Of a stretch of DNA of 64,000 nt, positions 1 to 64,000 are shown one piece after another. The position numbers and the translations under genes were made by a program. The notes beneath the pieces were generated by a model that searched no databases, was not told where the DNA came from, and was given only the letters and a program-made list of their open reading frames with translations. How positions within the stretch are numbered: the first letter of the stretch is position 1; the number at the start of each line of letters is the position of its first letter. Origin of the DNA: Nitrospina sp. LS_NOB (GTDB lineage Bacteria > Nitrospinota > Nitrospinia > Nitrospinales > VA-1); the NCBI GenBank assembly GCA_001542995.1, contig LFLA01000022.1, positions 92,587 to 156,586 on the forward strand, in the 5' to 3' direction.

Positions 1-1
1 C

Positions 2-235
2 AACCACATGTTTAAATTCTATTATGGGCAATTTTTGCCAGCAATAAATAAAAAGCCCTTGCTGAACGGAGAGGATATTATTCATCAATTCAGCCTTTCT
101 CCTTCTCCGCTTTTTGGTAAAATTCTGAACTGCGTCCAAAAAGCGCAAGTGCTGGGCGACATAGCCACCCGGGAAGATGCGATCACGCTGGTCGGGGATC
201 TTATTCAATCACAAATAAAAGAATCAGACGGATGA
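2..235 (+). CDS. 3' end of a tRNA nucleotidyltransferase (CCA-adding) / poly(A) polymerase family gene, 5'-truncated by the window edge
   Basis: The frame is open from the window edge. The tail ...PLLNGEDII..LSPSPLFGKILNCVQKAQVLGDIATREDA... looks like the C-terminal helical region of this family. A 4-nt ATGA overlap joins it to the next gene. Confidence 0.4.
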   Translation, partial: NHMFKFYYGQFLPAINKKPLLNGEDIIHQFSLSPSPLFGKILNCVQKAQVLGDIATREDAITLVGDLIQSQIKESDG

Positions 236-888
236 CAACCCGATACTCAACTACTGAGTGGAATAAAAAAAAAGTCATATTGGGTGACAGCGAAATCGAT
301 CCTGAAAAACCGGTCAATCTTTTAATTGGCTTTCATGGCGCGAGTTCTACTCCTGAAAATATGCTTGTTCAGGGAAACCGCTTAAAACTCCAGAATGCCC
401 TAATGGTTTTTCCAGAAGGCCCGGTGAACGCAGGGGAAGGAATTTGGAGCTGGTGGGAAGACGGCCCTCGTCAAGGCGAAACGGTGAAAAGTTTTGTCAG
501 CTTTACTTCGCAAATCATCGATTCCGCCTACAAACATTATTTAGGTAATAATCCTGAAAGAAAACTGAGAACCTGCTTATGGGGATTTTCCCAGGGAGGA
601 GCCGCGTCCCTTACTTATACCCTTCTTGGGGAGCACACGCTGTTCAAGGTGGCTTCCATTTGCGGTTTCCTTCCGGAAATGCAAGACCCGTTAATAGAGA
701 GGAAAGAGTCCCTTCCCATACTCGGAATATTTGGCAGTAACGATGAGGTGGTACCTTCTTTCCTCGCCGATCATGCCCTGGATGAAATGAAAAACCATGG
801 CCATCTGGTGAAATCTAAAGAAACCACCCAGTCCCATGAAGTAAATTCGGAAAATCTGCAGGATTTGTGCGACTTTTTCAATCCCTGA
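232..888 (+). CDS. alpha/beta hydrolase, phospholipase/carboxylesterase-like
   Basis: GFSQGG nucleophile elbow (GxSxG) is present. The downstream GSNDEVV and H-containing C-terminus fit a Ser-Asp-His esterase. Confidence 0.6.
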   Translation: MTTRYSTTEWNKKKVILGDSEIDPEKPVNLLIGFHGASSTPENMLVQGNRLKLQNALMVFPEGPVNAGEGIWSWWEDGPRQGETVKSFVSFTSQIIDSAYKHYLGNNPERKLRTCLWGFSQGGAASLTYTLLGEHTLFKVASICGFLPEMQDPLIERKESLPILGIFGSNDEVVPSFLADHALDEMKNHGHLVKSKETTQSHEVNSENLQDLCDFFNP

Positions 889-907
889 AAAGGGCAGGTA
901 TGAATTT

Positions 908-2410
908 ATGAAAGCAAAAACATTGATGATTCAAGGAACTGGATCCGGTGTCGGGAAAAGCCTTTTGACGGCGGCGTTCTGCCGGTATTTTTTTCAGGCC
1001 GGATACAAGGTGGCCCCTTTCAAGGCCCAGAATATGGCTTTAAATTCTTTCGTGACAGAGCGTGGCGAAGAAATGGGGCGAGCCCAGGCCTATCAGGCAG
1101 AGGCTTGTGGATTGAAACCGGAAGTTCTCATGAACCCTATTCTATTGAAACCTTCCGGGGATAACAATTCCCAGGTCATTTTGATGGGAAAGCCTGATGG
1201 ATCGCGGAACGCTAAAAATTATTATGCACAATATAAAAAACATCAGCAAATCGTGCTATCCGCTCTGGAAGAACTGCGGAGCAGGTTTGACCTGGTCATC
1301 ATTGAAGGGGCGGGAAGTCCAGCAGAAATCAATTTAAAAAAAACCGATCTGGTCAATATGTTCATTGCTGAAAAGGCCGACGCACCGGTCCTCCTTGTGG
1401 GTGATATTGACCGAGGGGGAGTGTTTGCCTGGCTGAAGGGAACCTATGACCTGCTCACCGATAAAGAGCAGGATCGGATACTAGGCTTCATCATTAATAA
1501 ATTCCGTGGGGATATTGATCTTTTGCAACCGGGTATCGAGCAGTTTAAGGAATTGGTGCCCAAGCCGGTTTTAGGAGTTGTCCCCTACTGCAAGGATCTG
1601 GTAATTGACGAAGAAGATTCCCTTCCGCAGGCATCTTATTCGGCGGCACATAATGCAGAAGGGGTTTTGAACGTCGTTGTCATCGAACTTCCACGAATTT
1701 CCAATTTTACTGATCTATCACCACTTTCTTATGATCCTTCAATCTCAATTCGATATGTCAAGCACCCGGCACAAATGGGAAACCCCGATTTAATCATTCT
1801 CCCGGGTAGTAAAAATTCCGTCGACGATATGAACTTTTTGAACCAGCAATGCATGACACGGGAAATCCTCAAGCGCCATGAAGCCGGAGCCATGATCCTC
1901 GGGATTTGTGGCGGTTTCCAAATGCTGGGAAAAATTATCAGCGATCCTCAAAATCTGGAAAGCCGCGAAAAAGAAGCCGAGGGATTAGGTTTATTCGATT
2001 TTAAAACCACGCTCGTGGCTGAAAAATTAACCCGGCAGGTACAACTTGAAACTGTAAAAGGCCGCATATTCCCTGAGGGAGTCCCATGCGAAGGTTACGA
2101 AATTCATATGGGGCGAACCGCGTTCGAAACCACTTATCCTACCCTTTTCTCCGCTCCCGATGAAGACAACCCTATGACCTTCGGAATCACCAATCAGGCT
2201 GGAACCGTTTTTGGCACTTATCTCCACGGATTTTTAGACAACGACCTCTTCCGGGAAAATATATTGCGTTATATAAGAAAGGAAAAAGGGCTGCCCGAAC
2301 CCGCAAGCCAATTCGACTATGCGCAGTTTAGAAACCGTGAACTCGACAAACTTGCAGATTTAGTGAAATCCTCCATCGACATGGAAGCGATTGAAAGGAA
2401 ATTAAAATAA
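908..2410 (+). CDS. cobQ: cobyric acid synthase
   Basis: N-terminal GTGSGVGKS P-loop. C-terminal glutamine amidotransferase motif ICGGFQMLG and YEIHMGRT. Length is 500 aa. Confidence 0.9.
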   Translation: MKAKTLMIQGTGSGVGKSLLTAAFCRYFFQAGYKVAPFKAQNMALNSFVTERGEEMGRAQAYQAEACGLKPEVLMNPILLKPSGDNNSQVILMGKPDGSRNAKNYYAQYKKHQQIVLSALEELRSRFDLVIIEGAGSPAEINLKKTDLVNMFIAEKADAPVLLVGDIDRGGVFAWLKGTYDLLTDKEQDRILGFIINKFRGDIDLLQPGIEQFKELVPKPVLGVVPYCKDLVIDEEDSLPQASYSAAHNAEGVLNVVVIELPRISNFTDLSPLSYDPSISIRYVKHPAQMGNPDLIILPGSKNSVDDMNFLNQQCMTREILKRHEAGAMILGICGGFQMLGKIISDPQNLESREKEAEGLGLFDFKTTLVAEKLTRQVQLETVKGRIFPEGVPCEGYEIHMGRTAFETTYPTLFSAPDEDNPMTFGITNQAGTVFGTYLHGFLDNDLFRENILRYIRKEKGLPEPASQFDYAQFRNRELDKLADLVKSSIDMEAIERKLK

Positions 2411-2452
2411 TCTCAGCTTCACTCTGGACGCATAAAGCCAAAATCAGGGGCA

Positions 2453-3184
2453 CTACTTCCCTTCAACCATGTCTAGTTTCCCGTCAAAATTACGATCCAA
2501 CTCTATTCGATCAATTTTCCCGGATGAATTGAAATACTCCCAGCGATCCGTCTTTCCATCAAAATTGGTGTCGTGCTCAACCTTTTGTAATTGAGTGGAG
2601 TCTATAAAATATTGCCATTGATCTGGTTGTCCATCGTGATTGGTGTCAAAGGCGACTGACTGCAAGGACTCACCCTCCCCAAACTTTTCCCAGCGGTCAA
2701 TATTCCCATCACTGGAAATATCATATTCGGCCTTAACCAGTTTTTCATTTTCAGAAAAATACTGAAAAACATCTATTTTACCATCCCCATTTTTATCTAT
2801 TTCAAGTCGAATAATTTTTTTATCCGCATTATAAAACTCGCGCCAATCGATCATCCCTGAAAACCGGGAATCTTTTTCTATTTCAGTGAGTGAAAAGTCC
2901 CGAGAGTAGTGTTGGATTTGATCAAAGATTCCGTCAAAGTTCCGATCTAGTTCAACACGGAGTGGCTTTGTATTTCCCTCATATATTTCAACCTGATCAA
3001 CTTTTTCATCGCCATTTCTATCAAATTCAATTTTTTCAAGTTTACCGTCATCTGTTTTATGATGCCACTGGTCCATTTTGCCATCGAAGTCGCTGTCAAG
3101 CTGAACCACCCCGCCTTCAGCCATCGAGGCCAGAAAAATCAGGGCTCCAATTAAAATAATTATTTTGAATCTGGTTCCAATCAT
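2453..3184 (-). CDS. secreted DxDG-repeat (EF-hand-like, putative Ca-binding) protein, copy 1
   Basis: Signal peptide MIGTRFKIIILIGALIFLASMAEG followed by about 8 evenly spaced D-x-[ND]-x-DG-x-x-D loops (DSDFDGKMD, DRNGDEKVD, DKNGDGKID, DTNHDGQPD, DTNFDGKTD, DRNFDGKLD). Overlaps the tonB stop by 4 nt. Confidence 0.6.
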   Translation of the reverse strand: MIGTRFKIIILIGALIFLASMAEGGVVQLDSDFDGKMDQWHHKTDDGKLEKIEFDRNGDEKVDQVEIYEGNTKPLRVELDRNFDGIFDQIQHYSRDFSLTEIEKDSRFSGMIDWREFYNADKKIIRLEIDKNGDGKIDVFQYFSENEKLVKAEYDISSDGNIDRWEKFGEGESLQSVAFDTNHDGQPDQWQYFIDSTQLQKVEHDTNFDGKTDRWEYFNSSGKIDRIELDRNFDGKLDMVEGK

Positions 3185-4167
3185 CGTTCCTCCAGAATAA
3201 AGGAAATAGGGAGTTTGAAAATAATGGAATCCCTCTGGAGAGGTTCCGGTATTTTTGGATAGGGGCTGGCATTTTTCACAGCATCTAAAGCCGCCTGATT
3301 CAAAACTTCATAAGGCGAAGCAACAGCAATTGAATAGCTCACCAAATTACCATTTTTCCCTACTTGAAATTCTATTACAGGCTTTCCCTCCCATCCGTGC
3401 CGTCGGGCAATCTTCGGATAAAACTTTGCTACTGAAATCTTCCCCCAAACACTGTCTGAAAAACTTTTACTTAGCAATTCAAGGTTCCTGCTGGGTGGTG
3501 CACCGGAAATTTCTGGCGGCCCTAAGCTGGCAGGCAAATTTTCTTCGTGGGAAGCTGCAACAAACTCTTCTGGCATCGAAGTCAATTGGACAGGTTGAAC
3601 ATGACTGGCAGAGGCTTTTCTAATATCACTGACCGCTTCGGGATACCTTTTCCTAGAGGCTATAAACAGACTCTTCTCTCCAGAAATATTTTGCGCTCCA
3701 ATTTTGGAGTTAATAACCGGGATTATACTGGATCGCTTCATTACATTTTCGATCACAGGTCTTTGCAATGCGTTTCCGGGAATACTAACCCTCCGCTTAG
3801 GACTATTGTTCGACAAAGAACTATTGTACTTATAGGCCGATGTCCTAACTGTGGCGATGGGTTGAGTCGGTTTTATTTCCTGGCGAGGCACTGCAGGTAT
3901 AGGTTCTGCCGCATTAGCTTTAGTAAAAACCTTTTCAACAGGAATAACCGCAGGTGCCACCACTTTCTCCATCTTTGGCTTGGTCGAAGGCTCATAAACA
4001 ATCTTTGTGATTTGAATCGGGTTAAATTCTGGCACATGTGGTTTGTGGGTGGTTGTCCAAAATGACAGAAAGTATATCCCGGCTCCATGCACAATAACGG
4101 AAACGACTAAGGCATTTTGAAGAAATCTATTATTGTTTGATCTATATTTCATTGATGATGAAGACAA
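3181..4167 (-). CDS. tonB: TonB family energy transducer
   Basis: N-terminal TM segment, Pro/Lys-rich spacer (KPHVPEFNP..EPSTKPKMEKVVAPAVIPVEK) and a TonB C-terminal domain (GWEGKPVIEFQVGKNGNLV...LNQAALDAVKNASPYPKIP). Confidence 0.75.
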   Translation of the reverse strand: MSSSSMKYRSNNNRFLQNALVVSVIVHGAGIYFLSFWTTTHKPHVPEFNPIQITKIVYEPSTKPKMEKVVAPAVIPVEKVFTKANAAEPIPAVPRQEIKPTQPIATVRTSAYKYNSSLSNNSPKRRVSIPGNALQRPVIENVMKRSSIIPVINSKIGAQNISGEKSLFIASRKRYPEAVSDIRKASASHVQPVQLTSMPEEFVAASHEENLPASLGPPEISGAPPSRNLELLSKSFSDSVWGKISVAKFYPKIARRHGWEGKPVIEFQVGKNGNLVSYSIAVASPYEVLNQAALDAVKNASPYPKIPEPLQRDSIIFKLPISFILEER

Positions 4168-4192
4168 AAGTTAAGGGCACAGATATTATATA

Positions 4193-5614
4193 TCAGCAAT
4201 TAAATAATCGCTTCCACCCTAAAACAACACCGGTAACGCTGAAACCAAAGCCTATAGCAAGAAGTGACAATATCACTATATCCCACAGAGGTCTATGGTT
4301 GGCGAGACCGGGAAAATCCAAGCTGTGCAAACCATTATAAAACCAACGATAGACCCGTCGACTCTTATCCATAATTGACACAATTTGCCCAGAGTCCATA
4401 TCAACATGTATCCAGGTTTGTGCTGGATCATCTAATTTTACTCTGAGTGTATTTGAAGGAAGCGAACCTTCGCGGAGTTGCCCGTAAAAATCAGACTCTT
4501 TAGGCCATTGGGTAGCTTTGATTCCAACATCTGGCCAGGCCTTCTGGACTGCTTTAATGATTTCTGGTTCTGTGTGCCTGGCTGGAGAAAGAATACTTGT
4601 CTTGGAAGGTTTAAACATTTTCAGCCCTTTTGAGTTTCTGGCGAGGACAAAAGATTTTCCGCCTGTTGCTATAAACTCCACCTCACTGAAATTCTCTAAA
4701 AGTTTTAAGGCTTCTAGAGAAACAGATTCCACAGCTTGCTCTAGTGATAACGCGCGGAAATTTTTTATCTGGTGAAATTCAGGGTCTGGTTTGGAAAAAA
4801 GTCGCCCATGATCCATAGATAACCACCCACTAAATATCCAGGTTAGGACAATTATCCCTGCAAACAGTCCCAGAATATGGTGCATACACAACCAGCCTTT
4901 AAAGGGACTTCTACCTGATGCGCCACGAAAGCGAATGATACCCAGTAGCAGTCCAGCCAATGTTGTCATCACACCCATCAGGGAAATCCACCAGACCACT
5001 TGATCCCATAAAACCCAATTGCTTCGTAAGACTGTGGGGTAGATCCAGTGAACAATTGCGCCTATATAATTCCAGGCTCGCTCCCTGGCCTCGGTTTTCT
5101 GCAGAACTTCCCCTGTCCGCATTGAAACATATAACACGGTTTCATTTTGGTCCTGCATAGAAACGCGATAAAACGGGCGATAGGGATCATAACGGTTCGG
5201 CACAATCCATTGATCGTAATCGATAGGCCCTTCAACTCTTAAAGCAGATTTTCCGGAAAAATTTTCCGCTATCCTTCCGGCTGATCTCATTTGAAGAAGA
5301 TTTATCGGCTTGCCATCGTGTGCATCCACAACCTTTATCCCGCTATTGAGGCTATGGAGTACGTAAATGGGGCGCCCTTCCAAATCGATCAACCTGAGAC
5401 GGTCCAGATCAATACTTCCGATGGCCTCGGCGGCCTCTATTGGGGAAACAGTAATCTTTGAGAAGTCGACCTCAGCCCTACTGGAAAGTCGGTCCGCTTG
5501 CGAAAGCGATGGGAAAGGATGGTAAATCAGAACGGCGCCACTTAAAAACCAGGCTGCAAAAAATAAACACAGGACAACCCCCATCCAGCGGTGAGCCAGT
5601 GTTAGATAGCGCAT
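4193..5614 (-). CDS. PepSY-associated TM helix protein (PiuB-like)
   Basis: The opening MRYLTLAHRWMGVVLCLFFAAWFLSGAVLIY and 4 TM segments around periplasmic domains are typical of PepSY-TM proteins found next to TonB-dependent receptors. Confidence 0.7.
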   Translation of the reverse strand: MRYLTLAHRWMGVVLCLFFAAWFLSGAVLIYHPFPSLSQADRLSSRAEVDFSKITVSPIEAAEAIGSIDLDRLRLIDLEGRPIYVLHSLNSGIKVVDAHDGKPINLLQMRSAGRIAENFSGKSALRVEGPIDYDQWIVPNRYDPYRPFYRVSMQDQNETVLYVSMRTGEVLQKTEARERAWNYIGAIVHWIYPTVLRSNWVLWDQVVWWISLMGVMTTLAGLLLGIIRFRGASGRSPFKGWLCMHHILGLFAGIIVLTWIFSGWLSMDHGRLFSKPDPEFHQIKNFRALSLEQAVESVSLEALKLLENFSEVEFIATGGKSFVLARNSKGLKMFKPSKTSILSPARHTEPEIIKAVQKAWPDVGIKATQWPKESDFYGQLREGSLPSNTLRVKLDDPAQTWIHVDMDSGQIVSIMDKSRRVYRWFYNGLHSLDFPGLANHRPLWDIVILSLLAIGFGFSVTGVVLGWKRLFNC

Positions 5615-5632
5615 AAGGTTTACCCGATTTAC

Positions 5633-7802
5633 TTAAAAATCAAACTGAGCGCTGATTTCAAAGGCTCGGGGAGATCCCAGAATTAACTGGTTCGAATAAA
5701 ATTCATCGCCCCAAAGTGCATAAGCCTTATCGAACAGATTTGTCAATCTTGCAGTGTAACGTCCATTTCCTTTGCGATAGGTAGCATGGAGATCCACCGT
5801 TTCGTAGCCCAGCATTTTCACTGTATTGAACCTGGTGTTAAAACGGTCATCAACATAACGAAAACTACCCCCCACATCTATGGGAAGTCCTGCAACACCG
5901 CGATAATTAGTCCAGATATTAGCCACCCATTCAGGAACATTGGACGGGGTATTGCCGGAGACGTTTTCGAAAACACCGAACTCTGCATCGGTATAGGCGG
6001 TGTTGGCTCCGACTCGCCATTTTGGTGTCACCAAAACCGAACCTTCTAGCTCAAATCCGGTGGACCTCTGGCCTCCATCGCCACCCAGAACACTATCGTT
6101 CGAATCTTGTATCAGAATATTTTGCCTTTCAATGTGGTAGACGGCCAAAGTCATTTCTGCTTTCCCATTCAGGAACTTGGACTTCAACCCCGCTTCCCAT
6201 TGTTGCGAAGTAGAAAGGTCAAAGTTCTGGTTACTATTGACAAGAAAAACATCTGATCCTAATGGATCGGTGCCGGAACTCATTTGGGCATAAACGTTCC
6301 AGGATGGAGCAATTTCGTAAACCGCACCAACCCGCCAACTAAAAGGATTATAGGTGCGTTCAAATGATGTTCCAGGAGTAGGATCATTAAAGTTTAGCCG
6401 AAATAACTCTATATGATCCTGACGCATGCCCACGACCAGTCTTAATTTCTCTGTAACTTTTAAAGTATCCTCAAAAAAAGTAGAAACCGTGATAATTCGG
6501 GTAGGATTAAGCCTGAAGTTTGTCGGGTTTCCCCCAAAGGTACCCCCAACGGGTGAAAAAGGGTCGACGGAGCCTGGATCTGCGAGCGGCTGGGACTTTC
6601 TTTTAAAATCCACATAACTTGCATCGACACCTAAAAGAGACTGGTTCTCCATCCCGGCAATGGAGTTTTTATAGGTTGTACTCAGTCGGTTACCAACAGT
6701 GTTTTGGTTATGGGCCACAAAAAAAGTATCACGGTCAACCAAGCTTGTTCCGGAATTGAAGGTATAGTTTTCTGAATTGCGCCATTCCCGGTCCGCATTG
6801 AGGAAGTAGGTATAATTGCGAAAAAAAAGTTTATTGCTGTGTTTCCATTTGGCATCTATCGTTGTTAAAATTTGATAGGACTTTGCCACCTCATCATCAA
6901 CATTGTAATTGACAAACCGCATGGGCTCGTCGATGGCCGCTCCAGCCCCTGTCACGACACCGGTGAGAGGCTGGGTGGCAAATGCTTCTGTCACTATGGG
7001 GGTCCCCCAATAGTTTTGCAGTTTATCTTCCAGGTAATCAATGCCGAAGGTCACATCCAACTGATCATTAGGCTTCCACAATAGCGAACCATTGAAGTTT
7101 CTTGATTTGGGATCGGCATTATCCACGTATCCATCCGAGCTGTATTCACTGCCATCGATCCGAAACCATAAGTTTTCACTCATTTGCCCACCTGCCCCAA
7201 CACCGAGCTTGACCGTGTCATAGCGGCCGTAGGAGGTTAGAAGCTCATAAGAGTTTGAGCTTTCCATCTTCGGTTTTTTGGTGACCATATTTAAGGTCGC
7301 GCCAATGGCCCCCTGACCATGCAATACTGAGGCAGGACCTTTTAGAACCTCGATCCGATCCAGATTGAAACCATTTTGAGGCCGCCCGGTGATTAAAGCC
7401 GGCCCCAACCAGATTCCGTCCCGTTGAATCATGACCTGGTTGGAGGTAAAACCACGCATGGAATAATTGGCAGGCTCTGCAGGAGGGTTTCCCCAAACGA
7501 ACCCGGGAGATCGCTCGAGAGCTTTCCCCACCTCCTGATACCCCCCACCCTTCAATTCAGCGTTGCTGATAACGGTTATTGAGGCCGGGGTTTCAAAAGC
7601 TGGCAGGTCCAGACGACTACTGGTATCGGGAGAAAAATCGAAATTAAATACACTCGGAGTAATGAGTAGTTCGTCCAACTCGATAATGGGCGGGGGGGGA
7701 TACACTCTCATTATTTGCAGCATTTTGAGCCCAGGTAACGGAAAATGCATAGAGTGATGCAATTAAAACTGTTATTACCCCGATTGCTAATTTTTTACTC
7801 AT
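5633..7802 (-). CDS. TonB-dependent outer-membrane receptor; the signal-peptide exon (ATG at 7802) is out of frame with the barrel ORF at a C8 tract (G8 on the + strand, 7692-7699)
   Basis: Plug and barrel motifs are present (ITVISNAELK, IEVLKGPASVLHGQGAIGATLNMVTKKP) and the C-terminus ends in an aromatic residue (...EISAQFDF). GGAGATAACAATG at 7802-7814 encodes MSKKLAIGVITVLIASLYAFSVTWAQNA..., which joins ...PPPIIELDELL only if one C is removed. Confidence 0.8.
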
Positions 7803-7820
7803 TGTTATCTCCGTGCGCGC

Positions 7821-7859
7821 AAAAAAAAACCTCGCGCCTCCTTTGGGAGGTTCGAGGTT
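7821..7859 (-). terminator. riboswitch attenuator terminator (leftward operon)
   Basis: On the - strand: AACCTCG / inner CCTCC-CAAA-GGAGG / CGAGGTT followed by T9. It lies between the aptamer and the receptor RBS. Confidence 0.7.
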
Positions 7860-8080
7860 GATTGCACCCTGATTTACTTCATCAACATTTGAGCAACCAC
7901 CCAGTATTCCTCGAGAGGTGGCACCCTTATTTATTCCAGGCAGGTCTTCTGACTCGCGTTCACCCTACTTTCTGCACCTTCCCAGCTAAACACCAGTGGC
8001 TTTTCGCAGATTTCGTCACGCTCACAGCGGCGGGACCGTGGTTGAATTTCGCAACCTTCCCTATTATTTCCTGAAAGAAA
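7860..8080 (-). promoter_or_regulatory. cobalamin (AdoCbl) riboswitch controlling the TonB-dependent receptor operon
   Basis: - strand core GGGAAGGTTGCGAAATTCAACCACGGTCCCGCCGCTGTGAGCG ... GCCACTGG ... GGGAAGGTG ... B12 box GAGTCAGAAGACCTGCC. A candidate P1 pairs TTTCAGG with CCTGGAA. Confidence 0.85.
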
Positions 8081-8804
8081 ATCAAATTTTCGCTTCCAGG
8101 AAACCTGAAAAACTTCCGCTAGCATAAATGAAAAAAATCAGGCGTCAAGTAATTTATAAAAAACACCCTAAGCATTAGGGCAACTGCCTGTTAACCTGAG
8201 ATATTCAATTTTCCCTGTTCCAGTAAAAACAAGCAGTTCCCCGCCTGCATGAAAACCGAACTCCTCATAAGGATTTTTTAGCGCCCAATGCTCTCCGAAA
8301 GGAAAGGCCAGTGGCTTTAATGAGATGAAGAATAAGTCCTAACAAATATTCATACTTTGTCTGATACTGCGCTATCCGAATTCTTATTATCTTTAGAAAA
8401 GCTGAAAGGGTATTGAGAGTATCGGGTAACCGAGGCGCAGGAGTTTTCCTAATCTTGCGCCGGTTCGGTTTTTCAAGACGTTCACCTACTGGACCTGCTC
8501 CCTCCCTCCGCATGGTAACCTCTCCCTCCATAATCTTAGTTTTCATGAAAAGCGTTGAAGCTAAACCCTAATCCATAATTCGTTTGACCCAGACCATTGA
8601 CTCCTTCTCCCTCTGAACTCACCGGTATATCTACCCAGCTAAAATATACCCATAACACCTTGAATTTAAGGGACATGAAACTGGGAGAAACGCGCATTTA
8701 AGTAGACAACCAACCAAAAATCAAGGAAATGATTGAAATTGCATTTATTACTTGTAAATATCTGGAAGTTCTACAATAATGTCGCTTGAAATTATATGTT
8801 TTAG

Positions 8805-9026
8805 GTTTCCTGTATTTAGGGAATGAAAAGGGAAGGTTGTGAAATTCAACCACGGTCCCGCCGCTGTGAGCGTGACGAAATCTGCGAAAAGCCACTGGTG
8901 TTTAGCTGGGAAGGTGCAGAAAGTAGGGTGAACGCGAGTCAGAAGACCTGCCTGGAATTATAAATATTGCCTTTTGGGTTCAAAAGGTAAATCTATTTGG
9001 TTGATTAAGTAAACCAGGGTGCAATC
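8805..9026 (+). promoter_or_regulatory. cobalamin (AdoCbl) riboswitch controlling the cob biosynthetic operon
   Basis: Same core on the + strand at 8830-8958, including GCCACTGG, GGGAAGG and the B12 box AGTCAGAAGACCTGCC (8938-8953). It is an inverted copy of 7933-8061. Confidence 0.85.
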
Positions 9027-9064
9027 AACCTCAGTCCTCGATTTAGAGGGGTGAGGTTTTTTTT
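9027..9064 (+). terminator. riboswitch attenuator terminator (rightward operon)
   Basis: AACCTCA / inner CCTC-GATTTA-GAGG / TGAGGTT followed by a T8 run, upstream of the first gene start at 9145. Confidence 0.7.
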
Positions 9065-9144
9065 ACCGTTTTTAATTAAGAGTAACCGTTTACCCATATA
9101 TTGATTTGGCCAATTCATTTAAAAATTTAATGAGAGGTTTCGCC

Positions 9145-10335
9145 ATGAAAAAAATAGTATCCCTTTTTTGCCTCATTGCTTTTCTTAACCCGGTAAATCT
9201 TTTTGCTTTTGATTGGAAAAACCACGATTTGTCCAATCTCGTGGTGGTCACCAATCGCGATGCAGATGAATTGACCATCGTTGATATGACAACAGATGAG
9301 GTGATCGGCAAACAAAAAGTGGCACTAAACAGTCAGGCCCATATGACGGCATTTTCTCCGGATGGAAAAAAGTTGGCCATTGCAGCCACCGCGAACAACA
9401 AAGTTGCAGTCCTGGATCTGAATACCAATAAAGTGAGTGAAATTAATGTGGGGGCCGGTCCCGAGCATATGGACATCAGCAAAGACAATCGCTGGTTGTA
9501 TGTCGGGAACATTGAAGGCGGAACGGTTTCAGCGATTGATTTGAATCAAAACCGGGAAGTAGCCCGCCTCCAAGGTTTTCGTGAACCTCATGGCGCTACA
9601 ATCATGGCTTCTGGCAATAAAGTTTATATTCCCAACCGCGGCGCCCAGTTAGTAGGGATGGTGAATGTGTCTGAACAATTTTCTACCAGTGATATTCTCG
9701 TCGGATCTCTTACCGGTTTGGCCTCGTTCGACAGAGATCAAGCAGGAGCTGCCATGCACCGGGAACGGTCTATACCTGTAAATGGAGTGGCGAATGTCAC
9801 CCTGACACTGGATGAAAAATTTGCTTATATCGCCACCGGAGATGCAAATTCTGTGACGGTTTTAGATACCGCAACAGATAAAATAGTCCGCACCATTCCT
9901 GTCGGCTTGGACCCTTGGCGGGCATACGCTTCCCCGGATGGAAAATATATGGTTGTTCCCAACAACGGCGATCAAACGGTCTCAGTCATTGATGCGCAAT
10001 CCCATACACTCGTTGCCACCCTCCCCGGAGCGGACGATATGACAGGAGTGAATTTTGCCAGCAACAAAGGATATGTGATCAGCCGAGGGTCGAGCATGGT
10101 TTTTGTCTACGATTTCTCGACACTTAAAAAGACGGGTCAACTGGATATGGGTAAGAGCGCACGGCTGGAAACTGCAAGCACTTCCCCTGCGGGCAACAAA
10201 ATTTATGTGGCCTCTTCCTCCGACAATTCCCTCTACGTCATTGATGTTGAGTCGGATCGCGTCAAGCGAATCAAGGATGTCGGCAATTTCCCCTGGGGAG
10301 TCAGCATTTACAAGGGGCAGAATTACTGCCATTGA
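9145..10335 (+). CDS. periplasmic YVTN-type beta-propeller repeat protein
   Basis: Signal peptide MKKIVSLFCLIAFLNPVNLFA. About 7 blades show the SPDGK..Y(V/I)(A/P)N.....(V/I)SVID pattern (FSPDGKKLAIAATANNKVAVLD, ASPDGKYMVVPNNGDQTVSVID, SPAGNKIYVASSSDNSLYVID). The ORF track starts at 9106; the ATG at 9145 with GAGAGG upstream is preferred. Confidence 0.65.
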   Translation: MKKIVSLFCLIAFLNPVNLFAFDWKNHDLSNLVVVTNRDADELTIVDMTTDEVIGKQKVALNSQAHMTAFSPDGKKLAIAATANNKVAVLDLNTNKVSEINVGAGPEHMDISKDNRWLYVGNIEGGTVSAIDLNQNREVARLQGFREPHGATIMASGNKVYIPNRGAQLVGMVNVSEQFSTSDILVGSLTGLASFDRDQAGAAMHRERSIPVNGVANVTLTLDEKFAYIATGDANSVTVLDTATDKIVRTIPVGLDPWRAYASPDGKYMVVPNNGDQTVSVIDAQSHTLVATLPGADDMTGVNFASNKGYVISRGSSMVFVYDFSTLKKTGQLDMGKSARLETASTSPAGNKIYVASSSDNSLYVIDVESDRVKRIKDVGNFPWGVSIYKGQNYCH

Positions 10336-10411
10336 TTGAGATGCCCTTTTGGCCTGACCCAATTTTGGGTGATCGCCGGATGGGCCAATATGAAATTGTC
10401 GAATCAGGAAA

Positions 10412-11362
10412 ATGAACATGGATGAAACTGCGGCTCTGCCCGATGACTACGCCATTTGTATCGCAGGCCATGGAAGCCGTGATAAGGAAGGCATACAGGA
10501 ATTTTTGACCTTGTCTTCAAAGTTCAAGGAAAGAGAGCCTCATAGAATTGTGGAATGCGGCTTTCTGGAGTTTGCAAAACCTACGATCGACGAAGCCATT
10601 AGTAAATGTGTGCAGGATGGGATCAACAATATTGTTGTGATTCCGGGGGTGTTGATGGCTGCGGGTCATGCCAAGAATGATATGCCCAGTGAAGTCCTGT
10701 CCATGGCTCGAAAATTTCCTGCCATGAATATTCAATATGGTCGCCCTCTGGATATCCATCCGAAAGTTTTAAAAGTTTGCGCTGACCGCATTGAATCGGC
10801 TGAGAACTCTTCCTCGCAAAAAACTCTGCGTTCCGACACTTTACTCATGACAGTGGGACGCGGTAGCAGTGACCCGGATTCCAATTCCAATATCGCCAAA
10901 GTCTCCCGAATGTTATGGGAGGGAATGGGATTTAGCTGGTCAGAAACAAGCTTCATTGGGGTCACACAGCCCCTGTTGCCAGACGCTCTAGATAAAGTCC
11001 TTAAAATGGGATTTAAGCGCATTATCGTCTTTCCCTTTTTCCTTTTCACAGGCGTGTTAGTGAAAAGGATTTTTTCCATAACCGATGATTTTCAGAAAAA
11101 ATACCCTGGCACGGAATTTCTGAAAGCTCCTTATCTGAATTATGATGATTTGATCGTCGATGTTTTCATGGAAAGGGCCCGGGAAATTCCTTTTGGCCTT
11201 CAGGATATGAATTGCCAGCTTTGTAAATACCGCGAGCAGGTGATAGGTTTCGAGGATCAGGTGGGGCAACCCCAGGCGGGCCATCATCACCATGTTCGGG
11301 GTATTGATGGCCATCATGGTTTGGACCATGAACATCATAGTCATTCAGACCATGAGCACTAA
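10412..11362 (+). CDS. cbiX: sirohydrochlorin cobaltochelatase, long form with His-rich tail
   Basis: Two CbiX halves (IAGHGSRD and TVGRGSSDPD). C-terminal CQLCKY followed by GHHHHVRGIDGHHGLDHEHHSHSDHEH. Confidence 0.8.
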   Translation: MNMDETAALPDDYAICIAGHGSRDKEGIQEFLTLSSKFKEREPHRIVECGFLEFAKPTIDEAISKCVQDGINNIVVIPGVLMAAGHAKNDMPSEVLSMARKFPAMNIQYGRPLDIHPKVLKVCADRIESAENSSSQKTLRSDTLLMTVGRGSSDPDSNSNIAKVSRMLWEGMGFSWSETSFIGVTQPLLPDALDKVLKMGFKRIIVFPFFLFTGVLVKRIFSITDDFQKKYPGTEFLKAPYLNYDDLIVDVFMERAREIPFGLQDMNCQLCKYREQVIGFEDQVGQPQAGHHHHVRGIDGHHGLDHEHHSHSDHEH

Positions 11363-11390
11363 CGCTTCTATTAAAAAGTAAAATGGTTTT

Positions 11391-12029
11391 ATGCCCGCCT
11401 ACCAACCACATCCTATTGAAGCAAAAAGTTACGAGATCATAGATGGATTGGTGGATTTTTCCTGCTACCCCGCAGCGCACAGTGAAATTTTTAAACGCGT
11501 CATTCACACAACCGGGGATACCGAATTTATCAAGGGATTCAAAATTTCAGAAGGCGCCATTCAATCTGCGGTTCAGGCCATTTCTAATAAGGCTTTGATA
11601 TGGACAGATGTGACCATGGTGCAGACTGGTTTGAAGAGAGCCCTTCTGAAAAAGCTGAACTTGAAAACCTGCTGCATGATTCATGATCCGGAAACCTTTC
11701 AGAAGGCTGAAGCTGAAAACACCACAAGAGCGGTAGCAGGCTTGCGGCGTTTCATTGAGCAAAAGGTAGATTCCCCTAAAATCCTGATCATCGGTGATGC
11801 CCCCACGGCCCTTCAGGAGGCGGTTGACCTTGCCCTGAACAATCAACTTGATGCTGAATTGATAATTGGAATTCCGGTAGGTTTTGTGGGAACAGAAGCC
11901 AGCAAGGAATCATTGAGCCGACAAAATAAAATCTCATTCATTACTAATGAGGGAACCCGTGGCGGTTCCACAGTCGCCGCCTCAATTTTTAATGCCTTAA
12001 TGATCTGGACTCTCAACGAAAAGGCTTGA
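11391..12029 (+). CDS. cbiC: cobalt-precorrin-8 methylmutase
   Basis: HPIEAKSYEII, IHTTGD, IIGDAPTAL and EGTRGGSTVAA motifs. Length is 212 aa. Confidence 0.85.
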   Translation: MPAYQPHPIEAKSYEIIDGLVDFSCYPAAHSEIFKRVIHTTGDTEFIKGFKISEGAIQSAVQAISNKALIWTDVTMVQTGLKRALLKKLNLKTCCMIHDPETFQKAEAENTTRAVAGLRRFIEQKVDSPKILIIGDAPTALQEAVDLALNNQLDAELIIGIPVGFVGTEASKESLSRQNKISFITNEGTRGGSTVAASIFNALMIWTLNEKA

Positions 12030-12039
12030 GGAGATTTGC

Positions 12040-13191
12040 ATGTCAGCCCCTTTCATTGATTTAACCATCCCGGCTTCAAACGGAATGGCACGAGGCATCA
12101 CGACGGGTAGCTGTGCTACGGCGGCGGCCAGATCAGCACTCGAATTCTTGATTTTTAATTCTGAAAAGCAACAGATAGCGATTGATTTACCTTCGGGAGA
12201 AAAATTACGGGTTCCAGTAAATTTTTGCCGTAAAACGAAACGAGGGGCGATAGCGCAGGTGACCAAAAACGCAGGCGATGACCCAGATGTGACGGATAAA
12301 TGCAAGGTAGAAGTGGAGGTGAAGCCTAGTGAGAAGAAAAATGGGATTCATTTTTATGCGGGAGATGGCGTCGGAACAGTCACCGAAGATGGACTCCAGA
12401 TCCCCAAGGGAGAACCGGCAATCAATCCCATTCCCAGAAGCATGATCCGCCAAAACCTGGAACATATCCTTAAAGACCCCGCAACTCCTGAAACCTTGAG
12501 AGATTGCGGTTTGGATGTAGTCGTCAGTGTTCTCGGCGGAAAAGATATTGCTCTAAAAACCTTTAATCCAAGATTAGGAATTGAAGGTGGAATTTCCATC
12601 CTTGGGACAACGGGCATTGTTGAACCCATGTCTCTCAGCGCCTGGAAAGCCTCCGTCGAAATTTATATTGATGTCGCGCTGGCTACGCAATCAGAATTTA
12701 TTGTATTCAGCCCAGGGCGATGGGGACAGAAATTTTTCCACCAGGAGAGAGGTATCCCGCTGAACCGCATATGCCTGGTTTCAAATTTTATCGGATTCGC
12801 ATTGGATCATTTAAAACAACATTTTCATCCAGAAAAAAATCAAGTAAAAACCCTGGTCCTGGCCGGTCATCCGGGGAAATTGGCAAAAGTGATTGAGGGC
12901 CATTGGAACACCCACTCCAGCGAATCCCCCTCTGCACTTCCTGCAATATTAAAAATTGCGGAAAATATTTTTTCACCGGACAAGAAAGAAAAATTGCAAT
13001 CATCGAGAACGGTGGAGCATTTGATACAACTCAGTAGAAACAATCAAATGAGCGATATCTTATTTCAAGCGGTGGCCGACAAAATATCGAGAGCTGCTTC
13101 CAAGTATCTGGGGAAAACCATGCAGGTGGAGGTTTTGTTGGCAGACTTTAAAGGCAACTTGATCGGGCAGGCGGCAACTCATGACGGATAA
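12040..13191 (+). CDS. cbiD: cobalt-precorrin-5B (C1)-methyltransferase
   Basis: GITTGSCATAAA near the N-terminus, plus GDDPDVT and GISILGTTGIVEPMS motifs typical of CbiD. Confidence 0.85.
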   Translation: MSAPFIDLTIPASNGMARGITTGSCATAAARSALEFLIFNSEKQQIAIDLPSGEKLRVPVNFCRKTKRGAIAQVTKNAGDDPDVTDKCKVEVEVKPSEKKNGIHFYAGDGVGTVTEDGLQIPKGEPAINPIPRSMIRQNLEHILKDPATPETLRDCGLDVVVSVLGGKDIALKTFNPRLGIEGGISILGTTGIVEPMSLSAWKASVEIYIDVALATQSEFIVFSPGRWGQKFFHQERGIPLNRICLVSNFIGFALDHLKQHFHPEKNQVKTLVLAGHPGKLAKVIEGHWNTHSSESPSALPAILKIAENIFSPDKKEKLQSSRTVEHLIQLSRNNQMSDILFQAVADKISRAASKYLGKTMQVEVLLADFKGNLIGQAATHDG

Positions 13192-13921
13192 TTATGGAAC
13201 ATTTATCGGAATCGGTGTTGGACCAGGGCCTGCGGAATACATCACCATTAAAAGTCTCAACGCTTTGATGGAAGCTGACAAGGTTTTAGTTCCCCGTGCC
13301 AAGGGAGCCAAGGACTCCGTGGCTTTAGCCTGTATAAAAGATATTGATGTCCCCCGCGATAAAATTAAATTTCTCGACTACCCCATGTCAAACGATGAGA
13401 ATTTACTCAATTCCATTTACCGGGGTATTGCCAAAAAGATAATTGCGGATCTGAAGAAAAAACTGAACCTCGTTTATATTACCATTGGGGATCCCTATAT
13501 TTACTCAACTTACTCCTATACCGTCCATGCCTTGAAGGAATTGATGCCGGATATTTCCATTTCAACCTACCCCGGAATAAGTTCCTTTCAGGCACTATCC
13601 GCCGCTCTCGATTTTCCCCTGGCCCAAGGTAAGGAAAAAATTCTGATTCTCCCCTGCCCCGAAACTCCAGCAGAGTTAAAAGAGCAAATTGAGAGAAACG
13701 AAAATATTGTCTTGATGAAAATCGGGGACCGCTTTGATTGGGTTCGTGAATTATTAAAGGAAATGGATATCTTGAAAAATTGTGTCCTGGGAAAAAGGAT
13801 TGGCTTGGATAATGAAATCTTGTCCCGTGACCTTACAGGGTTAAATGGAGACGACAAACCCGGTTATTTATCCGTAATGCATATCCGAAAAACTCCCCTC
13901 TCAGGGAGAAACGGGCAATGA
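13181..13921 (+). CDS. cbiL: cobalt-factor II / precorrin-2 C20-methyltransferase
   Basis: Tetrapyrrole methylase fold with GIGVGPGPAEYITIKS and YITIGDPYIYST. Position in the operon fits. Confidence 0.75.
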   Translation: MTDNYGTFIGIGVGPGPAEYITIKSLNALMEADKVLVPRAKGAKDSVALACIKDIDVPRDKIKFLDYPMSNDENLLNSIYRGIAKKIIADLKKKLNLVYITIGDPYIYSTYSYTVHALKELMPDISISTYPGISSFQALSAALDFPLAQGKEKILILPCPETPAELKEQIERNENIVLMKIGDRFDWVRELLKEMDILKNCVLGKRIGLDNEILSRDLTGLNGDDKPGYLSVMHIRKTPLSGRNGQ

Positions 13922-14682
13922 AGGTCTATTTTATTGGAGCGGGCCCGGGGGATGTTGAACTGATGACTATAAAGGGAAACCGGCGGTTGCATTCCTGCCC
14001 CACTGTCATGTATGCGGGTTCGCTGATCAATCCGCAAATTTTATCTGGTCTTCCAAAATCTACACGGATTCACGACACCTCAAAATTAAACCTTGAACAA
14101 CAGGTCGCCATTTACAAGGAGGCCAAAGACGCGAATCAAGATGTCACCCGATTGCAAAGTGGAGATTTGTCTATATATGGAGCGATTGCGGAACAAATGC
14201 GGGCTCTTGACAACCTTGGCATTAAGTATGAAGTAATCCCCGGCGTCTCATCAGTGGCCGCGAGTGCTGCAATTTTGAAAAGTGAACTGACACTTCCGGA
14301 GATTTCACAAACCGTCATTCTCTCCAGGATCAGCGGAAGGACCCAGGTTCCCCCTGATGAGGACCTTGAAAAACTGGCCTCTCATAAATGCACCTTGTGC
14401 CTTTTCTTGTCTATCCACAAAATTAAAGACGTTGTCAAAAAACTCTCCATCCACTACCCACCGGAAACTCCGGTCATCGTGGTCTACAAAGCAAGCTGGG
14501 AGGATGAAAAAATTATAAAGGGAGACCTCAAGACCATTGCCGGCAAGGTGGAAAAAGAAGGGATCCGTTTGACAGCCCTAATTCTGGTGGGAGCAGTTTT
14601 CAACTCTAAAGGTTTCGAAGATTCCCGTTTATATTCAAAGGAATATTCTCATCTCTTTCGGAAAAAAAATGCCAGCAAATAA
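13918..14682 (+). CDS. cbiF: cobalt-precorrin-4 C11-methyltransferase
   Basis: VYFIGAGPGDVELMTIKG, LQSGDLSIYGA and IPGVSS motifs. Confidence 0.85.
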   Translation: MKVYFIGAGPGDVELMTIKGNRRLHSCPTVMYAGSLINPQILSGLPKSTRIHDTSKLNLEQQVAIYKEAKDANQDVTRLQSGDLSIYGAIAEQMRALDNLGIKYEVIPGVSSVAASAAILKSELTLPEISQTVILSRISGRTQVPPDEDLEKLASHKCTLCLFLSIHKIKDVVKKLSIHYPPETPVIVVYKASWEDEKIIKGDLKTIAGKVEKEGIRLTALILVGAVFNSKGFEDSRLYSKEYSHLFRKKNASK

Positions 14683-15472
14683 TAAAATCGCAATTATTGT
14701 CATTCGATCTGAAGGTTTGGAAGTTGCCCGAAAACTTCGACAGGCATGCCCTTCCTGGGATCTGTGGGCACCGGAAGCATCAGGCATCGAACAGGGCGAG
14801 AAGGCCTATAACTCAAAATTCAAAGACTGGCTGAACGAAAATTTCCAGAACTACGAAGGATTCGTCTGCATCATGGCCGCCGGAATTGTAGTGCGTGCAT
14901 TGAGCACAATGATTCCGGATAAGCGTACCGGGCCAGGAGTGGTGGTTTGTGATGAGTTTGGTCGCCATGCAATATCCCTCCTTGGAGGGCATGAAGGCGG
15001 TGCCAATGAATTGGCTCATGAAGTGGCTAGCAAGACAGGTTCTGTTCCCACCATCACTACGGGAACTGAATCCATGAAAAACTATATTCTTGGCGTGGGT
15101 TGCAGGAAGAATGCGGATTATGGGTCTCTAAAAGGACTCGTTCTCGAAGTCCTTAAAATTGCCAAAGTCTCTCCTGATCGAATCAGGATAATCACCACCA
15201 TTGACCTGAAGGAGAAAGAACCCTGCATTCTAGAATTATCAGATGAATTTGCCTGGCCCTTGCTAATTTTTTCCAAAAATGAAATTAATGCCACTAAAAT
15301 TCAAGTTCCACCTTCTAGTTTTGTTGAAGAAAATATTGGTGTGCCCGGTGTCTGTGAACCAACGGCCTTGATGGCTTCTCATTTTGGGGAGTTGATTGTT
15401 CCCAAGACCACAGCAAACGGTTGTGCGGTGGCTCTCGTACAGGAGCCGGAAATCACAGGCCGGAGGCCATAA
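14669..15472 (+). CDS. cbiG: cobalt-precorrin-5A hydrolase
   Basis: Short CbiG-like layout with LGVGCRKN and GVPGVCEPTAL motifs. Sits between cbiF and cbiH. Confidence 0.75.
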   Translation: MPANNKIAIIVIRSEGLEVARKLRQACPSWDLWAPEASGIEQGEKAYNSKFKDWLNENFQNYEGFVCIMAAGIVVRALSTMIPDKRTGPGVVVCDEFGRHAISLLGGHEGGANELAHEVASKTGSVPTITTGTESMKNYILGVGCRKNADYGSLKGLVLEVLKIAKVSPDRIRIITTIDLKEKEPCILELSDEFAWPLLIFSKNEINATKIQVPPSSFVEENIGVPGVCEPTALMASHFGELIVPKTTANGCAVALVQEPEITGRRP

Positions 15473-15476
15473 GCCA

Positions 15477-16217
15477 ATGGGCAAACTCTATTTAGTTTCT
15501 ATTGGTCCGGGAGCGCTCGATATGATCACTCCCCGCGCCTCTGAAGCCTTAAAAAAATGCCAAATAATAATTGGCCATCAACTATACCTGGACTTAATTC
15601 AAACTCTGATTCCAGGTAAAACTCAAATCGCAACCCCATGGGGAAGCGAAATCGAAAGAGTGGATCTCGCAATTCAAAAAACCATCGAAGGAAACGATGT
15701 CAGCCTTATTTCCAGCGGAGATATAGGAGTCTATGGACTGGGTGGCCTCACCCTGGAAAAACTTGGGGAAAATGATTTGGCAATCGACTACGAAATCATC
15801 CCAGGGGTGACCTCGGCAAATGCGTGTGCGTCCATATTGGGAGCGCCCCTGGCCCATGATTTTTTGACATTATCTCTTTCCGATTTACTGGTTCCAAGAG
15901 AAACAATTCTGGAGAGAGCAGAGGCGGCAGGAAAAGGGGGCTTTGTTTCTGTCCTTTATAATGTTCAGAGTTCGAAAAGAAAAGAATTGGTGTATGAGGT
16001 GTTGGACAAGTTCAAACCTCATCGGGCAGCCCAGACACCTTGCGGGGTGGTATCGAACGCTTTCCGGTCGGACGAAAAAAGTAATATTGTGGATTTTCAG
16101 GACTTATTCTCGATGCAGTTCGACATGCTGACTACCCTTGTTCTGGGAAATGATGCGACACGGGTGGTCAAAAACAAACTGGTCACACAGCGAGGTTATT
16201 CTTTTAAAAATATTTAG
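15477..16217 (+). CDS. cbiH: cobalt-precorrin-3B C17-methyltransferase
   Basis: MGKLYLVSIGPGALDMITPRA, SSGDIGVYG and IPGVTSANA motifs. The internal ATG at 15477 is preferred over the track start at 15396, which overlaps cbiG. Confidence 0.85.
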   Translation: MGKLYLVSIGPGALDMITPRASEALKKCQIIIGHQLYLDLIQTLIPGKTQIATPWGSEIERVDLAIQKTIEGNDVSLISSGDIGVYGLGGLTLEKLGENDLAIDYEIIPGVTSANACASILGAPLAHDFLTLSLSDLLVPRETILERAEAAGKGGFVSVLYNVQSSKRKELVYEVLDKFKPHRAAQTPCGVVSNAFRSDEKSNIVDFQDLFSMQFDMLTTLVLGNDATRVVKNKLVTQRGYSFKNI

Positions 16218-16227
16218 GGAAAATAAA

Positions 16228-16983
16228 ATGCTCTGGCTATTCTCTGGAACCTCAGATGGAAATAAAATCGCTCAGGATCTAATATCCCAAAAATGCCATC
16301 TAAAAGTATTTGTAGCTACCCAATATGGAAAAAAAGTCGCCGCAGAAACTTTACCACGACAGGTTATAGAAACAGGAAGAATGAATGAGAGTGAAATTTT
16401 TCAGCGTGCAGAACTGGAGGCCCCCGAAAAGGTGATTGACGCGACCCATCCCTTTGCATTGGAAATCAGCAGGAACCTGATGGAGTTCTGTCAGGCCCGC
16501 CAGATCCCTTATATCCGCTATGAACGACCGGAAGAGCCTATGGCCGGAGAAAATATCCATATTGTGAATGACATTGAACAGGCATCGGAAAAAGCCAAAA
16601 TCATGGGAAAGCACATTTTATTGACGGTGGGTTCCAAAAATATTGAACCTTTTCTCGGCGAAAACTTTCAAGGTCGAATCTATATCAGAATGCTCCCTGA
16701 CCCGCAATTGATTCAACATTTATTGTCGAAAGGAGTCCCTCCTGATAGAATTATCGCAATCCAGGGTCCGTTCAGCATTTCAATGAACCGGGCGATGATG
16801 GTAGATTTTTCCATCGATTGCCTGGTCACCAAATCTTCGGGGAAAGAAGGCGGGGTGCCCCAAAAGATTGCTGCCGCAAAGGAACTTGGGATTTTCGTTA
16901 TTGTTATTAAACGACCAGAAATAAAGTATCCCTTATTATTTAGTGACAGGGATGAAGTGGTAAAACACATCAACAACTCTTAG
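16228..16983 (+). CDS. cbiJ: cobalt-precorrin-6A reductase
   Basis: MLWLFSGTSDGNKIA, DATHPFA, TVGSKN and VTKSSGKEGG motifs. The ATG at 16228 is preferred over the track start at 16138. Confidence 0.8.
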   Translation: MLWLFSGTSDGNKIAQDLISQKCHLKVFVATQYGKKVAAETLPRQVIETGRMNESEIFQRAELEAPEKVIDATHPFALEISRNLMEFCQARQIPYIRYERPEEPMAGENIHIVNDIEQASEKAKIMGKHILLTVGSKNIEPFLGENFQGRIYIRMLPDPQLIQHLLSKGVPPDRIIAIQGPFSISMNRAMMVDFSIDCLVTKSSGKEGGVPQKIAAAKELGIFVIVIKRPEIKYPLLFSDRDEVVKHINNS

Positions 16984-17001
16984 CGAGGCAGGAACTTAAA
17001 A

Positions 17002-17670
17002 ATGATTTATGCCGTAGGGATCGGGCCAGGCGACCCGGACATGTTACCTCATAAGACCGTATTATTATTGCAAGAGGCGGATGTTATTTCCGGCTTTGAT
17101 ACAGTTTTAAACCTGGCTGAAAAACACTTTAACCCCAATGCGATTCGGATATCGATGGGCTACAAAGACCAAAGCGAAAAACTTGCGCAGGTGGGAAAAT
17201 TATCTAGAGAAGGTAAAACATGTGTGGTTTGCTTTATGGGTGATGTGAATTTTTCCGGATATGAATACCTGGAAAGAATAAATAATGATTGCCATGAACC
17301 CAACCCTGTAATCATTCCGGGTATCAGCTCTGCCCAGATAGCAGCATCCAGGACTTTGACAGCCTTTGAAACCAGCGTGTTCCTGACATTTCATAAGCGG
17401 GGAGATATTTCCAAAGATAAGGAATTTTTAGTTTCCGCACTCAAACTGGGCAAATCAGCAATCGTCATCCCTCTGCCATGGGATTTTATGCCGGCAGAAA
17501 TCAGTCACTACCTGATTGAGCAGGGGATTCCGGCCCAAACGAAAGTAAATATTTTTGAGCATCTGACCTGGCCCGAAGAAAAAGCCTATAGTAGAACTCT
17601 GAATAATTGTACAGAAAAATTCTCTGACGTTTCTATAATGGTCATTTCTTCTATAAACGCACAATCCTGA
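17002..17670 (+). CDS. cbiE: cobalt-precorrin-7 (C5)-methyltransferase, CbiE-type; no fused or adjacent CbiT
   Basis: Tetrapyrrole methylase with IYAVGIGPGDPDML and IPGISSAQ. At 222 aa it has no room for a CbiT domain. Confidence 0.75.
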   Translation: MIYAVGIGPGDPDMLPHKTVLLLQEADVISGFDTVLNLAEKHFNPNAIRISMGYKDQSEKLAQVGKLSREGKTCVVCFMGDVNFSGYEYLERINNDCHEPNPVIIPGISSAQIAASRTLTAFETSVFLTFHKRGDISKDKEFLVSALKLGKSAIVIPLPWDFMPAEISHYLIEQGIPAQTKVNIFEHLTWPEEKAYSRTLNNCTEKFSDVSIMVISSINAQS

Positions 17671-17710
17671 AAGCCCTTAAAATGGTTACAACTAAAATTA
17701 ACAGGTGCCT

Positions 17711-19489
17711 ATGACTACACCCTATTTCCCGTTTTCTGCCATCGTTGGACAGGAAAAATTAAAAGAAGCCCTTGTGCTAAACGCTGTCAATCCCTCCATT
17801 GGCGGAGTATTGATTTTTGGACAAAAAGGAACTGCAAAATCCACCGCAGTGCGAGGTTTAAAAAACATATTAGGACTCATCTCCTCCAAGAAGAAGGATG
17901 TTCCTTTGGTAGAACTTCCCCTGTCGGCCACGGAAGAAATGATTGTGGGAACCATAAACATACCCAATACCCTGAAATCCGAACAAATTCAGATTGAGTA
18001 CGGTCTGCTGCATAAAGCAAATAACGGAATCATTTACATCGATGAAGTGAATCTGCTTGAGGACCATCTGGTGGATGTGATTTTGGATGCTGCCGCGATG
18101 GGAGTCAATAGAATTGAAAGAGAAGGCATCAGCCATGAGCACCCAGCAAATTTCATCCTCATAGGAACAATGAATCCTGAAGAAGGAGAATTGCGCCCAC
18201 AACTTTTGGATCGGTTCGGAATATCCGCAAAAATCAAAACAGAAACAGAGGTGGATATAAGAAAGGAAATTGTTAGCCGTAGACTGGCATGGGAAGAAGA
18301 AAAGCAAAGCTTCACAGAAAAATGGCAGCAAGATGAAAACTGCATTGGTGAGTCGATTGAAAAAGCCAAGCAGCTTCTGCCCAAGGTAGTCTTGAGCGAA
18401 AAATATTTGGAGTTGGCCATAAACCTTACGTTACAAGCTAATGTGGAGGGCCACCGGGCCGACATTATTATATCCAAAACAGCTAAAACCCTGGCCGCCT
18501 TAGCGGGGAGACTGGAAGTCAATGAGAATGACATATATCGTGCCGCCGAGTATGCTCTGAACCATCGCACGGATTCTATTCCCACTCCTCCATCAAACGA
18601 ATCCCCAGATAAGAAGACGGAGACCCCGGCTCAGGATGAAAGCACCGAAACCCAGTCGGGCAACAAACCTCAATCGTTCCAGACCGAGCAACCCCCAGCC
18701 ACTCAAAATTTTAAGACTCTCGATATCATTACAAATGCTGCTCAAAATAATGTAGCAGGGAGAACCATGGATAGAAAACAAAAGGTTCGGCGGGGTAAAG
18801 TAATTGGCTCTGTGGATTCGAACACACAAACAGCAAACCTGTCTGAAATCGCCTTTTTCCCTACCCTTCTAAACGGAATCCGAAGAGGAAAAAAGAAACT
18901 TTCTGATATTGCTCCCGACGATCTCCGTTTTAAGCGAAGAATTTCAGGCAGGAAAGAACTGCATGTTCTTGTTGTGGACACCTCAGCATCCATGGGAACC
19001 TTACAACGCCTTTCCTATGCAAAGGGTCTGATGCAAAGGATCCTCAAGAATGATTATCAAAAGAAAAATTATGTCGCTGTTGTCGGAACTCAGGGGGACC
19101 GCGCCAACGTGGTATTAAAACCCACACGCAATTTTTTTCAGATAGATCAAGTCATGGATTCCCTCAAGGCAAAAGGGAAAACCCCCTTACTGCATGCTAT
19201 TGACAGCGCCTTGAATCTTGTTGAAAGCTTTCACAGGCAAAACAAATTCCTCACAAATTTACTTGTAATTATATCCGACGGAAAATTGAACGTCCCCTTC
19301 CAAAAATCAGTCGGCGAAGATTTACAAGGATTGGGCAAGCGTATCAAGAAACTTAATCTGAACAATTTCATTGTCGATTCCAATCAAAAATTCAACCGTT
19401 CTTTTCTGTTAAAAAAAATGGTCAGCATTTTTGATGGACGATATATGGTTATGGAAGACACCCTTCTTCAAGGAAAGATTTCTCTTTGA
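17711..19489 (+). CDS. ChlI/ChlD-like AAA+ plus vWA chelatase subunit (partner of CobN)
   Basis: [16 protein letters not shown], Walker [10 protein letters not shown], Walker [11 protein letters not shown], and a C-terminal vWA domain with MIDAS motif VVDTSASM. Confidence 0.8.
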
Positions 19490-19506
19490 ATCTTTATATT
19501 TAAAAA

Positions 19507-22500
19507 ATGGCAATATACTTTTTTGTATCCGTTTCATCGGATTTGCATCTCTTCTCCGAGAATATCGATGAGATTAGGGATCTAGGAATTGAGGCCCACG
19601 TCAACTACCTCTCAGAGTTTTCCCAGTATGAGTCCCGGTTGAGTTCAAAGGATGTTATTGTTTCAAGGAATTTTGGTGGACTTTCTTTTCAAGGCGAGAT
19701 ATTGACGCGCATCAATTCCGTTGCCAAAAAGAACCGCATCCCCTTTCTCTGTCTTCCCAGTTTCAAGAATGATGATCCATCAGTACTCGCCCTATCCACA
19801 GCCCCTCTTGATATTTGCAACCAGCTCCTTTCCTATTACGAATCGTTTTCGTTCCCGAACCTGAAGGAATCGCTGAAGTATTTGAGTGACCTGTATCTCG
19901 GAACATCTTTGGGATGGGTTGAACCCGAGGTTTGTCCTGAATTTAGTTTGCTTCCTGGATACGAGGACATCCTTTCAAAGTTAAAATCGGATAAATCCAG
20001 GAAAAAAGTAATAGCCATTCTTTTTTACCGGGCCCATTTTCTTGCAGATGATTTTGAGCCTATCCAAATGACCATCGACTCCATTGAAAAATCCGGATCC
20101 GTGGCCCTGCCCATTTACTGCAGTATGATGAAGCAATCAGACGGAGAGACACACCCGATTGAAAAAATTCTAAAGAATGATCAAGACGGATACATCGCAG
20201 ATGTGGTGATCGATTGTCTTTCCTATGCAACAGCTGATTTATCCACTACCGGAAATATAGTGAAGGGCGATAAAGATTCCGATGGCCTGTTCGTAAAATT
20301 AAATTGCCCAATTCTTCACGCCCTTTACATCTCAGAATCTGAAAGCGCTTGGCTCCAAAACCCTAAAGGGATGAACCCTCGTGACATGGCCATGAAGGTG
20401 GTCATGCCGGAATTTGACGGGAAAATCATCGCCCACCCCATTGGGTTTGTGGAGCAAGCACATAAAAATGGCAAAATGGTACCTTTATATAAAGGCAACT
20501 CTGAACGCATTGAACGATTGGTTTCCCTGGCCAACAACTTTGCTGAATTAGCTTTCAAGGACAATAAAGATAAACGGATAGCTATTATCCTGACAAATTA
20601 TCCCACTCAGAATGCCCGCATCGGCAACGCAGTCGGACTAGACACTCCCGCATCCCTGATCCGTGTCCTGAATGAGCTTAAAAATAATGGGTACGACATC
20701 GATGGCATTCCCAAAACCGGTGATGAGCTAATCCATTCTCTTATCGATCAGGTCACCTACGACACTGAATTTCTAACGGAAACCCAAATTGAGTTAGCTC
20801 CCGCACAAGTGGATTCAAAAGACTACAAGAATTGGCACGGATCTTTCCCCAAAAAAAACCAATCAGAAATGGAAAAGGACTGGGGACAACCTCCCGGTAA
20901 TGTCTACACTCACAAAGGAAAATTTTATTTGCCGGGATTATTTTTTAAAAATGTGTTTGTAGGCATTCAGCCCCCACGCGGATTCGGGGAGAACCCTGTA
21001 GCAATTTATCATAGTCCGGAAATTGTTCCCACTCATCACTACATGGCCTTTTACCGCTGGCTTAAAGAGGGCTTTAACGCGGATGCTGTCATTCACATCG
21101 GTAAACATGGGAACCTGGAATGGTTGCCTGGGAAATCTGTAGCCCTCGCCGAAACCTGTTATTCAGACCTTGCCATTTTTGACCTTCCCTTCTTTTATTA
21201 TTTTATTATCAATAATCCCGGTGAGGGCTCGCAGGCGAAACGCAGGACGCATTCCGTACTGATCGACCACATGGTCCCGCCTATGACAAGGGCCGATCTT
21301 TATGATGATCTGGCGCGGATAGAACAATTGATTGAAGAGTGGACGTATATTCAAAGTGTTGATCCCGACAAGGTCGAAATTGTTGAAAATCAGATATGGG
21401 AACTTTGCGAATCCACTCACATCAATCATGACCTTGGGTTTGATTCTCCCCCTGAACATTTCAAAGAGTATCGAAAGGCCATTAACGGATTTCTATGCGA
21501 AATTGGTAATACCCAGATTCGGGAAGGCCTTCACATACTGGGCGAAATTCCCGAGGGGGATCAACTCATCAACATGTTTGTCAGTTTGGCACGTATTGAT
21601 ACTCCTCCCTACAAAGGCACGCAGTCATGCTTTATGGCGGTTTGCGGCATAAAGGATACCTCTTATTTCATCAACCAAGCTGAGGAATTGAATTGTAAAA
21701 TCCCCGCAGCCATTCTAAAATTTTACGGAAAACCTGTTGAATCGCGGGGTGATTTATTACAGATGTTCGACATCCTCTCCTTTGCAATTATCGATCATTG
21801 CCTCAAGAATAATATCCACACGCAGGAACTCATTGACGCCGAGATCGAATCATTATTGAGCGTTCCAATCCCCGACTTGGCCAACACGATCCATTTTCTA
21901 TTAAAGGATATCTATCCAAAGTTGAAACAGGTTGATGAGGAGATCATTCACCTCATGGAAGCATTAAAGGGAGAATTTGTTGAACCGGGGCCTTCGGGAG
22001 CCCCCACAAGGGGAATGGCCACCATTCTTCCGACCGGGAGAAATTTTTATTCCGTCGATATTCATTCCTTGCCCACGACGACTTCGTGGATCATGGGAAA
22101 AAAACTGGCTGAAGCTCTATTGAATCGATATGAAATGGAATCGGAGAAATTTCCTGAATCCGTGGCGATGATTCTTTGGGGAACGTCCAATATGAGAACC
22201 AAGGGCGATGACATTGCACAAATCTTTTACTTGTTGGGGGTCAAACCGGTCTGGAAACCGGAAAATAAGAGAGTCATCGGGGTTGAACCTATCCCGTTAG
22301 ATGAATTGAAGCGACCCAGGGTGGATGTATGCATTCGTATCAGTGGGTTCTTCCGGGATGCGTTTCCAAACCTGGTTGAATTGATGGACAAAGCAATAAA
22401 TTTAGTTGCCCAGCTTGACGAGCCTGTGGAAATGAATTTTGTGAGAAAACATTATCTGGAGTCCAATTCCAAAAATATATTTCGTATTTTTGGCGCCGCA

Positions 22501-23214
22501 CCGGGAAGGTATGGGACAGGCATTCTTGAAGCCATCAATTCAAAAAACTGGGAAACCAAGCAGGACCTGGCAGACATCTTTGTGAATTGGAGCGGTTTCG
22601 CTTACACAACCAATGAATATGGCATAGAAAAAAAAGAGGAATTCAAACAACAACTCTCGCGTATGGATATTGTCTCCCAGAACCAGGACAACAGGGAGCA
22701 TGATATTTTTGATTCCGATGATTATCTCCAGTTTCACGGTGGATTGATCAATGCCGTCAACCAAATAAAATCCAGCCAGGGTAAGGGAAAGGTCCGGGAA
22801 TATTTCGGCGACTCCTCCAATCCTGCCGCAGTGAAAATCAAGAGTTTGAAGGAAGAAGTCCGCCAAGTCTACCGAGCCAGAGTCGTGAATCCGAAATGGA
22901 TTAACGCCATGAAACAACATGGCTACAAAGGGGGGCTGGAAATGGCGGCAACCCTGGATTACATGTTCGGCTACGACGCAACAACGGGTGTCATTGACGA
23001 CCATATGTATGAAGGTGTTTCGGAGAAGTACCTCATTGACCCTGATACCCAGGAGTTTCTAAGAGAAAAAAATCCGTGGGCCATTCGTGCAATGGGAGAA
23101 AGATTGCTCGAAGCAGCCAATCGAGGCCTATGGGAAAACCCCGATCCCGACAGATTGCTTGATATTGAATCCCTTGTTGCCTCTGTGGAAGGGGATATCG
23201 AACAAGATCTTTAA
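19507..23214 (+). CDS. cobN: CobN-type large chelatase subunit
   Basis: 1235 aa. CobN/BchH family blocks are present: HHYMAFYRWLKEGFNADAVIHIGKHGNLEWLPGK, PTGRNFYS, GRYGTG. Confidence 0.9.
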   Translation: MAIYFFVSVSSDLHLFSENIDEIRDLGIEAHVNYLSEFSQYESRLSSKDVIVSRNFGGLSFQGEILTRINSVAKKNRIPFLCLPSFKNDDPSVLALSTAPLDICNQLLSYYESFSFPNLKESLKYLSDLYLGTSLGWVEPEVCPEFSLLPGYEDILSKLKSDKSRKKVIAILFYRAHFLADDFEPIQMTIDSIEKSGSVALPIYCSMMKQSDGETHPIEKILKNDQDGYIADVVIDCLSYATADLSTTGNIVKGDKDSDGLFVKLNCPILHALYISESESAWLQNPKGMNPRDMAMKVVMPEFDGKIIAHPIGFVEQAHKNGKMVPLYKGNSERIERLVSLANNFAELAFKDNKDKRIAIILTNYPTQNARIGNAVGLDTPASLIRVLNELKNNGYDIDGIPKTGDELIHSLIDQVTYDTEFLTETQIELAPAQVDSKDYKNWHGSFPKKNQSEMEKDWGQPPGNVYTHKGKFYLPGLFFKNVFVGIQPPRGFGENPVAIYHSPEIVPTHHYMAFYRWLKEGFNADAVIHIGKHGNLEWLPGKSVALAETCYSDLAIFDLPFFYYFIINNPGEGSQAKRRTHSVLIDHMVPPMTRADLYDDLARIEQLIEEWTYIQSVDPDKVEIVENQIWELCESTHINHDLGFDSPPEHFKEYRKAINGFLCEIGNTQIREGLHILGEIPEGDQLINMFVSLARIDTPPYKGTQSCFMAVCGIKDTSYFINQAEELNCKIPAAILKFYGKPVESRGDLLQMFDILSFAIIDHCLKNNIHTQELIDAEIESLLSVPIPDLANTIHFLLKDIYPKLKQVDEEIIHLMEALKGEFVEPGPSGAPTRGMATILPTGRNFYSVDIHSLPTTTSWIMGKKLAEALLNRYEMESEKFPESVAMILWGTSNMRTKGDDIAQIFYLLGVKPVWKPENKRVIGVEPIPLDELKRPRVDVCIRISGFFRDAFPNLVELMDKAINLVAQLDEPVEMNFVRKHYLESNSKNIFRIFGAAPGRYGTGILEAINSKNWETKQDLADIFVNWSGFAYTTNEYGIEKKEEFKQQLSRMDIVSQNQDNREHDIFDSDDYLQFHGGLINAVNQIKSSQGKGKVREYFGDSSNPAAVKIKSLKEEVRQVYRARVVNPKWINAMKQHGYKGGLEMAATLDYMFGYDATTGVIDDHMYEGVSEKYLIDPDTQEFLREKNPWAIRAMGERLLEAANRGLWENPDPDRLLDIESLVASVEGDIEQDL

Positions 23215-23238
23215 TCGAAATTTAATAAAAGGAAACCT

Positions 23239-24624
23239 TTGCCTAACAAATCCAAATCTCTGTCCGGTTTAGTAATAGCCGGAACCCATAGCTCCGTGGG
23301 GAAGTCCTCGGTAGCCATTGGTTTAATGCGGTTATTAAAAAATAAAGGGTGGAGAATAAGACCGTTCAAGGTCGGCCCTGATTATATAGATCCCGGCCAC
23401 CATAATAGAGCGTGCGACGAGCCGAGTTATAACCTGGATACTGTCATGTGCACCCCGAAATACGTCAAAGAATTGTTTGGCGATATTATGAATGAGGGAG
23501 ATATCGCAATCGTTGAAGGAGTAATGGGACTGCATGACGGCGCATCTCCTAAAACCGAAAAAGGTTCTACCGCAGAGGTCGCTAAATTGCTTGATCTTCC
23601 CGTCCTGCTTGTCATTGACGGTAGAGCCATGGCCCGGTCCTCAGCGGCTCTGGTCATGGGATATATGAACCTTGACCCAAAGCTGAATCTGATCGGTGTC
23701 ATCGCCAACAACATCAACAGCCCCAGACACGCAGAGGTCATAAAAAATGCAATCGAGCACCACACGTCCGCAAAGCTTCTCGCCTGCCTGCCAACCTCTT
23801 CAGACTTGAGCATACCCAGCCGTCACTTGGGACTGCATCAGGGTATTGAGCAAAAACAGGACATCTATCAGAAATGGGCGAAGCATGTTGAATCCCATAT
23901 CGATCTAAAACTATTTTTAAAACTATTCAAATTAAAAAAGCCATCGCGGCCAGCCTCTAATACCAGATCTGAGCCTAAACGCTGGAGAACAAAGTCCAGG
24001 CCTTGCACCTTAAATATTGCCGTGGCCAAGGACGAGGCGTTTCAGTTCATCTATCAGGACACTTTGGACTTTCTGTCCCACCAGGGTTTTAACATTTCCT
24101 TTTTCTCGCCACTTCGTGATCCCCACTTGCCGGAAAATATGGACGGTTATTATTTTCCGGGTGGCTATCCGGAATTACGCGCGGAATCTTTGAGCAAAAA
24201 TCGTTCGCTTTTAAGGGACATCAAAAAGGCCGGATCAGCAGGGAAAATGATTATTGGAGAATGCGGCGGGCTCATGTATCTGGGAAAGCATCTCACCAAC
24301 GACACGGGTAAGAAAATACCGATGGTGGGCCTGTTCGACTTTTCCACATCTCTGAAAGTCAAAAAATTGTCGTTGGGCTACCGAAAGCTAAAACTAGTCA
24401 AAGCCTCAGCCAACAACAAAAAACTAATCCTCCACGGACACGAATTCCATTACTCCACCTTCACAATTAATAATGAACGTCCAAAATGGAATAGCATTCA
24501 TCCTAAAAATGGGGTGGTTTTAAAAGATGGCTTTACCACAAAAAACTGCCACTCTTTTTATACGCATATTTACTGGGCGTCCAATAAAGAGTGGCTGAAT
24601 CATTTAATGGAATCGTATTCATGA
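23239..24624 (+). CDS. cbiA: cobyrinate a,c-diamide synthase
   Basis: GTHSSVGKS P-loop, FKVGPDYIDP, and GATase motif ECGGLMYLG. TTG start with AAGGA upstream. Confidence 0.85.
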   Translation: MPNKSKSLSGLVIAGTHSSVGKSSVAIGLMRLLKNKGWRIRPFKVGPDYIDPGHHNRACDEPSYNLDTVMCTPKYVKELFGDIMNEGDIAIVEGVMGLHDGASPKTEKGSTAEVAKLLDLPVLLVIDGRAMARSSAALVMGYMNLDPKLNLIGVIANNINSPRHAEVIKNAIEHHTSAKLLACLPTSSDLSIPSRHLGLHQGIEQKQDIYQKWAKHVESHIDLKLFLKLFKLKKPSRPASNTRSEPKRWRTKSRPCTLNIAVAKDEAFQFIYQDTLDFLSHQGFNISFFSPLRDPHLPENMDGYYFPGGYPELRAESLSKNRSLLRDIKKAGSAGKMIIGECGGLMYLGKHLTNDTGKKIPMVGLFDFSTSLKVKKLSLGYRKLKLVKASANNKKLILHGHEFHYSTFTINNERPKWNSIHPKNGVVLKDGFTTKNCHSFYTHIYWASNKEWLNHLMESYS

Positions 24625-25175
24625 AAAAACCTTCAGGAGCAGACCCGAGAAAACGCAAGGGACTAATCATTGTCAACACAGGAGATGGAAAGGGGAAGTC
24701 CACCGCCTCATTCGGCCTAGCCATACGCGCTGCTGGGAACAAAATGAATGTGTTCATTATGCAGTTCATGAAGGGCCAATGGAAAGCCGGCGAACGAAAA
24801 TCCTTTGAAAAACTAGCCCCTCATGTTGAGTTTGTTGCTATGGGAGATGGGTTTACCTGGGACACAAATAATATCGAGCAGGATAAAGCCACCGCCCGCA
24901 AGGCATTTGAAATTGCCAAGGAAAAACTGCTCAGCGGAAAATATCAAATGGTAATTTTTGAGGAAATCAATTACGTTTTGCATTATAAATTTTTTCCAGA
25001 GGAAGAGTTTTTGGAAACATTGCGAAACAAACCTGAATCGGTTCATGTTGTTTGCTCAGGAAGAAATGCGTCCGATAAATTGATAGAAATGGCCGACCTG
25101 GTGACAGAAATGAAGATGATCAAGCACCCTTTTAAAGAACAGGGAATTCCTGCACAAAAGGGCATTGAATTTTAA
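24621..25175 (+). CDS. cobO: cob(I)yrinic acid a,c-diamide adenosyltransferase
   Basis: GLIIVNTGDGKGKSTAAFG, FMKG and DEINY motifs of the CobO/BtuR (CobA-type) family. Confidence 0.85.
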   Translation: MKKPSGADPRKRKGLIIVNTGDGKGKSTASFGLAIRAAGNKMNVFIMQFMKGQWKAGERKSFEKLAPHVEFVAMGDGFTWDTNNIEQDKATARKAFEIAKEKLLSGKYQMVIFEEINYVLHYKFFPEEEFLETLRNKPESVHVVCSGRNASDKLIEMADLVTEMKMIKHPFKEQGIPAQKGIEF

Positions 25176-25194
25176 TCTATAAAAAACGTGCGAC

Positions 25195-25926
25195 TTGAAT
25201 TTTTTATCCGCCATTGGTTTTTTAACCACGATACCCATACCCGCCTGGGCGATCCGCAGCGATGGCAGGCAGGTTCTATACTTTCCTCTGGTCGGCCTGT
25301 TCATAGGATGCCTGCTCTGTGGTGTAGACCAGCTGCTGAGTCTGGCATCCTCCTCTGAACTTCGTATAATCGGAGACGTGATATTTTTAGCCGTTATATC
25401 CGGCGCCTTACATTTGGATGGATTGGCCGATACCGCAGACGGATTTTTCTCCCACCGGCCTCGAGAGCAAATCCTGCAAATCATGAAGGATTCCCGCATC
25501 GGAGTAATGGGAGTCCTGGCCCTGCTTTTTTGCATTCTCTTGAAGCTCGCAGGAGTGGCTGGGATAATCCATTCAGAATCATTAATATGGCTGCTCCTGG
25601 CACCGGCTCTGGGCCGAACGGCTCAAGTCATAGGGCTGGTTTTTGTTGGCCATGTGCCCTCAGAAAAGACGCTGGCCGAACAATTTTATCAACGGGGAAG
25701 CCTTTTTCTTTTAATTTTTTGTCCGCTCCCCTTCGCAATCTTGATTTATATAAACTGGGCCTTGGCATTGGCAAGCCTAATCATATTTGCCATTGTACTC
25801 GTCGGCTTGCTGTTATTTTTTAAAAGCAAAATTGGGGGCATTACAGGAGACACTCTTGGTGCCGCAACAGAAATTATAGAAACCGTGTTTTTATTAATCG
25901 GTGGATTGGGCGCTTCAATATTTTAA
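25195..25926 (+). CDS. cobS: adenosylcobinamide-GDP ribazoletransferase (cobalamin synthase)
   Basis: Polytopic membrane protein with FLTTIPIP, HLDGLADTADGFF and GGITGDTLGA motifs. TTG start. Confidence 0.8.
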   Translation: MNFLSAIGFLTTIPIPAWAIRSDGRQVLYFPLVGLFIGCLLCGVDQLLSLASSSELRIIGDVIFLAVISGALHLDGLADTADGFFSHRPREQILQIMKDSRIGVMGVLALLFCILLKLAGVAGIIHSESLIWLLLAPALGRTAQVIGLVFVGHVPSEKTLAEQFYQRGSLFLLIFCPLPFAILIYINWALALASLIIFAIVLVGLLLFFKSKIGGITGDTLGAATEIIETVFLLIGGLGASIF

Positions 25927-25955
25927 GAAGACCATTACCAATACAGGGTGATTTT

Positions 25956-27215
25956 ATGTCTGGAAAAACTATTTTGGTCACAGGTGGAAGCCGGAGCGGT
26001 AAAAGCCGTCATGCTCTAAAATTAACCAAAAATATTAATGCCTCGAAAATATTTTTGGCAACCGCAGAGCCTCTCGACGATGAAATGGCTGAAAGAATCC
26101 AAAAACATCAGGAGGAGCGCGGCAAGGAATGGACCACTATTGAAGAGCCGCTTGATCCGGCAAGTGTATTAAAGAATAAAGGAAACCAGCCCGGTTTTAT
26201 AATTCTCGACTGCGTCACTTTATGGTTGAGTAATATGATCATGAAAAACATAGCGCGGCAAACCATACTGGAACGAGTCCATGAGTTTATCAGCGTATGC
26301 AAAAACTGCACGAGCCATATCATTGTCATCACCAATGAGCTGGGTTCAGGAATTGTTCCTCTTGAACCTTCTGCAAGGGCCTTTCGCGATATCGCGGGCG
26401 AAACCAACCAGATTCTCGCATCCGAATTCGATGAGGTGATCAGCATGGTGTCAGGAATTCCCGTCACTATAAAAACATCCGAGAAACCACGCGACACAGA
26501 CCAAACCAAGGATAAAAACCCTGAGCATGAGTTTTCTCCAGGGAAAAAGCAGGGACTCTATGAGGCCATATACAAGCGCCGCGATGTGCGCCACTTCATC
26601 CCCAAACCAGTTGATCCTGAAAAATTGGGCCGGGTTTTAGATGCAGCCCATCACGCCGGTTCTGTAGGATATATGCAACCCTGGAATTTTCTGGTGATCA
26701 CCGATCCGACAGTAAAAAATAAAATCGCCCTGAACTTTAAGACTGCCAATGAAGAGGCAGCACAAAAATTCAGTGGCGACCAACAAAAACTTTACAACTC
26801 CCTCAAGCTGGAAGGCATCCAGGATGCCGCAGTCAATATTTGTGTGACCTGCGACCGCACACGTTTTGGACCCAATGTTTTGGGAAGAAATACGGTTTTT
26901 GAAACAGACCTTTTCAGTACCTGTTGTGCAGTGCAAAACCTCTGGCTTGCTGCCCGTGCAGAAGGGCTCGCGGTAGGCTGGGTGAGCATTTTATCCAATG
27001 ACCAGTTAAAGGAGGATTTAGATATTCCCGATCATATTCAGCCGGTGGCTTATTTATGCGTCGGCCATACTGAGTCATTTTACCCCAAGCCCATGCTGGA
27101 AACAGCAGGTTGGGCCCAGCGACTACCTGTTGAAAAATTGATTTACTATAATAAATGGCAGGGACCATCTACAGACTTTAAGGTTCATTTTCCTGACCCT
27201 ACTAAAAATGATTGA
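25956..27215 (+). CDS. fusion of adenosylcobinamide kinase/guanylyltransferase (CobU) with BluB-type 5,6-dimethylbenzimidazole synthase
   Basis: The N-terminal ~175 aa carry ILVTGGSRSGKSRHA and ITNELGSGIVP (CobU). The C-terminal ~220 aa carry YEAIYKRRDVRHF, GSVGYMQPWNF and LAARAEGLAVGWVS (nitroreductase-fold BluB). Confidence 0.75.
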   Translation: MSGKTILVTGGSRSGKSRHALKLTKNINASKIFLATAEPLDDEMAERIQKHQEERGKEWTTIEEPLDPASVLKNKGNQPGFIILDCVTLWLSNMIMKNIARQTILERVHEFISVCKNCTSHIIVITNELGSGIVPLEPSARAFRDIAGETNQILASEFDEVISMVSGIPVTIKTSEKPRDTDQTKDKNPEHEFSPGKKQGLYEAIYKRRDVRHFIPKPVDPEKLGRVLDAAHHAGSVGYMQPWNFLVITDPTVKNKIALNFKTANEEAAQKFSGDQQKLYNSLKLEGIQDAAVNICVTCDRTRFGPNVLGRNTVFETDLFSTCCAVQNLWLAARAEGLAVGWVSILSNDQLKEDLDIPDHIQPVAYLCVGHTESFYPKPMLETAGWAQRLPVEKLIYYNKWQGPSTDFKVHFPDPTKND

Positions 27216-28344
27216 AAATAAAAATCCGGAAAAATTACAAGTGCCAGATATCCCCTACCCCGCACACGGTGGAGACCCGCGCGCTATAGCTCAAATTGCC
27301 GGGATTGACCCGGACAAGCTCATTGATTTCAGCGCCAGCATTAACCCCATATCCCCTCCCGGTTGCGTGTCACAATTATTACTGGAAACACCACGACTCT
27401 TGCGAGAGTATCCGGACCCCCACTGTTCCATAATTGCAAAAAATATTTCTGCAGCCATAGGAGCCCCTGAAGACTGGATCCGTGTGACCAATGGTTCCAC
27501 GGAAATGATTTATCTCCTGCCCCATTTGCTCAATAAAGGGCAGGAGGTTGCCATCCTTGACCCGTGTTTCTCAGAATATGAAAAAGCGTTTACGGCATTT
27601 GGCGTTCAGCCCCGTTCGGTTCCATTGCGAGCCAAAACAGGATTTCAAGCCGATCCTTCTTTACTATTTTCTCAACTGGATAGCATCCAGCAACTCGGAG
27701 CCATTGTTTTTGGAAATCCTACCAGTCCTACAGGAAAACTCTATAGTGACTTCCTGCCCCATCTGCAGGGATATTGTGAGGGACGCAATGTTATTTTAAT
27801 CATTGATGAAGCTTTTATCGATTTTTCTTCTCCCGATAACTCTGCCTGGAATTTGCTGAAGAAGAACTCAAACCTGATTCTGATTCGATCCCTGACCAAG
27901 TTTTACTCTCTTCCTGGACTTAGAATTGGTTACGGAATCCTGCATCCGAAAAAAATCCTGAAAATAGCTCCACACCAATACCCGTGGTCGGTAAACGCTT
28001 TGGCCCAGGCCGTTGGCGCTGAAGTCATTTCAGATAAAGCTTTTCAGGAAAAGACCCGTGATTGGACCCTCCGTGAAAGAGGTTTCATGTTTAAGGCATT
28101 AAGCTCTATTCGCCAAATCGAAATTTTTCCTTCTGACGCCAATTTTTTCTTACTCCGCATTCGAGGCAATGGCGCACCTGCCAGTCTATATCAGCATTTA
28201 TTATCGCAGTCTCTCCTTATAAGAAACTGTGGTAATTTTAGGGGACTCGACCAAAGTTTTTTCCGGATTTCATTAAGAGAGCGGGAAGATAACCAGAAAC
28301 TGGTGGACTCAATTTCTGAATATTTCTCATCCCGCAAGACTTAA
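27208..28344 (+). CDS. cobD: L-threonine-O-3-phosphate decarboxylase (aminotransferase class I/II fold)
   Basis: HGGD near the N-terminus, plus NPTSPTG and SLTKFYSLPGLRIGY (PLP lysine region). Operon context fits. Confidence 0.75.
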   Translation: MIENKNPEKLQVPDIPYPAHGGDPRAIAQIAGIDPDKLIDFSASINPISPPGCVSQLLLETPRLLREYPDPHCSIIAKNISAAIGAPEDWIRVTNGSTEMIYLLPHLLNKGQEVAILDPCFSEYEKAFTAFGVQPRSVPLRAKTGFQADPSLLFSQLDSIQQLGAIVFGNPTSPTGKLYSDFLPHLQGYCEGRNVILIIDEAFIDFSSPDNSAWNLLKKNSNLILIRSLTKFYSLPGLRIGYGILHPKKILKIAPHQYPWSVNALAQAVGAEVISDKAFQEKTRDWTLRERGFMFKALSSIRQIEIFPSDANFFLLRIRGNGAPASLYQHLLSQSLLIRNCGNFRGLDQSFFRISLREREDNQKLVDSISEYFSSRKT

Positions 28345-28347
28345 AGA

Positions 28348-29304
28348 ATGAGCCTGACGTTTCAAATCGCCATCGCTTTCATCGCTGACCTGATACTTGG
28401 AGATCCTAAAGGCTATCCCCATCCAGTAAAAGTCATCGCGCGCTTGGCCCGCAGTGTCGAAGAGGTTTCACGTAAATTTTTGTCCAGCCCAAAATTGGCT
28501 GGGATCACCACAGTCCTTGCCATTGTCACAGCCTCTTTTTTAACCGTATGGCTGATTGTTCGCGGATTGAACTATATTCATCCATGGCTGGGTTTGACCG
28601 CTTCGATCTTTTTCATTTATACCACCCTGTCCGTTCGAAGCCTCTTCGAAGAAAGCCACCTGGTGTTGCAATATCTTAAGGAAGCCAATCTCACTAAGGC
28701 CCGGGAAAGCCTTTCAAATATTGTCGGCCGCGACACTGCCCATCTAGAGGAACACGAAATCGTAAGAGCCACTGTGGAAACAGTTGCTGAAAGTACTGTA
28801 GATGGAATCATCGCCCCTTTATTTTTCGCTGTGCTAGGTGGGGCTCCATTGGCGATCGCTTACAAGGCCATCAATACCATGGATTCGTTATTTGGCTATA
28901 AAAATGAAACTTACCGGGACTTTGGTTGGGCTCCTGCCCGTCTCGATGATCTGGTGAACTGGTTTCCAGCAAGACTGGCATTACCTATCATTGCTATAGG
29001 TGCGGGCTTTTGCGGGTTGAGCGGCAAAAACTCAATGGTGATAGCGATTCGAGATGGCTCCAAGCACCCCAGTCCCAATTCCGGGTTTCCCGAGGCGGCT
29101 ATGGCAGGGGCCCTGGGCGTCCGTCTTGGAGGAACCAGTTTTTATTCGGGCAAATTAAATGAAAAACCGATCATTGGAGACAATTTGCGGGAACCGGAAT
29201 TATCCGACATCACTCAAAGCCACAAAATAATGTTTGCAACGTCCATGTTGGCATTGATAGTGGTGATTATGGTAGAAGTGTTTAACAAACTTTTTTTGCG
29301 GTAA
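28348..29304 (+). CDS. cbiB: adenosylcobinamide-phosphate synthase
   Basis: Membrane protein with LGDPKGYPHPV, VGRDT, AYKAINTMDSLFGYK and SPNSGFPEAAMAGALGV. Confidence 0.85.
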   Translation: MSLTFQIAIAFIADLILGDPKGYPHPVKVIARLARSVEEVSRKFLSSPKLAGITTVLAIVTASFLTVWLIVRGLNYIHPWLGLTASIFFIYTTLSVRSLFEESHLVLQYLKEANLTKARESLSNIVGRDTAHLEEHEIVRATVETVAESTVDGIIAPLFFAVLGGAPLAIAYKAINTMDSLFGYKNETYRDFGWAPARLDDLVNWFPARLALPIIAIGAGFCGLSGKNSMVIAIRDGSKHPSPNSGFPEAAMAGALGVRLGGTSFYSGKLNEKPIIGDNLREPELSDITQSHKIMFATSMLALIVVIMVEVFNKLFLR

Positions 29305-29356
29305 AAAATGCTATTCGATTAGATTTAAGCTTTCTTTTTCCATTATACTAGTCGTC

Positions 29357-30096
29357 ATGAAGACAACCCGACTGAAAAAAAATACTTTTTTGCCGGATTC
29401 CTCATTTTCACCCTTGCTTCGCTTGCGGAAGCTGTGGTGATCCCGGTGGATAGCGATTCCGATGGCAAGCTGGACCAATGGCACCATAAATCGGAGGGCG
29501 GCCAACTGCTGAAAATTGAATACGATAAAAACGGAGACAAGAAGATTGATCAAATTGATATTTTTGAGGGTAATGCAAAACCTATCCGCGTTGAACTGGA
29601 CCGCAATTTAGACGGAACCCTGGATCAGGTTCAGCATTACTCCAAAGACTTTATCCTTGAGTATGTTGAAAAGGACTCCAAATATTCTGGACTGATGGAC
29701 TGGCGTGAAGTATATGGCCCGAACAACAAAGTGACGCGTCTGGAGACTGACGAAAACCAGAACGGAAAAATGGATGTCTTTCAATATTTTTCTGAAGAGG
29801 GGTACATGGAGCGTGTGGAGTATGACACTTCCCATGACGGACAAATTGACCGGTGGGAAACTTTCGGAGCCAATGAGGCCCTGAAGTTGGCCAGCTTCGA
29901 TGCCAACCAAGACGGAAACCCGGACCAGTGGCAATATTTCAAAAATTCCACGCAATTACAAAAAGTGACGCACGATACAAATTTTGATGGCAAGCCAAAC
30001 CGTTGGGAATATTTTGACGATTCCGGAAAATTGGAGCGTGTCGAAATAGACGACAACTATGACGGCAAACTGGACATTATTAAAAGGAGACCCTAA
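29357..30096 (+). CDS. secreted DxDG-repeat protein, copy 2; signal peptide out of frame at an A8 tract (29375-29382)
   Basis: The ATG at 29357 gives MKTTRLKK, then the frame breaks. With A9 (or a -1 slip) it reads MKTTRLKKKYFFAGFLIFTLASLAEAVVIPVDSDSDGK..., collinear with copy 1. The track ORF starts at the GTG at 29434. Confidence 0.6.
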
Positions 30097-30105
30097 TTCC
30101 CGCCC

Positions 30106-30480
30106 ATGAAACAACTCCCTATTCTTATATTTATCTCTGTTATTTTTACTTTTTCATGCGCCCCGAAACCCACACTGGAAGTGCCGGAACCTTATAAAAA
30201 GGGGCAACAGTATTTTCATGAAGTCTGCTCCAATTGCCACGGCCCAGACGCAATGGGCAAACATACTCAGGCTCCCAGGCTTATTGATGAGGAATACCTC
30301 GCTGATAATTTCTCCGATGCAGATATCAACGAGATCGTACTGAATGGCACCGATAAAATGCCTCCACAAAAAAAGAATGTGACACCTGAGGAAATCACCG
30401 AAATCATCAAATACCTGCGTTATTCACAAAAAGCGGCAGGACTCGAACAGGAAGAAGAGGAAGAAGAACAAACTTCTTAA
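30106..30480 (+). CDS. small monohaem class I c-type cytochrome, probable lipoprotein, acidic tail
   Basis: Signal/lipobox ...VIFTFSC, haem motif CSNCH, distal Met in GTDKMPP, C-terminal EQEEEEEEQTS. Confidence 0.7.
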   Translation: MKQLPILIFISVIFTFSCAPKPTLEVPEPYKKGQQYFHEVCSNCHGPDAMGKHTQAPRLIDEEYLADNFSDADINEIVLNGTDKMPPQKKNVTPEEITEIIKYLRYSQKAAGLEQEEEEEEQTS

Positions 30481-30516
30481 TGCGAATTGATGGTTTTATC
30501 AACAACCGAGTGACCC

Positions 30517-31581
30517 ATGCTTGAAATTATTCGTGACACCCTGGAATCGATAAAATCCGTCCCGCCACTTCGACTGAAGAGCGCTCAAGCTCATCTTGAT
30601 TCCCTGACAAAACCGCCGGGGAGCCTCGGCCTCCTGGAAGACCTGGCCAAAAAATATGCTGCTATCCGCGACACAGATCATCTTTCTATAGATAGAAAAT
30701 TGGTCATTATATTTGCGGCAGATCATGGAGTCACCGAAGAGGGCATCAGCGCTTACCCCGCTGAAGTCACTCCGCAAATGGTTCAGAATTTTCTCGATGG
30801 GGGAGCCGCTATCAACGTTTTGGCAAGACAGCAGAACGCGGAAGTATTGGTGGTAGATATTGGCGTTAACCATCGGTTTTCCCCGCATCCTGATTTGCTG
30901 GATAGAAAAATAGCTTTCGGAACCCGAAATCTGGCTAAAGAACCCGCCATGACCCGAGCCGAGGCCGAGGAGTCCATCACCATTGGTATTCAAATAGCGA
31001 CAGAACTGACTGATAAAGGTGTCGACCTTCTGGCTACCGGGGAGATGGGAATCGGCAATACCACAGCCAGTTCCGCAATATTCTCTGTATTGAGCGGGCT
31101 TCCCGCAAGCCAGGTTACTGGTCGGGGAACAGGCATCGATGACAAGACTCTGCAAAAAAAAATCTCTGTGATTCAGCAGGCGCTGGAAAGGCATACTCCC
31201 GATCCGGGAGATCCCATAGATATTCTTGCCAAAGTGGGTGGCTTCGAGATTGGCGGTATTATCGGTCTTCTGTTAGGCGCCGCTGCAAAAAGTATTCCTG
31301 TCGTCATTGACGGCTTGATTGCCAGCGCTGGCGCATCCCTGGCCATCGGGCTGAATCCCTCGGTAAAGGATTATATTTTCCCTTCTCACCGTTCAGTAGA
31401 GCCTGGGCAGGAGGTATTTTTTAATCTCATTCAGGCACCTCCCCTTTTTGATTTAAAAATGCGGTTGGGGGAAGGAACCGGTGCGGTACTGGCTTTTAGC
31501 CTAATAGAAGCGGCTGTGAAAATTTATTCTGAAATGGCCACTTTCCAAAGTGCCGGTATTGCAGACCGTGCCGAAACCTGA
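30517..31581 (+). CDS. cobT: nicotinate-nucleotide--dimethylbenzimidazole phosphoribosyltransferase
   Basis: LTKPPGSLGLLE, FAADHGV, GEMGIGNTT and MRLGEGTGA motifs. Confidence 0.9.
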   Translation: MLEIIRDTLESIKSVPPLRLKSAQAHLDSLTKPPGSLGLLEDLAKKYAAIRDTDHLSIDRKLVIIFAADHGVTEEGISAYPAEVTPQMVQNFLDGGAAINVLARQQNAEVLVVDIGVNHRFSPHPDLLDRKIAFGTRNLAKEPAMTRAEAEESITIGIQIATELTDKGVDLLATGEMGIGNTTASSAIFSVLSGLPASQVTGRGTGIDDKTLQKKISVIQQALERHTPDPGDPIDILAKVGGFEIGGIIGLLLGAAAKSIPVVIDGLIASAGASLAIGLNPSVKDYIFPSHRSVEPGQEVFFNLIQAPPLFDLKMRLGEGTGAVLAFSLIEAAVKIYSEMATFQSAGIADRAET

Positions 31582-32489
31582 TGTGTTTTGCCGCTGCCAG
31601 AACTTTTCTTGCACCTTATTTTTTTCTCCTTATTGTTGTTTCTCCTTCCCAAGCCTTTGATGATGATTCAAGAGATGACACCCGTTCATCCAGTTTCAAT
31701 ACTTTTTGCGAGAATAACCAGGTTCTCAACGATACCCCATCTGTAAAGTCTTCCTGTCAGGGAGATCTTGTTCATCTCCAGAATCGAAACACCACTCTGA
31801 TAAAAAATGGAAAGAATATTGCCAGGCTCCCTGTACTTGATTTCAAGGTGAGCAGAAGCGGCAATGTGTATTATCGCAGCCGAAATGGGCCGTTTTTATC
31901 CGATGAGTCAGGAAAATTAAACAGCCCGGGAGGAGCCGTGATTATTTATCTCGTTTCCACTCATGGAGATGTCGTGTACCTAAACGACCAGGGTGTGGTT
32001 TTTAAAAATGGCACCCCCCTCAACCAGAACCGGGGAAAAGTCTCCTTCCTGACAAAAGAAACATCGGGCCGACGATTTTTTTTCGCACCCAATCTGGCAA
32101 TATCCCGAAATGGTCACGCCATTTATGTTAACGATATGGGTCAGCTTTATGTAGATCAAATACAAATGAGTCCCCACACATCTAAAGTACTGAAATTTAA
32201 GATTGATTCACAGTCAACCGTTTTTTATTTGGATGATTTAGGGCGTTTGTTCAAAAACAAAAACAAGATTAATCGAAAACATTATAAGGTAAAGCAGTTC
32301 AAACTGAATGCCCAAGGCCAGGTCGCCTACCTGACCAATGGCAACTCAAGAAATCTTTATCTGGAAGACCTAAATCTTTCTGCCGGTTCACACCGCGTCC
32401 TCGATTTCAGTTTTACCAGTAACGGAGAAGTGATCTATAAAGACGAAAGGGGACGGTTATGGCAAATGGGGCAATTGATTCGTGATTGA
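31581..32489 (+). CDS. secreted repeat protein of unknown function, translationally coupled to cobT
   Basis: TGATG stop/start overlap with cobT. Hydrophobic N-terminus. About 6 units of ~40 aa follow the pattern V.(D/K)F.....G.V.Y.(D/N)..G.L(F/Y) (GNVYYRSRNG, GDVVYLNDQGVVF, HAIYVNDMGQLY, TVFYLDDLGRLF, GQVAYLTNG, GEVIYKDERGRLW). Confidence 0.5.
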   Translation: MCFAAARTFLAPYFFLLIVVSPSQAFDDDSRDDTRSSSFNTFCENNQVLNDTPSVKSSCQGDLVHLQNRNTTLIKNGKNIARLPVLDFKVSRSGNVYYRSRNGPFLSDESGKLNSPGGAVIIYLVSTHGDVVYLNDQGVVFKNGTPLNQNRGKVSFLTKETSGRRFFFAPNLAISRNGHAIYVNDMGQLYVDQIQMSPHTSKVLKFKIDSQSTVFYLDDLGRLFKNKNKINRKHYKVKQFKLNAQGQVAYLTNGNSRNLYLEDLNLSAGSHRVLDFSFTSNGEVIYKDERGRLWQMGQLIRD

Positions 32490-32494
32490 ACGGC

Positions 32495-32523
32495 TTGACA
32501 GGGGTCAGGTTTTTGGCTAGATT
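32495..32523 (+). promoter_or_regulatory. candidate sigma70-type promoter for the aminotransferase gene
   Basis: TTGACA (32495-32500), 17-nt spacer, TAGATT (32518-32523). A second perfect TATAAT lies at 32561-32566. Confidence 0.35.
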
Positions 32524-32578
32524 GAGCCCTTCTTTTGAATCTTAATTTAATTTTCTTTATTATAATTTGGAGTTTCGG

Positions 32579-33817
32579 ATGTCAGATGAAAGCTATATTC
32601 AATCCCTCTTTGCAGACCGCTTAGGCGGCAGTCAGTTTGGCAAAGATACCAAGATTTATAAATTTGAAAAAATAAAAAGAGCAAAACGCGCGGCACAGGA
32701 TGCGAATCCGGGGAAAATATTATTCGATATGGGAGTGGGAGAACCGGACGAAATGGCCGATCTCGGGGTCGTAAAAACCCTGCAACTGGAAGCGGAAAAA
32801 CCGGAAAATCGAGGTTACACCGATAACGGTATCGAAGAATTCAAAGCCGCCGCCTGCAAATATATGAAAAATATTTTTGGCGTCAAGGGGCTGGAACCGG
32901 GAAAGCATGTCAATCATACCATTGGCTCCAAACCTGGTCTGGCAATGACCCCGGCAATCTTTATTAATCCCGGGGACATCACCCTGATGACCGTTCCTGG
33001 CTATCCTGTTATGGGGACACACACCCAATATCTGGGAGGAGAGGTTGTAAACCTTCCTCTTACAGAGGACAATCATTTTCTTCCCGACTTAAAAAGCATC
33101 GATTCGGCCACCCGTAAGAAGGCTAAAATTTTGTATTTGAACTACCCCAATAACCCAACAGGCGCAAACGCCACCCATGAATTTTATGAGGAGGCCATTG
33201 AATTTGCCAAACAGAATAATATTATCATCATCCAGGATGCGGCCTATGCGGCCCTGACCTATTCCGGGAAATCCGAAAGCTTTCTTTCGGTACCCGGAGC
33301 CATGGATGTCGGTGTTGAGTTCCATTCCCTTTCCAAAGCGTATAACATGACGGGATGGCGCATTGCCTTTATTGTCGGTAATGAACTCATTGTCAAAGGC
33401 CTTTCCCATGTTAAAGATAATGTGGACTCCGGCCAATTCGCAGGTATCCAGAAAGCAGGAGTTTATGCTCTGGAGCACCCGGACATCACGGACCGAACCG
33501 TGGCCAAGTACAAGCGCCGACTAGCCATGCTGGTTGAAACTCTCAACTCGGTGGGGTTCAAGGCAAAAATTCCCGGAGGTTCGTTCTTTCTCTATGTTGG
33601 CGCACCTAAGGGAATCAAGGGTGGACGACGGTTTGCCAATGGTGAAGAGTTTTCCCAGTTCCTGATTACTGAAATGTTAATTTCAACCGTTCCCTGGGAC
33701 GATGTCGGTCATTACGTTCGGTTTTCAGCCACGTTCGCAGCCAAAGGTGAACAGGAAGAAACCCGGATCATGAAAGAAATCAAAGAACGCCTTTCCACCG
33801 TCGAGTTTGAATTCTAG
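32579..33817 (+). CDS. class I/II PLP aminotransferase, LL-diaminopimelate aminotransferase-like
   Basis: GVGEPD, YPNNPTG and SLSKAYNMTGWRIA (PLP lysine) motifs. The N-terminal FGKDTKIYKFEKIKRAK block recalls DapL-like enzymes. Confidence 0.6.
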   Translation: MSDESYIQSLFADRLGGSQFGKDTKIYKFEKIKRAKRAAQDANPGKILFDMGVGEPDEMADLGVVKTLQLEAEKPENRGYTDNGIEEFKAAACKYMKNIFGVKGLEPGKHVNHTIGSKPGLAMTPAIFINPGDITLMTVPGYPVMGTHTQYLGGEVVNLPLTEDNHFLPDLKSIDSATRKKAKILYLNYPNNPTGANATHEFYEEAIEFAKQNNIIIIQDAAYAALTYSGKSESFLSVPGAMDVGVEFHSLSKAYNMTGWRIAFIVGNELIVKGLSHVKDNVDSGQFAGIQKAGVYALEHPDITDRTVAKYKRRLAMLVETLNSVGFKAKIPGGSFFLYVGAPKGIKGGRRFANGEEFSQFLITEMLISTVPWDDVGHYVRFSATFAAKGEQEETRIMKEIKERLSTVEFEF

Positions 33818-33936
33818 CCACTGAGCGTGGGGCTAGCGTGCAATAGCCTTCGCTGGCGAGCAAAGAGATTTCTCGGCGTGATGAGCTCTTGCGCAGTTGC
33901 CTCCCACCAGAATGGGCTAGTGAGTGAATCTTTCAC

Positions 33937-34434
33937 ATGAAATATAAAGCCTTCATTGGAATCGGTTCAAACTTGGGGGCCCCAGCAGAAAACTGTGAGA
34001 AAGCGATTCGCCTTCTCAGTGCCTCGCCGGGAATTGAAGTCGTGGCTCGGTCCAGCCTCTACGAGTCAGAACCCGTTGGTAATATCGACCAAAACTGGTT
34101 CGTCAATACTACTGTTGCCATACAAACTTCTCTGGGCCCGGAAGCATTGCTCGAAGCAGTTCTTGAAATTGAAAAGGCTTTCGGAAGAGAACAGCGGGAA
34201 AAATGGGGCCCGAGAATCATCGACTTGGATTTACTGGCATATGAGGACCGCGTGCTTCACTCTGAGGCTCTCACACTTCCCCACCCGGAAATGACAAAAA
34301 GGCGTTTTGTCCTTTTACCGCTCAGCGAATTTGCCGGAGATTATTTGCATCCGATAGAAAATAAAACCATCCACAGTCTATTAAAAGAACTTCCGGAAAA
34401 TCCTCAGGTCAGGAAAATATCATCGACTTCATAA
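33937..34434 (+). CDS. folK: 2-amino-4-hydroxy-6-hydroxymethyldihydropteridine diphosphokinase
   Basis: FIGIGSNLG, SSLYESEPVG, WGPRIIDLDLL and HPEMTKRRFVLLPL motifs. Confidence 0.9.
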   Translation: MKYKAFIGIGSNLGAPAENCEKAIRLLSASPGIEVVARSSLYESEPVGNIDQNWFVNTTVAIQTSLGPEALLEAVLEIEKAFGREQREKWGPRIIDLDLLAYEDRVLHSEALTLPHPEMTKRRFVLLPLSEFAGDYLHPIENKTIHSLLKELPENPQVRKISSTS

Positions 34435-35616
34435 ATCATCGACTTTGATGATTTCCATCCGGGCGAGAGCGTCATCACTTAACTCCTGCCAGGGGATTTT
34501 TTCCTCATCCCTTTCCAGAAAATGGATCTTGCTGCGAGTGACAGGATTTTTAGGCATAAAAATCGAACAACAATCAGGCTGTGGCTCAATACTGACTTCA
34601 TAAGTTCCAATTTCTTTTGCCCTCGTGATGATACTTTCTTTATTCATGCCGATTAATGGTCGAAACACACTTATGGAAGTGACGCAAGAAACGGCGGCGA
34701 GATTCTCCAAGGTCTGTGAGGCCACCTGCCCCAGCGATTCGCCGGTGACCAGTGCCATACAGCCCTTGCTAACTGCAATTTCCCCTGCGATGCGATACAT
34801 CATCCGCCGATAAAGAACGATCCTGTTTTCCTCATTGCAATGATCTCGGATGGCCCCCTGCATCTCCTCGAAGGGAACCACATACAGGCTTGCTCTCGCC
34901 TGAAAACGATTGATCTTTTTTGCAAGGCTTAAAACCTTGTCATACCCTCCCCTGCCAAGAAAAGGTTGGTTATCAAAGAAAACAAAATGAACCCGGCACC
35001 CCCTGCATGCCATCATGAAAGCGGAAACAGGGCTGTCAATCCCACCCGATAGCAGGCAAAGTACATTCCCGGAACTGCCGACAGGGAGCCCACATAGTCC
35101 CGGCTCACGATTATCAAAGACCACCGTTTCTGAACGTCCAATTTCTATTTCAAGAACATATTCCGCCTCAGAAATATTGACCGTTAAACCCCTTAGGCTT
35201 AATTGTTTCATGATGCGCGACCCCACCTCAAAATTTACTTCAGGTGAGGTTTTGGGAAATAATTTTTCGGAACGCCGGGTCCTGACACAAAACTTCAAAG
35301 AATCTGTGGACTCCAATTTAGGTTCAATCCATTTAATCCCTAAAGCAGCAATCGCATCGAAATCAGGACTCATTGAAATCCCAATACTGAAGGAGGCGAT
35401 ACCAGGAACGGTTTTCAATCTGACCGAACATTCTGGAGCAAAACCTAATGGGATATCCAAAAAAATCCTGCCGCGGGGCGAACTATAATGGATATCATCT
35501 GTGCCCGAAAGCACACGTTTGATATTTTTCCGGAGGCATTTTTCAAAGAACTTCCTGTTTCGTCCTTTGAGTCCGATCTCGTCATAACGGATTAAGACTG
35601 TTCTTCTTTCCGTCAT
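34429..35616 (-). CDS. thiI: tRNA 4-thiouridine(8) synthase
   Basis: YDEIGLKGRNR (ferredoxin-like/THUMP N-terminus) and PP-loop LLSGGIDSPV. Length is 395 aa. Confidence 0.85.
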   Translation of the reverse strand: MTERRTVLIRYDEIGLKGRNRKFFEKCLRKNIKRVLSGTDDIHYSSPRGRIFLDIPLGFAPECSVRLKTVPGIASFSIGISMSPDFDAIAALGIKWIEPKLESTDSLKFCVRTRRSEKLFPKTSPEVNFEVGSRIMKQLSLRGLTVNISEAEYVLEIEIGRSETVVFDNREPGLCGLPVGSSGNVLCLLSGGIDSPVSAFMMACRGCRVHFVFFDNQPFLGRGGYDKVLSLAKKINRFQARASLYVVPFEEMQGAIRDHCNEENRIVLYRRMMYRIAGEIAVSKGCMALVTGESLGQVASQTLENLAAVSCVTSISVFRPLIGMNKESIITRAKEIGTYEVSIEPQPDCCSIFMPKNPVTRSKIHFLERDEEKIPWQELSDDALARMEIIKVDDL

Positions 35617-36806
35617 CGATGTTCAGCTTTTTGCAAAAAGGTGGGATAAAGGGTCTGGTAGGCTTTCCCAAAAGCCTCTAAAAACTGGTCAATTTCTTCT
35701 AGGGTATTATTCCGGGAAAAAGAAATGCGCAAACTACAACGCGCCTGTTCCTCGCTCAACCCGATTCCCATAAGAATCCTGGAAGGTTCCTTAGACTGGG
35801 CACTACAGGCACTCCCCAGTCCGACAAAAATATCTTCTGCCTCCAGATGGTGGAGAATGACTTCTCCCTCGACAGGAGGAAAGGAAAAATTAACCATCCC
35901 CGGCGACTGGCGAGTGCTATCTGCATCAACCAGCGAGTTAAAATAAATCTTCAATTCCGGTAGTTGCTCCTGTAGATTTTTCAGTCCTTGAATTAAATGT
36001 CGGGAGAGATCCTGAAGATGAGTTTGAGTTTGTTCAATTTGGGTCACGGCATGTTTAATGGCTGTTTCCAGTCCCATGATCAGCGGTAATGGAAGTGTAC
36101 CGGAACGGACTCCGAATTGTTGCTTTCCTCCATGCATCTGCGGACTAAGAACCAGCTTTGAATCATAGATCAGCAGGCCAATGCCTTTTGGCCCATGAAT
36201 TTTGTGACCCGAAATTGAATAACCCCCGAGGCCTTTCCACATCTTCGGATTCAACTTGAGCTTACCGACGGCCTGCACCCCATCCAAAAATAATCTGGTT
36301 TGTGGAGATTCCTTTGCCAAAGCAGAAATGATTTGCAAAGGATCGTTCACCGTGCCCAACTCATTATTCACATGAGAAAGGCAGAGAAGTTTCACACGGT
36401 TTTCCTTCAAAGCAGCTATTGAACCCAAGTCGAGCCGACCTTCCCTTTGAAAAGGAAGCAGAGAAAACGGCTCATTCCCAAACTGATTAAGAAATTTCAG
36501 ACTCTCGGTAACGCTTGGGTGCTCCAGCCCCAGGAAAGCAGTTTTCTTATCAGGAAAACATAATCCCTTGATAAAAAGATTATTGGACTCCGTGCCGCCA
36601 CTGGTAAACAGTATCCGATGCGTTGAGGGTATCTGGAGAGTATCGGCAATGGATTCCGCCGATTTTTCAATGAGGCCTTTTGCATCCAGCCCTATTTTAT
36701 AAGGCGTGCCACTATTCGCGAACAAATCGCGCATGGCTCCATGCATCCGCTCCAAAACTTCCACATCCATGGGGGTGGTGGCGGCATTATCGAGATAAAC
36801 CATCAC
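35613..36806 (-). CDS. cysteine desulfurase (NifS/IscS class)
   Basis: YLDNAATTP, SGHKIHGPKGIG (PLP lysine) and GSACS active-site Cys loop. 4-nt overlap with thiI. Confidence 0.85.
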   Translation of the reverse strand: MMVYLDNAATTPMDVEVLERMHGAMRDLFANSGTPYKIGLDAKGLIEKSAESIADTLQIPSTHRILFTSGGTESNNLFIKGLCFPDKKTAFLGLEHPSVTESLKFLNQFGNEPFSLLPFQREGRLDLGSIAALKENRVKLLCLSHVNNELGTVNDPLQIISALAKESPQTRLFLDGVQAVGKLKLNPKMWKGLGGYSISGHKIHGPKGIGLLIYDSKLVLSPQMHGGKQQFGVRSGTLPLPLIMGLETAIKHAVTQIEQTQTHLQDLSRHLIQGLKNLQEQLPELKIYFNSLVDADSTRQSPGMVNFSFPPVEGEVILHHLEAEDIFVGLGSACSAQSKEPSRILMGIGLSEEQARCSLRISFSRNNTLEEIDQFLEAFGKAYQTLYPTFLQKAEHR

Positions 36807-36809
36807 ACT

Positions 36810-37367
36810 TTAAGGTTCATAGGGTTTAAGAAGGTTCTGCTCCATTCCCAACTGATCCAGAATTCGAGCGACAACAAAATCTACCAAACTATCAAAGCTA
36901 TCTTGTCCCTGATAAAACCCGGGCGATGCCGGCAGGATCATAGCCCCCGCCTGATCAAGGGCCAAAAGGTTTTTCAAATGGATGGCGCTGAAAGGAGTTT
37001 CACGCGGAACAAGGATCAGTTTACGTTTTTCTTTTAACATGACATCCGCGACGCGTTCAATCAGGGTTCCTGACACCCCGGCGGAGATTCTTCCCACCGT
37101 CCCCATGCTTGCGGGCACTACCACCATTGCATCAACACAAAAGGAACCACTGGCAATGGAACTATTCATACGGGAAGTTTTGTGCAGAGTCACTTGTTCA
37201 CCTGAAAAATAAGAAGGCGACAAGTCCAACTCCAGCTTCAAAAGTTCAGCACCCCGCTCCGAGATGATCACATGAACTTCTGCATGGGATTTTATGCAAT
37301 CAAAAAGTCGCTTGCCATAGCAAACCCCGCTTGCTCCCGTTATTGCCAGTACAATTCGTTTCATCAT
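36810..37367 (-). CDS. ubiX: flavin prenyltransferase UbiX
   Basis: ITGASGVCYG, VVPASMGTVG and RKLILVPRETP motifs. Length is 185 aa. Confidence 0.85.
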   Translation of the reverse strand: MMKRIVLAITGASGVCYGKRLFDCIKSHAEVHVIISERGAELLKLELDLSPSYFSGEQVTLHKTSRMNSSIASGSFCVDAMVVVPASMGTVGRISAGVSGTLIERVADVMLKEKRKLILVPRETPFSAIHLKNLLALDQAGAMILPASPGFYQGQDSFDSLVDFVVARILDQLGMEQNLLKPYEP

Positions 37368-37975
37368 TTGACGCCAAAATCAAACAGGTCTTCGGTCTCA
37401 GCCAAGACAATTTTATGCACTTCGGCAACCGAGTCGACACTATCTATAAATCTTATATTTGGCCCCTCAAAACTTTTAAATATTTTCTGAACATTTTTCA
37501 AATAATCCAATTTTTCAAAAGCACTTTTATGGTCCCGAGACGATTCAATTCTATCCAGACATGTCTCAGGAGAAGTCAGAAAGATCAAAACCCGATCAGG
37601 AATTGGGGCAAAGTTTTCATTTTCCAACTGAATCTGTTTAGAGTCTAGTCCTAAAGCACCCTGGTAAGCTGCCGTCGAGAAATAATACCGATCCATGAGC
37701 ACTACCTTGTTATCCTGTAACGCTGGCATTATATTCATTTCAATGTCCTCCTTCCGGTCATTGACAAACCAGCTCAATTCTTCCTCCGGACTAACACCTT
37801 GCCTGCCTTCACTGAGAAGCCTGCGAATTTTCGTGCCCCATGTTCCCCGAGTGGGTTCGGCCAAAGCAATATTGGATACCTGTCTTTCGCTCAAAGACTT
37901 TGCCAGCAATCCACACTGAGTGCTTTTGCCTGTTCCGTCTATCCCTTCAAAAACAATTAAAATCCCCTGCTTCAA
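37364..37975 (-). CDS. tmk: dTMP kinase
   Basis: FEGIDGTGKST P-loop and DRYYFSTAAYQG motif. Confidence 0.9.
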   Translation of the reverse strand: MKQGILIVFEGIDGTGKSTQCGLLAKSLSERQVSNIALAEPTRGTWGTKIRRLLSEGRQGVSPEEELSWFVNDRKEDIEMNIMPALQDNKVVLMDRYYFSTAAYQGALGLDSKQIQLENENFAPIPDRVLIFLTSPETCLDRIESSRDHKSAFEKLDYLKNVQKIFKSFEGPNIRFIDSVDSVAEVHKIVLAETEDLFDFGVK

Positions 37976-38186
37976 AGCAATCCTTCCTGAAGAATTTAAA
38001 CCACCCTCAGTCTATAAAAATCGAATTATTAAAGATACCCTTACTGGACAAAGGGCGCAATGTAATAAAATCGGTTTTCAAGTTTTCAAGGGGGAAGGTA
38101 GGCAGATGTGGAAGGGATTCTCGCGAAATAAGTTATCGGGCTAATCCCGCAAGAATCCCATGAGGGGAATATACATTTTCGTTAAT

Positions 38187-40099
38187 TTAATACTTAAATT
38201 GGCCAACCAGGTTTTGCAGGTCCGCAGCCATTTGTTCCAGTTCCGTGGCCGCGCTCTGAGTCTGGCCAATCCCTTGCGAAGCACTGGCCGCCTGGGCCAC
38301 ACCATTAATATTCTCAGTGATTTCACTAGTGCCCTTTGCGGCCTCACCCACATTACGGCCAATCTCAGCAGTAGTGGCAGTCTGTTCCTCAACAGCACTG
38401 GCAATGGTATTGGAAATATCATTGATCTGATTGATGATCATACTGATTTCACCAATGGCCTCAACTGCGCCACCGGTATCCGCTTGTATGGCCTGGATTT
38501 TGATACTGATATCATCCGGTCGCTTTTGCAGTCTGATTAGCCAATTCCTTGACCTCGTTGGCCACAACCGCAAATCCTTTTCCCGCCTCACCGGCCCGGG
38601 CCGCCTCGATGGTTGCGTTCAGAGCCAACAAATTGGTTTGTTCGGCAATGGAAGTGACCACTTTGATGACCTGGCCGATTTCAGCACTGCTCTCCCCCAG
38701 TTTTCCGACAGTGACATTGGCCGTTTCCGCCACCTTCACAGCATTAGCGGCGACCCTTGCGGCTTCGTTGGCATTCTGGGCGATTTCATTGATGCTGGTT
38801 CCCATCTCTTCGGCTCCGGTGGCCACATCCGACTGATCTCCTGAGAAGCAGCCGAGACAACATTGGCCTGAGCCGAGGTCTCTTCCGCAGTTCCTGCCAT
38901 TTCCTGACTGACCGAGGTCAATTGCTCTGAAGAGCTTGCCAAATTTTTGGCAGTGGTAGCAATCAGAGAAATATTTTTTCTGAGGTTCTCCAGAAAGGTT
39001 TTAAGGCCCTGTCCCATTTGACCAATGGCATCGCGGTTCCATTCACAGAAATCTCCTGAGTGAGGTCTCCGTCCGCAGCAGACTTAACAACCTTAAGCAT
39101 GTTATCCACCTTATCTTGGAGTTCCTGGGCCACTTTTCTTTCTTTTTCCTGTCTTTCTTGAACTTCATGAGCTTCCTGCCGCTCTTTTTCCTGCAGTTCA
39201 ACAGCATGCTTTCTTTCTCTTTCTTCTGAGTTTTTCTTTTCTTCGGCCTGATGTAACATTCTTTCCAAGGAACTTTCAAACTCTCCCTTCAGGCCAAACT
39301 CGGACCGGCTATTTTTCCCAGCCAGAATATCTTCTGAATATTTGATGAAATTTTGCAGTCCTTCCACAAGGGTGTTGCAGGACTGGCTCAAGACCCCCAC
39401 CTCATCATTAGAGGTGACGGGGAGTCTCTCCTGCCTCAAGTCCCCGTTTGCAGTATGGCTTAGCACTGCTGATGTCTGCTGAATAGGCCTGATAACCACT
39501 CGGGTTAAAAACAAAGCAATTCCGATCTGAATGATCAATGCCAGGATGCCAGACCCGGTATTGGCCCAATTCAATTTTGCCTGGTTAGAAAGATAGATAT
39601 TATTTTTATAATACTGAACCAACTCATTACTTAGGGTTCTAAGATTATTGGATTCTGAATTAATATTTTCCTGAACTTTTCTGTAGGGCTCAGAGTTTAT
39701 TTCTTTATTGACCAGGTCTTGCACCAACTTTACAAAATTCTTCAATTCAACTTCAAGATGCAAGATGGTTTTCTGGATTTCACTATCATCAATAGCTTTC
39801 ATGCTTGCCAGTTTCGTCATTTTCAAATCAGCAGGATATTGTCCTCCAACCTTTGCGGCTTGCAAAGTCTGTGTAAAAATATTTTTTGCAGTTTCATACT
39901 CGTTTGACGAAACATTCAACAACCCAGCCTTTCCCATGGCTTGGGTCAACATACTCTGCCGCCCTAAGGCGTCCATAATGGCGGAATCTTCTGCTATCTT
40001 TGTGGAATAATGATCTATAACTGCTCCGGCAATCACCACGAGAAGGGACAATAGCGCAATGGCACCGTATACTTTTTGTTGGATAGATAAGGTTTTCAT
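38187..40099 (-). pseudogene. methyl-accepting chemotaxis protein interrupted by three single-base frame breaks
   Basis: Four overlapping - strand ORFs (38963-40099, 38736-39017, 38512-38826, 38187-38591) together spell sensor + HAMP + signalling domain (...[37 protein letters not shown]...). The breaks lie near 39040, 38828 and 38518. Confidence 0.8.
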
Positions 40100-40457
40100 C
40101 TAAGGAACTCCGTGGTAATCAATTGGAATTTTTTTCTAGTTGAGAAAAGGTTAAAAATATTTCCCTAAATTTCCAATAATTTGCTCCGCAAATTTTATAG
40201 ATTGAATCTTCTACCACTTAAACTATAAATCTATCAATAGTTCTTGCCTAAATAATTTGTCACAATCAGGTAAAAACAATATGTTTATGGAATTAGTTCC
40301 CCTAAACCTAAATTTTTGACAAAAAAATTATGGATAACGGAAATAATTGCAAGCAGTTGCTTTTACCTTACGATTTCTGGATAATAATTTTTCAAGGGCT
40401 TATTAGAGAAAACGATTCTGCTTTTTCGAAAAGAATCAAAAAAGGACGAGGTTTATT

Positions 40458-40994
40458 GTGGTGAGAAAATTCTGGAAAATCTTTGGATGGGTATTTTTGG
40501 GCATCTTTTTGCAATTCAAGTTTAACGCCTTATATGGAATCGTATTTCTTGAGAACCTTAATTTTCATGACCGGACCTATTGGGTCGAAATGAATATGAT
40601 TCCGACAGAGGAGAACCTGCGAATTTTAAAGGTCAAGACCACGGTCCATCATTCCCTCGGTCCAGACTATTTCGCCAATGTGTATATTCCTGAGCACTAC
40701 AAAGTATTGAACGAAACCCCTTATGCCGGGGCGGAGACCCTTCCGGGTTATCAGGCCTATAAAATGAATATGAAACGCAAGTATCGCGATGTTTTAGGGG
40801 AAAAATATTTTATAATTATGCCCCTGAAATTGGATGAGGACGTTCCAGCGAAGCCGATAAAAGTTCATTTTGAAAATTTAAAACAACGCCTACATTCAGA
40901 TGAGACTTACCAAATCTCTACCCTAAAACTTAAAACTCTGCTGGAAGGACCTGAAGTGGCAGAAGCCACCTATCCCCAGAAACTGGGAATGTAG
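40458..40994 (+). CDS. hypothetical protein with N-terminal TM segment
   Basis: ORF with a hydrophobic N-terminus ([16 protein letters not shown]). No recognisable motif. Confidence 0.4.
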
Positions 40995-41005
40995 AAAATC
41001 CGCCC

Positions 41006-41872
41006 ATGGCCCGCCGAACTAAAGAGTTTAAAGACTATTACTCCATCCTGAAAGTTTCCCAGAATGCCAGTCAGGAAGAAATAAAAAAATCATTTCGCCA
41101 ATTGGCTCTTGAGCTTCACCCGGACCACAACCCCAATGATCCGGAAAGTGAAGAACGGTTCAAGGAAATCACGGAATCCTATGGAGTGTTGAGCGATCCA
41201 TTAAAGAAGAAGGAATACGACCGGTTTCGGGCCGATCATTTTGCCGGACGCACCACCAGCTCTTCTGGCTTTCGCTATTCCCAGGAAGACATTTTTGCCA
41301 GCATGTTCCGCGGCGAAAATGCCCGTGAAATTTTTGAAGAACTCAATCGCGAGTTCAGCCGCTCGGGATTTCGTTCCGGCAATCCGTTTTTCCAGTCCCT
41401 GTTCTTCGGCGGTGCCGTAGGTGGTCTCGGGAGAATCCTCCGAATGGTACCGGGTCCGATTGGAAAAATCGGCCTGGGATTAAAGCTGGCTCAAGTTGTC
41501 GGCTCATCCTTGTACGCGCTACACAAAATGAGACAACAGAATCAACCGGGGCAGACGGTTCCTCCAAAACATGAAAACCCTTTGATGAACGGGATAAAGG
41601 GCATATTCGGAAAAAAAGAATCCGACAAAAATCCACTGGACATGGACTTTTATATTTCCATCCCACCTGTCGAGGCTCTAAACGGCACCCGTAAAAAAAT
41701 TTCCTATCAGGTCAGCGGTAAAACCGAAGAGCTGATGGTGCGCATCCCACCCAACTTTCCCTCAGGCGGAAAGCTGCGCATCAGGGATAAAGGAAAAGTC
41801 CACGACGGAAAACGGGGCGACCTGATCCTTTCCATCCATGTTGACCCGAAAGCAAGTCCCACGAAACAATGA
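41006..41872 (+). CDS. J-domain protein (DnaJ/CbpA-like, no zinc finger)
   Basis: DYYSILKV...HPDHNPND...[16 protein letters not shown]-domain with HPD. C-terminal DnaJ-type beta segment (GDLILSIHV). Confidence 0.8.
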
Positions 41873-42564
41873 ACAAACCACAAATCCTCGATTTCTGGAT
41901 CGGATTTTTTAAAGATCTCCTGATTGGCACTTTCAAGAACCTTTTTTTATTCGGCATTTTTGGCTTTTCACTCGGCGCTCTTGCAACCTATGGCTTTGAC
42001 CTGAAGGTGCTCGACACCGCTGAATGGAACGTTTGGCTGGAAGGAATAATTCTAACTTTAGTGGGGATAGGTTATCTCGGTCTCGGTTTGATGCACGGCT
42101 GGATATCCTGCAGTCTCCACCTCCTCAGCAAAAAAATGCGTGAGGCGCTGACCGGACTCCAGGAACTACTGGACTGGCTAACGCGTGAGGTGATTGGACG
42201 TTTTCCAAAATTCCAGAAGAACATCCCCAAACATGAACTGGCAGAAAAGTACGACCAGATCGGAAATGACTTACGCCAGAAGCTGAAACAACGGGGAGGC
42301 ATAACAGGGTTTTCTTCCAGCATCCTGTTTGGAGTCATACTCAAGGCGTTACGCTTTTTTTTCCTGGATGAGGTGGTAGAAGAACTTCAAAAAAAAGATA
42401 AGGAAGAGATCACCTCCGCCGATATCGAACACGCGGTGCGCAGAGTCGGAACGGAAGTCATGATAGCCCCTATCACCGACAGCCTTTTCCTGTTGCAGAT
42501 CGTTAATATTATTATCGGTTTGTTCTTATTCGCCCTGCCCTTCAGCTTGCTCTGGCTGATTTAA
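41869..42564 (+). CDS. hypothetical membrane protein
   Basis: Several TM segments. 4-nt overlap with the J-domain gene. Confidence 0.45.
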
Positions 42565-42652
42565 GCGGAGTACCTCCGCTGGTAATGGGCAAAATCTTAT
42601 TGAACCGAGATAAATTTTGCTCGCAGACGTGATGCCCCCCCCCGCAGGGGTA
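42564..42652 (+). other. conserved hairpin-flanked element, copy A (candidate cis-regulatory RNA or intergenic repeat)
   Basis: AGCGGAG-TAC-CTCCGCT hairpin, an 18-nt block GGTAATGGGCAAAATCTT identical to 59194-59211, shared CCGAGA..TTTTGCT.GC.GA.GTGA, and a closing CCCC-GCA-GGGG hairpin. Confidence 0.5.
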
Positions 42653-42805
42653 GATAGTTGTTACACGCTGGCCCCATGCCGAGTGGGGCCATTGGTTTGA
42701 ATAAAATGTTTCGTTCTCCATAAAAATCAAATCTATTGCAGGCGGTCTGTATCTAAATACTTTATACTAAAATCTTTATCCATTAGAGACCCACATAAAT
42801 TGACT

Positions 42806-43669
42806 ATGAGTCGTTTTTTCACAATAGGAATCTTTATCGTTGGCCTGATCCATTTATTATCTTCCCCTGATAAATGCTGGGCCAAGCCGATCCCGGTTTT
42901 TGTGAGCATCGTGCCGCAAAAATATTTTGTCGAGCGAATTGGCGGTGACCATGTGAAGGTGGAAGTCATGGTGAAACCAGGTGAGAGTCCGGCGACTTTT
43001 AATCCCAACCCAAAAAAAATGAGTCTGCTCTCCCAGGCAAAACTGTATTTCAGCATCGGTGTGCCTTTTGAAACGATCTGGATTAATAGGATTCAATCGA
43101 TCCACCCGAACATGCAGCTCGTTCCTTTGCACACTACCCATAAAAACTCAGAGACCGGGCATGACTCACATCATTCTCATAGCTCTCGCGACCCACATAT
43201 CTGGACCAGTCCCGCAAGAGTCAAGGTCATGGCACAAAAAATCAAGGACACCCTTTCTCGCATCCAACCAGGGCAGGAAAAATATTTCGCAGCGAATCTT
43301 CAAGTATTCTCCAACGATCTGGACGCTTTGGACAGGGATATTCGCGCTATCCTCTCCAGAAACGAGAATCGCCGCTTCATGGTTTTTCATCCGGCCTGGT
43401 CCTATTTTGCCAAGGACTATGGTCTGGAACAGGTTTCTATTGAAGAAGAAGGCAAAGAACCTGGACCCCGAATGTTGCAAAAAATAATTCAAAAGGGCAA
43501 AAGGCTTGGGATTAAGGTAATATTTGTGCAGAAACAATTCAGTCTTTCTATCGCCGAGAACATCGCCAAAATGATTGGCGCCACCGTCCGTGAAATAGAC
43601 CCTCTGGCAGAAGACTATCTGGAAAACATGCGGCGAACGGCTAAAGCCATTTCTGGAGCATTGCAGTGA
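42806..43669 (+). CDS. znuA: zinc ABC transporter substrate-binding protein
   Basis: Signal peptide. His/Asp-rich loop HKNSETGHDSHHSHSSRDPHIW is typical of ZnuA. Cluster 9 SBP layout. Confidence 0.8.
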   Translation: MSRFFTIGIFIVGLIHLLSSPDKCWAKPIPVFVSIVPQKYFVERIGGDHVKVEVMVKPGESPATFNPNPKKMSLLSQAKLYFSIGVPFETIWINRIQSIHPNMQLVPLHTTHKNSETGHDSHHSHSSRDPHIWTSPARVKVMAQKIKDTLSRIQPGQEKYFAANLQVFSNDLDALDRDIRAILSRNENRRFMVFHPAWSYFAKDYGLEQVSIEEEGKEPGPRMLQKIIQKGKRLGIKVIFVQKQFSLSIAENIAKMIGATVREIDPLAEDYLENMRRTAKAISGALQ

Positions 43670-44412
43670 GTACCGACTCAGTCATCAAAATAAAAAATCT
43701 CGACTTCAGCTATGGCGGTCCAAAAATACTTGAAAATATCGAGATAGATATCCAGCGCAACGAGTTCATCGGAATGGTTGGCCCGAACGGAAGCGGCAAA
43801 ACCACCCTGCTGAAAATTATCATGGGTGTTTTGACTCCCGACAAGGGCTCCGTCAAGGTTCTCGGTAATCCCCCTTCCCAATCGGTTAAAGAAATCGGCT
43901 ACATGCCGCAGTTCGCTCCATTTTCCCGAGATTTTCCGATCAGTGTGGAAGAAACCGTATTGATGGGGCGCCTGGGGAAAACTTCCAGTATTGGTTTTTT
44001 TAATAAGGCCGACAAACGTGCCGCCGAAAAATCCATGAACGATGTCGAAATTCTGGACCTTCGTAAAAGAGTCATCGGCTCTCTCTCCGGAGGGCAACTG
44101 CAAAGGGTTCTGATCGCCCGAGCCCTCACCTGCGAACCACAAATCATGATTCTCGACGAACCCACTGCCAATGTCGATATGAAAGTTGAAAAAGATATCT
44201 TCGATCTACTCAAGCAGTTGAATGAGAAAATCACCATCATCGTGGTGACCCACGACATCGGTTTCATTTCGCAATACATTCACCGGGTCGCCTGCATCAA
44301 CCGCACCCTCATCTGCCACCCCACTTCAGAGCTGACTGGAGAAACGATTGAAAATATGTATGGCTCCCATATGCATATGGTGCACCACCATCACGAGGAT
44401 GAAAAAAAATAA
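43666..44412 (+). CDS. znuC: zinc ABC transporter ATPase with His-rich C-terminus
   Basis: GPNGSGKTT, LSGGQLQR and ILDEPT motifs. Tail is HMHMVHHHHEDEKK. Confidence 0.85.
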   Translation: MSTDSVIKIKNLDFSYGGPKILENIEIDIQRNEFIGMVGPNGSGKTTLLKIIMGVLTPDKGSVKVLGNPPSQSVKEIGYMPQFAPFSRDFPISVEETVLMGRLGKTSSIGFFNKADKRAAEKSMNDVEILDLRKRVIGSLSGGQLQRVLIARALTCEPQIMILDEPTANVDMKVEKDIFDLLKQLNEKITIIVVTHDIGFISQYIHRVACINRTLICHPTSELTGETIENMYGSHMHMVHHHHEDEKK

Positions 44413-44414
44413 TC

Positions 44415-45236
44415 ATGAGTAGTTTTATCGATGCAGTTTCATCCCAGGCATTTATGCAGAATGCCATTATTGGTGGCATTCTCGCCAGTGTGGCCTGTGG
44501 AGTGGTGGGCTCTTATGTCGTGGTGAAACGCATCGGTTATCTGGCAGGCGGCATCGCTCATTCGGTGCTTGGCGGAATGGGTATTGCCTATTACCTGGGC
44601 CGACCTCCTATCGAAGGCGCTTTGGTCGCGGCCCTGGTTTTTGCTGTTGTTCTCGGCTGGGTGAGCCTAAAAATGCAAGAACAGGAAGATACCGTCATCG
44701 GTGCGCTGTGGGCAGGAGGCATGGCGGTCGGAATATTGTTCATCTCGCAAACACCCGGATACAACGTCGACCTCATGAGTTTTCTGTTTGGCAATATATT
44801 GATGATCTCATCCGATGACCTGCTCTGGATCGCCGCATTGGATACCCTGATTCTGGTCATCGTTTTTCTATTCTATAAACAATTTCTCGCATTATCGTTT
44901 GATGAAGAGTTTGCCCGCCTGCGTGGCATTCCCGTTGAGAGATTTTATTTGCTCTTTCTTTCTCTCGTTGCGCTGACCGTCGTCATTTTGATTCAAATTG
45001 TCGGACTGATTCTGGTGATCGCATTGTTGACGCTTCCGGCGGCGGTCTCCGGTCATTATGTCCGTTCACTAAACCTGATGATGCTGTTGGCCACTGTTCT
45101 TGGAGTCTTTTTCACCACCGGAGGACTGGCATTGTCTTATCAACCCGACCTGCCACCGGGCCCCACCATCATTCTGCTAGCTGGGGCCTTCTATCTGGTG
45201 TCTTTGGTCATCACCCGATTCTGGAAAAGGGCCTGA
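44415..45236 (+). CDS. znuB: zinc ABC transporter permease
   Basis: ABC-3 family polytopic membrane protein directly after znuC. Confidence 0.8.
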   Translation: MSSFIDAVSSQAFMQNAIIGGILASVACGVVGSYVVVKRIGYLAGGIAHSVLGGMGIAYYLGRPPIEGALVAALVFAVVLGWVSLKMQEQEDTVIGALWAGGMAVGILFISQTPGYNVDLMSFLFGNILMISSDDLLWIAALDTLILVIVFLFYKQFLALSFDEEFARLRGIPVERFYLLFLSLVALTVVILIQIVGLILVIALLTLPAAVSGHYVRSLNLMMLLATVLGVFFTTGGLALSYQPDLPPGPTIILLAGAFYLVSLVITRFWKRA

Positions 45237-45237
45237 G

Positions 45238-45855
45238 ATGAGTGATGCTTGTTCCGAGTTAGAAAGGGACCTCACTTCGCAACACGGCCCCAAGCGCAAG
45301 GTTCTCCGGATCGTTCTTGTTCTCAACCTCATCATGTTTTTTGTCGAAGGGATTTCCGGATGGCTGGCACAATCCAACGCCTTGATGGCCGATGCCCTCG
45401 ATATGCTAGGCGATGCCGCGATTTACGGATTTTCCCTTTTCGTCATTCAACTCGCCCCCATTTGGAGAACCCGAGCCGGAATTCTCAAGGCTGTCATCAT
45501 GAGTCTTTTTGCGCTTGGCGTATTAGGCTCTGCTATTTATCGAGTTTATCATCATGCAGTTCCAGATGCCTCGGTGATGGGCATTGTCGGCGGGCTGGCG
45601 CTACTCACAAACCTGTTCTGCGCTTATTTGCTCCTTCGCTTCAGAGATGACGATATCAATATGCGTTCGGCCTGGTTATGTTCGCGTAACGATGTGCTGG
45701 CTAATCTGGGGGTTTTACTGGCCGCCGGAGGGGTGGCCTGGACAGGTTCCCACTGGCCCGATCTGGCTGTTGGGGTGATCATCTCTGGACTGATCCTGCA
45801 ATCCTCTTTCGGCATTTTTAAAGATGCCCGACAAGAAATGAAAGAACAGCACTAG
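45238..45855 (+). CDS. short cation diffusion facilitator (CDF) family transporter without the cytoplasmic C-terminal domain
   Basis: TM2-type motif MADALDMLGDA and TM5-type region. At 205 aa it has the membrane domain only. Confidence 0.6.
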   Translation: MSDACSELERDLTSQHGPKRKVLRIVLVLNLIMFFVEGISGWLAQSNALMADALDMLGDAAIYGFSLFVIQLAPIWRTRAGILKAVIMSLFALGVLGSAIYRVYHHAVPDASVMGIVGGLALLTNLFCAYLLLRFRDDDINMRSAWLCSRNDVLANLGVLLAAGGVAWTGSHWPDLAVGVIISGLILQSSFGIFKDARQEMKEQH

Positions 45856-45972
45856 TGTGCGGCCAGCGTGACGCTGGACTCAATAGCAATAACTTTTTTT
45901 CCACCTGCAAGCGTTTAACGGCTTTACAAGGTATGGCAAATGCCTCTTCACCTGCCCCACCAAGGGATGGGG

Positions 45973-47748
45973 TTACGCTGGAGCGCCTAATCGTTCTGTC
46001 AGGGAATGGTGCTGGTGGTGAGCGAGATAAAGCAGGCCGTCGGACAAGGAATAATTGTGTGGAAAGGTCATCACCTCTCGTCCCAGCTTTTCGATCAACT
46101 GCTGGTACAACTCATTAGTCTCCTCAGGAGTCATACCTATCGTCGACTCAAAAGAATAACCCAGGCTCAAATCATGTTCGGGCGGTGTGTATAGTTTGGT
46201 GATGCCCCATTCTTCCGGAGCTTTTTCAATCGGCGCGCCACGCTCCAGATCGAACTGGGAAAGGATGGCGGAAAAACCGGGAGAGTCCAGCAGGCGCTGG
46301 TTATTGAGGATAAAGTTGATCGAATCCATCACCTCTTCACGGGTTTCGGTCGGGAATCCGCAAATCAGGTAAAAGTGCATGGCGATTCCTAATTGCATGC
46401 ATCGTTCTGCGGTTTCATCCACCCAACTCAGTTCAACACCTTTCTTCATGGAATCCAAAACCCGCTGATTGTAAGATTCCAACCCAAAAATAAGTTTGCG
46501 GCAACCGGATTTATATAACAGATCCATACGGTCGTCTTTGAGCAAGCTCTTCTCGAACTTCAGTTCGCCCGTCCACTGGACATCCACCTTCTGCTCGATA
46601 ATTTTGGCGGCAAAGGTTCGGAGAAAATTGATCGGCAAAGCTTCATCGGTGAAGAAAAAATGATTGCAGTCATATTTTTCCTGCAAAGTTTTAAAATCGT
46701 TGACCACGTTCTCGGCGTACCGCACATGGAAAGTCATGTGATCGAAAGGAATCGAACAGAAGGCGCACTGTTCCCAGTAACACCCGCGGGAGCCCATCAC
46801 CGGCAATACCAAATCAGGAGAAAGATAAAGGTCCAACGGCAGGCCGTCAAAATCCGGGGTCGGCAAGGCATTCAACTCTTCCTTGGCGAAGGGCCGGTTC
46901 ACTTTCACCTGGCCGTCCTGCTTGTATATCAGGTTGGGAACTTTACTGAGATCGCCGTCACCGCGCAGGTGTTCGACCAGTCTGAGGAGCGGTGTCTCGC
47001 CTTCATGCACAATAAAGCTGTCAACAAAATCAAAAAGGTGCGAACCGTCCTTTTCCAAACGATCCACCAATTTGGTAAACACGCTTCCGCCAATGGTGAT
47101 ATGGATTTCGGGCCGGTTCTGTTTGACCAGATAAGCCAGGGTCAGGCCAGAAATGATTTGTTCCACCGAGGTGATAGAGATTCCGAGAATGTCGATGTCT
47201 TCTTCCAGAATTCCCGGCAGATACCATTGCTTGTAGAGGTCGTAGAAGAAATTTTCTTCCGGGTGATTGAAAGAGTCGATCACCTCTTTAGATGAATACG
47301 GGGAAAACCGCATCTGACTGCCAATGACAGTCAACTGCGACGGATAATAGGGTGCCAGAATATTGTCCAGCCAGACATCCATGATCTTGAGATTTTCCAT
47401 ATACTGGTCGATCTCATAGAACTCCTGACTGCGTTGCGAGGACACGGCAGAGTCGATCTGGTCTTTCAAGGCCATGACGATCTCTTCCGCTTCGCGGAGC
47501 TTGTTGAATTTCTCTGCTTCCTCCTGCGTCAGCCGGGGCTTAGCACTCAGTTCATTCAACTCGCGGATGATGCGCTCGTAAAGCGGTTTGGTTTTCTCCC
47601 AAGTACATAGGTCATTGAGCAACTCAATTGCCAGATCGCGCTGGACGACATCGTGCACCCCATGCATATTGAGAAACGCCTTCAAGCTGGGCAAACTCAG
47701 ATAGGGTTGTGATGGATGCCAGGATGTTGGGAAAACCAGATATATCAT
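45973..47748 (-). CDS. B12-binding-domain radical SAM protein
   Basis: N-terminal Rossmann-like B12-binding region (DILGISITSV...ITIGGSVF). The cluster motif is read as GCYWEQCAFC. Length is 591 aa. Confidence 0.75.
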   Translation of the reverse strand: MIYLVFPTSWHPSQPYLSLPSLKAFLNMHGVHDVVQRDLAIELLNDLCTWEKTKPLYERIIRELNELSAKPRLTQEEAEKFNKLREAEEIVMALKDQIDSAVSSQRSQEFYEIDQYMENLKIMDVWLDNILAPYYPSQLTVIGSQMRFSPYSSKEVIDSFNHPEENFFYDLYKQWYLPGILEEDIDILGISITSVEQIISGLTLAYLVKQNRPEIHITIGGSVFTKLVDRLEKDGSHLFDFVDSFIVHEGETPLLRLVEHLRGDGDLSKVPNLIYKQDGQVKVNRPFAKEELNALPTPDFDGLPLDLYLSPDLVLPVMGSRGCYWEQCAFCSIPFDHMTFHVRYAENVVNDFKTLQEKYDCNHFFFTDEALPINFLRTFAAKIIEQKVDVQWTGELKFEKSLLKDDRMDLLYKSGCRKLIFGLESYNQRVLDSMKKGVELSWVDETAERCMQLGIAMHFYLICGFPTETREEVMDSINFILNNQRLLDSPGFSAILSQFDLERGAPIEKAPEEWGITKLYTPPEHDLSLGYSFESTIGMTPEETNELYQQLIEKLGREVMTFPHNYSLSDGLLYLAHHQHHSLTERLGAPA

Positions 47749-47820
47749 TTCAATATTTGTCTTATAATTTGTAAATTACCCCAGCCCCTCATTAAAAAAA
47801 GGGGTTTATCGGCCCAACGC

Positions 47821-48147
47821 CTAGTTGGGTTTGGGAGCCATAAAAACCAGCATGACTAGTTTATCATCAGTGTGGTTCACTACTCCGTGATCCTCACCCG
47901 ATGGAGCCAGGGTAATTTCGTGTTGCGAAAGCACTTTTTCTTCCGCCCCCACGGTCACCTTGGCCTGACCTTCGAGCACATAATAAACCTTGTCGGACCC
48001 CTCATGGGAGTGGACTTTCTGGAACTGACCGGGCTCAAGACAGTATACATCACAAAAGAAATTATCCGTGTCAAACAGGCTGACTTTTTTCATCTTTTCG
48101 GGATTGAACTCAAACACATCCCAGACATTCACCACTTTCATTCCCAT
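47821..48147 (-). CDS. cupin domain protein
   Basis: The HSHEGSDKVYYVLEG ... GEDHGV pattern matches the two cupin motifs. Confidence 0.7.
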   Translation of the reverse strand: MGMKVVNVWDVFEFNPEKMKKVSLFDTDNFFCDVYCLEPGQFQKVHSHEGSDKVYYVLEGQAKVTVGAEEKVLSQHEITLAPSGEDHGVVNHTDDKLVMLVFMAPKPN

Positions 48148-48346
48148 ATCTTAAATTTCCGTTAAATAGATTTTTGGCCTGTCACCGGCCGGTTTGTTTC
48201 TGTCCGCTATCCGCAACTTGCCAGAGGCCATCTATCGCTGGCAGACAAAAAACTCTCAAATTTTCATGAAGTTAGAGATGATATCATAGAAGGCGAATCA
48301 GGCCAAAAAAAAACAGGTCCCGCAGGTTTTATACAACCCTATTTTA

Positions 48347-48375
48347 TTGACATCCCCTCCACGATCCACTATTTT
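48347..48375 (+). promoter_or_regulatory. candidate promoter for tRNA-Pro
   Basis: TTGACA (48347-48352), 17-nt spacer, TATTTT (48370-48375), about 80 nt upstream of the tRNA. Confidence 0.35.
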
Positions 48376-48453
48376 GAAAAGCATTCTATAGTCGGAGATG
48401 CAGACTGATGGCAATCAACGCATCCCGGCACACATTCCAAGATAATTCGAATT

Positions 48454-48531
48454 CGGGACGTAGCGCAGCCTGGTTAGCGCACTTGACTGGGGGTCAAGGG
48501 GTCGGAGGTTCAAATCCTCTCGTCCCGACCA
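48454..48531 (+). tRNA. tRNA-Pro (anticodon GGG), CCA encoded
   Basis: Hand-folded cloverleaf. Acceptor CGGGACG/CGUCCCG, D arm GCGC-AGCCUGGUUA-GCGC, anticodon arm CUUGA-CUGGGGG-UCAAG, T arm GGAGG-UUCAAAU-CCUCU, discriminator A, CCA. Confidence 0.9.
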
Positions 48532-48585
48532 TTTTATATGAGGGCTTATGGGGTTTCCCCCGTAGGCCCTTATTTTTTTTGGGGA

Positions 48586-49524
48586 TTAAGTTTCCTTGGA
48601 TTTGGTTTTTTCCTGGATGGCGTTGAACACCGATAAGGCCTGCGCCACCATGGAACCAGCATCACCCGTTTGGGCCGGTAACAAAATAGTATTGGATTCT
48701 TTGGCGAGATTGGAAAAGGCTTCAATATACTGTTCAGCTAATTTGAGAGCCACTGCTTTTTCGCCACCGGCTTTATCTATTGATGCGGCGACCATTTCGA
48801 TACCCTCTGCCGTGGCCTTGGCCACGGCCAGTATCGCCTCGGCCTCTCCCTTTGCCCGGTTGATCTGGTCGGTCATGGCCGCTTCAGATTTCAACACCAC
48901 TTCCTGTTTGATTCCTTCAGCAATATTGATCTGCGATTGTCGTTTTCCTTCGGAATCCAAAACTTCTGCCCGCTTTTGACGTTCCGCCGCAACCTGCAGT
49001 TCCATGGCCGTACGCACATTAGCGGGCGGAGTTATATCTTTAATCTCATAACGCAGACACTGAATGCCCCATACACTGGACGCTTCGTTGATGGACTGGA
49101 CAATATTTGTGTTCAATATTTCCCGTTCCTCAAAAGTTTTATCCAAGGTGATTTTGCCCAGCTCAGACCGCATCGTGGTTTGCGCCAGTTGGCTGATGGC
49201 ATAGAGAGGATCGCGCACTCCATAGGAGGCTTGTTTGGGATCGGTGATTTTCAAATACAGGATTCCATCGATCACCAGCGTCACATTGTCCTGAGTGATG
49301 GCAGATTGACTGGGAATATCGACGGCATTTTCCTTTAAGGAATGTTGGTAAGCGATCTTATCCACAAAAGGAATGATAAAGTGCAAGCCAGCAATCAGCG
49401 ATTCATTGTACCTTCCCAGTCTTTCTACGATCCAGACCTTTTGCTGAGGGACTAATTTAACGCCCTTAAAAACAAAGATAAATACAACAAAAGCAATGGC
49501 TAGAAGTAAATTTGGTATTTCCAT
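48586..49524 (-). CDS. SPFH/band 7 (stomatin-like) protein
   Basis: N-terminal TM segment, an SPFH core (VPQQKVWIVERLGRY...DNVTLVIDGILY) and a coiled-coil tail. Paired with an NfeD gene. Confidence 0.8.
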   Translation of the reverse strand: MEIPNLLLAIAFVVFIFVFKGVKLVPQQKVWIVERLGRYNESLIAGLHFIIPFVDKIAYQHSLKENAVDIPSQSAITQDNVTLVIDGILYLKITDPKQASYGVRDPLYAISQLAQTTMRSELGKITLDKTFEEREILNTNIVQSINEASSVWGIQCLRYEIKDITPPANVRTAMELQVAAERQKRAEVLDSEGKRQSQINIAEGIKQEVVLKSEAAMTDQINRAKGEAEAILAVAKATAEGIEMVAASIDKAGGEKAVALKLAEQYIEAFSNLAKESNTILLPAQTGDAGSMVAQALSVFNAIQEKTKSKET

Positions 49525-49588
49525 GACCCCTCCCTAATTTGGAAGATTCGCCTGCGAGTTTGTAAGCCCTCTTTCAAAGGCCCTAATA

Positions 49589-50056
49589 TTATTCTGTCGA
49601 TGATGGCCGAACAATCAGTATTCCCTGAGAAACTTCGGTGATGACGACTTCCGTGTCCAATGGAATTGGTCCCTCTAAACTATAATCTGCATCTACTTTG
49701 CACTTCATGATCGTTCCCGACCATTTCACTTTTCCCGTTTTGCCTTTAGCCAGATCTTCTCCATAAACAATTGCTGTTGAACCCACCATATCCTTATAAC
49801 CACCATCTTTTCCCTTTAGGAATTTTTTCAGGGGCTTCCACAACAAACCTGTCCAAACTCCGGTAAGAGCAAAAAACAGCATAAATTGATGGGTCGGCTC
49901 TATTACCCTCCCCGTGACAAGAACCGCCCCGACGCTGATCGCACCCAAACCGGCAAACAGAAAACCTATCCCTTCCAGAACCACAATCTCCAGGAAAATA
50001 AAAAAAGCACCCGCGATCAACCAGTTGGTACCGTGACTGAAATCCAGTGTTTCCAT
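49589..50056 (-). CDS. NfeD family membrane protein
   Basis: Three or four TM segments followed by a C-terminal OB-like soluble domain (GKVKWSGTIMKCK...). Classic partner upstream of a stomatin gene. Confidence 0.7.
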   Translation of the reverse strand: METLDFSHGTNWLIAGAFFIFLEIVVLEGIGFLFAGLGAISVGAVLVTGRVIEPTHQFMLFFALTGVWTGLLWKPLKKFLKGKDGGYKDMVGSTAIVYGEDLAKGKTGKVKWSGTIMKCKVDADYSLEGPIPLDTEVVITEVSQGILIVRPSSTE

Positions 50057-50338
50057 AAAGTCTTCCCTTTGGCACTTTATCTATGAGAGCAATAATCCTT
50101 TAGGTCCCGAACCATCCTTTTCCCTAATCCGAACTGGTCAAATTCTGCTATAAATATCCCCCGTTTGCAAACCTTATTGCCGTGCTATCGCGGGTCAAAA
50201 CTGCTGCTATCACGCTTTAGAAAGTAAAAATGAGGACTATTTCAGTGGTCCATCAAAAAATTTAGGCAACACCTAAAGTTTGCCATCCATATGACGATTA
50301 GATTAATAGCACCTTTAGGACAAAAAAAGGAGAAAGTC

Positions 50339-50431
50339 ATGGTAAGAGACGACATAATCTTTTGGGGACTTAGTGCTTTTTTAGTAGCAGTCATTATGGT
50401 ATTAACGTTCAAACCGGCTGTATTCATTTAA
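50339..50431 (+). CDS. possible 30-aa single-TM small protein
   Basis: AAGGAG lies 7 nt upstream of the ATG. Sequence is MVRDDIIFWGLSAFLVAVIMVLTFKPAVFI. A terminator-like hairpin lies ~40 nt downstream. Confidence 0.3.
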   Translation: MVRDDIIFWGLSAFLVAVIMVLTFKPAVFI

Positions 50432-50468
50432 AGGAACCCCGGTAACGGTCTCGATAAATTCGGAAAAT

Positions 50469-50503
50469 AAAAAACCCGGCTCGCTCAAGCGAACCGGGTT
50501 TTT
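50469..50503. terminator. bidirectional Rho-independent terminator
   Basis: A6 run, then CCCGGCTCGC-TCAA-GCGAACCGGG, then T5. It sits downstream of the - strand lipoprotein gene and of the + strand small ORF. Confidence 0.65.
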
Positions 50504-50531
50504 ACTGTTAATGGCTGTAGGACAATAAAGG

Positions 50532-50696
50532 TTAATAATCCCCTTTGGTTTCGTCCACTCCCATCCTCTTAAGATCTTCTTTGCTCCATCCTTTCGAGCT
50601 TCCGGAATCACTGCTTGAACCACCTGTTTGAACTCCAGCGCAACCGCTAACTACAAACATCAACACCAACGCGCACAAAAACATTTTCACTTTCAT
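50532..50696 (-). CDS. small lipoprotein
   Basis: GGAGGAGAAAATG start. MKVKMFLCALVLMFVVSGC lipobox, then a Ser/Gly-rich mature part. Confidence 0.6.
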   Translation of the reverse strand: MKVKMFLCALVLMFVVSGCAGVQTGGSSSDSGSSKGWSKEDLKRMGVDETKGDY

Positions 50697-50914
50697 TTTC
50701 TCCTCCGAGTCTCGAAGTAAACTAGTTTTACCGCCGATAAACGCTCTAATAAATAAAATGCGAATCGGAGTTTTTTCGCACAAAATCATTGTGCTCGCAC
50801 CCCTGCTTGATCACCAAACTCCCTAACTATATATTTTTCAGCAATTATGCTATTCTGATTGTCTCAGATTATAACAGAAAATTCCCGATTCGTCTTTAAC
50901 GATCCACAAACGGG

Positions 50915-51448
50915 GTGAAATTCATGAAAAACTGGTTCATGCTGTCTCTAATTGGACTCGACCAGCCCAGCATGGTCGCTCGCCTGAGTGCCGGACTCTG
51001 TAAAAATGGCTGTAACCTGGGCGACTCTTCCATGGTCCGGTTGGGAAACTATTTCACCATCATGCTGATGGTTGAGCATGAACGCGGAAAGGAGTCCTTG
51101 GAGTCCATCATTGCTTCCATTTGCGAACCCCTGAAACTCAACGCCCATTTAGTCGAACTGGAAGATGGAACCCAACACCATTGCGAACCGGATGTAAGAA
51201 TCAGCCTGTTCGCTGAAGACCGAATGGGAATTGTGGAAGATGCCACCACACCACTGGCCCAGGCCGGATTAAATATCCTGCATCTTGAGTCCAATGTCGG
51301 GGACGCTGAAGAGTCGGGCACCTATTATATCCATCTCGAAGGCACCGTTTCCAAGGGGTTGGATACCCTCTATGAAATTCTGGAAAAGCTGGAAAAAGAA
51401 AAGGGCATCAAGTCCCACTTGATCCCCATCAATGCTCAGGTCACCTGA
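50915..51448 (+). CDS. tandem ACT-domain protein (GcvR-like)
   Basis: Two ACT-like halves (LSLIGLDQPSMVARLS... and ISLFAEDRMGIVEDAT...). The start could be the GTG at 50915 or the ATG at 50924. Confidence 0.6.
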   Translation: MKFMKNWFMLSLIGLDQPSMVARLSAGLCKNGCNLGDSSMVRLGNYFTIMLMVEHERGKESLESIIASICEPLKLNAHLVELEDGTQHHCEPDVRISLFAEDRMGIVEDATTPLAQAGLNILHLESNVGDAEESGTYYIHLEGTVSKGLDTLYEILEKLEKEKGIKSHLIPINAQVT

Positions 51449-51616
51449 CTTTCAAGACGTGCAGGAAATATTTTCAGAGGGGTTCAGCGACTTGAAGAAA
51501 TTTTTCTAGCTACCCCCTCCGGGGAAGGAACATAATGTTGGAAATATCACCGCCCCTGCGGCGAGCAGTTAAACCAGCGTATCGGCGCATTTTCCGGAAG
51601 TCTGGTCGCAGGGGTT

Positions 51617-51901
51617 GTGTTTTGGGTCCTGCCCACCCCGCCCTTCATGCCTATGATTCTGGGCGGATTGATAGGAATGTTCCTGGTTCTGCCACTAAAA
51701 ATCCTATTTATGCCCTTTTTTGGAGCATTTGAGGTAATGATTCCGATGGGAATCATCGGAATGGGAGTAGGAATGGCAACCGGGATGCTATCCCACCTTC
51801 CCGACCTGTCAGCAAATTTGGTTATCGCTGGGGGTGGCTTGATGGGATTTCTCGTTTCCACGGTCATCTATTTCTCCAACAAACGCCTTTCAGAAAAATG
51901 A
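51617..51901 (+). CDS. small hydrophobic membrane protein; start uncertain, possibly frameshifted from the ATG at 51535
   Basis: Gly/Met-rich TM segments. A better RBS (GGAAGGA) precedes the ATG at 51535, which is in another frame. Confidence 0.35.
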   Translation: MFWVLPTPPFMPMILGGLIGMFLVLPLKILFMPFFGAFEVMIPMGIIGMGVGMATGMLSHLPDLSANLVIAGGGLMGFLVSTVIYFSNKRLSEK

Positions 51902-52503
51902 ACTCCAAAAAACAATCTTATGACGGCGTAGCCCGCTTTTTTGACTTTTTTGCCAAGGGAGATATGGCCCGGTGGGGTCCCAGTCAACGCAGTCTGTTCA
52001 AAAACCTGCGTGGAAAAGTTCTCTATATAGGAATAGGAACCGGACAGGAAACCGTCAACTTCCCAGAAGGATTGGATATCACCGCAGTAGACCTGAGTTA
52101 TGAAATGCTCAAGCGGTCCCGGCAACGCGTCGCCAAACTATCCTGGAAAAATCAACCGCTGCCAGATGGATGCAGAGACCACCGCGTTTGCCGACAACAC
52201 CTTCGATACCGTAGTAACCTGTTGCGCCCTCTGCACCGTGAAACAACCGGTACTCTGTCTGGAAGAACTCAAGCGAGTGCTGAAACCCGACGGTAAACTG
52301 GTCATGTTTGAACATGTCTGAGCAAGAATCCGGTTTACGGCCTCGTCCTGAAACTCATGTCACTCATCACCGAAAAACTGCAAGGAACCTACCTCGACCG
52401 CAACACCGTCAGCAATGTCGAGTTGGCAGGATTCAAAATCCACTCGCATAAAAACATCTATCTTGATATCGTCAAAGCATTGGTAGGAAAACCCGCAGCA
52501 TAA
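51898..52503 (+). pseudogene. class I SAM-dependent methyltransferase with two opposite frameshifts
   Basis: VLYIGIGTGQE (motif I) is in frame 1. FDTVVTCCALCTV..LKPDGKLVMFEHV is in frame 2 (52100-52321). The C-terminus LSKNPVYGLV...VGKPAA returns to frame 1 and ends at 52503. Confidence 0.75.
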
Positions 52504-52516
52504 CCACAGAGGATTT

Positions 52517-52963
52517 TTGCTTGAAGAAGTTTACGCAAACAGGCAACGCCTCGGAAACAGGCAACGCCTGATGATACTCGGACTCGAAGACATACCCGGA
52601 GGCACACCCCTTGTTTCTTTCCTCCTCTGGTTGGGACTGTCCGGACTGTTTTATATGGTCTGCTATCTCGCCATTCTCAATGTTCTGGATGACCTGACGA
52701 AAAACAGCCTGCTGAAAATCCCGGCGATGCTCGGAGCAGCCATTCCATCAGCGGGGCTGATGGCGATCTTCCATTACAAACCCTTCGCGCTGGGAGCAGT
52801 AATTTGCATCACTAATTTTTACCGTGTCCGTGCCATGCAGACTTCAGAGAAATGGAAAGACCTCAAACCAAATCCTGCCCTCTTTTATGTCGCCAGCTAC
52901 GCTTATATTTTTCTACTGATGGCCCTGGCAATTTATATCCCCACCCTCGACTTCAGCCAATAG
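52517..52963 (+). CDS. hypothetical membrane protein
   Basis: Four hydrophobic segments. No recognisable motif. Confidence 0.4.
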   Translation: MLEEVYANRQRLGNRQRLMILGLEDIPGGTPLVSFLLWLGLSGLFYMVCYLAILNVLDDLTKNSLLKIPAMLGAAIPSAGLMAIFHYKPFALGAVICITNFYRVRAMQTSEKWKDLKPNPALFYVASYAYIFLLMALAIYIPTLDFSQ

Positions 52964-52997
52964 CTACTTGGCGTCGTAGGGCCAGCTAAAAAAACTT

Positions 52998-53013
52998 CCC
53001 CCTGATAAGGGGG
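52998..53013. repeat. C5/G5 hairpin (CCCCC-TGATAA-GGGGG) in a GC-rich intergenic patch
   Basis: Read directly from the sequence. Same C-arm/G-arm style as the hairpins at 58899-58920 and 58974-58995. Confidence 0.4.
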
Positions 53014-53170
53014 ATTGAGGGGGTTGCATTGCCCGTCTTTGCGAGGAGGCTTTAGCCAACGCGGCAATCTAGCCTCTGCCTGCCCGGCTGTCATCCTGAG
53101 CCTGTCGAAGGGTGAGGCCCTCGAAGCATCAAGACCACCTATCCATAAACCACTGATTTTTAAATAGTTA

Positions 53171-53199
53171 TTGACAATCCAGTGGAGCCGGATTATATT
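53171..53199 (+). promoter_or_regulatory. candidate strong sigma70-type promoter
   Basis: TTGACA (53171-53176), 17-nt spacer, TATATT (53194-53199). Confidence 0.45.
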
Positions 53200-53216
53200 A
53201 GCCCTTATTTAACTAT

Positions 53217-53513
53217 TTGATTTATATAGGCTTACCGATGATTCTCCACATATTTGAATGTTCCAAATGTCAGCGTCAGCAAAAGCATGTCACCTCTACC
53301 CCTTCTCCGCTGGGGCTTTCCTATATGTCCGATTGCGCCACCTGCGATCAGGTGATGACTTTTAAATTTATTCGTGAGGGAAACAGAAAAGAAGACTGGT
53401 ATTCAAACATCCTGCGACAAGTGCAACGGAAACGCACCGAGGAAAAATCCTTCACACCTAAAAGGAAGGACGATCAAATCGATGATGATAAAATCGACAA
53501 GGTAGCAATCTGA
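53217..53513 (+). CDS. small zinc-ribbon-like protein with basic/acidic tail
   Basis: CSKC ... CATC cysteine pairs. The start could be the ATG at 53238. Confidence 0.4.
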   Translation: MIYIGLPMILHIFECSKCQRQQKHVTSTPSPLGLSYMSDCATCDQVMTFKFIREGNRKEDWYSNILRQVQRKRTEEKSFTPKRKDDQIDDDKIDKVAI

Positions 53514-53564
53514 TTATTTTCAAAATCCCCGATAAAAAATTTTATCAAGAATAAAAAAAACCAA

Positions 53565-54074
53565 CTAGTTCAGGAGTCCTCGACAGCGGGCGATATAGGT
53601 GCGGTTAACATCGGCGTGGGGTTGAATTTCGAGGGCTTTTTGAAAACACCGAATAGCTTCTTCGTACCGTCGCAGATCAAACATACATAGTCCCATCCCA
53701 TTCAAGGCGCCAAAATGGTGCGGAATCTTTCGTAGCACTTCTTCACATTCTTTAACCGATTCTTCGTATTGTCCCATGATAAACAGGAGGGTTGCGAGTT
53801 TGTTATGCGCTTCAGAGAAATCCGGACATTTCTCGACCAGGGACCGGAACATTTCAAGAGCTTGCTCGTGTTGCTGACGATCCATCAACCGGGTTCCTTC
53901 ATTCAGTTCCTTCTCCATCTCAGCCCCCAATTGGCTATACCAGAGAATCCATAACCCCCGCGTGGCGTTCTCGCGAATGGAGGGGTCTTCACTCTTCAGG
54001 TCTGCTAGGTATTGCTCAGTTTTGTCCATGGTACAAATAAGTATAGCGGAGAACCTCCGCAGGCGTAACATCAT
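53565..54074 (-). CDS. TPR repeat protein
   Basis: Three or four 34-aa TPR units (AL..F...VE..PD..EAHN.LA...). An alternative start lies at 54029 (MDKTEQYL). Confidence 0.7.
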   Translation of the reverse strand: MMLRLRRFSAILICTMDKTEQYLADLKSEDPSIRENATRGLWILWYSQLGAEMEKELNEGTRLMDRQQHEQALEMFRSLVEKCPDFSEAHNKLATLLFIMGQYEESVKECEEVLRKIPHHFGALNGMGLCMFDLRRYEEAIRCFQKALEIQPHADVNRTYIARCRGLLN

Positions 54075-54413
54075 TCATCAGTTCTCATGGACCTTTGATG
54101 TCCCACCCCCACAAATCTCATGAGGCTGTGAAATCCTCCAACATTAGTTTTATGCCCTATAGGAGGGTGCTGGCGGCGGTTCGCCGCTTTTCCTAGGCTA
54201 AGGGGCTATCCCGTCGGTGCTCGCAGACGGATTTCAGTTCGACCAGGGCGTTGACAATACCGGAGATTTCAGCGATGAAGAAGTTGGGGTCAATGAGATT
54301 TTTTGACGCTGTAATTGCCCAGGCATAAACCGGCTCAGTTTTATCCCAAATTATTTTTCGGATACAATGAATTTCATTACTCCTTATAACTTATTCTTAC
54401 TAAAGCGTGAACC

Positions 54414-55946
54414 ATGCCAAAACCTAACAAGTTCCCCACGCAAATTCCTGGAATAAAAGTTACACAATGGCTAGAGGAATGGAATGAAATTCACTTTGAC
54501 AAGAAAACTTATAAGAAAAAACCAGAACCTTGTTTCTATATATTTTCTCTCTCTGCACCTATTTTACAAAGTTTAAGTGGAATATACCCCAGAACTACAA
54601 AAGGCGGCCAAAGACGTTCCCAAGATCTTGGAATCCAAAGGCAGCATGAAAAGCCTAGGTCCGAAGAAATTAACCAATTTATACACTTTGGTTTTCCTTG
54701 GTCAGATTTGAGCGAGAGGAAAAGGCGATCCCAAGAATTTTCTGATCTAAGAAAACCCGGTTGGTTGCCTACGGCAATTGTTGTAAACATTCTTATTCCA
54801 AATGATAAAAGGCAGGGGAAAAATATTTCTAAGGATGATTTGATCACTATTCAAGAAAAAAATTCAAACGTAAGTCTAAACCTTCCAAAGAACTTTAAGT
54901 TAGGTAGTTGGAAGCCTAAAGGGCTCCCTCCCATAGAAATTATTGACGGTCAGCATCGCTTATGGGCATTTGAGAAAACTAATCTAAAGGGTGACTTTGA
55001 ACTTCCAGTAGTTGCTTTTTATGGTCTAGATATAAGCTGGCAGGCTTACCTCTTTTGGACGATAAATATCAAACCCAAACGGATCAACCCAAGTCTTGCA
55101 TTTGATCTTTACCCACTCCTTCGAGCAGAAGACTGGCTGGACAAGTTTGAGGGCCATTCTATCTATCGTGAAACAAGAGCTCAGGAACTTACAGAGGTTT
55201 TATGGTCTTACCCTGAAAGCCCTTGGTATCAAAGAATTAATATGTTGGGGGAACGTGGTTTAAAAAAACCTATGGTCACACAAGCGTCTTGGATCCGATC
55301 TTTAATGGCAACCAATGTCAAATCCTACAAAGGCTCTAGGGTAAGAGTTGGAGGGCTTTTCGGTGCACCAACAGGCAAGCACGAAACCGTTATTGGCTGG
55401 AATCGGCCACAGCAGGCAGCATTTTTAATTTTAATGGGGCAAATTCTATTTGAAACGGTAACTAACTGCACAGAAAATTGGGCAAAAGCCTTAAGAAAAA
55501 ATGCTATGAAACCACTTTTCGGCAAAGAGGACCCGGCCTTACACGGACCACATACTCTGATTAATACAGACCAAGGTATTAGAGCAATTTTATATATATT
55601 CAACGACCTTTTTTATGTTCGAGCTAAGGAATTGAAACTTGAGAGCTGGTCATTTGGCTCAATTGAAACAGATGATACGACCATAAAAGAAGCACTTTCA
55701 TCCTTAAAAAACAGAAAAATGATTGTTAATTATTTTAGGGAAATTGCTAATTGTTTAAAAAAATTCGACTGGCGTACTTCAGCGGCATCCGGATTGACAG
55801 AAGACGAGCAAATTAGAAAATCGGCTTTCAGGGGAAGTGGGGGTTATAAAGTGCTTAGGATCCAATTATTAAAACCTTTATCCTTAGATAAAAAAGACGT
55901 TGGAAAAGCTAGTAAAGATGTTTTAGCGTACTTGGGTTCTAAATAA
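54414..55946 (+). CDS. DGQHR-domain (DndB / ParB-Srx fold-like) protein
   Basis: Literal motif PPIEIIDGQHRLWAF. Upstream basic blocks (GGQRRSQDLGIQRQH) are as in DndB-like proteins. At 510 aa it has a long C-terminal extension. Confidence 0.7.
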   Translation: MPKPNKFPTQIPGIKVTQWLEEWNEIHFDKKTYKKKPEPCFYIFSLSAPILQSLSGIYPRTTKGGQRRSQDLGIQRQHEKPRSEEINQFIHFGFPWSDLSERKRRSQEFSDLRKPGWLPTAIVVNILIPNDKRQGKNISKDDLITIQEKNSNVSLNLPKNFKLGSWKPKGLPPIEIIDGQHRLWAFEKTNLKGDFELPVVAFYGLDISWQAYLFWTINIKPKRINPSLAFDLYPLLRAEDWLDKFEGHSIYRETRAQELTEVLWSYPESPWYQRINMLGERGLKKPMVTQASWIRSLMATNVKSYKGSRVRVGGLFGAPTGKHETVIGWNRPQQAAFLILMGQILFETVTNCTENWAKALRKNAMKPLFGKEDPALHGPHTLINTDQGIRAILYIFNDLFYVRAKELKLESWSFGSIETDDTTIKEALSSLKNRKMIVNYFREIANCLKKFDWRTSAASGLTEDEQIRKSAFRGSGGYKVLRIQLLKPLSLDKKDVGKASKDVLAYLGSK

Positions 55947-57272
55947 ATGCCGCCTCTCAGATCCACGCTTAATAACGCCTCTAGAAGTGCAGTTCGCAAT
56001 TCATTTAAAAATCTAGAAAAACACTTTTCCGATAGAAGATGGATAGGCCCAAGAAATTACTATAAGACCGACTGCATAAACAGGTTAAGTAATTCTCCAA
56101 GGGAGTCTCAATTAGCTCAATATATTGCTGCATCTGCACCTGTTCATTGCATGGACGGTTGGGGTTTTATAGGAAGGGCTTTGGATTGTTTAGCAAAAGG
56201 AGACACCTATGTATCGAGGCACCTGGGATATTATGCCGAATTAAGAGCTACAATGGCTTTATTGGCGACTGAAGGAATTGGAATTTTTAACCAAAAACAT
56301 TTTATAATAAATGGTAACAACCAGTGCACCAGAATCTCTCAAAACATGGGAACCCATGACATGGCTTGGAGTGCTTTAGAGACCTGGGCAAACCTACCTC
56401 AATCCTCCAGTCTTTTGGGTGAAATTATTTCAAGTCACAGAATATCTTTAATGGATTGGATGATAGGATTTTTCCCTGGAGGAGGGTTTCCAACAATCGG
56501 AACGACTTGGTTAAAAGCATGGGGAGTAGATTTAAGAGAAATAAGTAATGATAGAGGAATTCGAAATGAAGCTAGTTATAGACCTACAAGGTTAAATAAT
56601 ATTGCGCCCCAGCCTCCTAATGAGTGCATACAATTTATCAATGAATTTTGGACCCTATTTGAACCAAGCGAAAGTTTACCATTTAGCAACCTCGACCAAC
56701 ATTTGGCGAGAGAAAGTTTAGATAAAATTTATAAAAGTATTACAGGAAAAAGACCAAATCCTGCTACTAAAAAATTCACCCAACTCATTAATTCAACGGT
56801 AAACCACTTTTTTGACCCCATCACCTCATTAGTCAGTAATAACTATTTGAAAAAATTTTTTACTAGAGCTGTTCAACCCGAGACGCCGAATTTGATTAAA
56901 TATGCTGAAAAGCCACCCTCGCTAACAGATCCAGACCTTCATTTCCAAATTATATCTCGTGCAGCTCTTCTTCTAAGAATAGCCACTGGAGCTACTGCCC
57001 AGCTATTTAAACATCAAAATCTAGACAAAATGAGTTTAGATTTTTGGTGGAAGCCACTAGGGGAGGAACGTGGTTTTTGGGAACCCGGCAATGAACCTAG
57101 TAATTTTTCTGACCTGTGGGCAGATCTAGAAGTGGTTTTGAATGAAGAAAAGAGTTGGAGAGAACAAGTGGGGAGTGCTCTTAGTTTTAATTCCTGGCAT
57201 AATAATAATTCGGATTGCATCCAAAAACTAGGAGGCTGCGAAAGAATTGCCTTATGGGGTTTCGGGTTTTAA
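55947..57272 (+). CDS. hypothetical 441-aa protein, no motif recognised
   Basis: The ATG immediately follows the TAA of the DGQHR gene. Clean ORF with the same AT-rich composition. Confidence 0.6.
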   Translation: MPPLRSTLNNASRSAVRNSFKNLEKHFSDRRWIGPRNYYKTDCINRLSNSPRESQLAQYIAASAPVHCMDGWGFIGRALDCLAKGDTYVSRHLGYYAELRATMALLATEGIGIFNQKHFIINGNNQCTRISQNMGTHDMAWSALETWANLPQSSSLLGEIISSHRISLMDWMIGFFPGGGFPTIGTTWLKAWGVDLREISNDRGIRNEASYRPTRLNNIAPQPPNECIQFINEFWTLFEPSESLPFSNLDQHLARESLDKIYKSITGKRPNPATKKFTQLINSTVNHFFDPITSLVSNNYLKKFFTRAVQPETPNLIKYAEKPPSLTDPDLHFQIISRAALLLRIATGATAQLFKHQNLDKMSLDFWWKPLGEERGFWEPGNEPSNFSDLWADLEVVLNEEKSWREQVGSALSFNSWHNNNSDCIQKLGGCERIALWGFGF

Positions 57273-57316
57273 ATTGTCAAAAACTATCCAGAACTAACTT
57301 ACCAGAACTAACTTAA

Positions 57317-58129
57317 ATGAAAAATTCTAATTACAACATCCTTCCTCCTCTTAAATGGGCTGGAGGAAAACGTTGGTTGGTAAACGAACATTTAAATCTA
57401 TTTCCAAAAAATTTTAACCGGTATATTGAACCTTTTTTTGGAAGTGGGGCCGTTTTTTTCAAATTGCAGCCACCAAAAGCGACTCTCTCTGATTTAAATA
57501 GTGAGTTAATTGAAACCTATAAATCAATTAAGAGTGACTGGAGGAAAGTATTCCAAGCTTTAAAAACACATCAAAGACTTCATACAAAGGACTATTATTA
57601 CAAAGTAAGAGCACAAAAGCTAAAAGCCCCATACTCTAAAGCGGCCCGTTTCATTTACCTGAATAGGACCTGTTGGAATGGTTTATATCGGGTTAATTTA
57701 CAAGGAAATTTCAATGTCCCAATAGGCACGAAAACCAAAGTGATTTTGGATTCAGACGATTTTGAAGGGGTCGCCAAATTATTGAAAAATTCAAGACTAT
57801 TGGCAGAAGATTTTAAAACAATTATTGAGCAAGCAAAAAAGGGCGACTTTTTATTTGTCGACCCACCATACACTGGGATGCACAATCAAAATAACTTCAT
57901 AAAATATAATGAGAAATTATTTAGTTTAGACGACCAAATTCACTTAAACGATTCCCTTGTCAAAGCCAAAAAAAGAGGGGTGAAAATTCTTTTAACAAAT
58001 GCCTGTCACCCTTTTGTCAAAAAGCTCTACAAAGACCATTTTGAAATGATTAGAGTTAGCAGAAAAAGTGTTATTGCTGCAAATCCTAAAAACAGAACCC
58101 CCATAGAGGAGTTTGTCATAACTACTTAA
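57317..58129 (+). CDS. Dam-family (D12 class, alpha-type) N6-adenine DNA methyltransferase
   Basis: LKWAGGKR, EPFFGSGAVF (FxGxG) and FVDPPY (DPPY), in alpha-class order. Confidence 0.85.
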   Translation: MKNSNYNILPPLKWAGGKRWLVNEHLNLFPKNFNRYIEPFFGSGAVFFKLQPPKATLSDLNSELIETYKSIKSDWRKVFQALKTHQRLHTKDYYYKVRAQKLKAPYSKAARFIYLNRTCWNGLYRVNLQGNFNVPIGTKTKVILDSDDFEGVAKLLKNSRLLAEDFKTIIEQAKKGDFLFVDPPYTGMHNQNNFIKYNEKLFSLDDQIHLNDSLVKAKKRGVKILLTNACHPFVKKLYKDHFEMIRVSRKSVIAANPKNRTPIEEFVITT

Positions 58130-58201
58130 ATGCAAATAAAAAAGAGGGGCTTAGTTAATACAGGAACGGCAACCACATCGGGGTTTGGGCGCGGTAGTTC
58201 T

Positions 58202-58870
58202 CTAGTCTTCGCCAAATTGCTCTTTTAAGGCCAGTTCTTCAAAATGGATTCTGAACTGGAAACCGAACCAGGCGGAAAGTGTACCGAGCGTTCCCCAAAT
58301 CCATGAGTGGGTGGTGATGGCATAGGCAAGAATGACCAGCATCATCATCGTGTAAGTCGGGTGACGCATGCGGCCATGAAGGCCATCGGTTTTTAGGGTC
58401 TGTTTTTCGCGAAAGGCAATGTTGAACTTGAACCGCAAAACCCCCAGCTGAACTATCGCCCAGACGCGCAGTATGGACCCGACAATAAAAAGCGTCACTA
58501 TCAGACTGATTTCCAAAACGGTGACCGGCGCTACGCCGGCGCGGGCAACAAACGACATACCCACCAGAGCCATGCAAATGGGTAACACATGTCCAAAGAG
58601 CTGTTGGAAATAAGGTTTATCAAAAGTGATGTCTTCGGGTTTTTCGGTCAATGCGAAAATGACTATCTCAATGATGCCAAAAATAAAATTGATGTAGGAA
58701 ACGAGGAGGAATCGTTCAATATTGGTGTCGGTCATCCCTAGAGGAATGAGGGGTGCCAGATAGGTGAGCCCGACCAGGATGATGTTGAAATTGAAGTTCT
58801 TGATCAAACAGGCAGCAAAAACCACGCAATAAACGGTAAAATTGATTTTTAACAGGAAAATGGCATCCAC
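58202..58870 (-). CDS. isoprenylcysteine carboxyl methyltransferase (ICMT)/phospholipid methyltransferase family membrane protein
   Basis: Polytopic. C-terminal L.T.G....RHPTY....L......H signature (GLHGRMRHPTYTMMMLV) and EE.L...FG. Confidence 0.6.
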   Translation of the reverse strand: MDAIFLLKINFTVYCVVFAACLIKNFNFNIILVGLTYLAPLIPLGMTDTNIERFLLVSYINFIFGIIEIVIFALTEKPEDITFDKPYFQQLFGHVLPICMALVGMSFVARAGVAPVTVLEISLIVTLFIVGSILRVWAIVQLGVLRFKFNIAFREKQTLKTDGLHGRMRHPTYTMMMLVILAYAITTHSWIWGTLGTLSAWFGFQFRIHFEELALKEQFGED

Positions 58871-58898
58871 ACGTTGTTCCTCAAAATGACAATTTGTT

Positions 58899-58995
58899 CC
58901 TCCCCTGTCATGAGGGGAGGCCAGGAGGGGTGTGGATTTTCCTGGCTAAATTCGTGAGCTAACCCTCCCCTAGCCCCTCCCTATGAAGGGAGGGG
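58899..58995. repeat. two 8-bp C-arm/G-arm hairpins (CCTCCCCT-GTCATG-AGGGGAGG and CCCCTCCC-TATGAA-GGGAGGGG)
   Basis: Read directly at 58899-58920 and 58974-58995 in the divergent intergenic region. Confidence 0.45.
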
Positions 58996-59159
58996 AAGCT
59001 AAATCTCTTCCCTAAATAGTTTACCCGCACACATTATTGCTGAAACATCCAGAATCTGGTATTCTACTGTTCTTCAAGGTATTTTTGTTATAAAATACTG
59101 TGATATTCAATGCGTGATCCCTATTTGTGACCATTTCTACCAGTTCCACAAATTCGGGT

Positions 59160-59165
59160 TATAAT
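59160..59165 (+). promoter_or_regulatory. perfect TATAAT -10 hexamer just upstream of leader element copy B
   Basis: TATAAT lies 11 nt before the first hairpin of the element. No good -35 was found. Confidence 0.3.
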
Positions 59166-59176
59166 TGACTCATTTT

Positions 59177-59278
59177 GGCGGGGTACCCCCGTTGGTAATG
59201 GGCAAAATCTTGTTAGCCGAGAAAACTTTTTGCTAGCGGATGTGAATTAAACCTGAACTTTCGTGCCCCGCAGGGGTA
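59177..59278 (+). other. conserved hairpin-flanked element, copy B, abutting the reductase start codon
   Basis: GGCGGGG-TAC-CCCCGTT hairpin, identical 18-nt block at 59194-59211, shared CCGAGA..TTTTGCT.GC.GA.GTGA, and CCCC-GCA-GGGG (59266-59276) followed by TA-ATG. Confidence 0.5.
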
Positions 59279-61702
59279 ATGAAGCCTTTGCAGTTTACCA
59301 CCGGCAGTTTGCCGGTACTGAGGGAAATAATGGATACAAAAGCACTAAATATTCCGGACGAGGTCCGGCAGGAAATTGATGCCTTCGCCGCAGAGGTGGA
59401 GCGTTTGAACCGGGGCGAAGTTGGCGACGACGACTTCAAACGGTTCCGTCTGCAACAGGGAATTTATGGTCAGCGTCAGGATGGCGAGCAGATGGTGCGA
59501 ACCAAACTACCTGCAGGAAAAATGACCAGCGATCAATTGCACTGTCTGGCGGATTTTGCCGATAAATATTCTCACGGCATCCTGCACATCACCACACGCC
59601 AGGATATCCAACTTCATTATGTAAACATTCAAAACGTTGCCCAGGGCCTTGAAGACCTTGCTCAGTCAGGCGTCACCACCCGGGAAGCCTGTGGCAACAC
59701 CGTGCGTAACGTAACCGCCTGCCACAAAGCGGGGACCTGTTCCACAGAAGTGTTTGATGTCGCCCCTTATGCGCTGGCGGTTTCAAAATATCTCCTGCGT
59801 AAAGATTTAACGCAGAACCTGCCGCGAAAGTTCAAGATCAGCTTCGGCGGTTGTAACGGATGCGGGCTGGCACCGATCCACGACATCGGGCTCAAAGCAG
59901 TTATTCAGAATGATGTACGCGGTTTCCGCGTTCTGATTGGTGGTGGGCTGGGCTCGTTCCCCCATGCGGCAAAACATTTGGTCGATTTTATTCCGCAAGA
60001 CAATCTGTTGCAGTTGTGTGAGGCCATTGTCTCCGTCTTCGACAAATACGGCGACAAAAGAAACCGCAATAAAGCCAGGTTGAAGTTTGTGGTCGATAAG
60101 CTTGGCATGGATAAAATCAAAGAACTCTATGAAGAGGAATATGCGGCGCTGAATGGAAAGACCTACCCGGCTATTGAGGATTTAGAGAGCGGCATTCCAG
60201 AAATCCCTGCATATAAGCCCAACAACCATCACGACTCTGATCCGGAGTTCCAACTCTGGAAAGGACGGAACATTGAGGCGCAGAAACAAGAGGGATTCAA
60301 CAACGTCCAGATCAAATTGATACTCGGCGATTTCAATGTTTCACAGGCTAAAGCATTGGCAAGCATTGCCGAAAAATATGCAGGTGCAAGCATCATCTGC
60401 ACGGTCAACCAGAACGTGATGATCCCCTGGGTGAAAGAAAATGCCTTCGGTTGTATCTATCACGAACTCAAAAACATCGGGTTGCATAAAGCCGGTACCG
60501 AAGAGATCCGCGATATCACTTGTTGTCCGGGTTCAGAAACCTGTAACCTCGGCATCACGGCTTCGCGCGGGTTGGTGCAGGAACTCAACAAGGAAATGGA
60601 AAACGGATTTGAGACCACCAAGGATCTTGACCATGTTTCCATCAAGGCGAGCGGCTGCCCGAACTCCTGCGGACAACATCATATTGCCTCCATCGGTTTT
60701 CATGGAGGAGCAAAAAAAATAAATGGTATTCTAACTCCTCATTATGAAGTTTTTCTTGGTGGAAGGGTTTCGGAAGATGATGTGGTCTTTGGCACATCGG
60801 TCATTAAAATTCCTGCCAAAAATGCTCCAGCAGCCACGAAGCTAACGCTCGAAGACTATAAAGCCGGGAAACAAGACGGCGAAATGTTTGGCGAATATTT
60901 TGACCGTAAAGGTAAAATTTATTTCCGCGACTTGCTCAGTCAGCTTAAAGCTTTACCGGAGATTGAGAAGTCCCCGGAATCTTATATCGATTACGGGTCC
61001 ACAGAAAAATTCAGCCTCGAAGATCGTGGTCAGGGCGAATGTGCCGGTGCTGTCACCGACATGATCACCGACCGCATCACCGAAGCCGAGCGGGCCCACT
61101 TCCAGGGCAAGCTCAGCCTGGAGAAAAAATCGTTCAAGGAAACATGTCAACACGCCAAGCGTTCGGTCATTGCTTCGGCCCGTGCCTTGCTAGTTACCGA
61201 GGGCATGGACTTCAATGATGACTGGGAGTGTCTGAAAAAATTCCAGTCTCTGGTCATCGATATGGAAATTGTATCGGCAAAATTTGCAAAGCTGATAGAC
61301 AGCTTTGAGGCAACTCCTGAAGCCGCAGATGAAAAAATGGCGGAATGGTGGTTGTCGGATGCCGGAGAACTGGTTGCGGAAAGTAAAAAGATTCAGGGCA
61401 CCATGCAATCGGAAAAAACTTTAAGAATGCGTGTCGGGGGGGATGATCCGAAAGAAAAGGCTAAATCAGAAAACGGTGGTGGCAAACAGAGCATTGACCT
61501 TCTCGGAGTCAAATGTCCGTTCAATTACGTCAAAACAAAAATCAAGCTCGAGACAATGGCACCCGGAAGCGTGTTGGAAGTATTGCTGGATGCCGGTGAA
61601 CCTTCTGAGAATGTGCCTCGCAGTATTAAAAATGATGGACACAAGGTTGTTTCCCTGACTGAAGAAAACGGCCATTACAAACTGACCGTGGAAAAGAATT
61701 AA
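59279..61702 (+). CDS. sulfite/nitrite reductase (sirohaem-[4Fe-4S]) fused through a helical linker to a TusA/SirA-like domain
   Basis: Duplicated NiR/SiR halves. Cluster/sirohaem cysteines CCPGSETC and GCPNSC. The C-terminal 70 aa (LLGVKCPFNYVKTKIKL...VLEVLLDAGEPSENVPRSIKNDGHKVV) are TusA-like. Confidence 0.75.
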   Translation: MKPLQFTTGSLPVLREIMDTKALNIPDEVRQEIDAFAAEVERLNRGEVGDDDFKRFRLQQGIYGQRQDGEQMVRTKLPAGKMTSDQLHCLADFADKYSHGILHITTRQDIQLHYVNIQNVAQGLEDLAQSGVTTREACGNTVRNVTACHKAGTCSTEVFDVAPYALAVSKYLLRKDLTQNLPRKFKISFGGCNGCGLAPIHDIGLKAVIQNDVRGFRVLIGGGLGSFPHAAKHLVDFIPQDNLLQLCEAIVSVFDKYGDKRNRNKARLKFVVDKLGMDKIKELYEEEYAALNGKTYPAIEDLESGIPEIPAYKPNNHHDSDPEFQLWKGRNIEAQKQEGFNNVQIKLILGDFNVSQAKALASIAEKYAGASIICTVNQNVMIPWVKENAFGCIYHELKNIGLHKAGTEEIRDITCCPGSETCNLGITASRGLVQELNKEMENGFETTKDLDHVSIKASGCPNSCGQHHIASIGFHGGAKKINGILTPHYEVFLGGRVSEDDVVFGTSVIKIPAKNAPAATKLTLEDYKAGKQDGEMFGEYFDRKGKIYFRDLLSQLKALPEIEKSPESYIDYGSTEKFSLEDRGQGECAGAVTDMITDRITEAERAHFQGKLSLEKKSFKETCQHAKRSVIASARALLVTEGMDFNDDWECLKKFQSLVIDMEIVSAKFAKLIDSFEATPEAADEKMAEWWLSDAGELVAESKKIQGTMQSEKTLRMRVGGDDPKEKAKSENGGGKQSIDLLGVKCPFNYVKTKIKLETMAPGSVLEVLLDAGEPSENVPRSIKNDGHKVVSLTEENGHYKLTVEKN

Positions 61703-62583
61703 TGCTGATTAGCATGACCGGATTTGGCCGGGCAGAGTGCCAGGATGGAGATTACTCCTATAAGGCTGAAATCCGATCGGTCAACAACCGTTTTATAGAA
61801 ATCAATACACGCCTGCCTAAAGCTTTTCTGGATATGGAACTCCCCCTGAAAAAGCTGATCAAGTCGCATTGCGCACGAGGCTCCATCAACATCACCATTT
61901 CCCTGTCCAACTCCAATGGCAATTCTGGAGAATGGGAAATTAAGCCTAACCTTCCCCTTGCCTCTCAATATGTAGAAGCCGTAAAAGAAATTCAAACTTC
62001 TCTAGGGCTCGAAGGCAAGTTGAACATTGATTCTGTGATTGGGCTTAGGGATATCTTAAAAGTAGAACCCGTTGCCATCGATCCGGCTAAAGAAGGCCTG
62101 CTCTTAAACATGGCGGAATCTGCCCTCGCCTCGCTACAGAAAATGCGGGAAGAAGAAGGGCAGCATTTACAAAAGGACCTTTCAGAACGCCTTGACAACA
62201 TCGAAAAACACGCAGAGCAGATAAAAAACCGGCAACCGGAAGTCATCCGGGAATACAAGGCCCGGCTTAAGGAAAAAATCAAACTACTTAACGACGGTAT
62301 CGAGATTGACGAGAGTCGCCTGGCCCAGGAAACCGCTATTCTGGCAGACCGGTGCGACATTACCGAAGAAATCACGCGGCTGGGTAGCCACCTCAATCAA
62401 TTCAGAAAATTATTTGACTCGTCAGAGCCTATAGGCAGGAAACTGGAATTCATCACCCAGGAAATCAACCGGGAGGTCAACACAATGGGTTCGAAATCCA
62501 GCGATACCCAGTTGGCCAATCTGGTCATCGAGATAAAAAGCACACTTGAAAAGATACGGGAACAGTTGCAGAACATTGAGTGA
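61702..62583 (+). CDS. yicC: YicC family protein
   Basis: MLISMTGFGRAE start and C-terminal EFITQEINREVNTMGSK motif. TAATG overlap with the upstream gene. Confidence 0.85.
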   Translation: MLISMTGFGRAECQDGDYSYKAEIRSVNNRFIEINTRLPKAFLDMELPLKKLIKSHCARGSINITISLSNSNGNSGEWEIKPNLPLASQYVEAVKEIQTSLGLEGKLNIDSVIGLRDILKVEPVAIDPAKEGLLLNMAESALASLQKMREEEGQHLQKDLSERLDNIEKHAEQIKNRQPEVIREYKARLKEKIKLLNDGIEIDESRLAQETAILADRCDITEEITRLGSHLNQFRKLFDSSEPIGRKLEFITQEINREVNTMGSKSSDTQLANLVIEIKSTLEKIREQLQNIE

Positions 62584-62636
62584 TTGATTTTCTCAGTTTT
62601 CACCGCAAAATTTTATAAATTTCTGGGGTCGCTACA

Positions 62637-63260
62637 ATGCCTGAAGGATTTGCCCTGATACTTTCCGCCCCTTCCGGGACAGGAAAAACCACCACCTGCA
62701 AACTTTTGCGCGAAGAATTGCCTGATTTAAAATTCGCAGTTTCTCACACCACCCGAGAAATCCGGAATGGCGAAAAGGATGGGGAGGATTATATCTTCGT
62801 ATCCAAAAAAGAATTCGAAGATAAAATCGAAAATAATGGTTTCCTCGAATGGGCTCAGGTCCACAGTTTTTATTATGGTACCTCTCTGGAGTCCGCTGAT
62901 GCAACTCTAAAAAGCGGACACGACACTCTTCTGGAACTGGATGTTCAAGGTGTTGAATCATTGCGGAAAATGGAATACCAGGGAATTTATATTCTTATTC
63001 TTCCGCCATCGATTGCAGAAATGGAAGCCCGGCTCAATAAACGAGGGACCGATTCAAAAGATCGAATCCAACAACGAGTAGAAACCGGAAAAGAGGAAAT
63101 CAAGAAATATAAAATGTACGATTACGTCATCACCAACCATGTGGTCAAAGATACGGTGAATGCTGTCCTCTCTATCCTGCAGGCGGAAAAATTCAAAGCC
63201 TGCCAGTACCGCCCTACCTCACCCGACATTGAAGTATTATTAAAAGATGGGGTTGATTGA
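62637..63260 (+). CDS. gmk: guanylate kinase
   Basis: SAPSGTGKTT P-loop, SHTTR and YYGT motifs. Confidence 0.9.
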   Translation: MPEGFALILSAPSGTGKTTTCKLLREELPDLKFAVSHTTREIRNGEKDGEDYIFVSKKEFEDKIENNGFLEWAQVHSFYYGTSLESADATLKSGHDTLLELDVQGVESLRKMEYQGIYILILPPSIAEMEARLNKRGTDSKDRIQQRVETGKEEIKKYKMYDYVITNHVVKDTVNAVLSILQAEKFKACQYRPTSPDIEVLLKDGVD

Positions 63261-63262
63261 AC

Positions 63263-64000
63263 ATGTCTCGCGTTGACCTCATGGAACTGGTCAGGAACAA
63301 GATTAAAGGACTGCAAGCCTATCAGGTGGAGAGCCTGGATGAGGGTACCAAGTTACACGCTAATGAGAATCCGTATCCCCCCTCGCCGGAATTGTTGAAA
63401 AAAATATTTCAACGGCTAGATAAGTTGGAACTCAATCGTTACCCCGACCCCGATTGCAGAAACCTGAAACAAGCCATCGCCAAGACCACAGGCGCTCTTC
63501 CCGAACAAATCATCATTGGAAACGGTTCAGATGAATTGATTCAATATATGATGCAAGTTCTATGTGATGAAGGGGACGCTATCGCCTTCCCGGACCCGAC
63601 ATTTGCCATGTACGGCATCACGGCACAATGCTTGGGGTTGAATCCTGCCAGCTTCCCCCTCAATGATAGTTGGGATTTCGAAGCCGGGTCAGCATTGAAA
63701 GTTCTCGCTGAACATAAGGCTCGTATTGTTTTCATTAGTTATCCCAACAACCCAACAGGAAATTGCTTTTCCGGGCAGGAAATTCAACAGGTCATTGAGC
63801 AGTTTGAAGGCATTGTGGTGCTAGATGAGGCCTATCATGACTTTTCGGGAAAAAGTTTTCTCAACCAAATGGAAAAACATAACAACCTGGTTATTCTGAG
63901 GAGTTTGTCAAAAATCGGCCTGGCGGGACTCCGAATAGGTTTTGGAATTTTCCCGGTTACGCTTGCAGAACAGGTTAACAAAGTTCGCCTGCCTTATAAC
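63263..64000 (+). CDS. hisC: histidinol-phosphate aminotransferase, 3'-truncated by the window edge
   Basis: Open to the window end. LHANENPYPPSP, YPDP, GNGSDELI, YPNNPTG and RSLSKIGLAGLRIG (PLP lysine) motifs. Confidence 0.8.
   Translation, partial: MSRVDLMELVRNKIKGLQAYQVESLDEGTKLHANENPYPPSPELLKKIFQRLDKLELNRYPDPDCRNLKQAIAKTTGALPEQIIIGNGSDELIQYMMQVLCDEGDAIAFPDPTFAMYGITAQCLGLNPASFPLNDSWDFEAGSALKVLAEHKARIVFISYPNNPTGNCFSGQEIQQVIEQFEGIVVLDEAYHDFSGKSFLNQMEKHNNLVILRSLSKIGLAGLRIGFGIFPVTLAEQVNKVRLPYN

Follow-up and report, generated by a model that had tools for sequence, protein, structure and literature searches.

Nitrospina sp. LS_NOB carries, within the 64,000-nt stretch of contig LFLA01000022.1 analyzed here (hereafter the window), two paralogous, divergently transcribed and predicted-functional cobalamin riboswitches whose aptamer core has very probably been kept near-identical by recurrent gene conversion, as judged from sequence comparison with related genomes. 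The segment at positions 8830–8958 is the reverse complement of 7933–8061: direct comparison gives 128 of 129 nucleotides identical (99.2%), and the sole mismatch in the core is a T at 8840 against a C at 8051 on the minus strand. By chance, ~2e-66 inverted repeats of 129 nt with one mismatch or none would be expected in 64 kb. A sequence-only reading of the window had described this repeat, with GGTTG(T/C)GAAATTC as the site of its one difference, and had assigned the hallmarks of cobalamin riboswitches to both copies, one facing outward to a TonB-dependent receptor operon and the other to a ~23-kb cob operon. The repeat proved to be exactly as described, and covariance-model scores, strands and gene context agree with the rest of that description.

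The Rfam cobalamin riboswitch model RF00174 recognizes both copies, on opposite strands and far above its gathering score of 31.5 (cmscan run at gathering thresholds). The right copy matches at 8787–8969 (+) with 117.7 bits (E = 7e-29) and the left copy at 7922–8123 (−) with 112.4 bits (E = 2e-27). Both matches are untruncated, covering model positions 1–189, and no third riboswitch was found in the window at these thresholds. The motifs checked for membership of RF00174 were the B12 box and the junction motifs GGGAAG, GCCACUG and AGYCAG-AGACCUGCC; GGGAAGG, GCCACTGG and the B12 box AGTCAGAAGACCTGCC are present in both copies and align to the consensus with high posterior probability. Like other riboswitches of this family, such as the E. 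coli btuB and Salmonella cob leaders, the two copies combine a full model match with a B12 box and a P6 extension. They also resemble them in lying within the 5′ leaders of operons for B12 biosynthesis or uptake-type functions and in having an intrinsic terminator in the expression platform, each copy being on the same strand as the genes that follow it (the cob genes on the right; the receptor, PepSY_TM and TonB genes on the left). Both aptamers are ordinary members of RF00174, and the aptamer itself has no unusual traits.

The left operon, on the minus strand, comprises four genes, which encode a TonB-dependent receptor, a PepSY_TM protein, TonB and a 243-aa repeat protein. The receptor gene comes first (5633–7802, −), and its product has Pfam Plug and beta-barrel domains. 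It scores 230 bits against the siderophore-receptor subfamily model TIGR01783 (cut-off 223.5) and 69 bits against the BtuB model TIGR01779 (cut-off 599.7); we rejected a BtuB-like assignment on the basis of these two scores. Unlike in the BtuB-type setting, the left riboswitch thus precedes a siderophore-subfamily TonB-dependent receptor accompanied by a PepSY_TM protein. In this genome, a frameshift within a C8 run (7692–7699) splits the receptor gene, and an independent assembly has the same run. The left switch may therefore have a defective gene under its control at present. The right operon differs from those behind known cobalamin leaders in its first gene, which encodes a secreted YVTN-type beta-propeller protein (9145–10335, +; domain searches). 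This gene is followed by those for CbiX, CbiC, CbiD, four corrin methylases, CbiG and CbiJ, and further by those for chelatase subunits including CobN, and for CobB/CbiA, CobO, CobS, CobU, CobD/CobC and CobT. The operon ends at ~32489, which gives the length of ~23 kb previously claimed. A protein look-up for other assemblies of the same strain found no exact matches on record to the beta-propeller protein or CbiX.

The layout of the two leaders was read from their pairwise alignment and from an alignment of 16–18 related leaders. The modular order is common to both sides: a promoter-like site, the P1 5′ strand and P2, the core, a linker hairpin, a conserved box and a terminator. A consensus scan placed the left promoter-like site at 8121–8148 (−; TTGACG, 16-nt spacer, TATGCT) and the right one at 8752–8780 (+; TTGTAA, 17-nt spacer, AATAAT). 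A CTTGAC block upstream of the left copies is conserved in other genomes, as is a CTTGTAAAT...TACAATAAT block upstream of the right copies. The P2 hairpin of the left aptamer is ~18 nt longer than the short P2 of the right one. The core, which we consider the homogenized tract, extends on the left (7933–8061, −) from the GGGAAGG of J2/3 to the B12 box and the P1 3′ strand; on the right (8830–8958, +), it was delimited by its match to the left core and by site patterns. Between the left aptamer and its expression platform lies a left-specific linker hairpin (7887–7932, −) that is orthologous to the left linkers of other genomes. The right-specific linker hairpin (GCCUUUUGGGUUCAAAAGGU; 8967–8990, +) was identified by folding and alignment.

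The expression platforms contain a conserved box of the general form GUUGAU..A(A/U)CAGGGUGCAAUCAAC. The left box (7860–7886, −; GUUGAU..AAAUCAGGGUGCAAUCAAC) combines a CCAGG-like anti-P1 sequence with a short hairpin that shares nucleotides with the 5′ foot of the terminator, and it is nearly invariant across 18 left and right leaders. In the right box (8999–9030, +), the CCAGG sequence is found at 9014–9018. The left intrinsic terminator (7821–7859, −), read from the sequence and from RNA folds, consists of a stem, AACCUCGAACCUCC/GGAGGCGCGAGGUU, followed by a U9 run; the right one (9027–9065, +), likewise seen in RNA folds, consists of AACCUCAGUCCUC/GAGGGGUGAGGUU followed by a U8 run. RNAalifold analysis of 18 left and right leaders kept the terminator stem, with six double (compensatory) changes at one pair.

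This layout suggests how the two switches might operate. Each divergent leader is predicted to start at its own sigma-70-like promoter, and both would be transcriptional OFF switches. With B12 bound, P1 and the terminator would form and the downstream operon would be shut down: the receptor/uptake operon in the case of the left switch, and the beta-propeller and cob biosynthesis operon in the case of the right switch. In the absence of ligand, the CCUGG of the P1 3′ strand may pair with the downstream CCAGG adjoining the terminator, such that P1 and CCAGG would compete for one and the same strand. RNAalifold analysis of 18 expression platforms pairs CCUGG at 8951–8955 with CCAGG at 9014–9018; this helix shows one compensatory double change (CCUAG/CUAGG in L002_R, the right leader of a related genome), and the pairing also appears in a single-sequence fold. 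In the minimum-free-energy structure, the aptamer, the linker hairpin, a short P13-like hairpin and the terminator coexist. The switching logic is uncertain because the terminator is already formed in this structure in both full leaders. No clear antiterminator was found in the minimum-free-energy folds of full and 3′-truncated leaders, which leaves the conserved CCUGG:CCAGG helix as the only basis of the switching model.

The spacer between the two promoters (8149–8751) is non-coding and poorly conserved. No known RNA was found in it by an Rfam search at E ≤ 1, which matched only the edge of the right riboswitch. An ORF of 93 aa (8265–8546, −) was rejected as a gene: it has no Pfam match, contains a 1-nt indel or frameshift in the related genome L001, and is deleted in L002.

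The identity between the left and right copies ends sharply at both edges of the 129-nt core. On the 5′ side, the P2/promoter segments of the window have 30 matches and 54 mismatches (~36% identical), and the segment adjoining the core has a left–right identity of ~36% in every genome compared. On the 3′ side, the linkers have 18 matches and 24 mismatches (~43%) and are unalignable. A repeat search returned wider arms of 157 nt (7920–8076 and 8815–8971), 92% complementary and separated by 738 nt, as well as a second, weaker inverted repeat (7822–7886 and 9000–9064; 65 nt, 80%) that corresponds to the two expression platforms and encloses the left conserved box. Even with the diverged P2 included, the riboswitch pair of the window is 95% identical, compared with ~76–80% over aligned positions for other cobalamin riboswitches in related genomes (M in L003 and L009; a and b in L007 and L008), a divergence that fits the earlier statement that paralogous riboswitches normally drift apart.

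The sequence-only reading had offered two explanations for the near-identity: a very recent duplication or ongoing gene conversion. According to the former, one riboswitch gave rise to an inverted copy so soon before sampling that the two have had no time to diverge. A core identity of 99.2% is indeed what a fresh duplicate would show. Against it, the identity stops abruptly at both ends of the core, and the pair is not confined to this genome. We found the left and right pair in six other Nitrospinaceae genomes (L001, L002, L003, L009, L006 and L011), two of which are represented more than once (L006 was also assembled as L019 and L020, and L011 as L021 plus L017). Including the window, both copies are therefore present in seven genomes and ten assemblies, among them two complete long-read chromosomes. 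Closest to the window are the loci OZ253496.1 (L001) and OZ242182.1 (L002), whose beta-propeller proteins have 97% and 92% amino acid identity to that of the window; across the pair-bearing genomes, the identity ranges from 82 to 97%. The distance between the copies varies among genomes from about 0.4 to 6.4 kb. In every one of them, the left copy has a long P2 and an L-type linker, and the right copy has a short P2 and an R-type linker. The promoter, P1 5′ strand, P2, linker and terminator are all side-specific and orthologous between genomes. More distant loci, L007 and L008 (66% identity), have a different arrangement, with two dissimilar riboswitches on one strand, the first preceding the beta-propeller gene and the second the receptor gene.

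Because the six other genomes have orthologous flanks on the matching sides, the duplication predates the divergence of these genomes; on sequence grounds, it is old and common to the Nitrospinaceae genomes sampled. A recent origin is further contradicted by L003, L009 and L006, which keep diverged cores. We therefore consider a very recent duplication highly improbable, and of the two explanations offered, only gene conversion stands.

The same comparison argues against an assembly artefact, in which a collapsed or chimeric join would have created a false inverted duplicate. Repeats can mislead assemblers, and a short-read Logan contig from SRR2064712, found via the PepSY_TM protein, matches the left side of the window at 100% identity and stops 31 nt inside the repeat. 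A break at this point with k = 31 is, however, the expected outcome in a de Bruijn graph for a repeat that truly has two copies. The same architecture recurs in assemblies made independently in different projects and with different technologies, namely the complete chromosomes OZ253496.1 and OZ242182.1, JABHBK010000042.1, and the Ga0233439, Ga0233445, JAJDBI and JAJDBH contigs, and each copy has unique, functional-looking flanks. The presence of the same pair in six other Nitrospinaceae genomes indicates that it is neither an artefact nor a recent duplicate, and the chance of a false join appears negligible.

Gene conversion predicts a distinctive pattern of variation, which the cores of the closest genomes display. 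Within a genome, the left and right cores differ at no position in L001, at one in the window and at two in L002; the number rises to 6 in L011, 8 in L009, 9 in L003, and 15 plus two indels in L006. Between the window, L001 and L002, by comparison, same-side cores differ at 3–10 positions overall, with 6–7 mismatches and one indel between the window and L001 and 8–10 mismatches between L001 and L002. To quantify this, we used four-taxon site patterns, which distinguish columns shared within a genome (genome-specific) from columns shared by side (side-specific). For the window and L001, the core has eight genome-specific and no side-specific columns, and the flanks have one and 75 (Fisher p = 2e-10). 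The corresponding counts are 10 and 0 in the core and one and 66 in the flanks for L001 and L002 (p = 1e-11), and two and 0 in the core and none and 71 in the flanks for the window and L002 (p = 4e-4). All core differences between the window and L001 are present in both copies of the respective genome, among them an insertion of 2 nt and compensatory P6 hairpin changes (CUGGUGUU-UAGCUGG versus CUGACGUUACUCGUUGG).

Purifying selection alone, holding both aptamers to one optimum with no recombination between them, could in principle also keep two cores alike, and the constraint is strong: 94 of 134 core columns are invariant in all 18 copies. The remaining 40 columns vary, however, and L006 tolerates its 15 mismatches and two indels between its own copies. 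The variants that set the window, L001 and L002 apart occur in both copies of each genome, the 2-nt indel and the compensatory P6 changes among them; without copying, they would require repeated identical changes in parallel. Selection as the sole cause is accordingly very unlikely.

Recurrent gene conversion, our preferred explanation, would involve non-reciprocal homologous recombination between the inverted copies, presumably by a RecA-type mechanism, that overwrites the 129-nt core time and again. Conversion would be confined to the stretch that is similar enough to recombine, with P2 as its limit on the 5′ side and the linker as its limit on the 3′ side. Traces of partial exchange are seen in the left copy of L011 (L011_L), a mosaic with R-type insertions in the 3′ half of the core and an L-type P3 retained in the 5′ half. 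In L003 and L009, by contrast with the closest genomes, the cores have no genome-specific and seven side-specific columns; these pairs, like the diverged one of L006, show the state expected where conversion has not occurred recently. The core of L001 is closer to the L003_R type (seven differing columns) than to that of the window (8–9), which hints that a variant patch was imported into L001 and then copied to the partner. The eight core differences that separate the window from L001 are concentrated in the P6 hairpin and, instead of eight mutations, may reflect the import of a single patch; independent conversion events in this clade could thus be few, at least two to three. We also considered spacing as a predictor of homogenization and rejected it, given that L006, with a spacer of 411 nt, has the most diverged pair. 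Homogenization does not track spacing, which suggests that the conversion rate differs between lineages.

Recombination between inverted arms raises the question of whether the spacer is inverted as well. The earlier claim that the locus is a substrate for inversion holds as far as the structure is concerned: the arms, 7933–8061 and 8830–8958, flank both promoter-like sites. An invertible promoter element, in which the repeats flip the ~770-nt spacer and swap the promoters as a form of phase variation, would be in keeping with these 129-nt near-identical inverted arms, and gene conversion shows that they recombine. P1 could still form after a swap, since UUUUAGG and UUUCAGG both pair with CCUGGAA. 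The inverted orientation itself, however, was not seen at consensus level in any of the seven genomes with both copies (ten assemblies): the long P2 always occurs with the L-type 3′ part and the short P2 with the R-type, so that the 5′ type matches the 3′ type throughout. Colinearity with the spacer of the window holds for L001, L002 and L006 and likewise for the metagenome contigs, and in the 5′ segment the crossed site pattern accounts for 0–4 columns, against 9–52 side-specific ones. The Logan contig, which ends inside the repeat, does not report on the orientation of the spacer. Domain scans of the genes from 232 to 34434 (8 kb to the left and 25 kb to the right) revealed neither a recombinase nor an invertase. 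Furthermore, inversion would have no ON/OFF outcome, because either orientation leaves a promoter before each switch.

The locus resembles fimS and hin-type invertons in that inverted repeats bracket a promoter-containing segment, but it differs from them in its arms, which are 129-nt functional-looking riboswitch cores rather than short recombinase sites, and in having neither a recombinase gene in the scanned region nor a second orientation in any assembly. A dedicated phase-variable element is thus very unlikely. We allow a slight chance that a rare crossover between the cores flips the spacer and thereby exchanges the promoters between the uptake and biosynthesis operons, the P1 5′ strand and P2 moving along with them; if this were true, it would create a recombination-driven regulatory polymorphism within Nitrospinaceae populations.

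Gene conversion between the riboswitch cores has close parallels among coding and ribosomal RNA genes. The inversely oriented tufA and tufB genes of Salmonella and rRNA operons undergo concerted evolution by gene conversion. As in those systems, the inverted paralogues studied here are near-identical within a genome and differ between genomes, with flanks that evolve as orthologues; unlike in those systems, the converted unit would be the 129-nt core of a non-coding regulatory RNA and is far shorter, and its two copies lie near each other, at a distance of about 0.4–2 kb. A second comparison is with tandem riboswitches, such as glycine tandem aptamers and the SAM plus AdoCbl tandem of Bacillus clausii metE, which likewise place two aptamers in one intergenic region. 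The aptamers described here occupy opposite strands and precede different operons, each in a transcript of its own, with no cooperative or Boolean logic on one mRNA. Because they belong to separate transcripts, the locus is not a tandem riboswitch.

Full-text searches of a literature collection found nothing on gene conversion or concerted evolution of riboswitches and nothing relevant on divergently transcribed riboswitches or on riboswitches of Nitrospina. One candidate paper, PMC3848588, turned out to be unrelated. The riboswitches themselves are ordinary, and the concerted evolution of the pair is a modest evolutionary novelty; the interest of the effect is modest because it would rest on a well-known mechanism, homologous recombination between repeats.

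Paralogous riboswitches are commonly assumed to evolve independently. In these Nitrospinaceae genomes, the core of a regulatory RNA appears to be overwritten repeatedly by its partner, as happens with inverted tuf genes or rRNA operons. Phylogenies and covariation statistics can be misled if such converted copies are counted as independent. For the organism, conversion would keep the ligand-sensing parts of the uptake-type and B12 biosynthesis operons identical, and a new aptamer variant, including compensatory changes in a stem, could reach both operons in one step. The locus also offers a view of how B12 regulation may be wired in Nitrospina-like nitrite oxidizers with a complete-looking cob operon.

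The left riboswitch, which precedes the TonB-dependent receptor operon, lies in a region whose gene content differs among relatives. A cassette of about 6 kb (window ~2449-8460) is missing in two loci, L005 and L022 (WASV01039986.1), the latter from a very close relative with 97% amino-acid identity. The missing segment spans the genes for a repeat protein, TonB, a PepSY_TM protein and the receptor, together with the left riboswitch and ~340 nt at the left end of the spacer between the two leaders; in both loci, CobQ is positioned immediately upstream of the right riboswitch. Comparison of the window with L022 and L005 showed no terminal repeats at the cassette junctions. In two further Nitrospinaceae loci, L002 (2422-9243) and L011 (also assembled as L021 and L017), an orthologue of the left leader is kept from promoter to terminator and heads other genes, encoding a porin-like protein and a beta-propeller paralogue. 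Homology to the window stops at the U-run of the left terminator (window 7820), and different genes lie beyond it. The left leader is thus kept while the cassette behind it is exchanged.

The riboswitch complement itself also varies. In L003 and L009, a third, dissimilar cobalamin riboswitch, M (L003 3395-3516; L009 3387-3572), adjoins the left copy. It heads genes for a BtuF/BtuD/BtuC-like ABC transporter, CobQ and a CobA-HemD fusion, and it is similar to the riboswitch that L007 and L008, both distant relatives, have in front of the beta-propeller gene. The loci L010 (9300-10001) and L018 have lost the core of the right riboswitch and most of its expression platform, a deletion corresponding to window 8858-9029. 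Upstream of the beta-propeller gene and cob operon, these loci retain just the left copy plus a stump of the right leader.

Within the spacer, immediately upstream of the left promoter, are two minus-strand terminator-like hairpins with T-runs (8229-8248 and 8164-8182). No conserved gene lies ahead of them, and they could shield the left leader from transcription crossing the spacer.

Both riboswitch-controlled operons encode an uncharacterised repeat protein with abundant D-x-D-G-K motifs, one paralogue in each (left operon, 2453-3184, minus strand; right operon, 29434-30096, plus strand). The two are 63% identical over 216 amino acids and match EF-hand and DUF6802 models, both weakly; they may have a B12- or cobalt-related role. 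The cob operon also has a gene for cytochrome c embedded in it (30106-30480). Two kinds of chelatase are encoded in this operon: CbiX (10412-11362), of the early-insertion-route type, and CobN with a fused ChlI/ChlD-like subunit (17705-23214), of the late-insertion-route type.

The receptor gene under the left riboswitch is broken in two (7644-7802 and 5633-7762, minus strand), so that the frame of the signal peptide differs from that of the plug and barrel. The frameshift is located in a C8 homopolymer (7692-7699, minus strand; G8 on the plus strand); a run of C7 would bring the two parts back into one frame, and L001 and L006 have unbroken orthologues. An independent short-read Logan assembly (L023, SRR2064712) shows this C8 run as well, so the frameshift is probably real. 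The split gene is probably either a pseudogene or controlled by a slippage-prone on/off tract. The receptor matches the siderophore-receptor subfamily model TIGR01783 above its cut-off, and BtuB models score it far under theirs. It is followed by the PepSY_TM protein and then TonB (5633-7802, 4193-5614 and 3181-4167, minus strand), an order typical of metal-chelate uptake and unlike that of classical BtuB. This B12-riboswitch-controlled receptor could take up either a corrinoid or a cobalt chelate as its substrate.

Follow-up and report, generated by a model that had tools for sequence, protein, structure and literature searches.

A duplicated hairpin-flanked element upstream of znuA and a NIR_SIR-TusA gene in Nitrospina sp. 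LS_NOB: a probable low-copy, lineage-restricted repeat

A hairpin-flanked element occurs twice in a 64,000-nucleotide stretch of contig LFLA01000022.1 from Nitrospina sp. LS_NOB (the window), once upstream of the zinc-uptake gene znuA (copy A, 42564–42652) and once upstream of a gene encoding a NIR_SIR-TusA reductase (copy B, 59177–59278). The original prediction, made from the window alone, offered two interpretations: a new cis-regulatory RNA tying sulfur/nitrogen reduction to zinc uptake, or a small intergenic repeat family. The question is which of these, if either, is supported by related genomes. The comparisons described here suggest that the two copies are probably a low-copy non-coding repeat or leader duplicate restricted to one marine Nitrospinales lineage, and not a ligand-sensing RNA.

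Architecture and copy number of the element

Both copies are real and lie on the + strand at the positions predicted for them. They are ∼80% identical over ∼100 nt and share the exact 18-mer GGTAATGGGCAAAATCTT, a similarity far above chance: aligned locally, A and B score 95 and shuffled sequences at most 35, and the 18-mer has just two sites in the window, even at three mismatches, a count reached in none of 100 shuffles. The predicted order of parts is also present in both copies, namely a 7-bp hairpin with a UAC loop (P1), CCGAGA, TTTTGCT, GTGA and a CCCC-GCA-GGGG hairpin, and the fold z-scores of the element are about −2 to −3. In copy A, P1 (AGCGGAG-UAC-CUCCGCU; 42564–42580) begins within the stop codon of an upstream 231-aa gene and is followed by the core GGUAAUGGGCAAAAUCUU...CCGAGA...UUUUGCUCGCAGACGUGA (42581–42633; covariance-model score 88 bits), which includes an AU-rich hairpin (P2), and by the CCCC-GCA-GGGG hairpin (42634–42652), a REP-like unit without the 13-nt stretch ATTAAACCTGAAC that is found in copy B just 5′ of the closing hairpin. 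Copy B consists of P1 (GGCGGGG-UAC-CCCCGUU; 59177–59193), the core GGUAAUGGGCAAAAUCUU...CCGAGA...UUUUGCUAGCGGAU with its P2 hairpin (59194–59241) and a REP-like palindromic unit, GUGAAUUAAACCUGAACUUUCGUGCCCCGCAGGGGUA (59242–59278). Three matches to the palindrome GCGGRG-N3-CYCCGC are present in the window, compared with 0.38 expected.

The compensatory changes that had been noted in P1 reduce to a single pair that is truly compensatory (A-U to G-C), the rest being G-U wobble changes, and all pairs of P2 and P3 are invariant between the two copies. An RNAalifold analysis of copies A and B with L084 and L093, the two closest relatives, gave a covariation term of only 0.06; one of 29 pairs is compensatory, located in P1, and no covariation was detected outside this first hairpin. 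Across the wider set of leaders P1 alone covaries, with many compensatory changes.

Membership of a known Rfam family was not borne out, as no family in Rfam 15 matches copy A or B, either at gathering or at E ≤ 10, where the output is noise only (snoR8a, PyrR205 and a wrong-strand speF hit). For comparison, both genuine cobalamin riboswitches of the window score 112–118 bits. A covariance model searched with filters off recovered only copies A and B in the window; across related loci totalling 422 kb, the model recovered L084 and L093 alone, the other matches being weak and nearly all within reductase leaders. An exact scan for the core pattern in 185,579 species genomes, among them a complete chromosome (2.68 Mb) from the same species-level lineage, returned 92 stretches but a single genuine match, in L084, a Nitrospinales MAG that is 96% identical to the window. 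The full element appears to be present in one or two copies per genome, not dozens.

The reductase leader in related genomes

Copy B was originally described as abutting the start codon of the reductase gene, with the AGGGG of its closing hairpin as the only Shine–Dalgarno-like sequence and hence with the potential to occlude ribosome binding. Neither statement survives comparison with relatives. The ATG at 59279 is ATA in both L084 and L093, and all 77 orthologues for which upstream sequence is available start with ATGGAT, ATGGAC, ATGAAT or ATGAAG at the position equivalent to 59330 of the window, preceded at 6–8 nt by a GAGG-type Shine–Dalgarno sequence. In the window this sequence is GAGGG (59320–59324), which together with the ATG at 59330 marks the true ribosome-binding site and start (59320–59332, + strand); AGGGG is therefore not the sole Shine–Dalgarno-like sequence. 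Since the ATG at 59279 is false and the conserved start has a Shine–Dalgarno sequence of its own, the closing hairpin does not hold the ribosome-binding site. A further hairpin, ACCGGCA-GUU-UGCCGGU (59300–59316, + strand), lies just 5′ of the Shine–Dalgarno sequence at the 3′ end of the copy-B leader, and no terminator-like site was found on the + strand of this leader. The predicted TATAAT is present at 59160–59165 on the + strand, 11 nt before P1, and the corresponding position is A/T-rich and −10-like in most orthologues; a simple sigma-70 scan identified no full promoter there because no −35 element is found at 16–18 nt.

The core is largely missing from orthologous genes, contrary to what a regulatory role common to relatives would entail. 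Among 80 orthologous reductase loci of metagenomic origin (72–99% amino-acid identity) it is found only in L093 (99%), to which L084 is added from the genome scan. Leaders at ∼90% protein identity mostly retain P1 and the following TGG and then diverge completely. P1 folds in 13 of 14 leader-type sequences (copies A and B and 12 orthologous leaders), its arms differing in sequence with complementarity kept (AGCAGG/CCTGCT, CCGGAG/CTCCGG and GTGGAG/CTCCAC), and an equivalent of the copy-B hairpin with another sequence is present in nine of the ten other folded orthologous leaders. The leader as a whole is no better conserved than its flanks (94.5–95.7% versus 95.5–96.1%), and L084 alters two supposedly conserved motifs, GUGA to GCGA and GCUAGC to GCUGGC.

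On these observations, copy B is probably the form taken in this species by the fast-evolving 5′ leader of the NIR_SIR-TusA gene. This leader comprises a 5′ stem-loop, P1, followed by GGUAAU, the only part common to sister lineages and one whose sequence covaries; the lineage-specific AU-rich hairpin P2; and, embedded in it, a REP-like palindrome of ∼40 nt whose family is dispersed in this clade. The hairpins would be generic in their action, with P1 possibly protecting or tuning the reductase mRNA as a 5′-terminal stem-loop. The 5′ UTR hairpin of Escherichia coli ompA is a stem-loop of this type that stabilizes its mRNA. P1 resembles it in being a stable hairpin of 6–8 bp located a few nucleotides from the predicted transcript start, with structure rather than sequence preserved across lineages, and differs from it in having decayed in some relatives, as in L100 (−1.4 kcal/mol).

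The insertion beside znuA and the dispersed 3′ unit

Copy A is missing from all five related znuA contexts (L173, L174, L175, L176/L177 and L178/L179). In blastn comparisons of these loci with the window, homology stops at 42562–42565 and resumes at 42693–42722, which delimits a window-specific inserted block of 128 nt (42565–42692, + strand) consisting of copy A, a linker and a terminal hairpin. The latter, GGCCCCAUGCCGAGUGGGGCC (GGCCCCA...TGGGGCC; 42670–42690, + strand), had been correctly placed 3′ of copy A; the same module recurs in three other reductase leaders (L097, L098 and L110) and at L099:691, and the 3′ third of the block can be aligned to the reductase leaders of L110, L098 and L097. 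This insertion site is occupied in L174 by a GIY-YIG gene and in L175 by a Tle1-like gene, and is probably a hotspot of recombination or insertion. Between the block and znuA (42806–43669, + strand, start ATG 42806), which encodes a periplasmic zinc-binding protein with a His-rich loop, lies a stretch of ∼85 nt (42720–42805, + strand) that is kept in all relatives and is probably the promoter or control region. Copy A precedes znuA by position only, with this conserved, promoter-like block intervening.

Copies A and B differ by ∼20%, yet copy A is absent from genomes that are just 4–14% divergent; copy A is therefore no simple recent copy of the resident copy B. Copy A is probably part of a strain-specific, ectopic copy of a reductase-type leader, 128 nt long. 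This copy follows the stop codon of the 231-aa gene, which encodes a membrane protein, and precedes the conserved block taken as the znuA promoter; it probably arose by illegitimate, microhomology-assisted or REP-associated recombination. The hairpins of copy A could stabilize the 3′ end of the upstream dnaJ-like operon or weakly terminate it.

The 3′ unit has a wider distribution. With its GTGATATT..CCTAAA flank, TTCGTGCCCCGNAGGGGTA is found in ten other distinct places in relatives, in both orientations, and 13 distinct instances are obtained at up to three substitutions. Of the ten instances beyond the reductase leader, nine are not within a stop-free stretch of 120 codons or more. The units form an inverted pair in L112 (124–222) and a tandem in L110 (1627–1665), and two copies are present in L115; L099 contains a 71-nt repeat twice at 90% identity, and the window holds one or two units in 64 kb. 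The unit at 59242–59278 is accordingly a short, imperfect, G+C-rich extragenic palindrome with conserved flanks, of a kind that recurs in both orientations and in clusters, and in these features, as in the inverted and tandem pairs and the mosaics that they form, it resembles the REP/BIME sequences of E. coli and Pseudomonas. The A/B block differs from these in being longer than a REP, in carrying the non-dispersed, leader-specific P1 and P2 and in the seemingly low number of units in the window. The sequences 5′ of the unit elsewhere are not homologous to P1 and the core (local alignments, p = 0.2–1.0), and only the 3′ hairpin unit of ∼40 nt belongs to the dispersed REP-like family. The alternative offered in the original prediction, a small intergenic repeat family, is nearer the evidence than the regulatory one, with the qualification that the full element appears to be low-copy and that dispersal applies to the 3′ unit alone.

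Alternative explanations and significance

Independent insertion of an active or recent small non-autonomous mobile element, MITE-like or a BIME-like REP mosaic, into the reductase leader and beside znuA is possible but unlikely. It would account for the clean insertion of copy A relative to five contexts at a site that accepts other insertions, for the leaders of relatives that look like mosaics of common hairpin modules in differing orders, and for the dispersal of the 3′ unit in both orientations and in inverted and tandem pairs. The ends of block A (GCGGAGTACC... and ...GAGTGGGGCCA), however, are not inverted repeats of each other, and neither terminal inverted repeats nor a target-site duplication was detected when the junctions were compared with L173, L176 and L175, where the site is empty; tests of the element as a MITE failed on these grounds and on the many near-identical copies per genome that a MITE would show. 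Moreover, the 5′ two-thirds of the element (P1 and the core) lack homology to what precedes the unit elsewhere, the core has one true match among all the species genomes scanned, including the complete chromosome of the same lineage, and P1 with GGUAAU appears to be an original part of the reductase leader in sister lineages. The pneumococcal BOX and RUP elements and the Correia/NEMIS MITEs of Neisseria offer a close parallel, being ∼100–150 nt long, built of hairpin modules, located in leaders and 3′ UTRs and variably present among strains. Their hairpins can influence mRNA stability or termination. In contrast to these, the present element shows neither terminal inverted repeats nor a target-site duplication, and one or two copies are present rather than tens to hundreds.

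A new riboswitch or other cis-regulatory leader RNA that co-regulates the reductase and the zinc-uptake operon in response to a common signal is extremely unlikely. Both copies do lie on the coding strand 5′ of genes, the 18-nt block between the hairpins is strongly conserved, the fold z-scores are favourable and copy B has a −10-like hexamer before it and the gene after it; the 5′-UTR position of copy B, the several hairpins and the unpaired conserved block between helices recall metal and cofactor riboswitches (NiCo/czcD, Mn2+ yybP-ykoY, Moco and cobalamin). Unlike these, the element has no Rfam match, no conservation of its core, no covariation in P2 or P3 and no valid expression platform, the one proposed depending on the false start codon and the copy-B leader lacking a terminator-like site. 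The core is missing both from orthologues at ∼90% protein identity and from all five znuA contexts, copy A belongs to a strain-specific insertion located before the conserved znuA promoter block, L084 alters motifs taken to be conserved, and the closing hairpin belongs to a generic repeat that is dispersed. On the comparative data, this interpretation appears to be largely refuted already. Equally improbable is a DNA-level operator, with a dimeric regulator bound to GCGGAG-N3-CTCCGC, or a trans-acting small RNA: the excess of the palindrome in the window and the position of P1 of copy B directly after the −10-like hexamer, as is typical of repressor sites, are set against orthologue arms that vary and stay complementary, the pattern of an RNA or DNA hairpin rather than of a sequence-specific protein site, against the lack of a terminator marking the 3′ end of a small RNA from copy B, and against the absence of conservation beyond the lineage. 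A more speculative and very unlikely variant is that P1-GGUAAU-P2 is a young, lineage-specific regulatory RNA cassette, born in the reductase leader and copied beside the zinc-uptake operon, in which the 18-nt block would be a functional site for a protein, small RNA or ligand; if true, this would be a cis-regulatory RNA caught spreading within one genome. Against the repeat or leader-duplicate reading favoured here, the invariance of the 18-nt block within copies that are otherwise only ∼80% identical exceeds what an old duplicate decaying neutrally would show.

If the element is a lineage-restricted repeat or leader duplicate, as seems likely, it opens no new path into sulfur, nitrogen or zinc regulation, and the main value of the analysis lies in a corrected annotation, in which the start codon of the NIR_SIR-TusA gene moves from 59279 to 59330, and in a cautionary example of an apparent riboswitch undone by close relatives. 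Both the small REP-like repeat family and the insertion hotspot indicated here are potential strain markers in marine Nitrospinales. A weak candidate third copy, identified at 54172–54233 in the search of the window, hints at additional family members.

A rare element present in two copies

The element predicted at 42564–42652 (copy A, upstream of znuA) and 59177–59278 (copy B, in the leader of the NIR_SIR-TusA reductase gene) was confirmed at both sites on the + strand, with the parts in the order originally described: a 7 bp hairpin with a UAC loop (P1), an 18-mer, CCGAGA, TTTTGCT, GTGA and a closing CCCC-GCA-GGGG hairpin (P3). The 18-mer GGTAATGGGCAAAATCTT is exact in both copies, which are its only matches in the 64 kb window when up to three mismatches are allowed (none of 100 shuffles gave two matches), and local alignment of A with B scores 95 compared with a shuffle maximum of 35. 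The repeat is therefore real. The compensatory changes claimed between the copies survive in part: one hairpin pair is truly compensatory (A–U to G–C), but all of the proposed pairs in P3 and in the AU-rich core hairpin (P2) are invariant, and RNAalifold gives a covariation term of 0.06.

A scan of 185,579 species genomes with the pattern GGTAATGGGCAAAA-N10-34-TTTTGC produced 92 stretches, a single one of which is genuine. This locus, L084, lies on the 2.68 Mb chromosome of a Nitrospinales MAG and is 96% identical to window positions 58997–64000; an exact core-pattern scan of the whole chromosome identified the copy B site only. The other 91 stretches were rejected as chance matches with neither CCGAGA nor flanking hairpins, as were the four matches to the 18-mer in a viral collection, all inside unrelated sequence. 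A covariance model built from P1 and the P2 core recovered A and B alone in the window with filters off, and in 422 kb of related loci its significant scores were confined to L084 and a second close relative on the reductase side, L093. With one genuine match in the genome scan and few covariance-model matches, the element is, as judged by its exact core pattern, rare rather than a high-copy repeat. It is confined to one species-level lineage.

The element had originally been matched to none of the riboswitch classes considered, and neither copy gave a match in Rfam 15 above the gathering threshold or with E ≤ 10. The Rfam matches elsewhere in the window are a tRNA and two full-length cobalamin riboswitches, at 7922–8123 (− strand, 112 bits) and 8787–8969 (+ strand, 118 bits), which are divergent and lie about 660 nt apart. 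A literature search turned up no publication on Nitrospina REP elements, nor any on such a riboswitch.

A candidate third copy at 54172–54233 combines a P1-like hairpin (GGCGGCG-GTT-CGCCGCT) with an exact 12-mer, TGCTCGCAGACG, found also in copy A. Its scores are weak (covariance-model E = 1.3, local alignment p = 0.024), and it is possibly a degenerate copy. A third P1-type palindrome, GCGGAG-AAC-CTCCGC (54046–54060), is adjacent to the start of a − strand gene for a TPR protein.

The reductase leader

A search with the N-terminal 276 residues of the NIR_SIR-TusA (Pfam) protein identified 80 marine metagenomic loci with 72–99% identity. All 77 orthologues with upstream sequence start at the equivalent of position 59330, with ATGGAT or a similar sequence, and each has a GAGG-type Shine–Dalgarno sequence 6–8 nt before this start (GAGGG in the window, 59320–59324). 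The ATG at 59279 is the longest-ORF start of the gene and not the real one; it reads ATA in L084 and L093, the two closest relatives. Given the conserved start at 59330 with its own Shine–Dalgarno sequence, the element does not abut the start codon, as had been claimed, and P3 does not hold the ribosome-binding site. The occlusion model rests on the wrong start codon.

Among the 80 reductase loci the full element is present only in L093 (99% amino-acid identity). In most leaders from loci of about 90% identity a −10-like A/T-rich hexamer and ATTTTGG persist, along with a 5′ hairpin where P1 would be and, usually, TGG; downstream of these shared parts the leaders are unrelated or carry fragments only, with remnants TGGTAGCAGGCAAAACCTTTGCTCGAC in L101, TGGTAATAAGC in L104 and TGGTAATGGGAAAAAT in L098. 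What is preserved in P1 is the structure rather than the sequence, the arms being, for example, AGCAGG/CCUGCU, CCGGAG/CUCCGG, GUGGAG/CUCCAC or GGCGGGG/CCCCGCU. Single-sequence folds, used because MAFFT had put several of the hairpins out of register, gave a stable P1 for 13 of 14 leader-type sequences, a set made up of both copies and 12 orthologous leaders. Conservation of the leader within the species does not exceed that of the flanking sequence (94.5–95.7% versus 95.5–96.1% identity), and the substitutions in L084 fall on positions previously described as conserved (GUGA to GCGA and GCUAGC to GCUGGC). The leader evolves fast, and copy B is one of its variants.

Upstream of the −10-like hexamer, in the region of 59123–59153 and 59052–59097, an inverted repeat ATTTGTG...CACAAAT with a variable spacer is present in many of the closer orthologues (at least 86% identity), and a block further upstream, GAATCTGGTATTCTACTGTT..TTATAAAATA, is conserved even in the 73–84% clades. 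These features may be real promoter or regulator sites, or they may belong to the divergent PEMT/ICMT-like gene. Directly upstream of the reductase locus, 54414–58129 encodes a DndB-like protein (weak Pfam match), a protein of unknown function and a D12-class N6-adenine DNA methyltransferase, an arrangement resembling a small restriction/defence or mobile island.

Copy A and the znuA junction

ZnuA homologues led to five related contexts (L173; L174; L175; L176 with L177; L178 with L179), with L173 belonging to the same MAG chromosome as L084. In all five, homology to the window ends at 42562–42565, the stop codon of a 231-residue membrane-protein gene, and returns at 42693–42722. The intervening 128 nt (42565–42692, block A), comprising copy A and a GGCCCCATGCCGAGTGGGGCC hairpin, are unique to the window in comparison with the five contexts, and the covariance model found no copy anywhere in these znuA loci. 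Approximately 85 nt directly before znuA (42720–42805) are conserved in all relatives and are thus likely to be its promoter and control region. Copy A is inserted upstream of this block, outside the conserved control sequence of znuA, and the insertion is strain-specific.

The junction that holds block A in the window is empty in L173 and L176. The same place is occupied by a GIY-YIG gene in one context (L174:2120–3000) and by a Tle1-like gene of the T6SS lipase family in another (L175:704–2890), where the 3′ end of the 231-residue gene is also duplicated (approximately L175:2850–2882). This makes the junction a hotspot for insertion or recombination. The flanks of block A contain neither terminal inverted repeats nor a target-site duplication. 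The copy A hairpins score as terminator-like, with weak T tails.

In the window a CDF cation-efflux gene (45238–45855; 42806–45855 overall) comes after the znuABC uptake operon and shares its orientation, an arrangement kept in L173–L176 and L178, and ZnuA carries the His-rich loop typical of zinc-specific binding proteins. At the reductase locus (58997–64000) the MAG chromosome carrying L084 and L173 shares 96% identity with the window; around znuA (39850–46673) the figure is only 89–93%, with 86% identity for the ZnuA protein. This unequal identity suggests mosaic recombination between lineages.

Origin of the parts and interpretation

Relatives carry further instances of the 3′ part of copy B, GTGA(T)ATTAAACCTRAACTTTCGTGCCCCGCAGGGGTA, in both orientations and at a distance of 1–3 kb from the reductase gene; the flank is GTGATATT..CCTAAA..TTCRTGCCCSGNASGGGTA. 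This part was identified at ten further distinct places, nine of them extragenic, and occurs as an inverted pair (L112:124–222), in tandem (L110:1627–1665), as two units in L115 (255–273 and 464–482) and within a 71 nt unit repeated at 90% identity in L099 (584–654 and 1472–1542). P3, the closing hairpin, is a dispersed unit of generic type, and the 3′ part of copy B is a REP-like palindromic unit. A REP-like family defined by TTCRTGCCCSGNASGGGTA and conserved flanks is dispersed in marine Nitrospinales relatives. Homology of the 5′ two-thirds (P1 and core) to the sequence preceding REP-like units elsewhere was rejected (p = 0.2–1.0), as was a widely dispersed family of P1-type palindromes: there are six distinct exact-arm instances in 0.52 Mb, four of which are copy A or reductase leaders.

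The copy A unit is without the 13-mer ATTAAACCTGAAC that is present in copy B just upstream of the hairpin. The reductase leaders of L110, L098 and L097 can be aligned to the 3′ third of block A, which therefore seems to be an ectopic duplicate of a fuller, ancestral-type leader and not of the resident copy B.

The repeat is probably an ordinary lineage-restricted intergenic repeat or a duplicated leader fragment. The 3′ unit of copy B behaves like REP elements, and the mosaics resemble BIMEs or BOX elements. A mobile MITE or BIME-like element is a doubtful explanation; for the features of a MITE the whole element tested negative, with no terminal inverted repeats, no target-site duplication and no multiple copies. 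Far less probable is the originally proposed new cis-regulatory RNA or riboswitch: for every class feature tested the outcome was negative, the whole element being without the expected conservation, covariation, expression platform or Rfam membership.

For a lineage-restricted repeat or duplicated leader fragment, P1 could serve the reductase mRNA as a 5′ stem-loop, with a role in stability or tuning, and any effect of the copy A hairpins would be on the 3′ end of the dnaJ-like operon that lies upstream. Illegitimate or REP-associated recombination probably gave rise to the duplication. TG.CT.ATTT is common to the left junctions of copies A and B, but in copy A this stretch is native coding sequence.

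What the first reader, a model, noticed from the sequence alone, without database searches (positions are those of the whole stretch)
54414..58129. AT-rich three-gene island: DGQHR (DndB/ParB-like) protein + 441-aa orphan + Dam-family methyltransferase, a candidate uncharacterised DNA-modification/defence module
**Gene content.** The first ORF carries the literal DGQHR signature (IEIIDGQHRLWAF). That signature defines DndB of the dnd phosphorothioation operon and the DndB-like proteins reported beside 7-deazaguanine (dpd) DNA-modification clusters.

**Operon structure.** Its TAA stop is followed directly by the ATG of a 441-aa protein in which I recognise no motif. Forty-four nt later comes a D12/Dam-type N6-adenine methyltransferase (KWAGGK, FFGSGAVF, VDPPY). 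All three genes are on the same strand with tight spacing, so this is probably one operon.

**What is missing.** None of the usual DGQHR partners are present: no dndACDE, no sspBCD, no tgt-like dpdA. There is also no recognisable restriction nuclease or helicase.

**Composition and flanks.** Hand counts on a few 60-nt lines inside the island gave about 27-32% G+C (one line ~50%), against ~48-60% in flanking lines. This suggests horizontal acquisition. The flanking genes (a TPR protein and an ICMT-like membrane methyltransferase) are unrelated. A start-less coding remnant abuts the left edge.

**Working model.** The methyltransferase marks self DNA, and the ParB-fold DGQHR protein plus the orphan sense or attack unmarked DNA. 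Alternatively, the DGQHR protein regulates the methyltransferase in the way DndB regulates dnd.
Basis: partly seen in the sequence, partly recalled or inferred. Interest (0 to 1): 0.85.

Follow-up and report, generated by a model that had tools for sequence, protein, structure and literature searches.

The report
Uncharacterised DGQHR–partner–methyltransferase restriction-like cassette
A horizontally acquired three-gene cassette (a ParB-like "DGQHR" protein, an unknown partner protein with no structural match in the PDB, and a DNA adenine methyltransferase) recurs across bacteria and archaea and sits where sister genomes carry a restriction-modification system, so it is probably an undescribed restriction-like defence module, though no experiment has tested this.

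Summary
Three co-directional genes sit at 54414-58129: a DGQHR protein, a 441-aa orphan abutting it (TAA then ATG), and a Dam-family methyltransferase 44 nt later.

- **Linkage.** The DGQHR and orphan genes are adjacent in every one of about 90 loci with enough sequence, from many bacterial phyla and Methanoregula. They are usually translationally coupled.
- **Third gene.** It is nearly always a DNA-modification gene, but an interchangeable one: Dam-type D12, a long (~380 aa) D12, MT-A70, or dndCDE. In the dnd loci the pair occupies the dndB position.
- **Hotspot.** Two sister genomes carry, at exactly this site, a type I R-M system or another methyltransferase cassette.
- **Orphan.** Its model is confident (pLDDT 94) and all-alpha. 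It has no PDB or viral fold match, no family in four libraries, and 15 invariant, largely polar residues.

Best reading (about 0.55): a restriction-like self/non-self module. The methyltransferase marks self DNA, the DGQHR protein acts as an NTP-dependent sensor, and the orphan is the effector. Main rival (about 0.25): the pair controls or assists modification, as DndB and DpdB do.

I found no description of the triad in the searchable literature. Nothing has been tested experimentally.

The parts
53565..54074 (-). TPR-repeat gene: conserved left border of the variable hotspot (not part of the cassette)
   Evidence: Pfam TPR families. Homology to sister genomes L092 and L093 runs up to window 54067-54103 and then stops.
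54104..54413 (.). Cassette-specific leader (310 nt), presumed promoter/regulatory region. It contains a 65-codon start-less open stretch on the minus strand (about 54215-54410) of unknown meaning.
   Evidence: No homology to the sister genomes. No promoter-like site was found on the + strand of the leader, and overall site counts are no higher than in shuffled sequence. The open stretch has no Pfam or locus match.
54414..55946 (+). DGQHR-domain (ParB/Srx-fold, DndB-like) protein, 510 aa: proposed NTP-dependent DNA sensor or switch
   Evidence: TIGR03187 65.3 bits, above the cutoff; PF14072 26.9 bits. The QR pair (Q75 nearly invariant, R76 invariant), D178-G-Q-H-R182 and F214...N218 are conserved in 49 homologues that are 54-62% identical to the window protein across phyla. 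The gene lies directly upstream of the orphan in every locus with upstream DNA. AF2 pLDDT is 78.5, with no PDB fold or sequence hit.
55947..57272 (+). Orphan partner protein, 441 aa: all-alpha, no structural match in the libraries searched, enzyme-like invariant residues; proposed effector
   Evidence: No hit in four family libraries. AF2 pLDDT 94, pTM 0.94. Foldseek finds no match at E<0.1 in the PDB or BFVD, and a profile search of PDB sequences finds nothing. The family has about 1,224 representatives at 50% clustering; all of the top 150 listed are single-domain. H67, W72, H92, Y95, L99, R100, T136, H137, D195, R206, N207, S210, Y211, R338 and W367 are invariant in 130 sequences, down to 23% identity.
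57288..57315 (+). Exact tandem duplication of the 14-mer CCAGAACTAACTTA, filling the orphan-methyltransferase spacer and ending 1 nt before the methyltransferase ATG
   Evidence: Not present at the equivalent junction of 14 other Dam-type loci. Function unknown.
57317..58129 (+). Dam-family (D12 class) N6-adenine DNA methyltransferase, 270 aa: proposed self-marking enzyme, possibly GATC-specific
   Evidence: PF02086 187.9 bits; TIGR00571 254.8 bits against a cutoff of 114.85. The best PDB relatives are DpnM (7e-51), E. coli Dam (1e-31) and T4 Dam. In the alignment, the residues matching EcoDam K9, N120, L122, R124 and P134 are conserved; R137 and Y138 are not.
58130..58154 (.). Right edge of the variable segment
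   Evidence: Homology to both sister genomes resumes at window 58155/58156 (= L092 8714 = L093 9076).
58202..58870 (-). ICMT/PEMT-like membrane methyltransferase gene: conserved right border of the hotspot (not part of the cassette)
   Evidence: Pfam ICMT/PEMT. 93-94% identical to the sister genomes over the ICMT gene.

Best explanation
The island is a mobile, self-contained restriction-like (self versus non-self) module built around an obligate two-protein core.

Proposed mechanism:
1. The methyltransferase marks host DNA with m6A, probably at GATC in this copy.
2. The DGQHR protein, a ParB/Srx-fold NTP-binding switch, binds DNA and reads whether that mark is present. It may do this directly or through the modification enzyme.
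3. On unmarked (invader) DNA it licenses its translationally coupled partner, the 441-aa all-alpha orphan. The orphan carries the effector chemistry, probably a phosphodiester hydrolase acting on nucleic acid.

Shown here:
- gene content and domain assignments;
- strict DGQHR-orphan linkage with coupling at the junction;
- near-universal presence of an adjacent, interchangeable modification gene;
- mobility, and occupancy of an R-M hotspot;
- enzyme-like conservation in the orphan.

Inferred only: NTP dependence, who senses what, the orphan's activity, any anti-phage effect, and GATC specificity.
For: 1. LINKAGE. The DGQHR gene lies immediately upstream of the orphan in every locus with upstream sequence, whether the locus was found through the orphan or through DGQHR. 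Sources: 80 GTDB loci, 7 IMG/VR loci, 2 plasmids and several metagenome contigs. The stop-to-start distance is -4 to +4 nt in 49 of 62 measured junctions.

2. MODIFICATION PARTNER. Among 81 distinct loci, a D12-class methyltransferase is adjacent in 65 (long type 51, Dam type 14) and DndC in 3. Four of the 9 'none' loci are truncated contigs. The exceptions carry MT-A70 (L045, L063) or an HsdM-type enzyme (L059). The long partner passes the PF02086 threshold. Triad composition persists even where the orphan is only 23-27% identical (L098-L100).

3. SWAPPING. Dam-type partners appear in at least 5 separate places on the DGQHR+orphan tree, and the window's pair is nearest to pairs with the long D12. 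The pair needs 'a modification enzyme', not a particular one. This is the logic of R-M and Ssp/Dnd-type systems.

4. HOTSPOT. Sister genomes (neighbouring genes 93-97% identical) carry between the same TPR and ICMT genes, with an identical right breakpoint, either a complete type I R-M system (L092) or an unrelated 448-aa protein plus a D12 methyltransferase (L093). On Zymomonas plasmids the triad (pZZM405) and a PIN/HTH module (pZM32) alternate at one backbone position, next to a DUF4433/macro pair.

5. FOREIGN ORIGIN. GC is 37.9% against 45.4%, and GC3 0.32 against 0.55. The distribution is patchy: 168 of 185,579 species, many bacterial phyla plus Methanoregula.

6. CO-DECAY. In L084 both the methyltransferase and the DGQHR gene are disrupted by insertion sequences. 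In L095 the DGQHR gene is frameshifted while the methyltransferase is intact.

7. ENZYME-LIKE ORPHAN. Fifteen strictly invariant residues, including His, Arg, Asp, Tyr, Ser and Thr, across 130 sequences.

8. PRECEDENTS.
- ParB-fold DUF262/DGQHR-type domains are reported fused to HNH, PD-(D/E)xK or HEPN nucleases and linked to R-M systems (PMC3632139). In the GmrSD family a ParB/Srx-fold GmrS domain is paired with a predicted HNH nuclease domain (PMC4619093).
- A DndB-like protein binds ATP and GTP (bioRxiv 10.1101/2025.10.10.680097).
- HEPN(MAE_28990)-ParB-methylase operons were noted in 2013 (PMC3710099).
Against: - There is no experimental evidence of restriction, toxicity or methylation for any member. 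The tempting ZM4 methylome data do not apply, because the triad plasmid is from strain CP4 and pZM32 of true ZM4 lacks the triad.
- The orphan has no recognisable nuclease fold or motif. It is all-alpha, so it is not PD-(D/E)xK, and no HNH, HEPN, HD or PLD hit was found.
- It is hard to see how one highly conserved reader (DGQHR proteins 54-62% identical to the window protein across phyla) could discriminate marks as different as m6A in various sequence contexts and backbone phosphorothioate.
- In three loci the pair occupies the dndB position of a dnd operon. DndB is reported as a regulator and DpdB as a modification cofactor, so the known DGQHR precedents lean towards the modification side.
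- Two or three loci (L015, L058, possibly L050) show an apparently intact pair without a recognised adjacent modification gene.
- GATC is not specially depleted in the host window (observed/expected 0.85, similar to other palindromes).
- No phage genome in INPHARED carries the orphan, and defence-island enrichment was not quantified.
Confidence: 0.55

Rival explanations
1. The pair belongs to the MODIFICATION side, not the restriction side. The DGQHR protein, with its partner, either controls how much or where the adjacent enzyme modifies DNA (as DndB represses dnd), or acts as an NTP-driven cofactor that loads the enzyme on DNA (as DpdB ATPase is needed for DpdA). The cassette would then be a regulated epigenetic or modification module without a nuclease.
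For: - The DGQHR precedents with reported functions act on the modification side. DndB is reported as an ATP-dependent negative regulator of PT modification (PMC4507180, listed; summarised in PMC10853773). DpdB ATPase is required for preQ0 insertion (PMC10164549 abstract).
- In L030/L101, L012 and L018 the pair sits exactly where dndB sits, upstream of dndC-D-E.
- The pair always travels with a modification gene, and often overlaps it (ATGA junctions; -33 to +6 nt offsets).
- The orphan has no recognisable nuclease fold.
Against: - About 950 residues of strongly conserved, enzyme-like protein is a lot of machinery to regulate a 270-aa methyltransferase that works alone in other organisms (Dam, DpnM).
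- The same pair serves at least four unrelated modification enzyme classes that have been swapped repeatedly. That is hard to reconcile with a specific loading cofactor.
- The cassette alternates with complete R-M systems at a chromosomal hotspot, and with toxin-type modules on plasmids.
- A methyltransferase plus its regulator has no obvious selfish or defensive benefit that would explain the wide horizontal spread.
- The protein fails the DndB and DpdB equivalog thresholds.
Confidence: 0.25
2. The cassette is chiefly a selfish addiction (post-segregational killing) or abortive-infection module. The orphan is a toxin (for example a divergent HEPN-like RNase), held in check by the DGQHR NTPase and/or by methylation status. 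It would be released on loss of the cassette or on infection, killing or arresting the cell rather than cutting invader DNA.
For: - Location among toxin-antitoxin and similar modules: a DUF4433/macro pair, YafQ/DinJ and HicAB on pZZM405, with a PIN/HTH module as the alternative occupant of the same plasmid slot, and RHH/PIN/MazE genes next to L002.
- The invariant R206-N207-x-x-S210-Y211 resembles the HEPN R-N-x-x-x-H motif, with Tyr in place of His.
- Recurrent ParB+HEPN themes nearby: DndB+HEPN_Swt1 proteins after the triad in L016, L051 and L074. ParB-HEPN-methylase operons appear in the 2013 HEPN survey, where HEPN proteins linked to R-M systems are interpreted as second-line suicide effectors.
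Against: - No HEPN model in Pfam, NCBIfam or PADLOC matches any of 61 orphans, even at E<=1.
- The canonical catalytic His of Rx4-6H is absent.
- A simple toxin-antitoxin logic does not explain the near-obligate methyltransferase.
- This reading overlaps heavily with the best explanation, since R-M systems are themselves addictive.
Confidence: 0.1
3. The pair is a Type IV-like, modification-DEPENDENT restriction system (as in GmrSD, SspE or BrxU) that attacks foreign modified DNA. The neighbouring methyltransferase would be an independent or merely co-mobilised gene.
For: - ParB-fold DGQQR/DGQHR-type domains are the sensor/NTPase half of GmrSD-family Type IV enzymes (PMC4619093; PMC12839542).
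- A few loci lack an adjacent methyltransferase.
Against: - A modification gene is adjacent, and often translationally coupled, in roughly 85-90% of loci despite repeated partner replacement. Hitch-hiking would not be expected to produce this.
- No DUF262 or DUF1524 (HNH) match was found.
- A Type IV enzyme co-resident with a methyltransferase that creates a common mark would risk self-attack.
Confidence: 0.04

Closest known systems
HEPN(MAE_28990)-ParB nuclease-DNA methylase operons (computational note in Anantharaman et al. 2013, PMC3710099)
   Same: A three-component theme: a ParB-superfamily protein, an alpha-helical partner and a DNA methylase in one operon, interpreted as R-M-linked conflict systems.
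   Different: - The orphan matches no HEPN model (Pfam, NCBIfam, PADLOC) in any of 61 members.
- It lacks the Rx4-6H motif (it has R-N-x-x-S-Y).
- At about 445 aa it has a fold with no detected neighbours.
- The 2013 entry is a single table line without experiments. I could not retrieve MAE_28990 itself to compare directly.
Dnd phosphorothioation systems (DndB as the DGQHR component)
   Same: - A DGQHR/ParB-fold protein is encoded next to a DNA-modification enzyme.
- In three relatives (L012, L018, L030/L101) the pair literally occupies the dndB position upstream of dndC-D-E.
- A DndB-like protein binds ATP and GTP.
   Different: - The window has no dndA/C/D/E; the modification enzyme is a Dam-family methyltransferase.
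- The protein is 510 aa, and only about 125 positions of the 338-position DndB profile match, below the Pfam threshold.
- It always comes with the 441-aa partner, which canonical dnd operons are not known to include.
Dpd 7-deazaguanine system (DpdA/DpdB/DpdC)
   Same: A DGQHR protein (DpdB) works with a DNA-modifying enzyme. DpdB is an ATPase needed for modification (PMC10164549).
   Different: - The DpdB equivalog scores 21 bits against a cutoff of 300.
- No TGT-like dpdA, dpdC or dpdD-K genes appear among the called genes around the island; a dedicated window-wide search for them was not run.
- The modification here is methylation.
GmrSD / SspE / BrxU-type enzymes (ParB-fold DUF262 NTPase + DUF1524 HNH nuclease)
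   Same: - The architecture is analogous: a ParB/Srx-fold sensor with a D-G-Q-x-R motif coupled to an effector, sometimes split into two proteins (GmrS + GmrD).
   Different: - The motif is DGQHR, not DGQQR, and there is no DUF262 Pfam hit.
- The partner is not an HNH/DUF1524 protein.
- Those enzymes are modification-dependent or PT-sensing, whereas this cassette is tied to adenine methyltransferases.
Classical Type II R-M systems with Dam-family methyltransferases (e.g. DpnII: DpnM + R.DpnII)
   Same: - A compact, mobile cassette with a D12 methyltransferase closest to DpnM (7e-51).
- Foreign composition.
- It occupies a site that holds R-M systems in sister genomes.
   Different: - There is no protein with a known restriction-endonuclease fold.
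- The candidate 'R' function is two proteins of about 950 aa in total.
- One of them is far more conserved than restriction enzymes normally are (54-62% identity to the window protein across phyla).
- The methyltransferase class is interchangeable.
PD-Lambda-5 (PADLOC two-gene system with a Dam-like methyltransferase)
   Same: The window methyltransferase weakly matches PD-Lambda-5_B (31.8 bits).
   Different: Neither the DGQHR protein nor the orphan matches PD-Lambda-5_A or any other PADLOC 2.0 model, apart from a weak DpdB hit. The methyltransferase matches generic Type II models far better.

Membership tests
DGQHR-domain proteins (TIGR03187; ParB/Srx superfamily) | Score above the curated domain threshold, and presence of the QR pair, the DGQHR pentapeptide and the FxxxN motif | tested here: met
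   65.3 bits against a cutoff of 58.85. R76, D178-G-Q-H-R182, F214 and N218 are invariant and Q75 is nearly invariant in 49 homologues. The motif definitions come from PMC4619093.
DndB (Dnd phosphorothioation system) | Passes the Pfam PF14072 gathering score or a DndB equivalog | tested here: not met
   26.9 bits against a gathering score of 29.1, covering only profile positions 34-159 of 338. The related DGQHR_dnd_1 model (TIGR04172) scores 69 bits against a cutoff of 450.
DndB (Dnd phosphorothioation system) | Encoded with dndC/dndD/dndE | tested here: not met
   No DndC/D/E homologue in the 64-kb window. The feature is met in three relatives only (L012, L018, L030/L101).
Dpd system (DpdB) | DpdB equivalog score, and the presence of TGT-like dpdA | tested here: not met
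   NF041060 scores 21.1 bits against a cutoff of 300, and PADLOC DpdB 17.2 bits. No dpdA-like gene appears among the called genes around the island; no dedicated window-wide search for dpdA was run.
Dam family / D12-class N6-adenine DNA methyltransferase | Family HMM above threshold, motif I (FxGxG) and motif IV (DPPY) | tested here: met
   TIGR00571 scores 254.8 against 114.85, and PF02086 187.9 against 22. FFGSGAVFF and VDPPY are present in the translation.
Dam family / D12-class N6-adenine DNA methyltransferase | GATC specificity | tested here: inconclusive
   The closest solved relatives are all GATC enzymes (DpnM, EcoDam, T4 Dam). Equivalents of EcoDam K9, N120, L122, R124 and P134 are conserved, while R137 and Y138 are not (the residue roles are from my memory of the EcoDam-DNA structure work). 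No methylome data are available, and GATC is not notably depleted.
Type II restriction-modification system | A cognate endonuclease with a recognised nuclease fold (PD-(D/E)xK, HNH, GIY-YIG, PLD) | tested here: not met
   Neither partner matches any nuclease family or solved nuclease structure. The orphan is all-alpha.
Type II restriction-modification system | Restriction of unmodified DNA and protection by the cognate methylation | not testable with these tools
   This needs plaque or transformation assays and a methyltransferase deletion. The only published methylome found (ZM4, PMC8432527) concerns a strain without the triad.
GmrSD/SspE/BrxU (DUF262 + DUF1524) | A DUF262 domain with DGQQR, and an HNH-type DUF1524 nuclease domain | tested here: not met
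   None of the 49 DGQHR proteins or 61 orphans gives a DUF262 or DUF1524 hit. The motif is DGQHR.
HEPN superfamily (incl. MAE_28990 family linked to ParB + methylase) | Match to a HEPN family model, and a conserved Rx4-6H motif | tested here: not met
PD-Lambda-5 | Both the A and B components present | tested here: not met
   Only a weak B match by the methyltransferase (31.8 bits); no A match.
ParB-CTPase-fold NTP switches | Nucleotide binding or hydrolysis through the P-motif arginine | not testable with these tools
   The arginine-containing motif (DGQHR) is invariant, and a DndB-like protein bound ATP and GTP in vitro. Binding by this particular protein is untested.

The most novel reading that the evidence does not exclude
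The DGQHR protein and its all-alpha partner form a new kind of modification-agnostic 'reader-effector' restriction core. In this reading a ParB/Srx-fold NTP switch senses whether DNA carries the mark laid down by whichever modification enzyme is plugged in beside it (Dam-type or long D12, MT-A70, or Dnd phosphorothioation). It then activates an effector enzyme of a previously unseen fold. That would also give the long-puzzling DGQHR/DndB protein class a function as a sensor in self/non-self discrimination, rather than only as a transcriptional repressor.
Probability: 0.3. Interest if true: 0.85.

Novelty: new variant of a known kind. Interest (0 to 1): 0.7.

Why it matters
If it works as proposed, this is an undescribed family of restriction-like immune modules.

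- **Spread.** The orphan family has about 1,200 clusters at 50% identity. It occurs in roughly 0.1% of sequenced species, across many bacterial phyla and in methanogenic archaea.
- **Unrecognised.** In this analysis PADLOC 2.0, Pfam, NCBIfam and PHROGs did not recognise the orphan. The DGQHR protein is recognised only as a DGQHR/DndB-like domain, so no library flags the triad as a system.
- **New components.** Its 'restriction' half has no known nuclease. Instead it has a ParB-fold NTP-binding protein and a confidently modelled partner with no structural neighbour, so it could reveal new effector chemistry.
- **Plug-in design.** The same core works beside m6A methyltransferases of several classes and beside Dnd phosphorothioation. 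That gives a direct handle on what DGQHR/DndB-type proteins actually do, a question still debated for both Dnd and Dpd systems.
- **Practical side.** The triad is on native plasmids of Zymomonas mobilis CP4-type strains. It may therefore be an unrecognised barrier to engineering such strains, and it offers a culturable host in which to test the system.

Tried and rejected
1. **ZM4 methylome as evidence against constitutive methylation.** Lal et al. found only three m6A motifs in ZM4, and the triad is on a record labelled 'ZM4 pZZM405'. I rejected this argument. Yang et al. 2018 show that pZZM401-405 come from strain CP4, and the true ZM4 plasmid pZM32 has a PIN/HTH module in place of the triad.
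2. **Fold and sequence searches for the orphan and the DGQHR protein.** Foldseek against the PDB for both, Foldseek against BFVD for the orphan, and profile searches against PDB sequences all gave nothing significant.
3. **Weak recurrent Pfam signals across all alignment members.** None for the orphan; only DndB for the DGQHR protein.
4. **A His-Me-finger (beta-beta-alpha) nuclease motif in the orphan.** The idea centred on H118 and the only beta-hairpin, followed by T136-H137. I dropped it because H118 is not conserved in the divergent members.
5. **L093's 448-aa protein as an orphan homologue lacking DGQHR.** It is unrelated (E 1.2).
6. **Mobility signatures at the island edges.** No direct repeats, tRNA or integrase are present. 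The nearest tRNA is 5.6 kb away.
7. **GATC depletion as a footprint of restriction.** Not distinctive: 0.85, within the range of other palindromes.
8. **The spacer tandem 14-mer as a conserved operator.** Not conserved in other loci.
9. **The leader's open stretch as a gene remnant.** No match anywhere.
10. **Phage carriage.** No INPHARED record matches. Seven IMG/VR contigs carry the full triad, but I did not check whether those contigs are really viral.
11. **Literature searches.** I searched DGQHR; DndB-like with methyltransferase; DndB/HEPN/ParB with methylase; ParB-like with adenine methyltransferase; and DpdB. None describes this triad.
12. **One look-up failed.** A DGQHR-side context look-up (P0235) failed for lack of capacity.

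Full report
**1. What is in the window**

ORF listing confirms three co-directional genes at exactly the stated coordinates:
- 54414-55946, 510 aa, with the literal string IEIIDGQHRLWAF.
- 55947-57272, 441 aa, whose ATG follows the TAA of the first gene directly.
- 57317-58129, 270 aa, after a 44-nt spacer.

Family assignments:
- The first protein passes the curated DGQHR-domain threshold (TIGR03187, 65.3 bits against 58.85). It does not reach the Pfam DndB gathering score (26.9 against 29.1) or the DpdB and DGQHR_dnd_1 equivalog cutoffs.
- The third is an unambiguous Dam-family D12 methyltransferase (PF02086 187.9 bits; TIGR00571 254.8 against 114.85). Its closest solved relatives are DpnM, E. 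coli Dam and T4 Dam.
- The middle protein matches nothing in Pfam, NCBIfam, PADLOC 2.0 or PHROGs.

Composition: the shift is real but was overstated.
- The island is 37.9% GC against 45.4% for the window. It is the lowest of all 3.7-kb windows (SD 2.0%).
- GC3 is 0.31-0.33 against 0.54-0.58 in neighbouring genes.

tblastn with representative Dnd, Pbe-like and type I proteins finds no homologue anywhere in the window. The 'start-less coding remnant' is a 65-codon open stretch on the minus strand of the leader. It matches nothing.

**2. The conserved unit is a pair plus an interchangeable modification gene**

*Family sizes.*
- The orphan has at least 919 homologues at 90% clustering. An exhaustive profile search gives 1,224 representatives at 50% clustering. 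All of the top 150 listed are single-domain proteins, mostly around 445 aa.
- The DGQHR protein's close relatives are 54-62% identical to it across phyla. That is much more conserved than the orphan (about 40%).

*Distribution.* A scan of one genome per species found 168 carriers among 185,579 species. They span Planctomycetota, Acidobacteriota, Verrucomicrobiota, Cyanobacteria, Chloroflexota, Actinomycetota, Alpha- and Gammaproteobacteria, Desulfobacterota, Patescibacteria, Elusimicrobia, Acholeplasmataceae and the archaeon Methanoregula.

*Linkage.* In every locus with upstream sequence, the DGQHR gene lies directly before the orphan. The junction is -4 to +4 nt in 49 of 62 cases. Sampling from the DGQHR side gives the same arrangement.

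*The third gene.* It is not constant. Among 81 distinct loci:
- A roughly 380-aa protein that passes the D12 Pfam threshold follows the orphan in 51.
- A window-type Dam is adjacent in 14, either before or after the pair; in other loci (L096, L106) it is convergent.
- DndC is adjacent in 3.
- Four of the nine 'none' loci are truncated contigs.

The remaining exceptions:
- L045 and L063 carry MT-A70-type genes.
- L059 carries an HsdM-type enzyme.
- L077 has a D12 gene on the other strand.
- L015, L058 and the archaeal L050 remain unresolved.

Seven IMG/VR contigs all carry the triad, including three whose orphan is only 23-27% identical.

*Partner swapping.* On an NJ tree of the concatenated pair, Dam-type partners appear in at least five places. 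The window's pair is closest to pairs with the long D12 (no support values). So modification partners have been exchanged repeatedly.

*The dnd context.* In L030/L101 the gene order is dnd_assoc_4, DGQHR, orphan, DndC, (Uma2), DndD, DndE, with a Pbe-like module upstream. The pair therefore sits in the dndB slot.

**3. Mobility and genomic context**

Sister genomes whose neighbouring genes are 93-97% identical to the window carry other cassettes at this site. The left breakpoint is at window 54067-54103 and the right at 58155/58156, and the right breakpoint is identical in both sisters.
- L092 has a complete type I R-M system (HsdR, HsdS, HsdM and accessory genes).
- L093 has an unrelated 448-aa protein plus a distant D12 methyltransferase (22% identity).

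The variable segment is thus 54104-58154. It has no flanking repeats, integrase or adjacent tRNA.

The site is a recombination hotspot for methyltransferase-containing cassettes. The left flank is only 83-86% identical to the sisters.

On Zymomonas plasmids, the same backbone position between a PI-PLC gene and a macro-domain gene holds different modules. pZZM405 holds the triad, and pZM32 holds a PIN/HTH module. Rhizobium tumorigenes pRt932 carries a long-D12 version next to transposon genes.

Decayed copies exist. In L084 both the methyltransferase and the DGQHR gene are interrupted by insertion sequences. In L095 the DGQHR gene is frameshifted.

**4. The proteins**

*DGQHR protein.* The three hallmark motifs of the domain are conserved: the QR pair (Q75 nearly invariant, R76 invariant), DGQHR (178-182) and FxxxN (F214, N218) (motif definitions from PMC4619093). 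Its model is moderate (pLDDT 78.5) and finds no significant structural or sequence neighbour. A ParB-like protein, PadC, appears only at rank 10.

Published work on the class:
- A DndB-like protein binds ATP and GTP.
- DndB is reported as an ATP-modulated repressor, though NTPase or nuclease roles are debated.
- DpdB is an ATPase required for DpdA-mediated base exchange.

*Orphan.* Its model is very confident (pLDDT 94, pTM 0.94). It is almost entirely alpha-helical, with 23 helices and one small hairpin. It has no Foldseek match below E = 0.1 in either the PDB or BFVD (TM <= 0.2) and no profile hit to PDB sequences.

Fifteen residues are strictly invariant across 130 sequences, including the most divergent: H67, W72, H92, Y95, L99, R100, T136, H137, D195, R206, N207, S210, Y211, R338 and W367. 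This pattern suggests a catalytic or ligand-binding site. The chemistry cannot be named:
- The R-N-x-x-S-Y motif is HEPN-like but lacks the His, and no HEPN model matches.
- A His-Me-finger idea failed on conservation.

*Methyltransferase.* Equivalents of EcoDam K9, N120, L122, R124 and P134 are retained. GATC is therefore a reasonable but unproven specificity. GATC is not specially avoided in the window.

**5. Interpretation**

The data fit a mobile self/non-self module best. The reasons:
- An obligate two-protein core always travels with some DNA-marking enzyme.
- It swaps that enzyme freely and spreads horizontally.
- It alternates with bona fide R-M systems at a hotspot.
- It shows coordinated decay.

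I therefore favour, at about 0.55, a restriction-like mechanism. The methyltransferase marks self DNA, the DGQHR protein acts as an NTP-dependent DNA sensor, and the orphan is the effector.

The main rival, at about 0.25, is that the pair controls or assists modification. This follows the DndB and DpdB precedents and the dndB-slot loci. Against it stand three points: the amount of conserved machinery, its promiscuity towards unrelated modification enzymes, and the lack of a selective rationale for the wide spread.

Abortive or addiction variants (about 0.10) and a Type IV reading (about 0.04) are less likely.

A real difficulty for the favoured model is how one conserved reader could recognise both m6A and phosphorothioate marks. 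Read-out through the modification enzyme itself, as in Type I/III and BREX-like systems, is one way out. It is pure inference.

**6. Relation to known systems and novelty**

| Candidate family | Result |
|---|---|
| Dnd | Not a member: threshold and partner genes not met in the window |
| Dpd | Not a member: DpdB equivalog far below cutoff, no dpdA seen nearby |
| GmrSD/SspE | Not a member: no DUF262 or DUF1524 |
| PD-Lambda-5 | Not a member: no A component |
| Classical Type II R-M | Not a member: no known nuclease fold |

The closest published idea is a single table line in the 2013 HEPN survey. [quoted passage not shown] The orphan fails every HEPN test available here.

Five further literature searches found no description of the triad, and PADLOC 2.0 has no model for it. 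I could not consult current DefenseFinder, REBASE or AFDB.

I therefore rate it a new variant of a known kind: a modification-linked restriction-like system with novel components.

**7. Caveat on an attractive false lead**

The triad lies on a record labelled Z. mobilis ZM4 pZZM405. The published ZM4 methylome shows no Dam-type motif. That would have argued against constitutive methylation. However, those plasmid records derive from strain CP4, and true ZM4 lacks the triad. The methylome is therefore uninformative. CP4-type Zymomonas strains nevertheless offer a culturable native host for the decisive experiments.

Noticed in passing
window 57288-57315: An exact tandem duplication of the 14-mer CCAGAACTAACTTA fills the orphan-methyltransferase spacer and ends 1 nt before the methyltransferase ATG. 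No obvious Shine-Dalgarno sequence is present. It could be an operator or a slippage duplication.
   Followed up: partly
window 54215-54410 (minus strand): A 65-codon stop-free stretch without a start codon lies in the cassette leader. It has no Pfam hit and no match in any fetched locus, so its origin is unknown.
   Followed up: yes
L092 972-8713 (sister genome, same chromosomal site): A type I R-M system occupies the hotspot. Its HsdS is fused to a Pol-beta-type nucleotidyltransferase and is followed by an NTase_sub_bind gene (an MNT/HEPN-like pair embedded in the R-M operon) and a RAMA-domain gene. The bordering ICMT gene is truncated to 124 aa.
   Followed up: no
L093 6540-9079 (sister genome, same site): A different cassette: a 71-aa ORF, a 448-aa protein containing 'VVWEGNRRIT' (a ParB-like GxRR motif) with a weak Csm6-HEPN hit (E 0.011), and a 287-aa D12 methyltransferase. 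This may be an example of the ParB+HEPN+methylase operons listed in the 2013 HEPN survey.
   Followed up: partly
L016 5958-7799; L051 about 1.3 kb after the orphan; L074: Large proteins (614-765 aa), carrying a second DGQHR/DndB domain plus a Swt1-like HEPN domain, lie directly after the triad's methyltransferase in three loci. They could be a four-gene variant or an adjacent system.
   Followed up: no
L103-L105 2514-4985: An 823-aa AEP-TOTE/ResIII/DEAD helicase gene ends 16 nt before the DGQHR start, on the same strand. It may be an accessory helicase in some versions of the cassette.
   Followed up: no
L088/L090 (NC_013788.1 'ZM4 pZZM405') vs L091 (pZM32): The database record is labelled ZM4 but derives from strain CP4, according to PMC5930841. 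The triad sits beside a DUF4433/macro-domain gene pair. In true ZM4 the same slot holds a PIN/HTH module, and pZM32 also carries SIR2 and TIR genes.
   Followed up: yes
L084 4827-9001; L095 2243-6001: Decayed copies. In L084 insertion sequences interrupt both the long D12 methyltransferase and the 5' end of the DGQHR gene. In L095 the DGQHR gene is frameshifted and separated from the orphan by about 2.2 kb of inserted DNA, while the Dam gene is intact.
   Followed up: partly
window 51898-52321 and 51459-52570: A SAM-dependent methyltransferase-like gene appears split over two overlapping reading frames (132 aa + 73 aa), probably by a frameshift. About 1.1 kb here has no counterpart in sister genome L093.
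   Followed up: no
window 52898-54103 vs 58155-64000: The left flank of the hotspot is only 83-86% identical to the sister genomes, whereas the right flank is 93-97% identical. This suggests a recombination breakpoint at the hotspot.
   Followed up: no
L020, L024, L026, L033, L039, L043 orphan/Dam junctions: In several alphaproteobacterial loci the orphan's TGA stop overlaps an ATG (ATGA) that may start the Dam gene. If so, all three genes may be translationally coupled there.
   Followed up: partly

Follow-up and report, generated by a model that had tools for sequence, protein, structure and literature searches.

Proteins of the ParB fold that carry DGQHR or DUF262 domains work with DNA-modification systems, and bind or hydrolyse nucleoside triphosphates (PMC10853773, PMC12839542, bioRxiv 10.1101/2025.10.10.680097). 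In one group of such systems, represented by SspE, DndI and GmrSD (BrxU), the DGQ[Q/H]R motif is carried by a ParB/Srx-fold NTPase that is combined with a second module and with a modification system (PMC10853773); these enzymes unite a DUF262 domain with a DUF1524/HNH nuclease, the marks sensed by SspE are phosphorothioates, and the GmrS and GmrD components can be separate proteins (PMC4619093). In another group, DndB limits phosphorothioation and is described as a regulator and not as a restriction factor (PMC4507180, PMC10853773), and the ATPase of DpdB drives the insertion of preQ0 (PMC10853773, PMC12839542). A further operon type, in which a HEPN protein (family MAE_28990), a ParB nuclease and a DNA methylase are encoded together, was predicted by Anantharaman et al. 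in 2013 (PMC3710099).

The locus described here lies within a 64,000-nucleotide stretch of Nitrospina sp. LS_NOB DNA (the window; contig LFLA01000022.1, positions 92,587 to 156,586), and consists of a gene for a DGQHR protein, a gene for a 441-residue protein that we term X, and a gene for a Dam-family methylase (Table 1). By the logic of its operon, the closest published analogue of this cassette is the predicted MAE_28990 type, which likewise comprises a ParB-fold protein, a translationally coupled helical partner with an R-N-x3-[H/Y] motif, and a methylase; that operon type is itself a prediction, its helical partner is approximately 250 residues in length and its ParB-fold protein is of the DUF262 type, whereas the corresponding proteins here are a 441-residue protein, with tyrosine in place of the HEPN histidine and without detected profile or fold similarity to that family, and a protein of the DGQHR/DndB type. 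The cassette further resembles SspE, DndI and GmrSD in its combination of a DGQHR-bearing ParB/Srx-fold NTPase, a second module and a modification system, but the motif resides in a separate upstream protein (where D178 to R182 are invariant), the second module displays neither an HNH/DUF1524 signature nor a known fold, and the modification is usually m6A. No His-Me finger (DUF1524/HNH) domain was matched by Pfam in either X or the DGQHR protein, and helices make up nearly the whole of X.

Canonical DndB and DpdB are approximately 350-380 residues in length and act without an X-like partner, whereas the upstream protein of the cassette, with which they have the DGQHR domain in common, is approximately 510 residues long; in three loci, the DGQHR-X pair occupies the dndB position. 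Finally, the cassette is compact, mobile and equipped with a D12-class adenine methylase, as are Type II restriction-modification systems with Dam-class methylases, but it contains no recognisable restriction endonuclease fold, and its candidate restriction half is formed by two proteins, one of which is a ParB-fold NTPase. The reading that we favour, at a probability of roughly one half, is that, in a restriction-modification-like defence cassette, X serves this NTPase as its obligatory partner and probably also as its effector.

Table 1. The cassette in the window, and the modification genes found at other loci of the X family
Feature	Position in the window, or number of loci	Strand	Basis or remark
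DGQHR (DndB-like, ParB/Srx-fold) protein, 510 aa, constant upstream partner of X	54414..55946	+	TIGR03187
X, helical protein of an unnamed family, translationally coupled to the DGQHR gene	55947..57272	+	ORF, homologue searches, AlphaFold2
N-terminal conserved core of X, residues 45-222	56079..56612	+	two long helices, beta-hairpin, further helices; holds nearly all deeply conserved polar residues
Two tandem 14-nt units, AACTATCCAGAACT / AACTTACCAGAACT (family D8), in the 44-nt spacer between X and dam	57282..57309	+	repeat seen
Dam-family (D12-class) N6-adenine DNA methyltransferase, 270 aa, third cassette gene	57317..58129	+	TIGR00571
Low-GC body over the three genes	54500..58000		GC 0.34-0.43 inside, against 0.45-0.52 in the flanks
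Long D12-class methylase (approximately 383-397 aa) starting at the X stop	50 loci of 77		
Dam-type methylase starting at the X stop	11 loci of 77		
D12-family methylase one gene away or upstream	5 loci of 77		
dndC (PAPS_reduct), dndD-like ABC ATPase, dndE (PF08870) and dnd_assoc_4	3 loci of 77		
N6_Mtase or MT-A70 enzyme	2 loci of 77		
No modification gene within reach	5-6 loci of 77		

The X family and its gene partners

The original prediction had described X as an orphan protein encoded by a long, clean reading frame that abuts the DGQHR gene. The reading frame is indeed single, clean and intact, encodes 441 residues, and begins with an ATG (55947) placed directly after the TAA stop codon of the DGQHR gene (55944-55946); the label of orphan was mistaken. 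A single search recovered 919 relatives at E<=1e-3 among 90%-identity clusters, approximately 430-470 residues in length, all of them labelled 'hypothetical' and none with a precomputed Pfam domain. An exhaustive profile search, covering 1.84 billion representatives, returned 1,224 family representatives (at 50% identity) at E<=1e-3 and 881 at E<=1e-30, and each of the best 150 of these 1,224 matches is a single-domain protein of approximately 450 residues. X thus belongs to a large and unnamed family, comprising approximately 1,200 clusters at 50% identity, that is distributed across many bacterial phyla and the methanogenic archaeal genus Methanoregula.

Profile searches with X returned no named family. 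X matched no model in Pfam, NCBIfam, PHROG or PADLOC, including the system models of PADLOC-DB 2.0; an NCBIfam scan of family members from the Dnd-linked, distant and Zymomonas branches was likewise without a match; a search of 32 members against Pfam at E<=10 gave only scattered single matches and no recurrent family; and a PDB sequence-profile search with the X alignment gave 0 matches. No publication, family or model was found in the literature, Pfam, NCBIfam or PADLOC for X or for the trio of DGQHR protein, X and methylase. At the level of the protein, X is a new family without a recognised fold; at the level of the system, the DGQHR-X cassette adds a new variation to the known theme of modification-linked defence by ParB-fold proteins. 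The notion that X might be paralogous to some part of the DGQHR protein was also considered, and was rejected at an hhalign probability of 0.3%.

The upstream protein exceeded the cut-off of TIGR03187 (65.3 bits, against 58.85), but fell below the family cut-off of Pfam DndB (26.9 bits) and far under those of the DndB-type equivalog TIGR04172 (69 bits, against 450) and of the DpdB model (21 bits, against 300), the last being also its only match in PADLOC-DB 2.0 (E=4e-4). Its DGQHR pentapeptide occupies residues 178-182 of 510, and its invariant positions include Q75-R76, D178-G-Q-H-R182 and F214...N218; a PDB profile search with its alignment gave 0 matches. The third gene product was identified as a member of the Dam family (TIGR00571, 254.8 bits; Pfam MethyltransfD12, 187.9; PADLOC MTase_II, 313.7), bears a DPPY motif, and matches the generic methyltransferase models of PADLOC-DB 2.0.

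The constancy of the first two genes was established from 80 loci that carry X, fetched from species-representative genomes of Planctomycetota, Acidobacteriota, Verrucomicrobiota, Cyanobacteriota, Chloroflexota, Actinomycetota, Pseudomonadota and further phyla (more than 15 in all), together with the archaeon Methanoregula. A DGQHR homologue of 500-530 residues, displaying 44-60% identity, lies immediately upstream of X in 79 of these loci, the eightieth being cut by the end of its contig. The distance from the DGQHR stop to the X start is mostly -4, -1 or +1 to +3 nucleotides, usually with overlap of the two codons, and the pairwise identities of the two proteins are correlated (r=0.83). Since the genes are translationally coupled and co-evolving, X and the DGQHR protein very probably act as one complex.

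A six-frame HMM search of the 77 loci with enough downstream sequence gave a total of 71 with a modification gene linked to X. Of these loci, 52 carry a long D12-class adenine methylase, 14 carry Dam, three carry dndCDE and two another methylase. A methylase is encoded in the same operon in the window (Dam, 57317-58129), and across the family the start of a D12-family methylase lies between -60 and +400 nucleotides from the X stop, which it usually overlaps, in 61 of the 77 loci, and nearby in five more. Only in three loci is the DGQHR-X pair followed by dndCDE; in the window, dndC, dndD and dndE are not adjacent, and dam and housekeeping genes lie downstream. A tree of the concatenated DGQHR-X pair indicates that the partner enzyme was exchanged for Dam at least four to five times, for Dnd once and for N4/N6 enzymes twice. 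One apparent fusion of X to a methylase (826 residues) is not a Rosetta stone: its arginine-rich residues 387-446 correspond to an out-of-frame reading of the C-terminus of X, so that this protein represents a frameshifted copy.

The same arrangement is retained in the most distant members of the family. Seven IMG/VR contigs carry X-like proteins, three of which are only 20-27% identical to the protein of the window; this distant branch preserves a DndB-like protein of 506-521 residues, an X-like protein of 404-430 residues and a long D12 methylase of 396-397 residues, encoded with overlapping ends and, in one case, adjoining an integrase. Retention of the trio in this branch implies that the three-gene unit is old and has been selected as a unit. 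The phage GenBank collection contained no X homologue.

At the outset, X had been taken as the likely effector, or else the specificity component, of an island serving defence or modification, with the absence elsewhere of homologues linked to DGQHR or methyltransferase genes named as grounds for abandoning that idea. The linkage was found in abundance (the DGQHR gene in 79/80 loci, a modification gene in 71/77), and this genomic part of the proposal stands; a recognisable catalytic fold did not emerge from the profile and Foldseek searches, and X could be the effector, the specificity or sensor subunit, or a regulator. Because the DGQHR gene is directly upstream and a DNA-marking enzyme is almost always adjacent, X is probably half of a restriction-modification-like immune module.

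An intact pair is nevertheless found without a modification gene in five loci, and perhaps in a sixth; two of the genomes concerned lack any D12 methylase, and some of these solitary pairs lie beside Mrr-type or other defence genes. Such loci would be expected if the DGQHR-X pair were an autonomous defence module, either Type IV-like or abortive, that merely travels with methylases in defence islands, and the split GmrS/GmrD and SspE-type enzymes provide a precedent for a ParB-fold NTPase and an effector that act as a unit (PMC4619093). We consider this explanation highly improbable: a modification gene accompanies the pair in 71 of 77 loci, usually with its start overlapping the X stop, and the trio is maintained across the deepest split in the family, a linkage far tighter than co-occurrence within islands.

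Mobility and genomic surroundings

The cassette coincides with a body of low GC content, which marks a horizontally acquired island. X is present in 1 of 31 related genomes and absent from the other 30, 18 of which belong to the same genus. The flanks of the island are composed of housekeeping genes, encoding a TPR protein, a PEMT/ICMT-type methyltransferase, a sulfite reductase-TusA fusion, yicC and gmk. The stretch from the TPR gene to the PEMT-type gene varies among genomes: one relative carries a complete type I restriction-modification system there, and another a different D12 methylase with an unrelated, unknown protein of 448 residues; this slot is therefore a hot spot for modification-based defence cargo. 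At other loci of the family, the neighbours of the cassette include Mrr, a protein with a Schlafen/AlbA_2 domain and a PLD-helicase.

A copy of the trio was also found on the 30,952-bp Zymomonas plasmid pZZM405 and on its twins in strains CP4 and NRRL B-12526, where the three products are annotated as a DGQHR domain protein, a hypothetical protein and Dam. The sequence of pZZM405 derives from Zymomonas mobilis strain CP4 and not from ZM4 (PMC5930841), and the published ZM4 methylome, in which there is no GATC methylation (PMC8432527), is for that reason irrelevant to the cassette. The 31-kb plasmid copy in CP4 places the trio in a culturable organism that is not a pathogen.

Fold and conserved residues of X

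The expectation that X would adopt an all-alpha fold, which had been drawn from two helix-rich stretches (both present in the protein, at residues 91-114 and 335-354), proved correct. An AlphaFold2 model calculated from a 32-sequence alignment (pLDDT 90.6, pTM 0.92) is nearly all helix, with a single small beta-hairpin at residues 119-129; the N-terminal domain (residues 45-222), predicted separately, gave a pLDDT of 81.3. The maximum 19-residue hydropathy of the protein is 1.19, from which it follows that X has no membrane helix. The structure search that had been suggested together with this prediction returned no significant match to the full model in the PDB or BFVD: the best PDB comparison reached an E-value of 0.2 with a TM-score below 0.2, and the matches in both collections consisted of membrane-protein and coiled-coil noise. 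No nuclease or other catalytic fold was recognised in X by sequence profile or by Foldseek. A ferritin/rubrerythrin four-helix-bundle homology of the N-terminal domain was considered and not accepted (Foldseek E 0.15, TM-score approximately 0.3, rmsd 8-10 Å), and these matches are treated as a generic similarity of helical hairpins.

X is the fastest-evolving member of the trio, with a mean identity of 35% against 50% for the DGQHR protein and 47% for the methylase, and its conservation is highly uneven. In a deep alignment that extends down to 20-22% identity and includes the distant branch, the invariant positions are H67, G71, W72, H92, Y95, Y96, E98, L99, R100, G110, T136, H137, W141, W147, G193, D195, D202, R206, N207, S210, Y211, W235, P240, R338, L343, W367 and G376, and position 70 is always aspartate or glutamate. 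Some 17 residues, polar or aromatic, stay invariant even among relatives of 20% identity, almost all of them between residues 67 and 211, and R338 is alone among deeply conserved polar residues in the C-terminal half; positions conserved at 95% or above number 15 in residues 50-110 and 13 in residues 136-215. On the model, nearly all the polar invariants belong to the N-terminal domain: residues 53-83 and 87-108 form two long helices that bear some of them, and the others sit where helix 136-148 begins and within segment 195-211. As read from the alignment, such a distribution is what one typically finds in an active site or a ligand pocket and not in a passive scaffold, and the three invariant histidines, together with the acidic residues, would suit a metal centre. 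Segment 195-211 is also the least confident part of the AlphaFold2 model.

The resemblance of this last segment to a HEPN motif raises the question of whether X might be a highly divergent HEPN-type RNase related to MAE_28990, acting in abortive infection under the control of the ParB-fold NTPase. The invariant R206-N207-x-x-S210-Y211 lies at the start of a helix with the spacing of R-N-x3-H; X has two long helices followed by a hairpin, with an invariant glutamate in the second helix; and its loci display the operon context, a ParB-fold protein and a DNA methylase, in which the MAE_28990 family was predicted (PMC3710099). In addition, a genome of the same genus encodes a 253-residue HEPN_MAE_28990 protein, with the motif RNNIAH, that is translationally coupled to a DUF262 (GmrSD_N) protein. 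The Rx4-6H motif itself is absent from X, however, since the sequence reads R206-N207-E-A-S210-Y211 and position +5 is tyrosine. In an alignment of 32 MAE_28990 sequences R171, N172 and H176 are invariant, whereas the defining histidine is replaced by tyrosine in all 32 close and 16 deep-alignment X sequences. Moreover, comparison by hhalign of X with this MAE_28990 alignment, using either the N-terminal domain or the deep alignment, gave probabilities of 0.16% and 0.15%; none of the 32 X members matched any HEPN family of Pfam at E<=10; and no HEPN structure appeared among the 50 top Foldseek matches listed for either the full model or the N-terminal domain. A HEPN identity is therefore distinctly improbable, and on the grounds of the tyrosine substitution, the Pfam result and the Foldseek result X should not be filed as a HEPN protein.

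Proposed mode of action and the possibility of a controller

If X is the effector partner of the ParB-fold NTPase, as we favour, the trio would constitute a mobile, restriction-modification-like cassette for the discrimination of self from non-self, with the marking enzyme co-transcribed. In such a scheme, the modification enzyme (in the window, the Dam-type m6A methylase; elsewhere, the longer D12-class methylase, other adenine methylases or the DndCDE phosphorothioation genes) would mark host DNA, and the DGQHR protein, by analogy to DndB, DpdB and the DUF262 domain of SspE and GmrSD, might serve as an NTP-driven DNA-binding switch. X would then supply the effector function, most likely a hydrolytic attack on unmarked nucleic acid, using a candidate active site composed of H67, D/E70, H92, Y95, E98, R100, H137, D195, D202 and R206-N207-x-x-S210-Y211, and its faster-evolving C-terminal half may serve in recognition or in contact with its partner. 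No PDB relative of X was detectable with its confident model, so that the protein may bring with it a new chemistry, whether of an effector or of a sensor.

The marking enzyme has been exchanged repeatedly, which places a constraint on this scheme: classical sequence-specific restriction would struggle to accommodate such exchange, unless a single motif is marked by all of the enzymes or the pair senses modification in an indirect manner. Taken together, the exchanges and the solitary pairs fit better with an indirect reading of modification, or with a DndB-like controller. The second of these options corresponds to the main rival of the effector reading, namely that the DGQHR-X pair is a modification-control module that regulates or assists the adjacent DNA-modification enzyme and does not restrict foreign DNA. 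A generic controller would tolerate a swap of partner chemistry more easily than would a sequence-specific nuclease; in the three Dnd-linked loci the pair takes the place of dndB upstream of dndC-dndD-dndE; DndB is reported to act as a repressor modulated by ATP, and DpdB as an ATPase required for modification (PMC4507180, PMC10853773, PMC12839542); and the tandem 14-nt repeat lies just upstream of dam. Several features nonetheless make this explanation unlikely in our estimation: (i) approximately 950 residues of strictly co-inherited protein represent a heavy cost for the control of one 270-residue methylase; (ii) X bears an enzyme-like cluster of invariant polar residues; (iii) the cassette resembles defence cargo, in its low-GC island, its patchy occurrence and its position in a slot also used by restriction-modification systems; (iv) intact pairs exist without a modification gene to regulate; and (v) Pfam and NCBIfam scans of X and of the DGQHR protein revealed no regulator domain that binds DNA, whether helix-turn-helix or another.

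A broader form of the effector reading, in which the DGQHR-X pair is a modification-agnostic reader and effector that, with a swappable marking enzyme, constitutes a widespread and unnamed immune system (a ParB-fold NTPase together with an enzyme of a fold not represented in the PDB, and a self mark of m6A or phosphorothioate), is put forward tentatively, and we would sooner doubt than assert it. Were the favoured reading true, a widespread cassette would join the catalogue of modification-based immune systems, and the pairing of the same two proteins with several methylase families and with Dnd could show how ParB-fold 'DGQHR' proteins are coupled to DNA marks.

A scan of the island for promoters and terminators gave nothing above shuffled expectation. 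The tandem 14-nt repeat in the spacer between X and dam might represent either a regulatory site or the scar of a junction.

Repeats around the methylase gene

Immediately around the Dam-family adenine methylase gene (dam) of the window, two kinds of short repeat were observed. One copy of a 13-nucleotide direct repeat, ACTTAAATG[A/C]AAA, coincides exactly with the start codon of that gene and the other with its stop codon. This repeat could be the scar left when one cassette was exchanged for another, an origin in keeping with how often the modification gene has been swapped in the family of the 441-residue helical protein (X); it could equally be a product of chance in AT-rich DNA. The 44-nucleotide spacer between X and dam is in turn mostly taken up by a tandem 14-nucleotide repeat (AACTATCCAGAACT / AACTTACCAGAACT).

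Coordinates of the repeats, the variable slot and the related loci
Feature	Location	Positions	Remarks
13-nt direct repeat	window	57311-57323 and 58124-58136	spacing 813 nt
Tandem 14-nt repeat	window	57282-57309	
TPR to PEMT/ICMT-type interval	window	54075-58201	counterparts L092 (genome G014) and L093 (genome G007)
DUF262 (GmrSD_N) + HEPN_MAE_28990 coupled pair	L089 (genome G073, same genus)	1411-3241	minus strand
DGQHR-X-Dam trio	NC_013788.1 (L094, Zymomonas plasmid pZZM405)	4481-8143	
Cluster downstream of archaeal DGQHR-X pair	L044 (Methanoregula)	9359-14536	strand opposite to pair
Decayed copy	L070	7971-10448	
Decayed copy	L025	6372-7961	

A variable defence slot and an analogous module in the genus

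The interval between the TPR and PEMT/ICMT-type genes is a variable defence slot within the genus of the window organism. In G007 it was found to hold a type I restriction-modification system (hsdR, hsdS and hsdM), within which a nucleotidyltransferase and NTase-substrate-binding gene pair is embedded, and in G014 a D12 methylase together with an unrelated 448-residue protein that gave no Pfam match. The PEMT-type gene itself looks broken in G006 and G007, its matches being split over frames, with one TGA.

A further close relative carries an analogous module of ParB-fold protein and helical effector, in which a DUF262 (GmrSD_N) protein of 360 residues is coupled to a HEPN_MAE_28990 protein of 253 residues with the motif RNNIAH; a DUF927/primase-like gene adjoins this pair.

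Settings of the pair and trio in other hosts

The trio of the 30,952-bp plasmid pZZM405 encodes a DGQHR protein of 496 residues, a hypothetical protein of 440 and a Dam methylase of 266, and a DUF4433 and macro-domain gene pair lies approximately 1.9 kb downstream. The record is labelled ZM4, but PMC5930841 attributes these plasmid sequences to strain CP4.

In three cyanobacterial loci (L005, L011 and L024, the second from a Pseudanabaena biceps plasmid scaffold), the DGQHR-X pair takes the position of dndB before dndC-dndD-dndE, and is preceded by dnd_assoc_4 (TIGR04062), a Uma2-family nuclease-like gene and a second DndD-like ABC ATPase. The genes downstream of the Methanoregula pair, which encode a Schlafen/AlbA_2 protein, a DndD-like SMC-type ATPase and a PLD-domain helicase, look like a further defence cluster.

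Two of the loci, L070 and L025, are decayed copies. In the first the DGQHR gene is truncated, and a frameshift in the X C-terminus carries the reading on into that of the methylase, so that the two look like one fused protein of 826 residues; the second has a stop codon inside the DGQHR frame.
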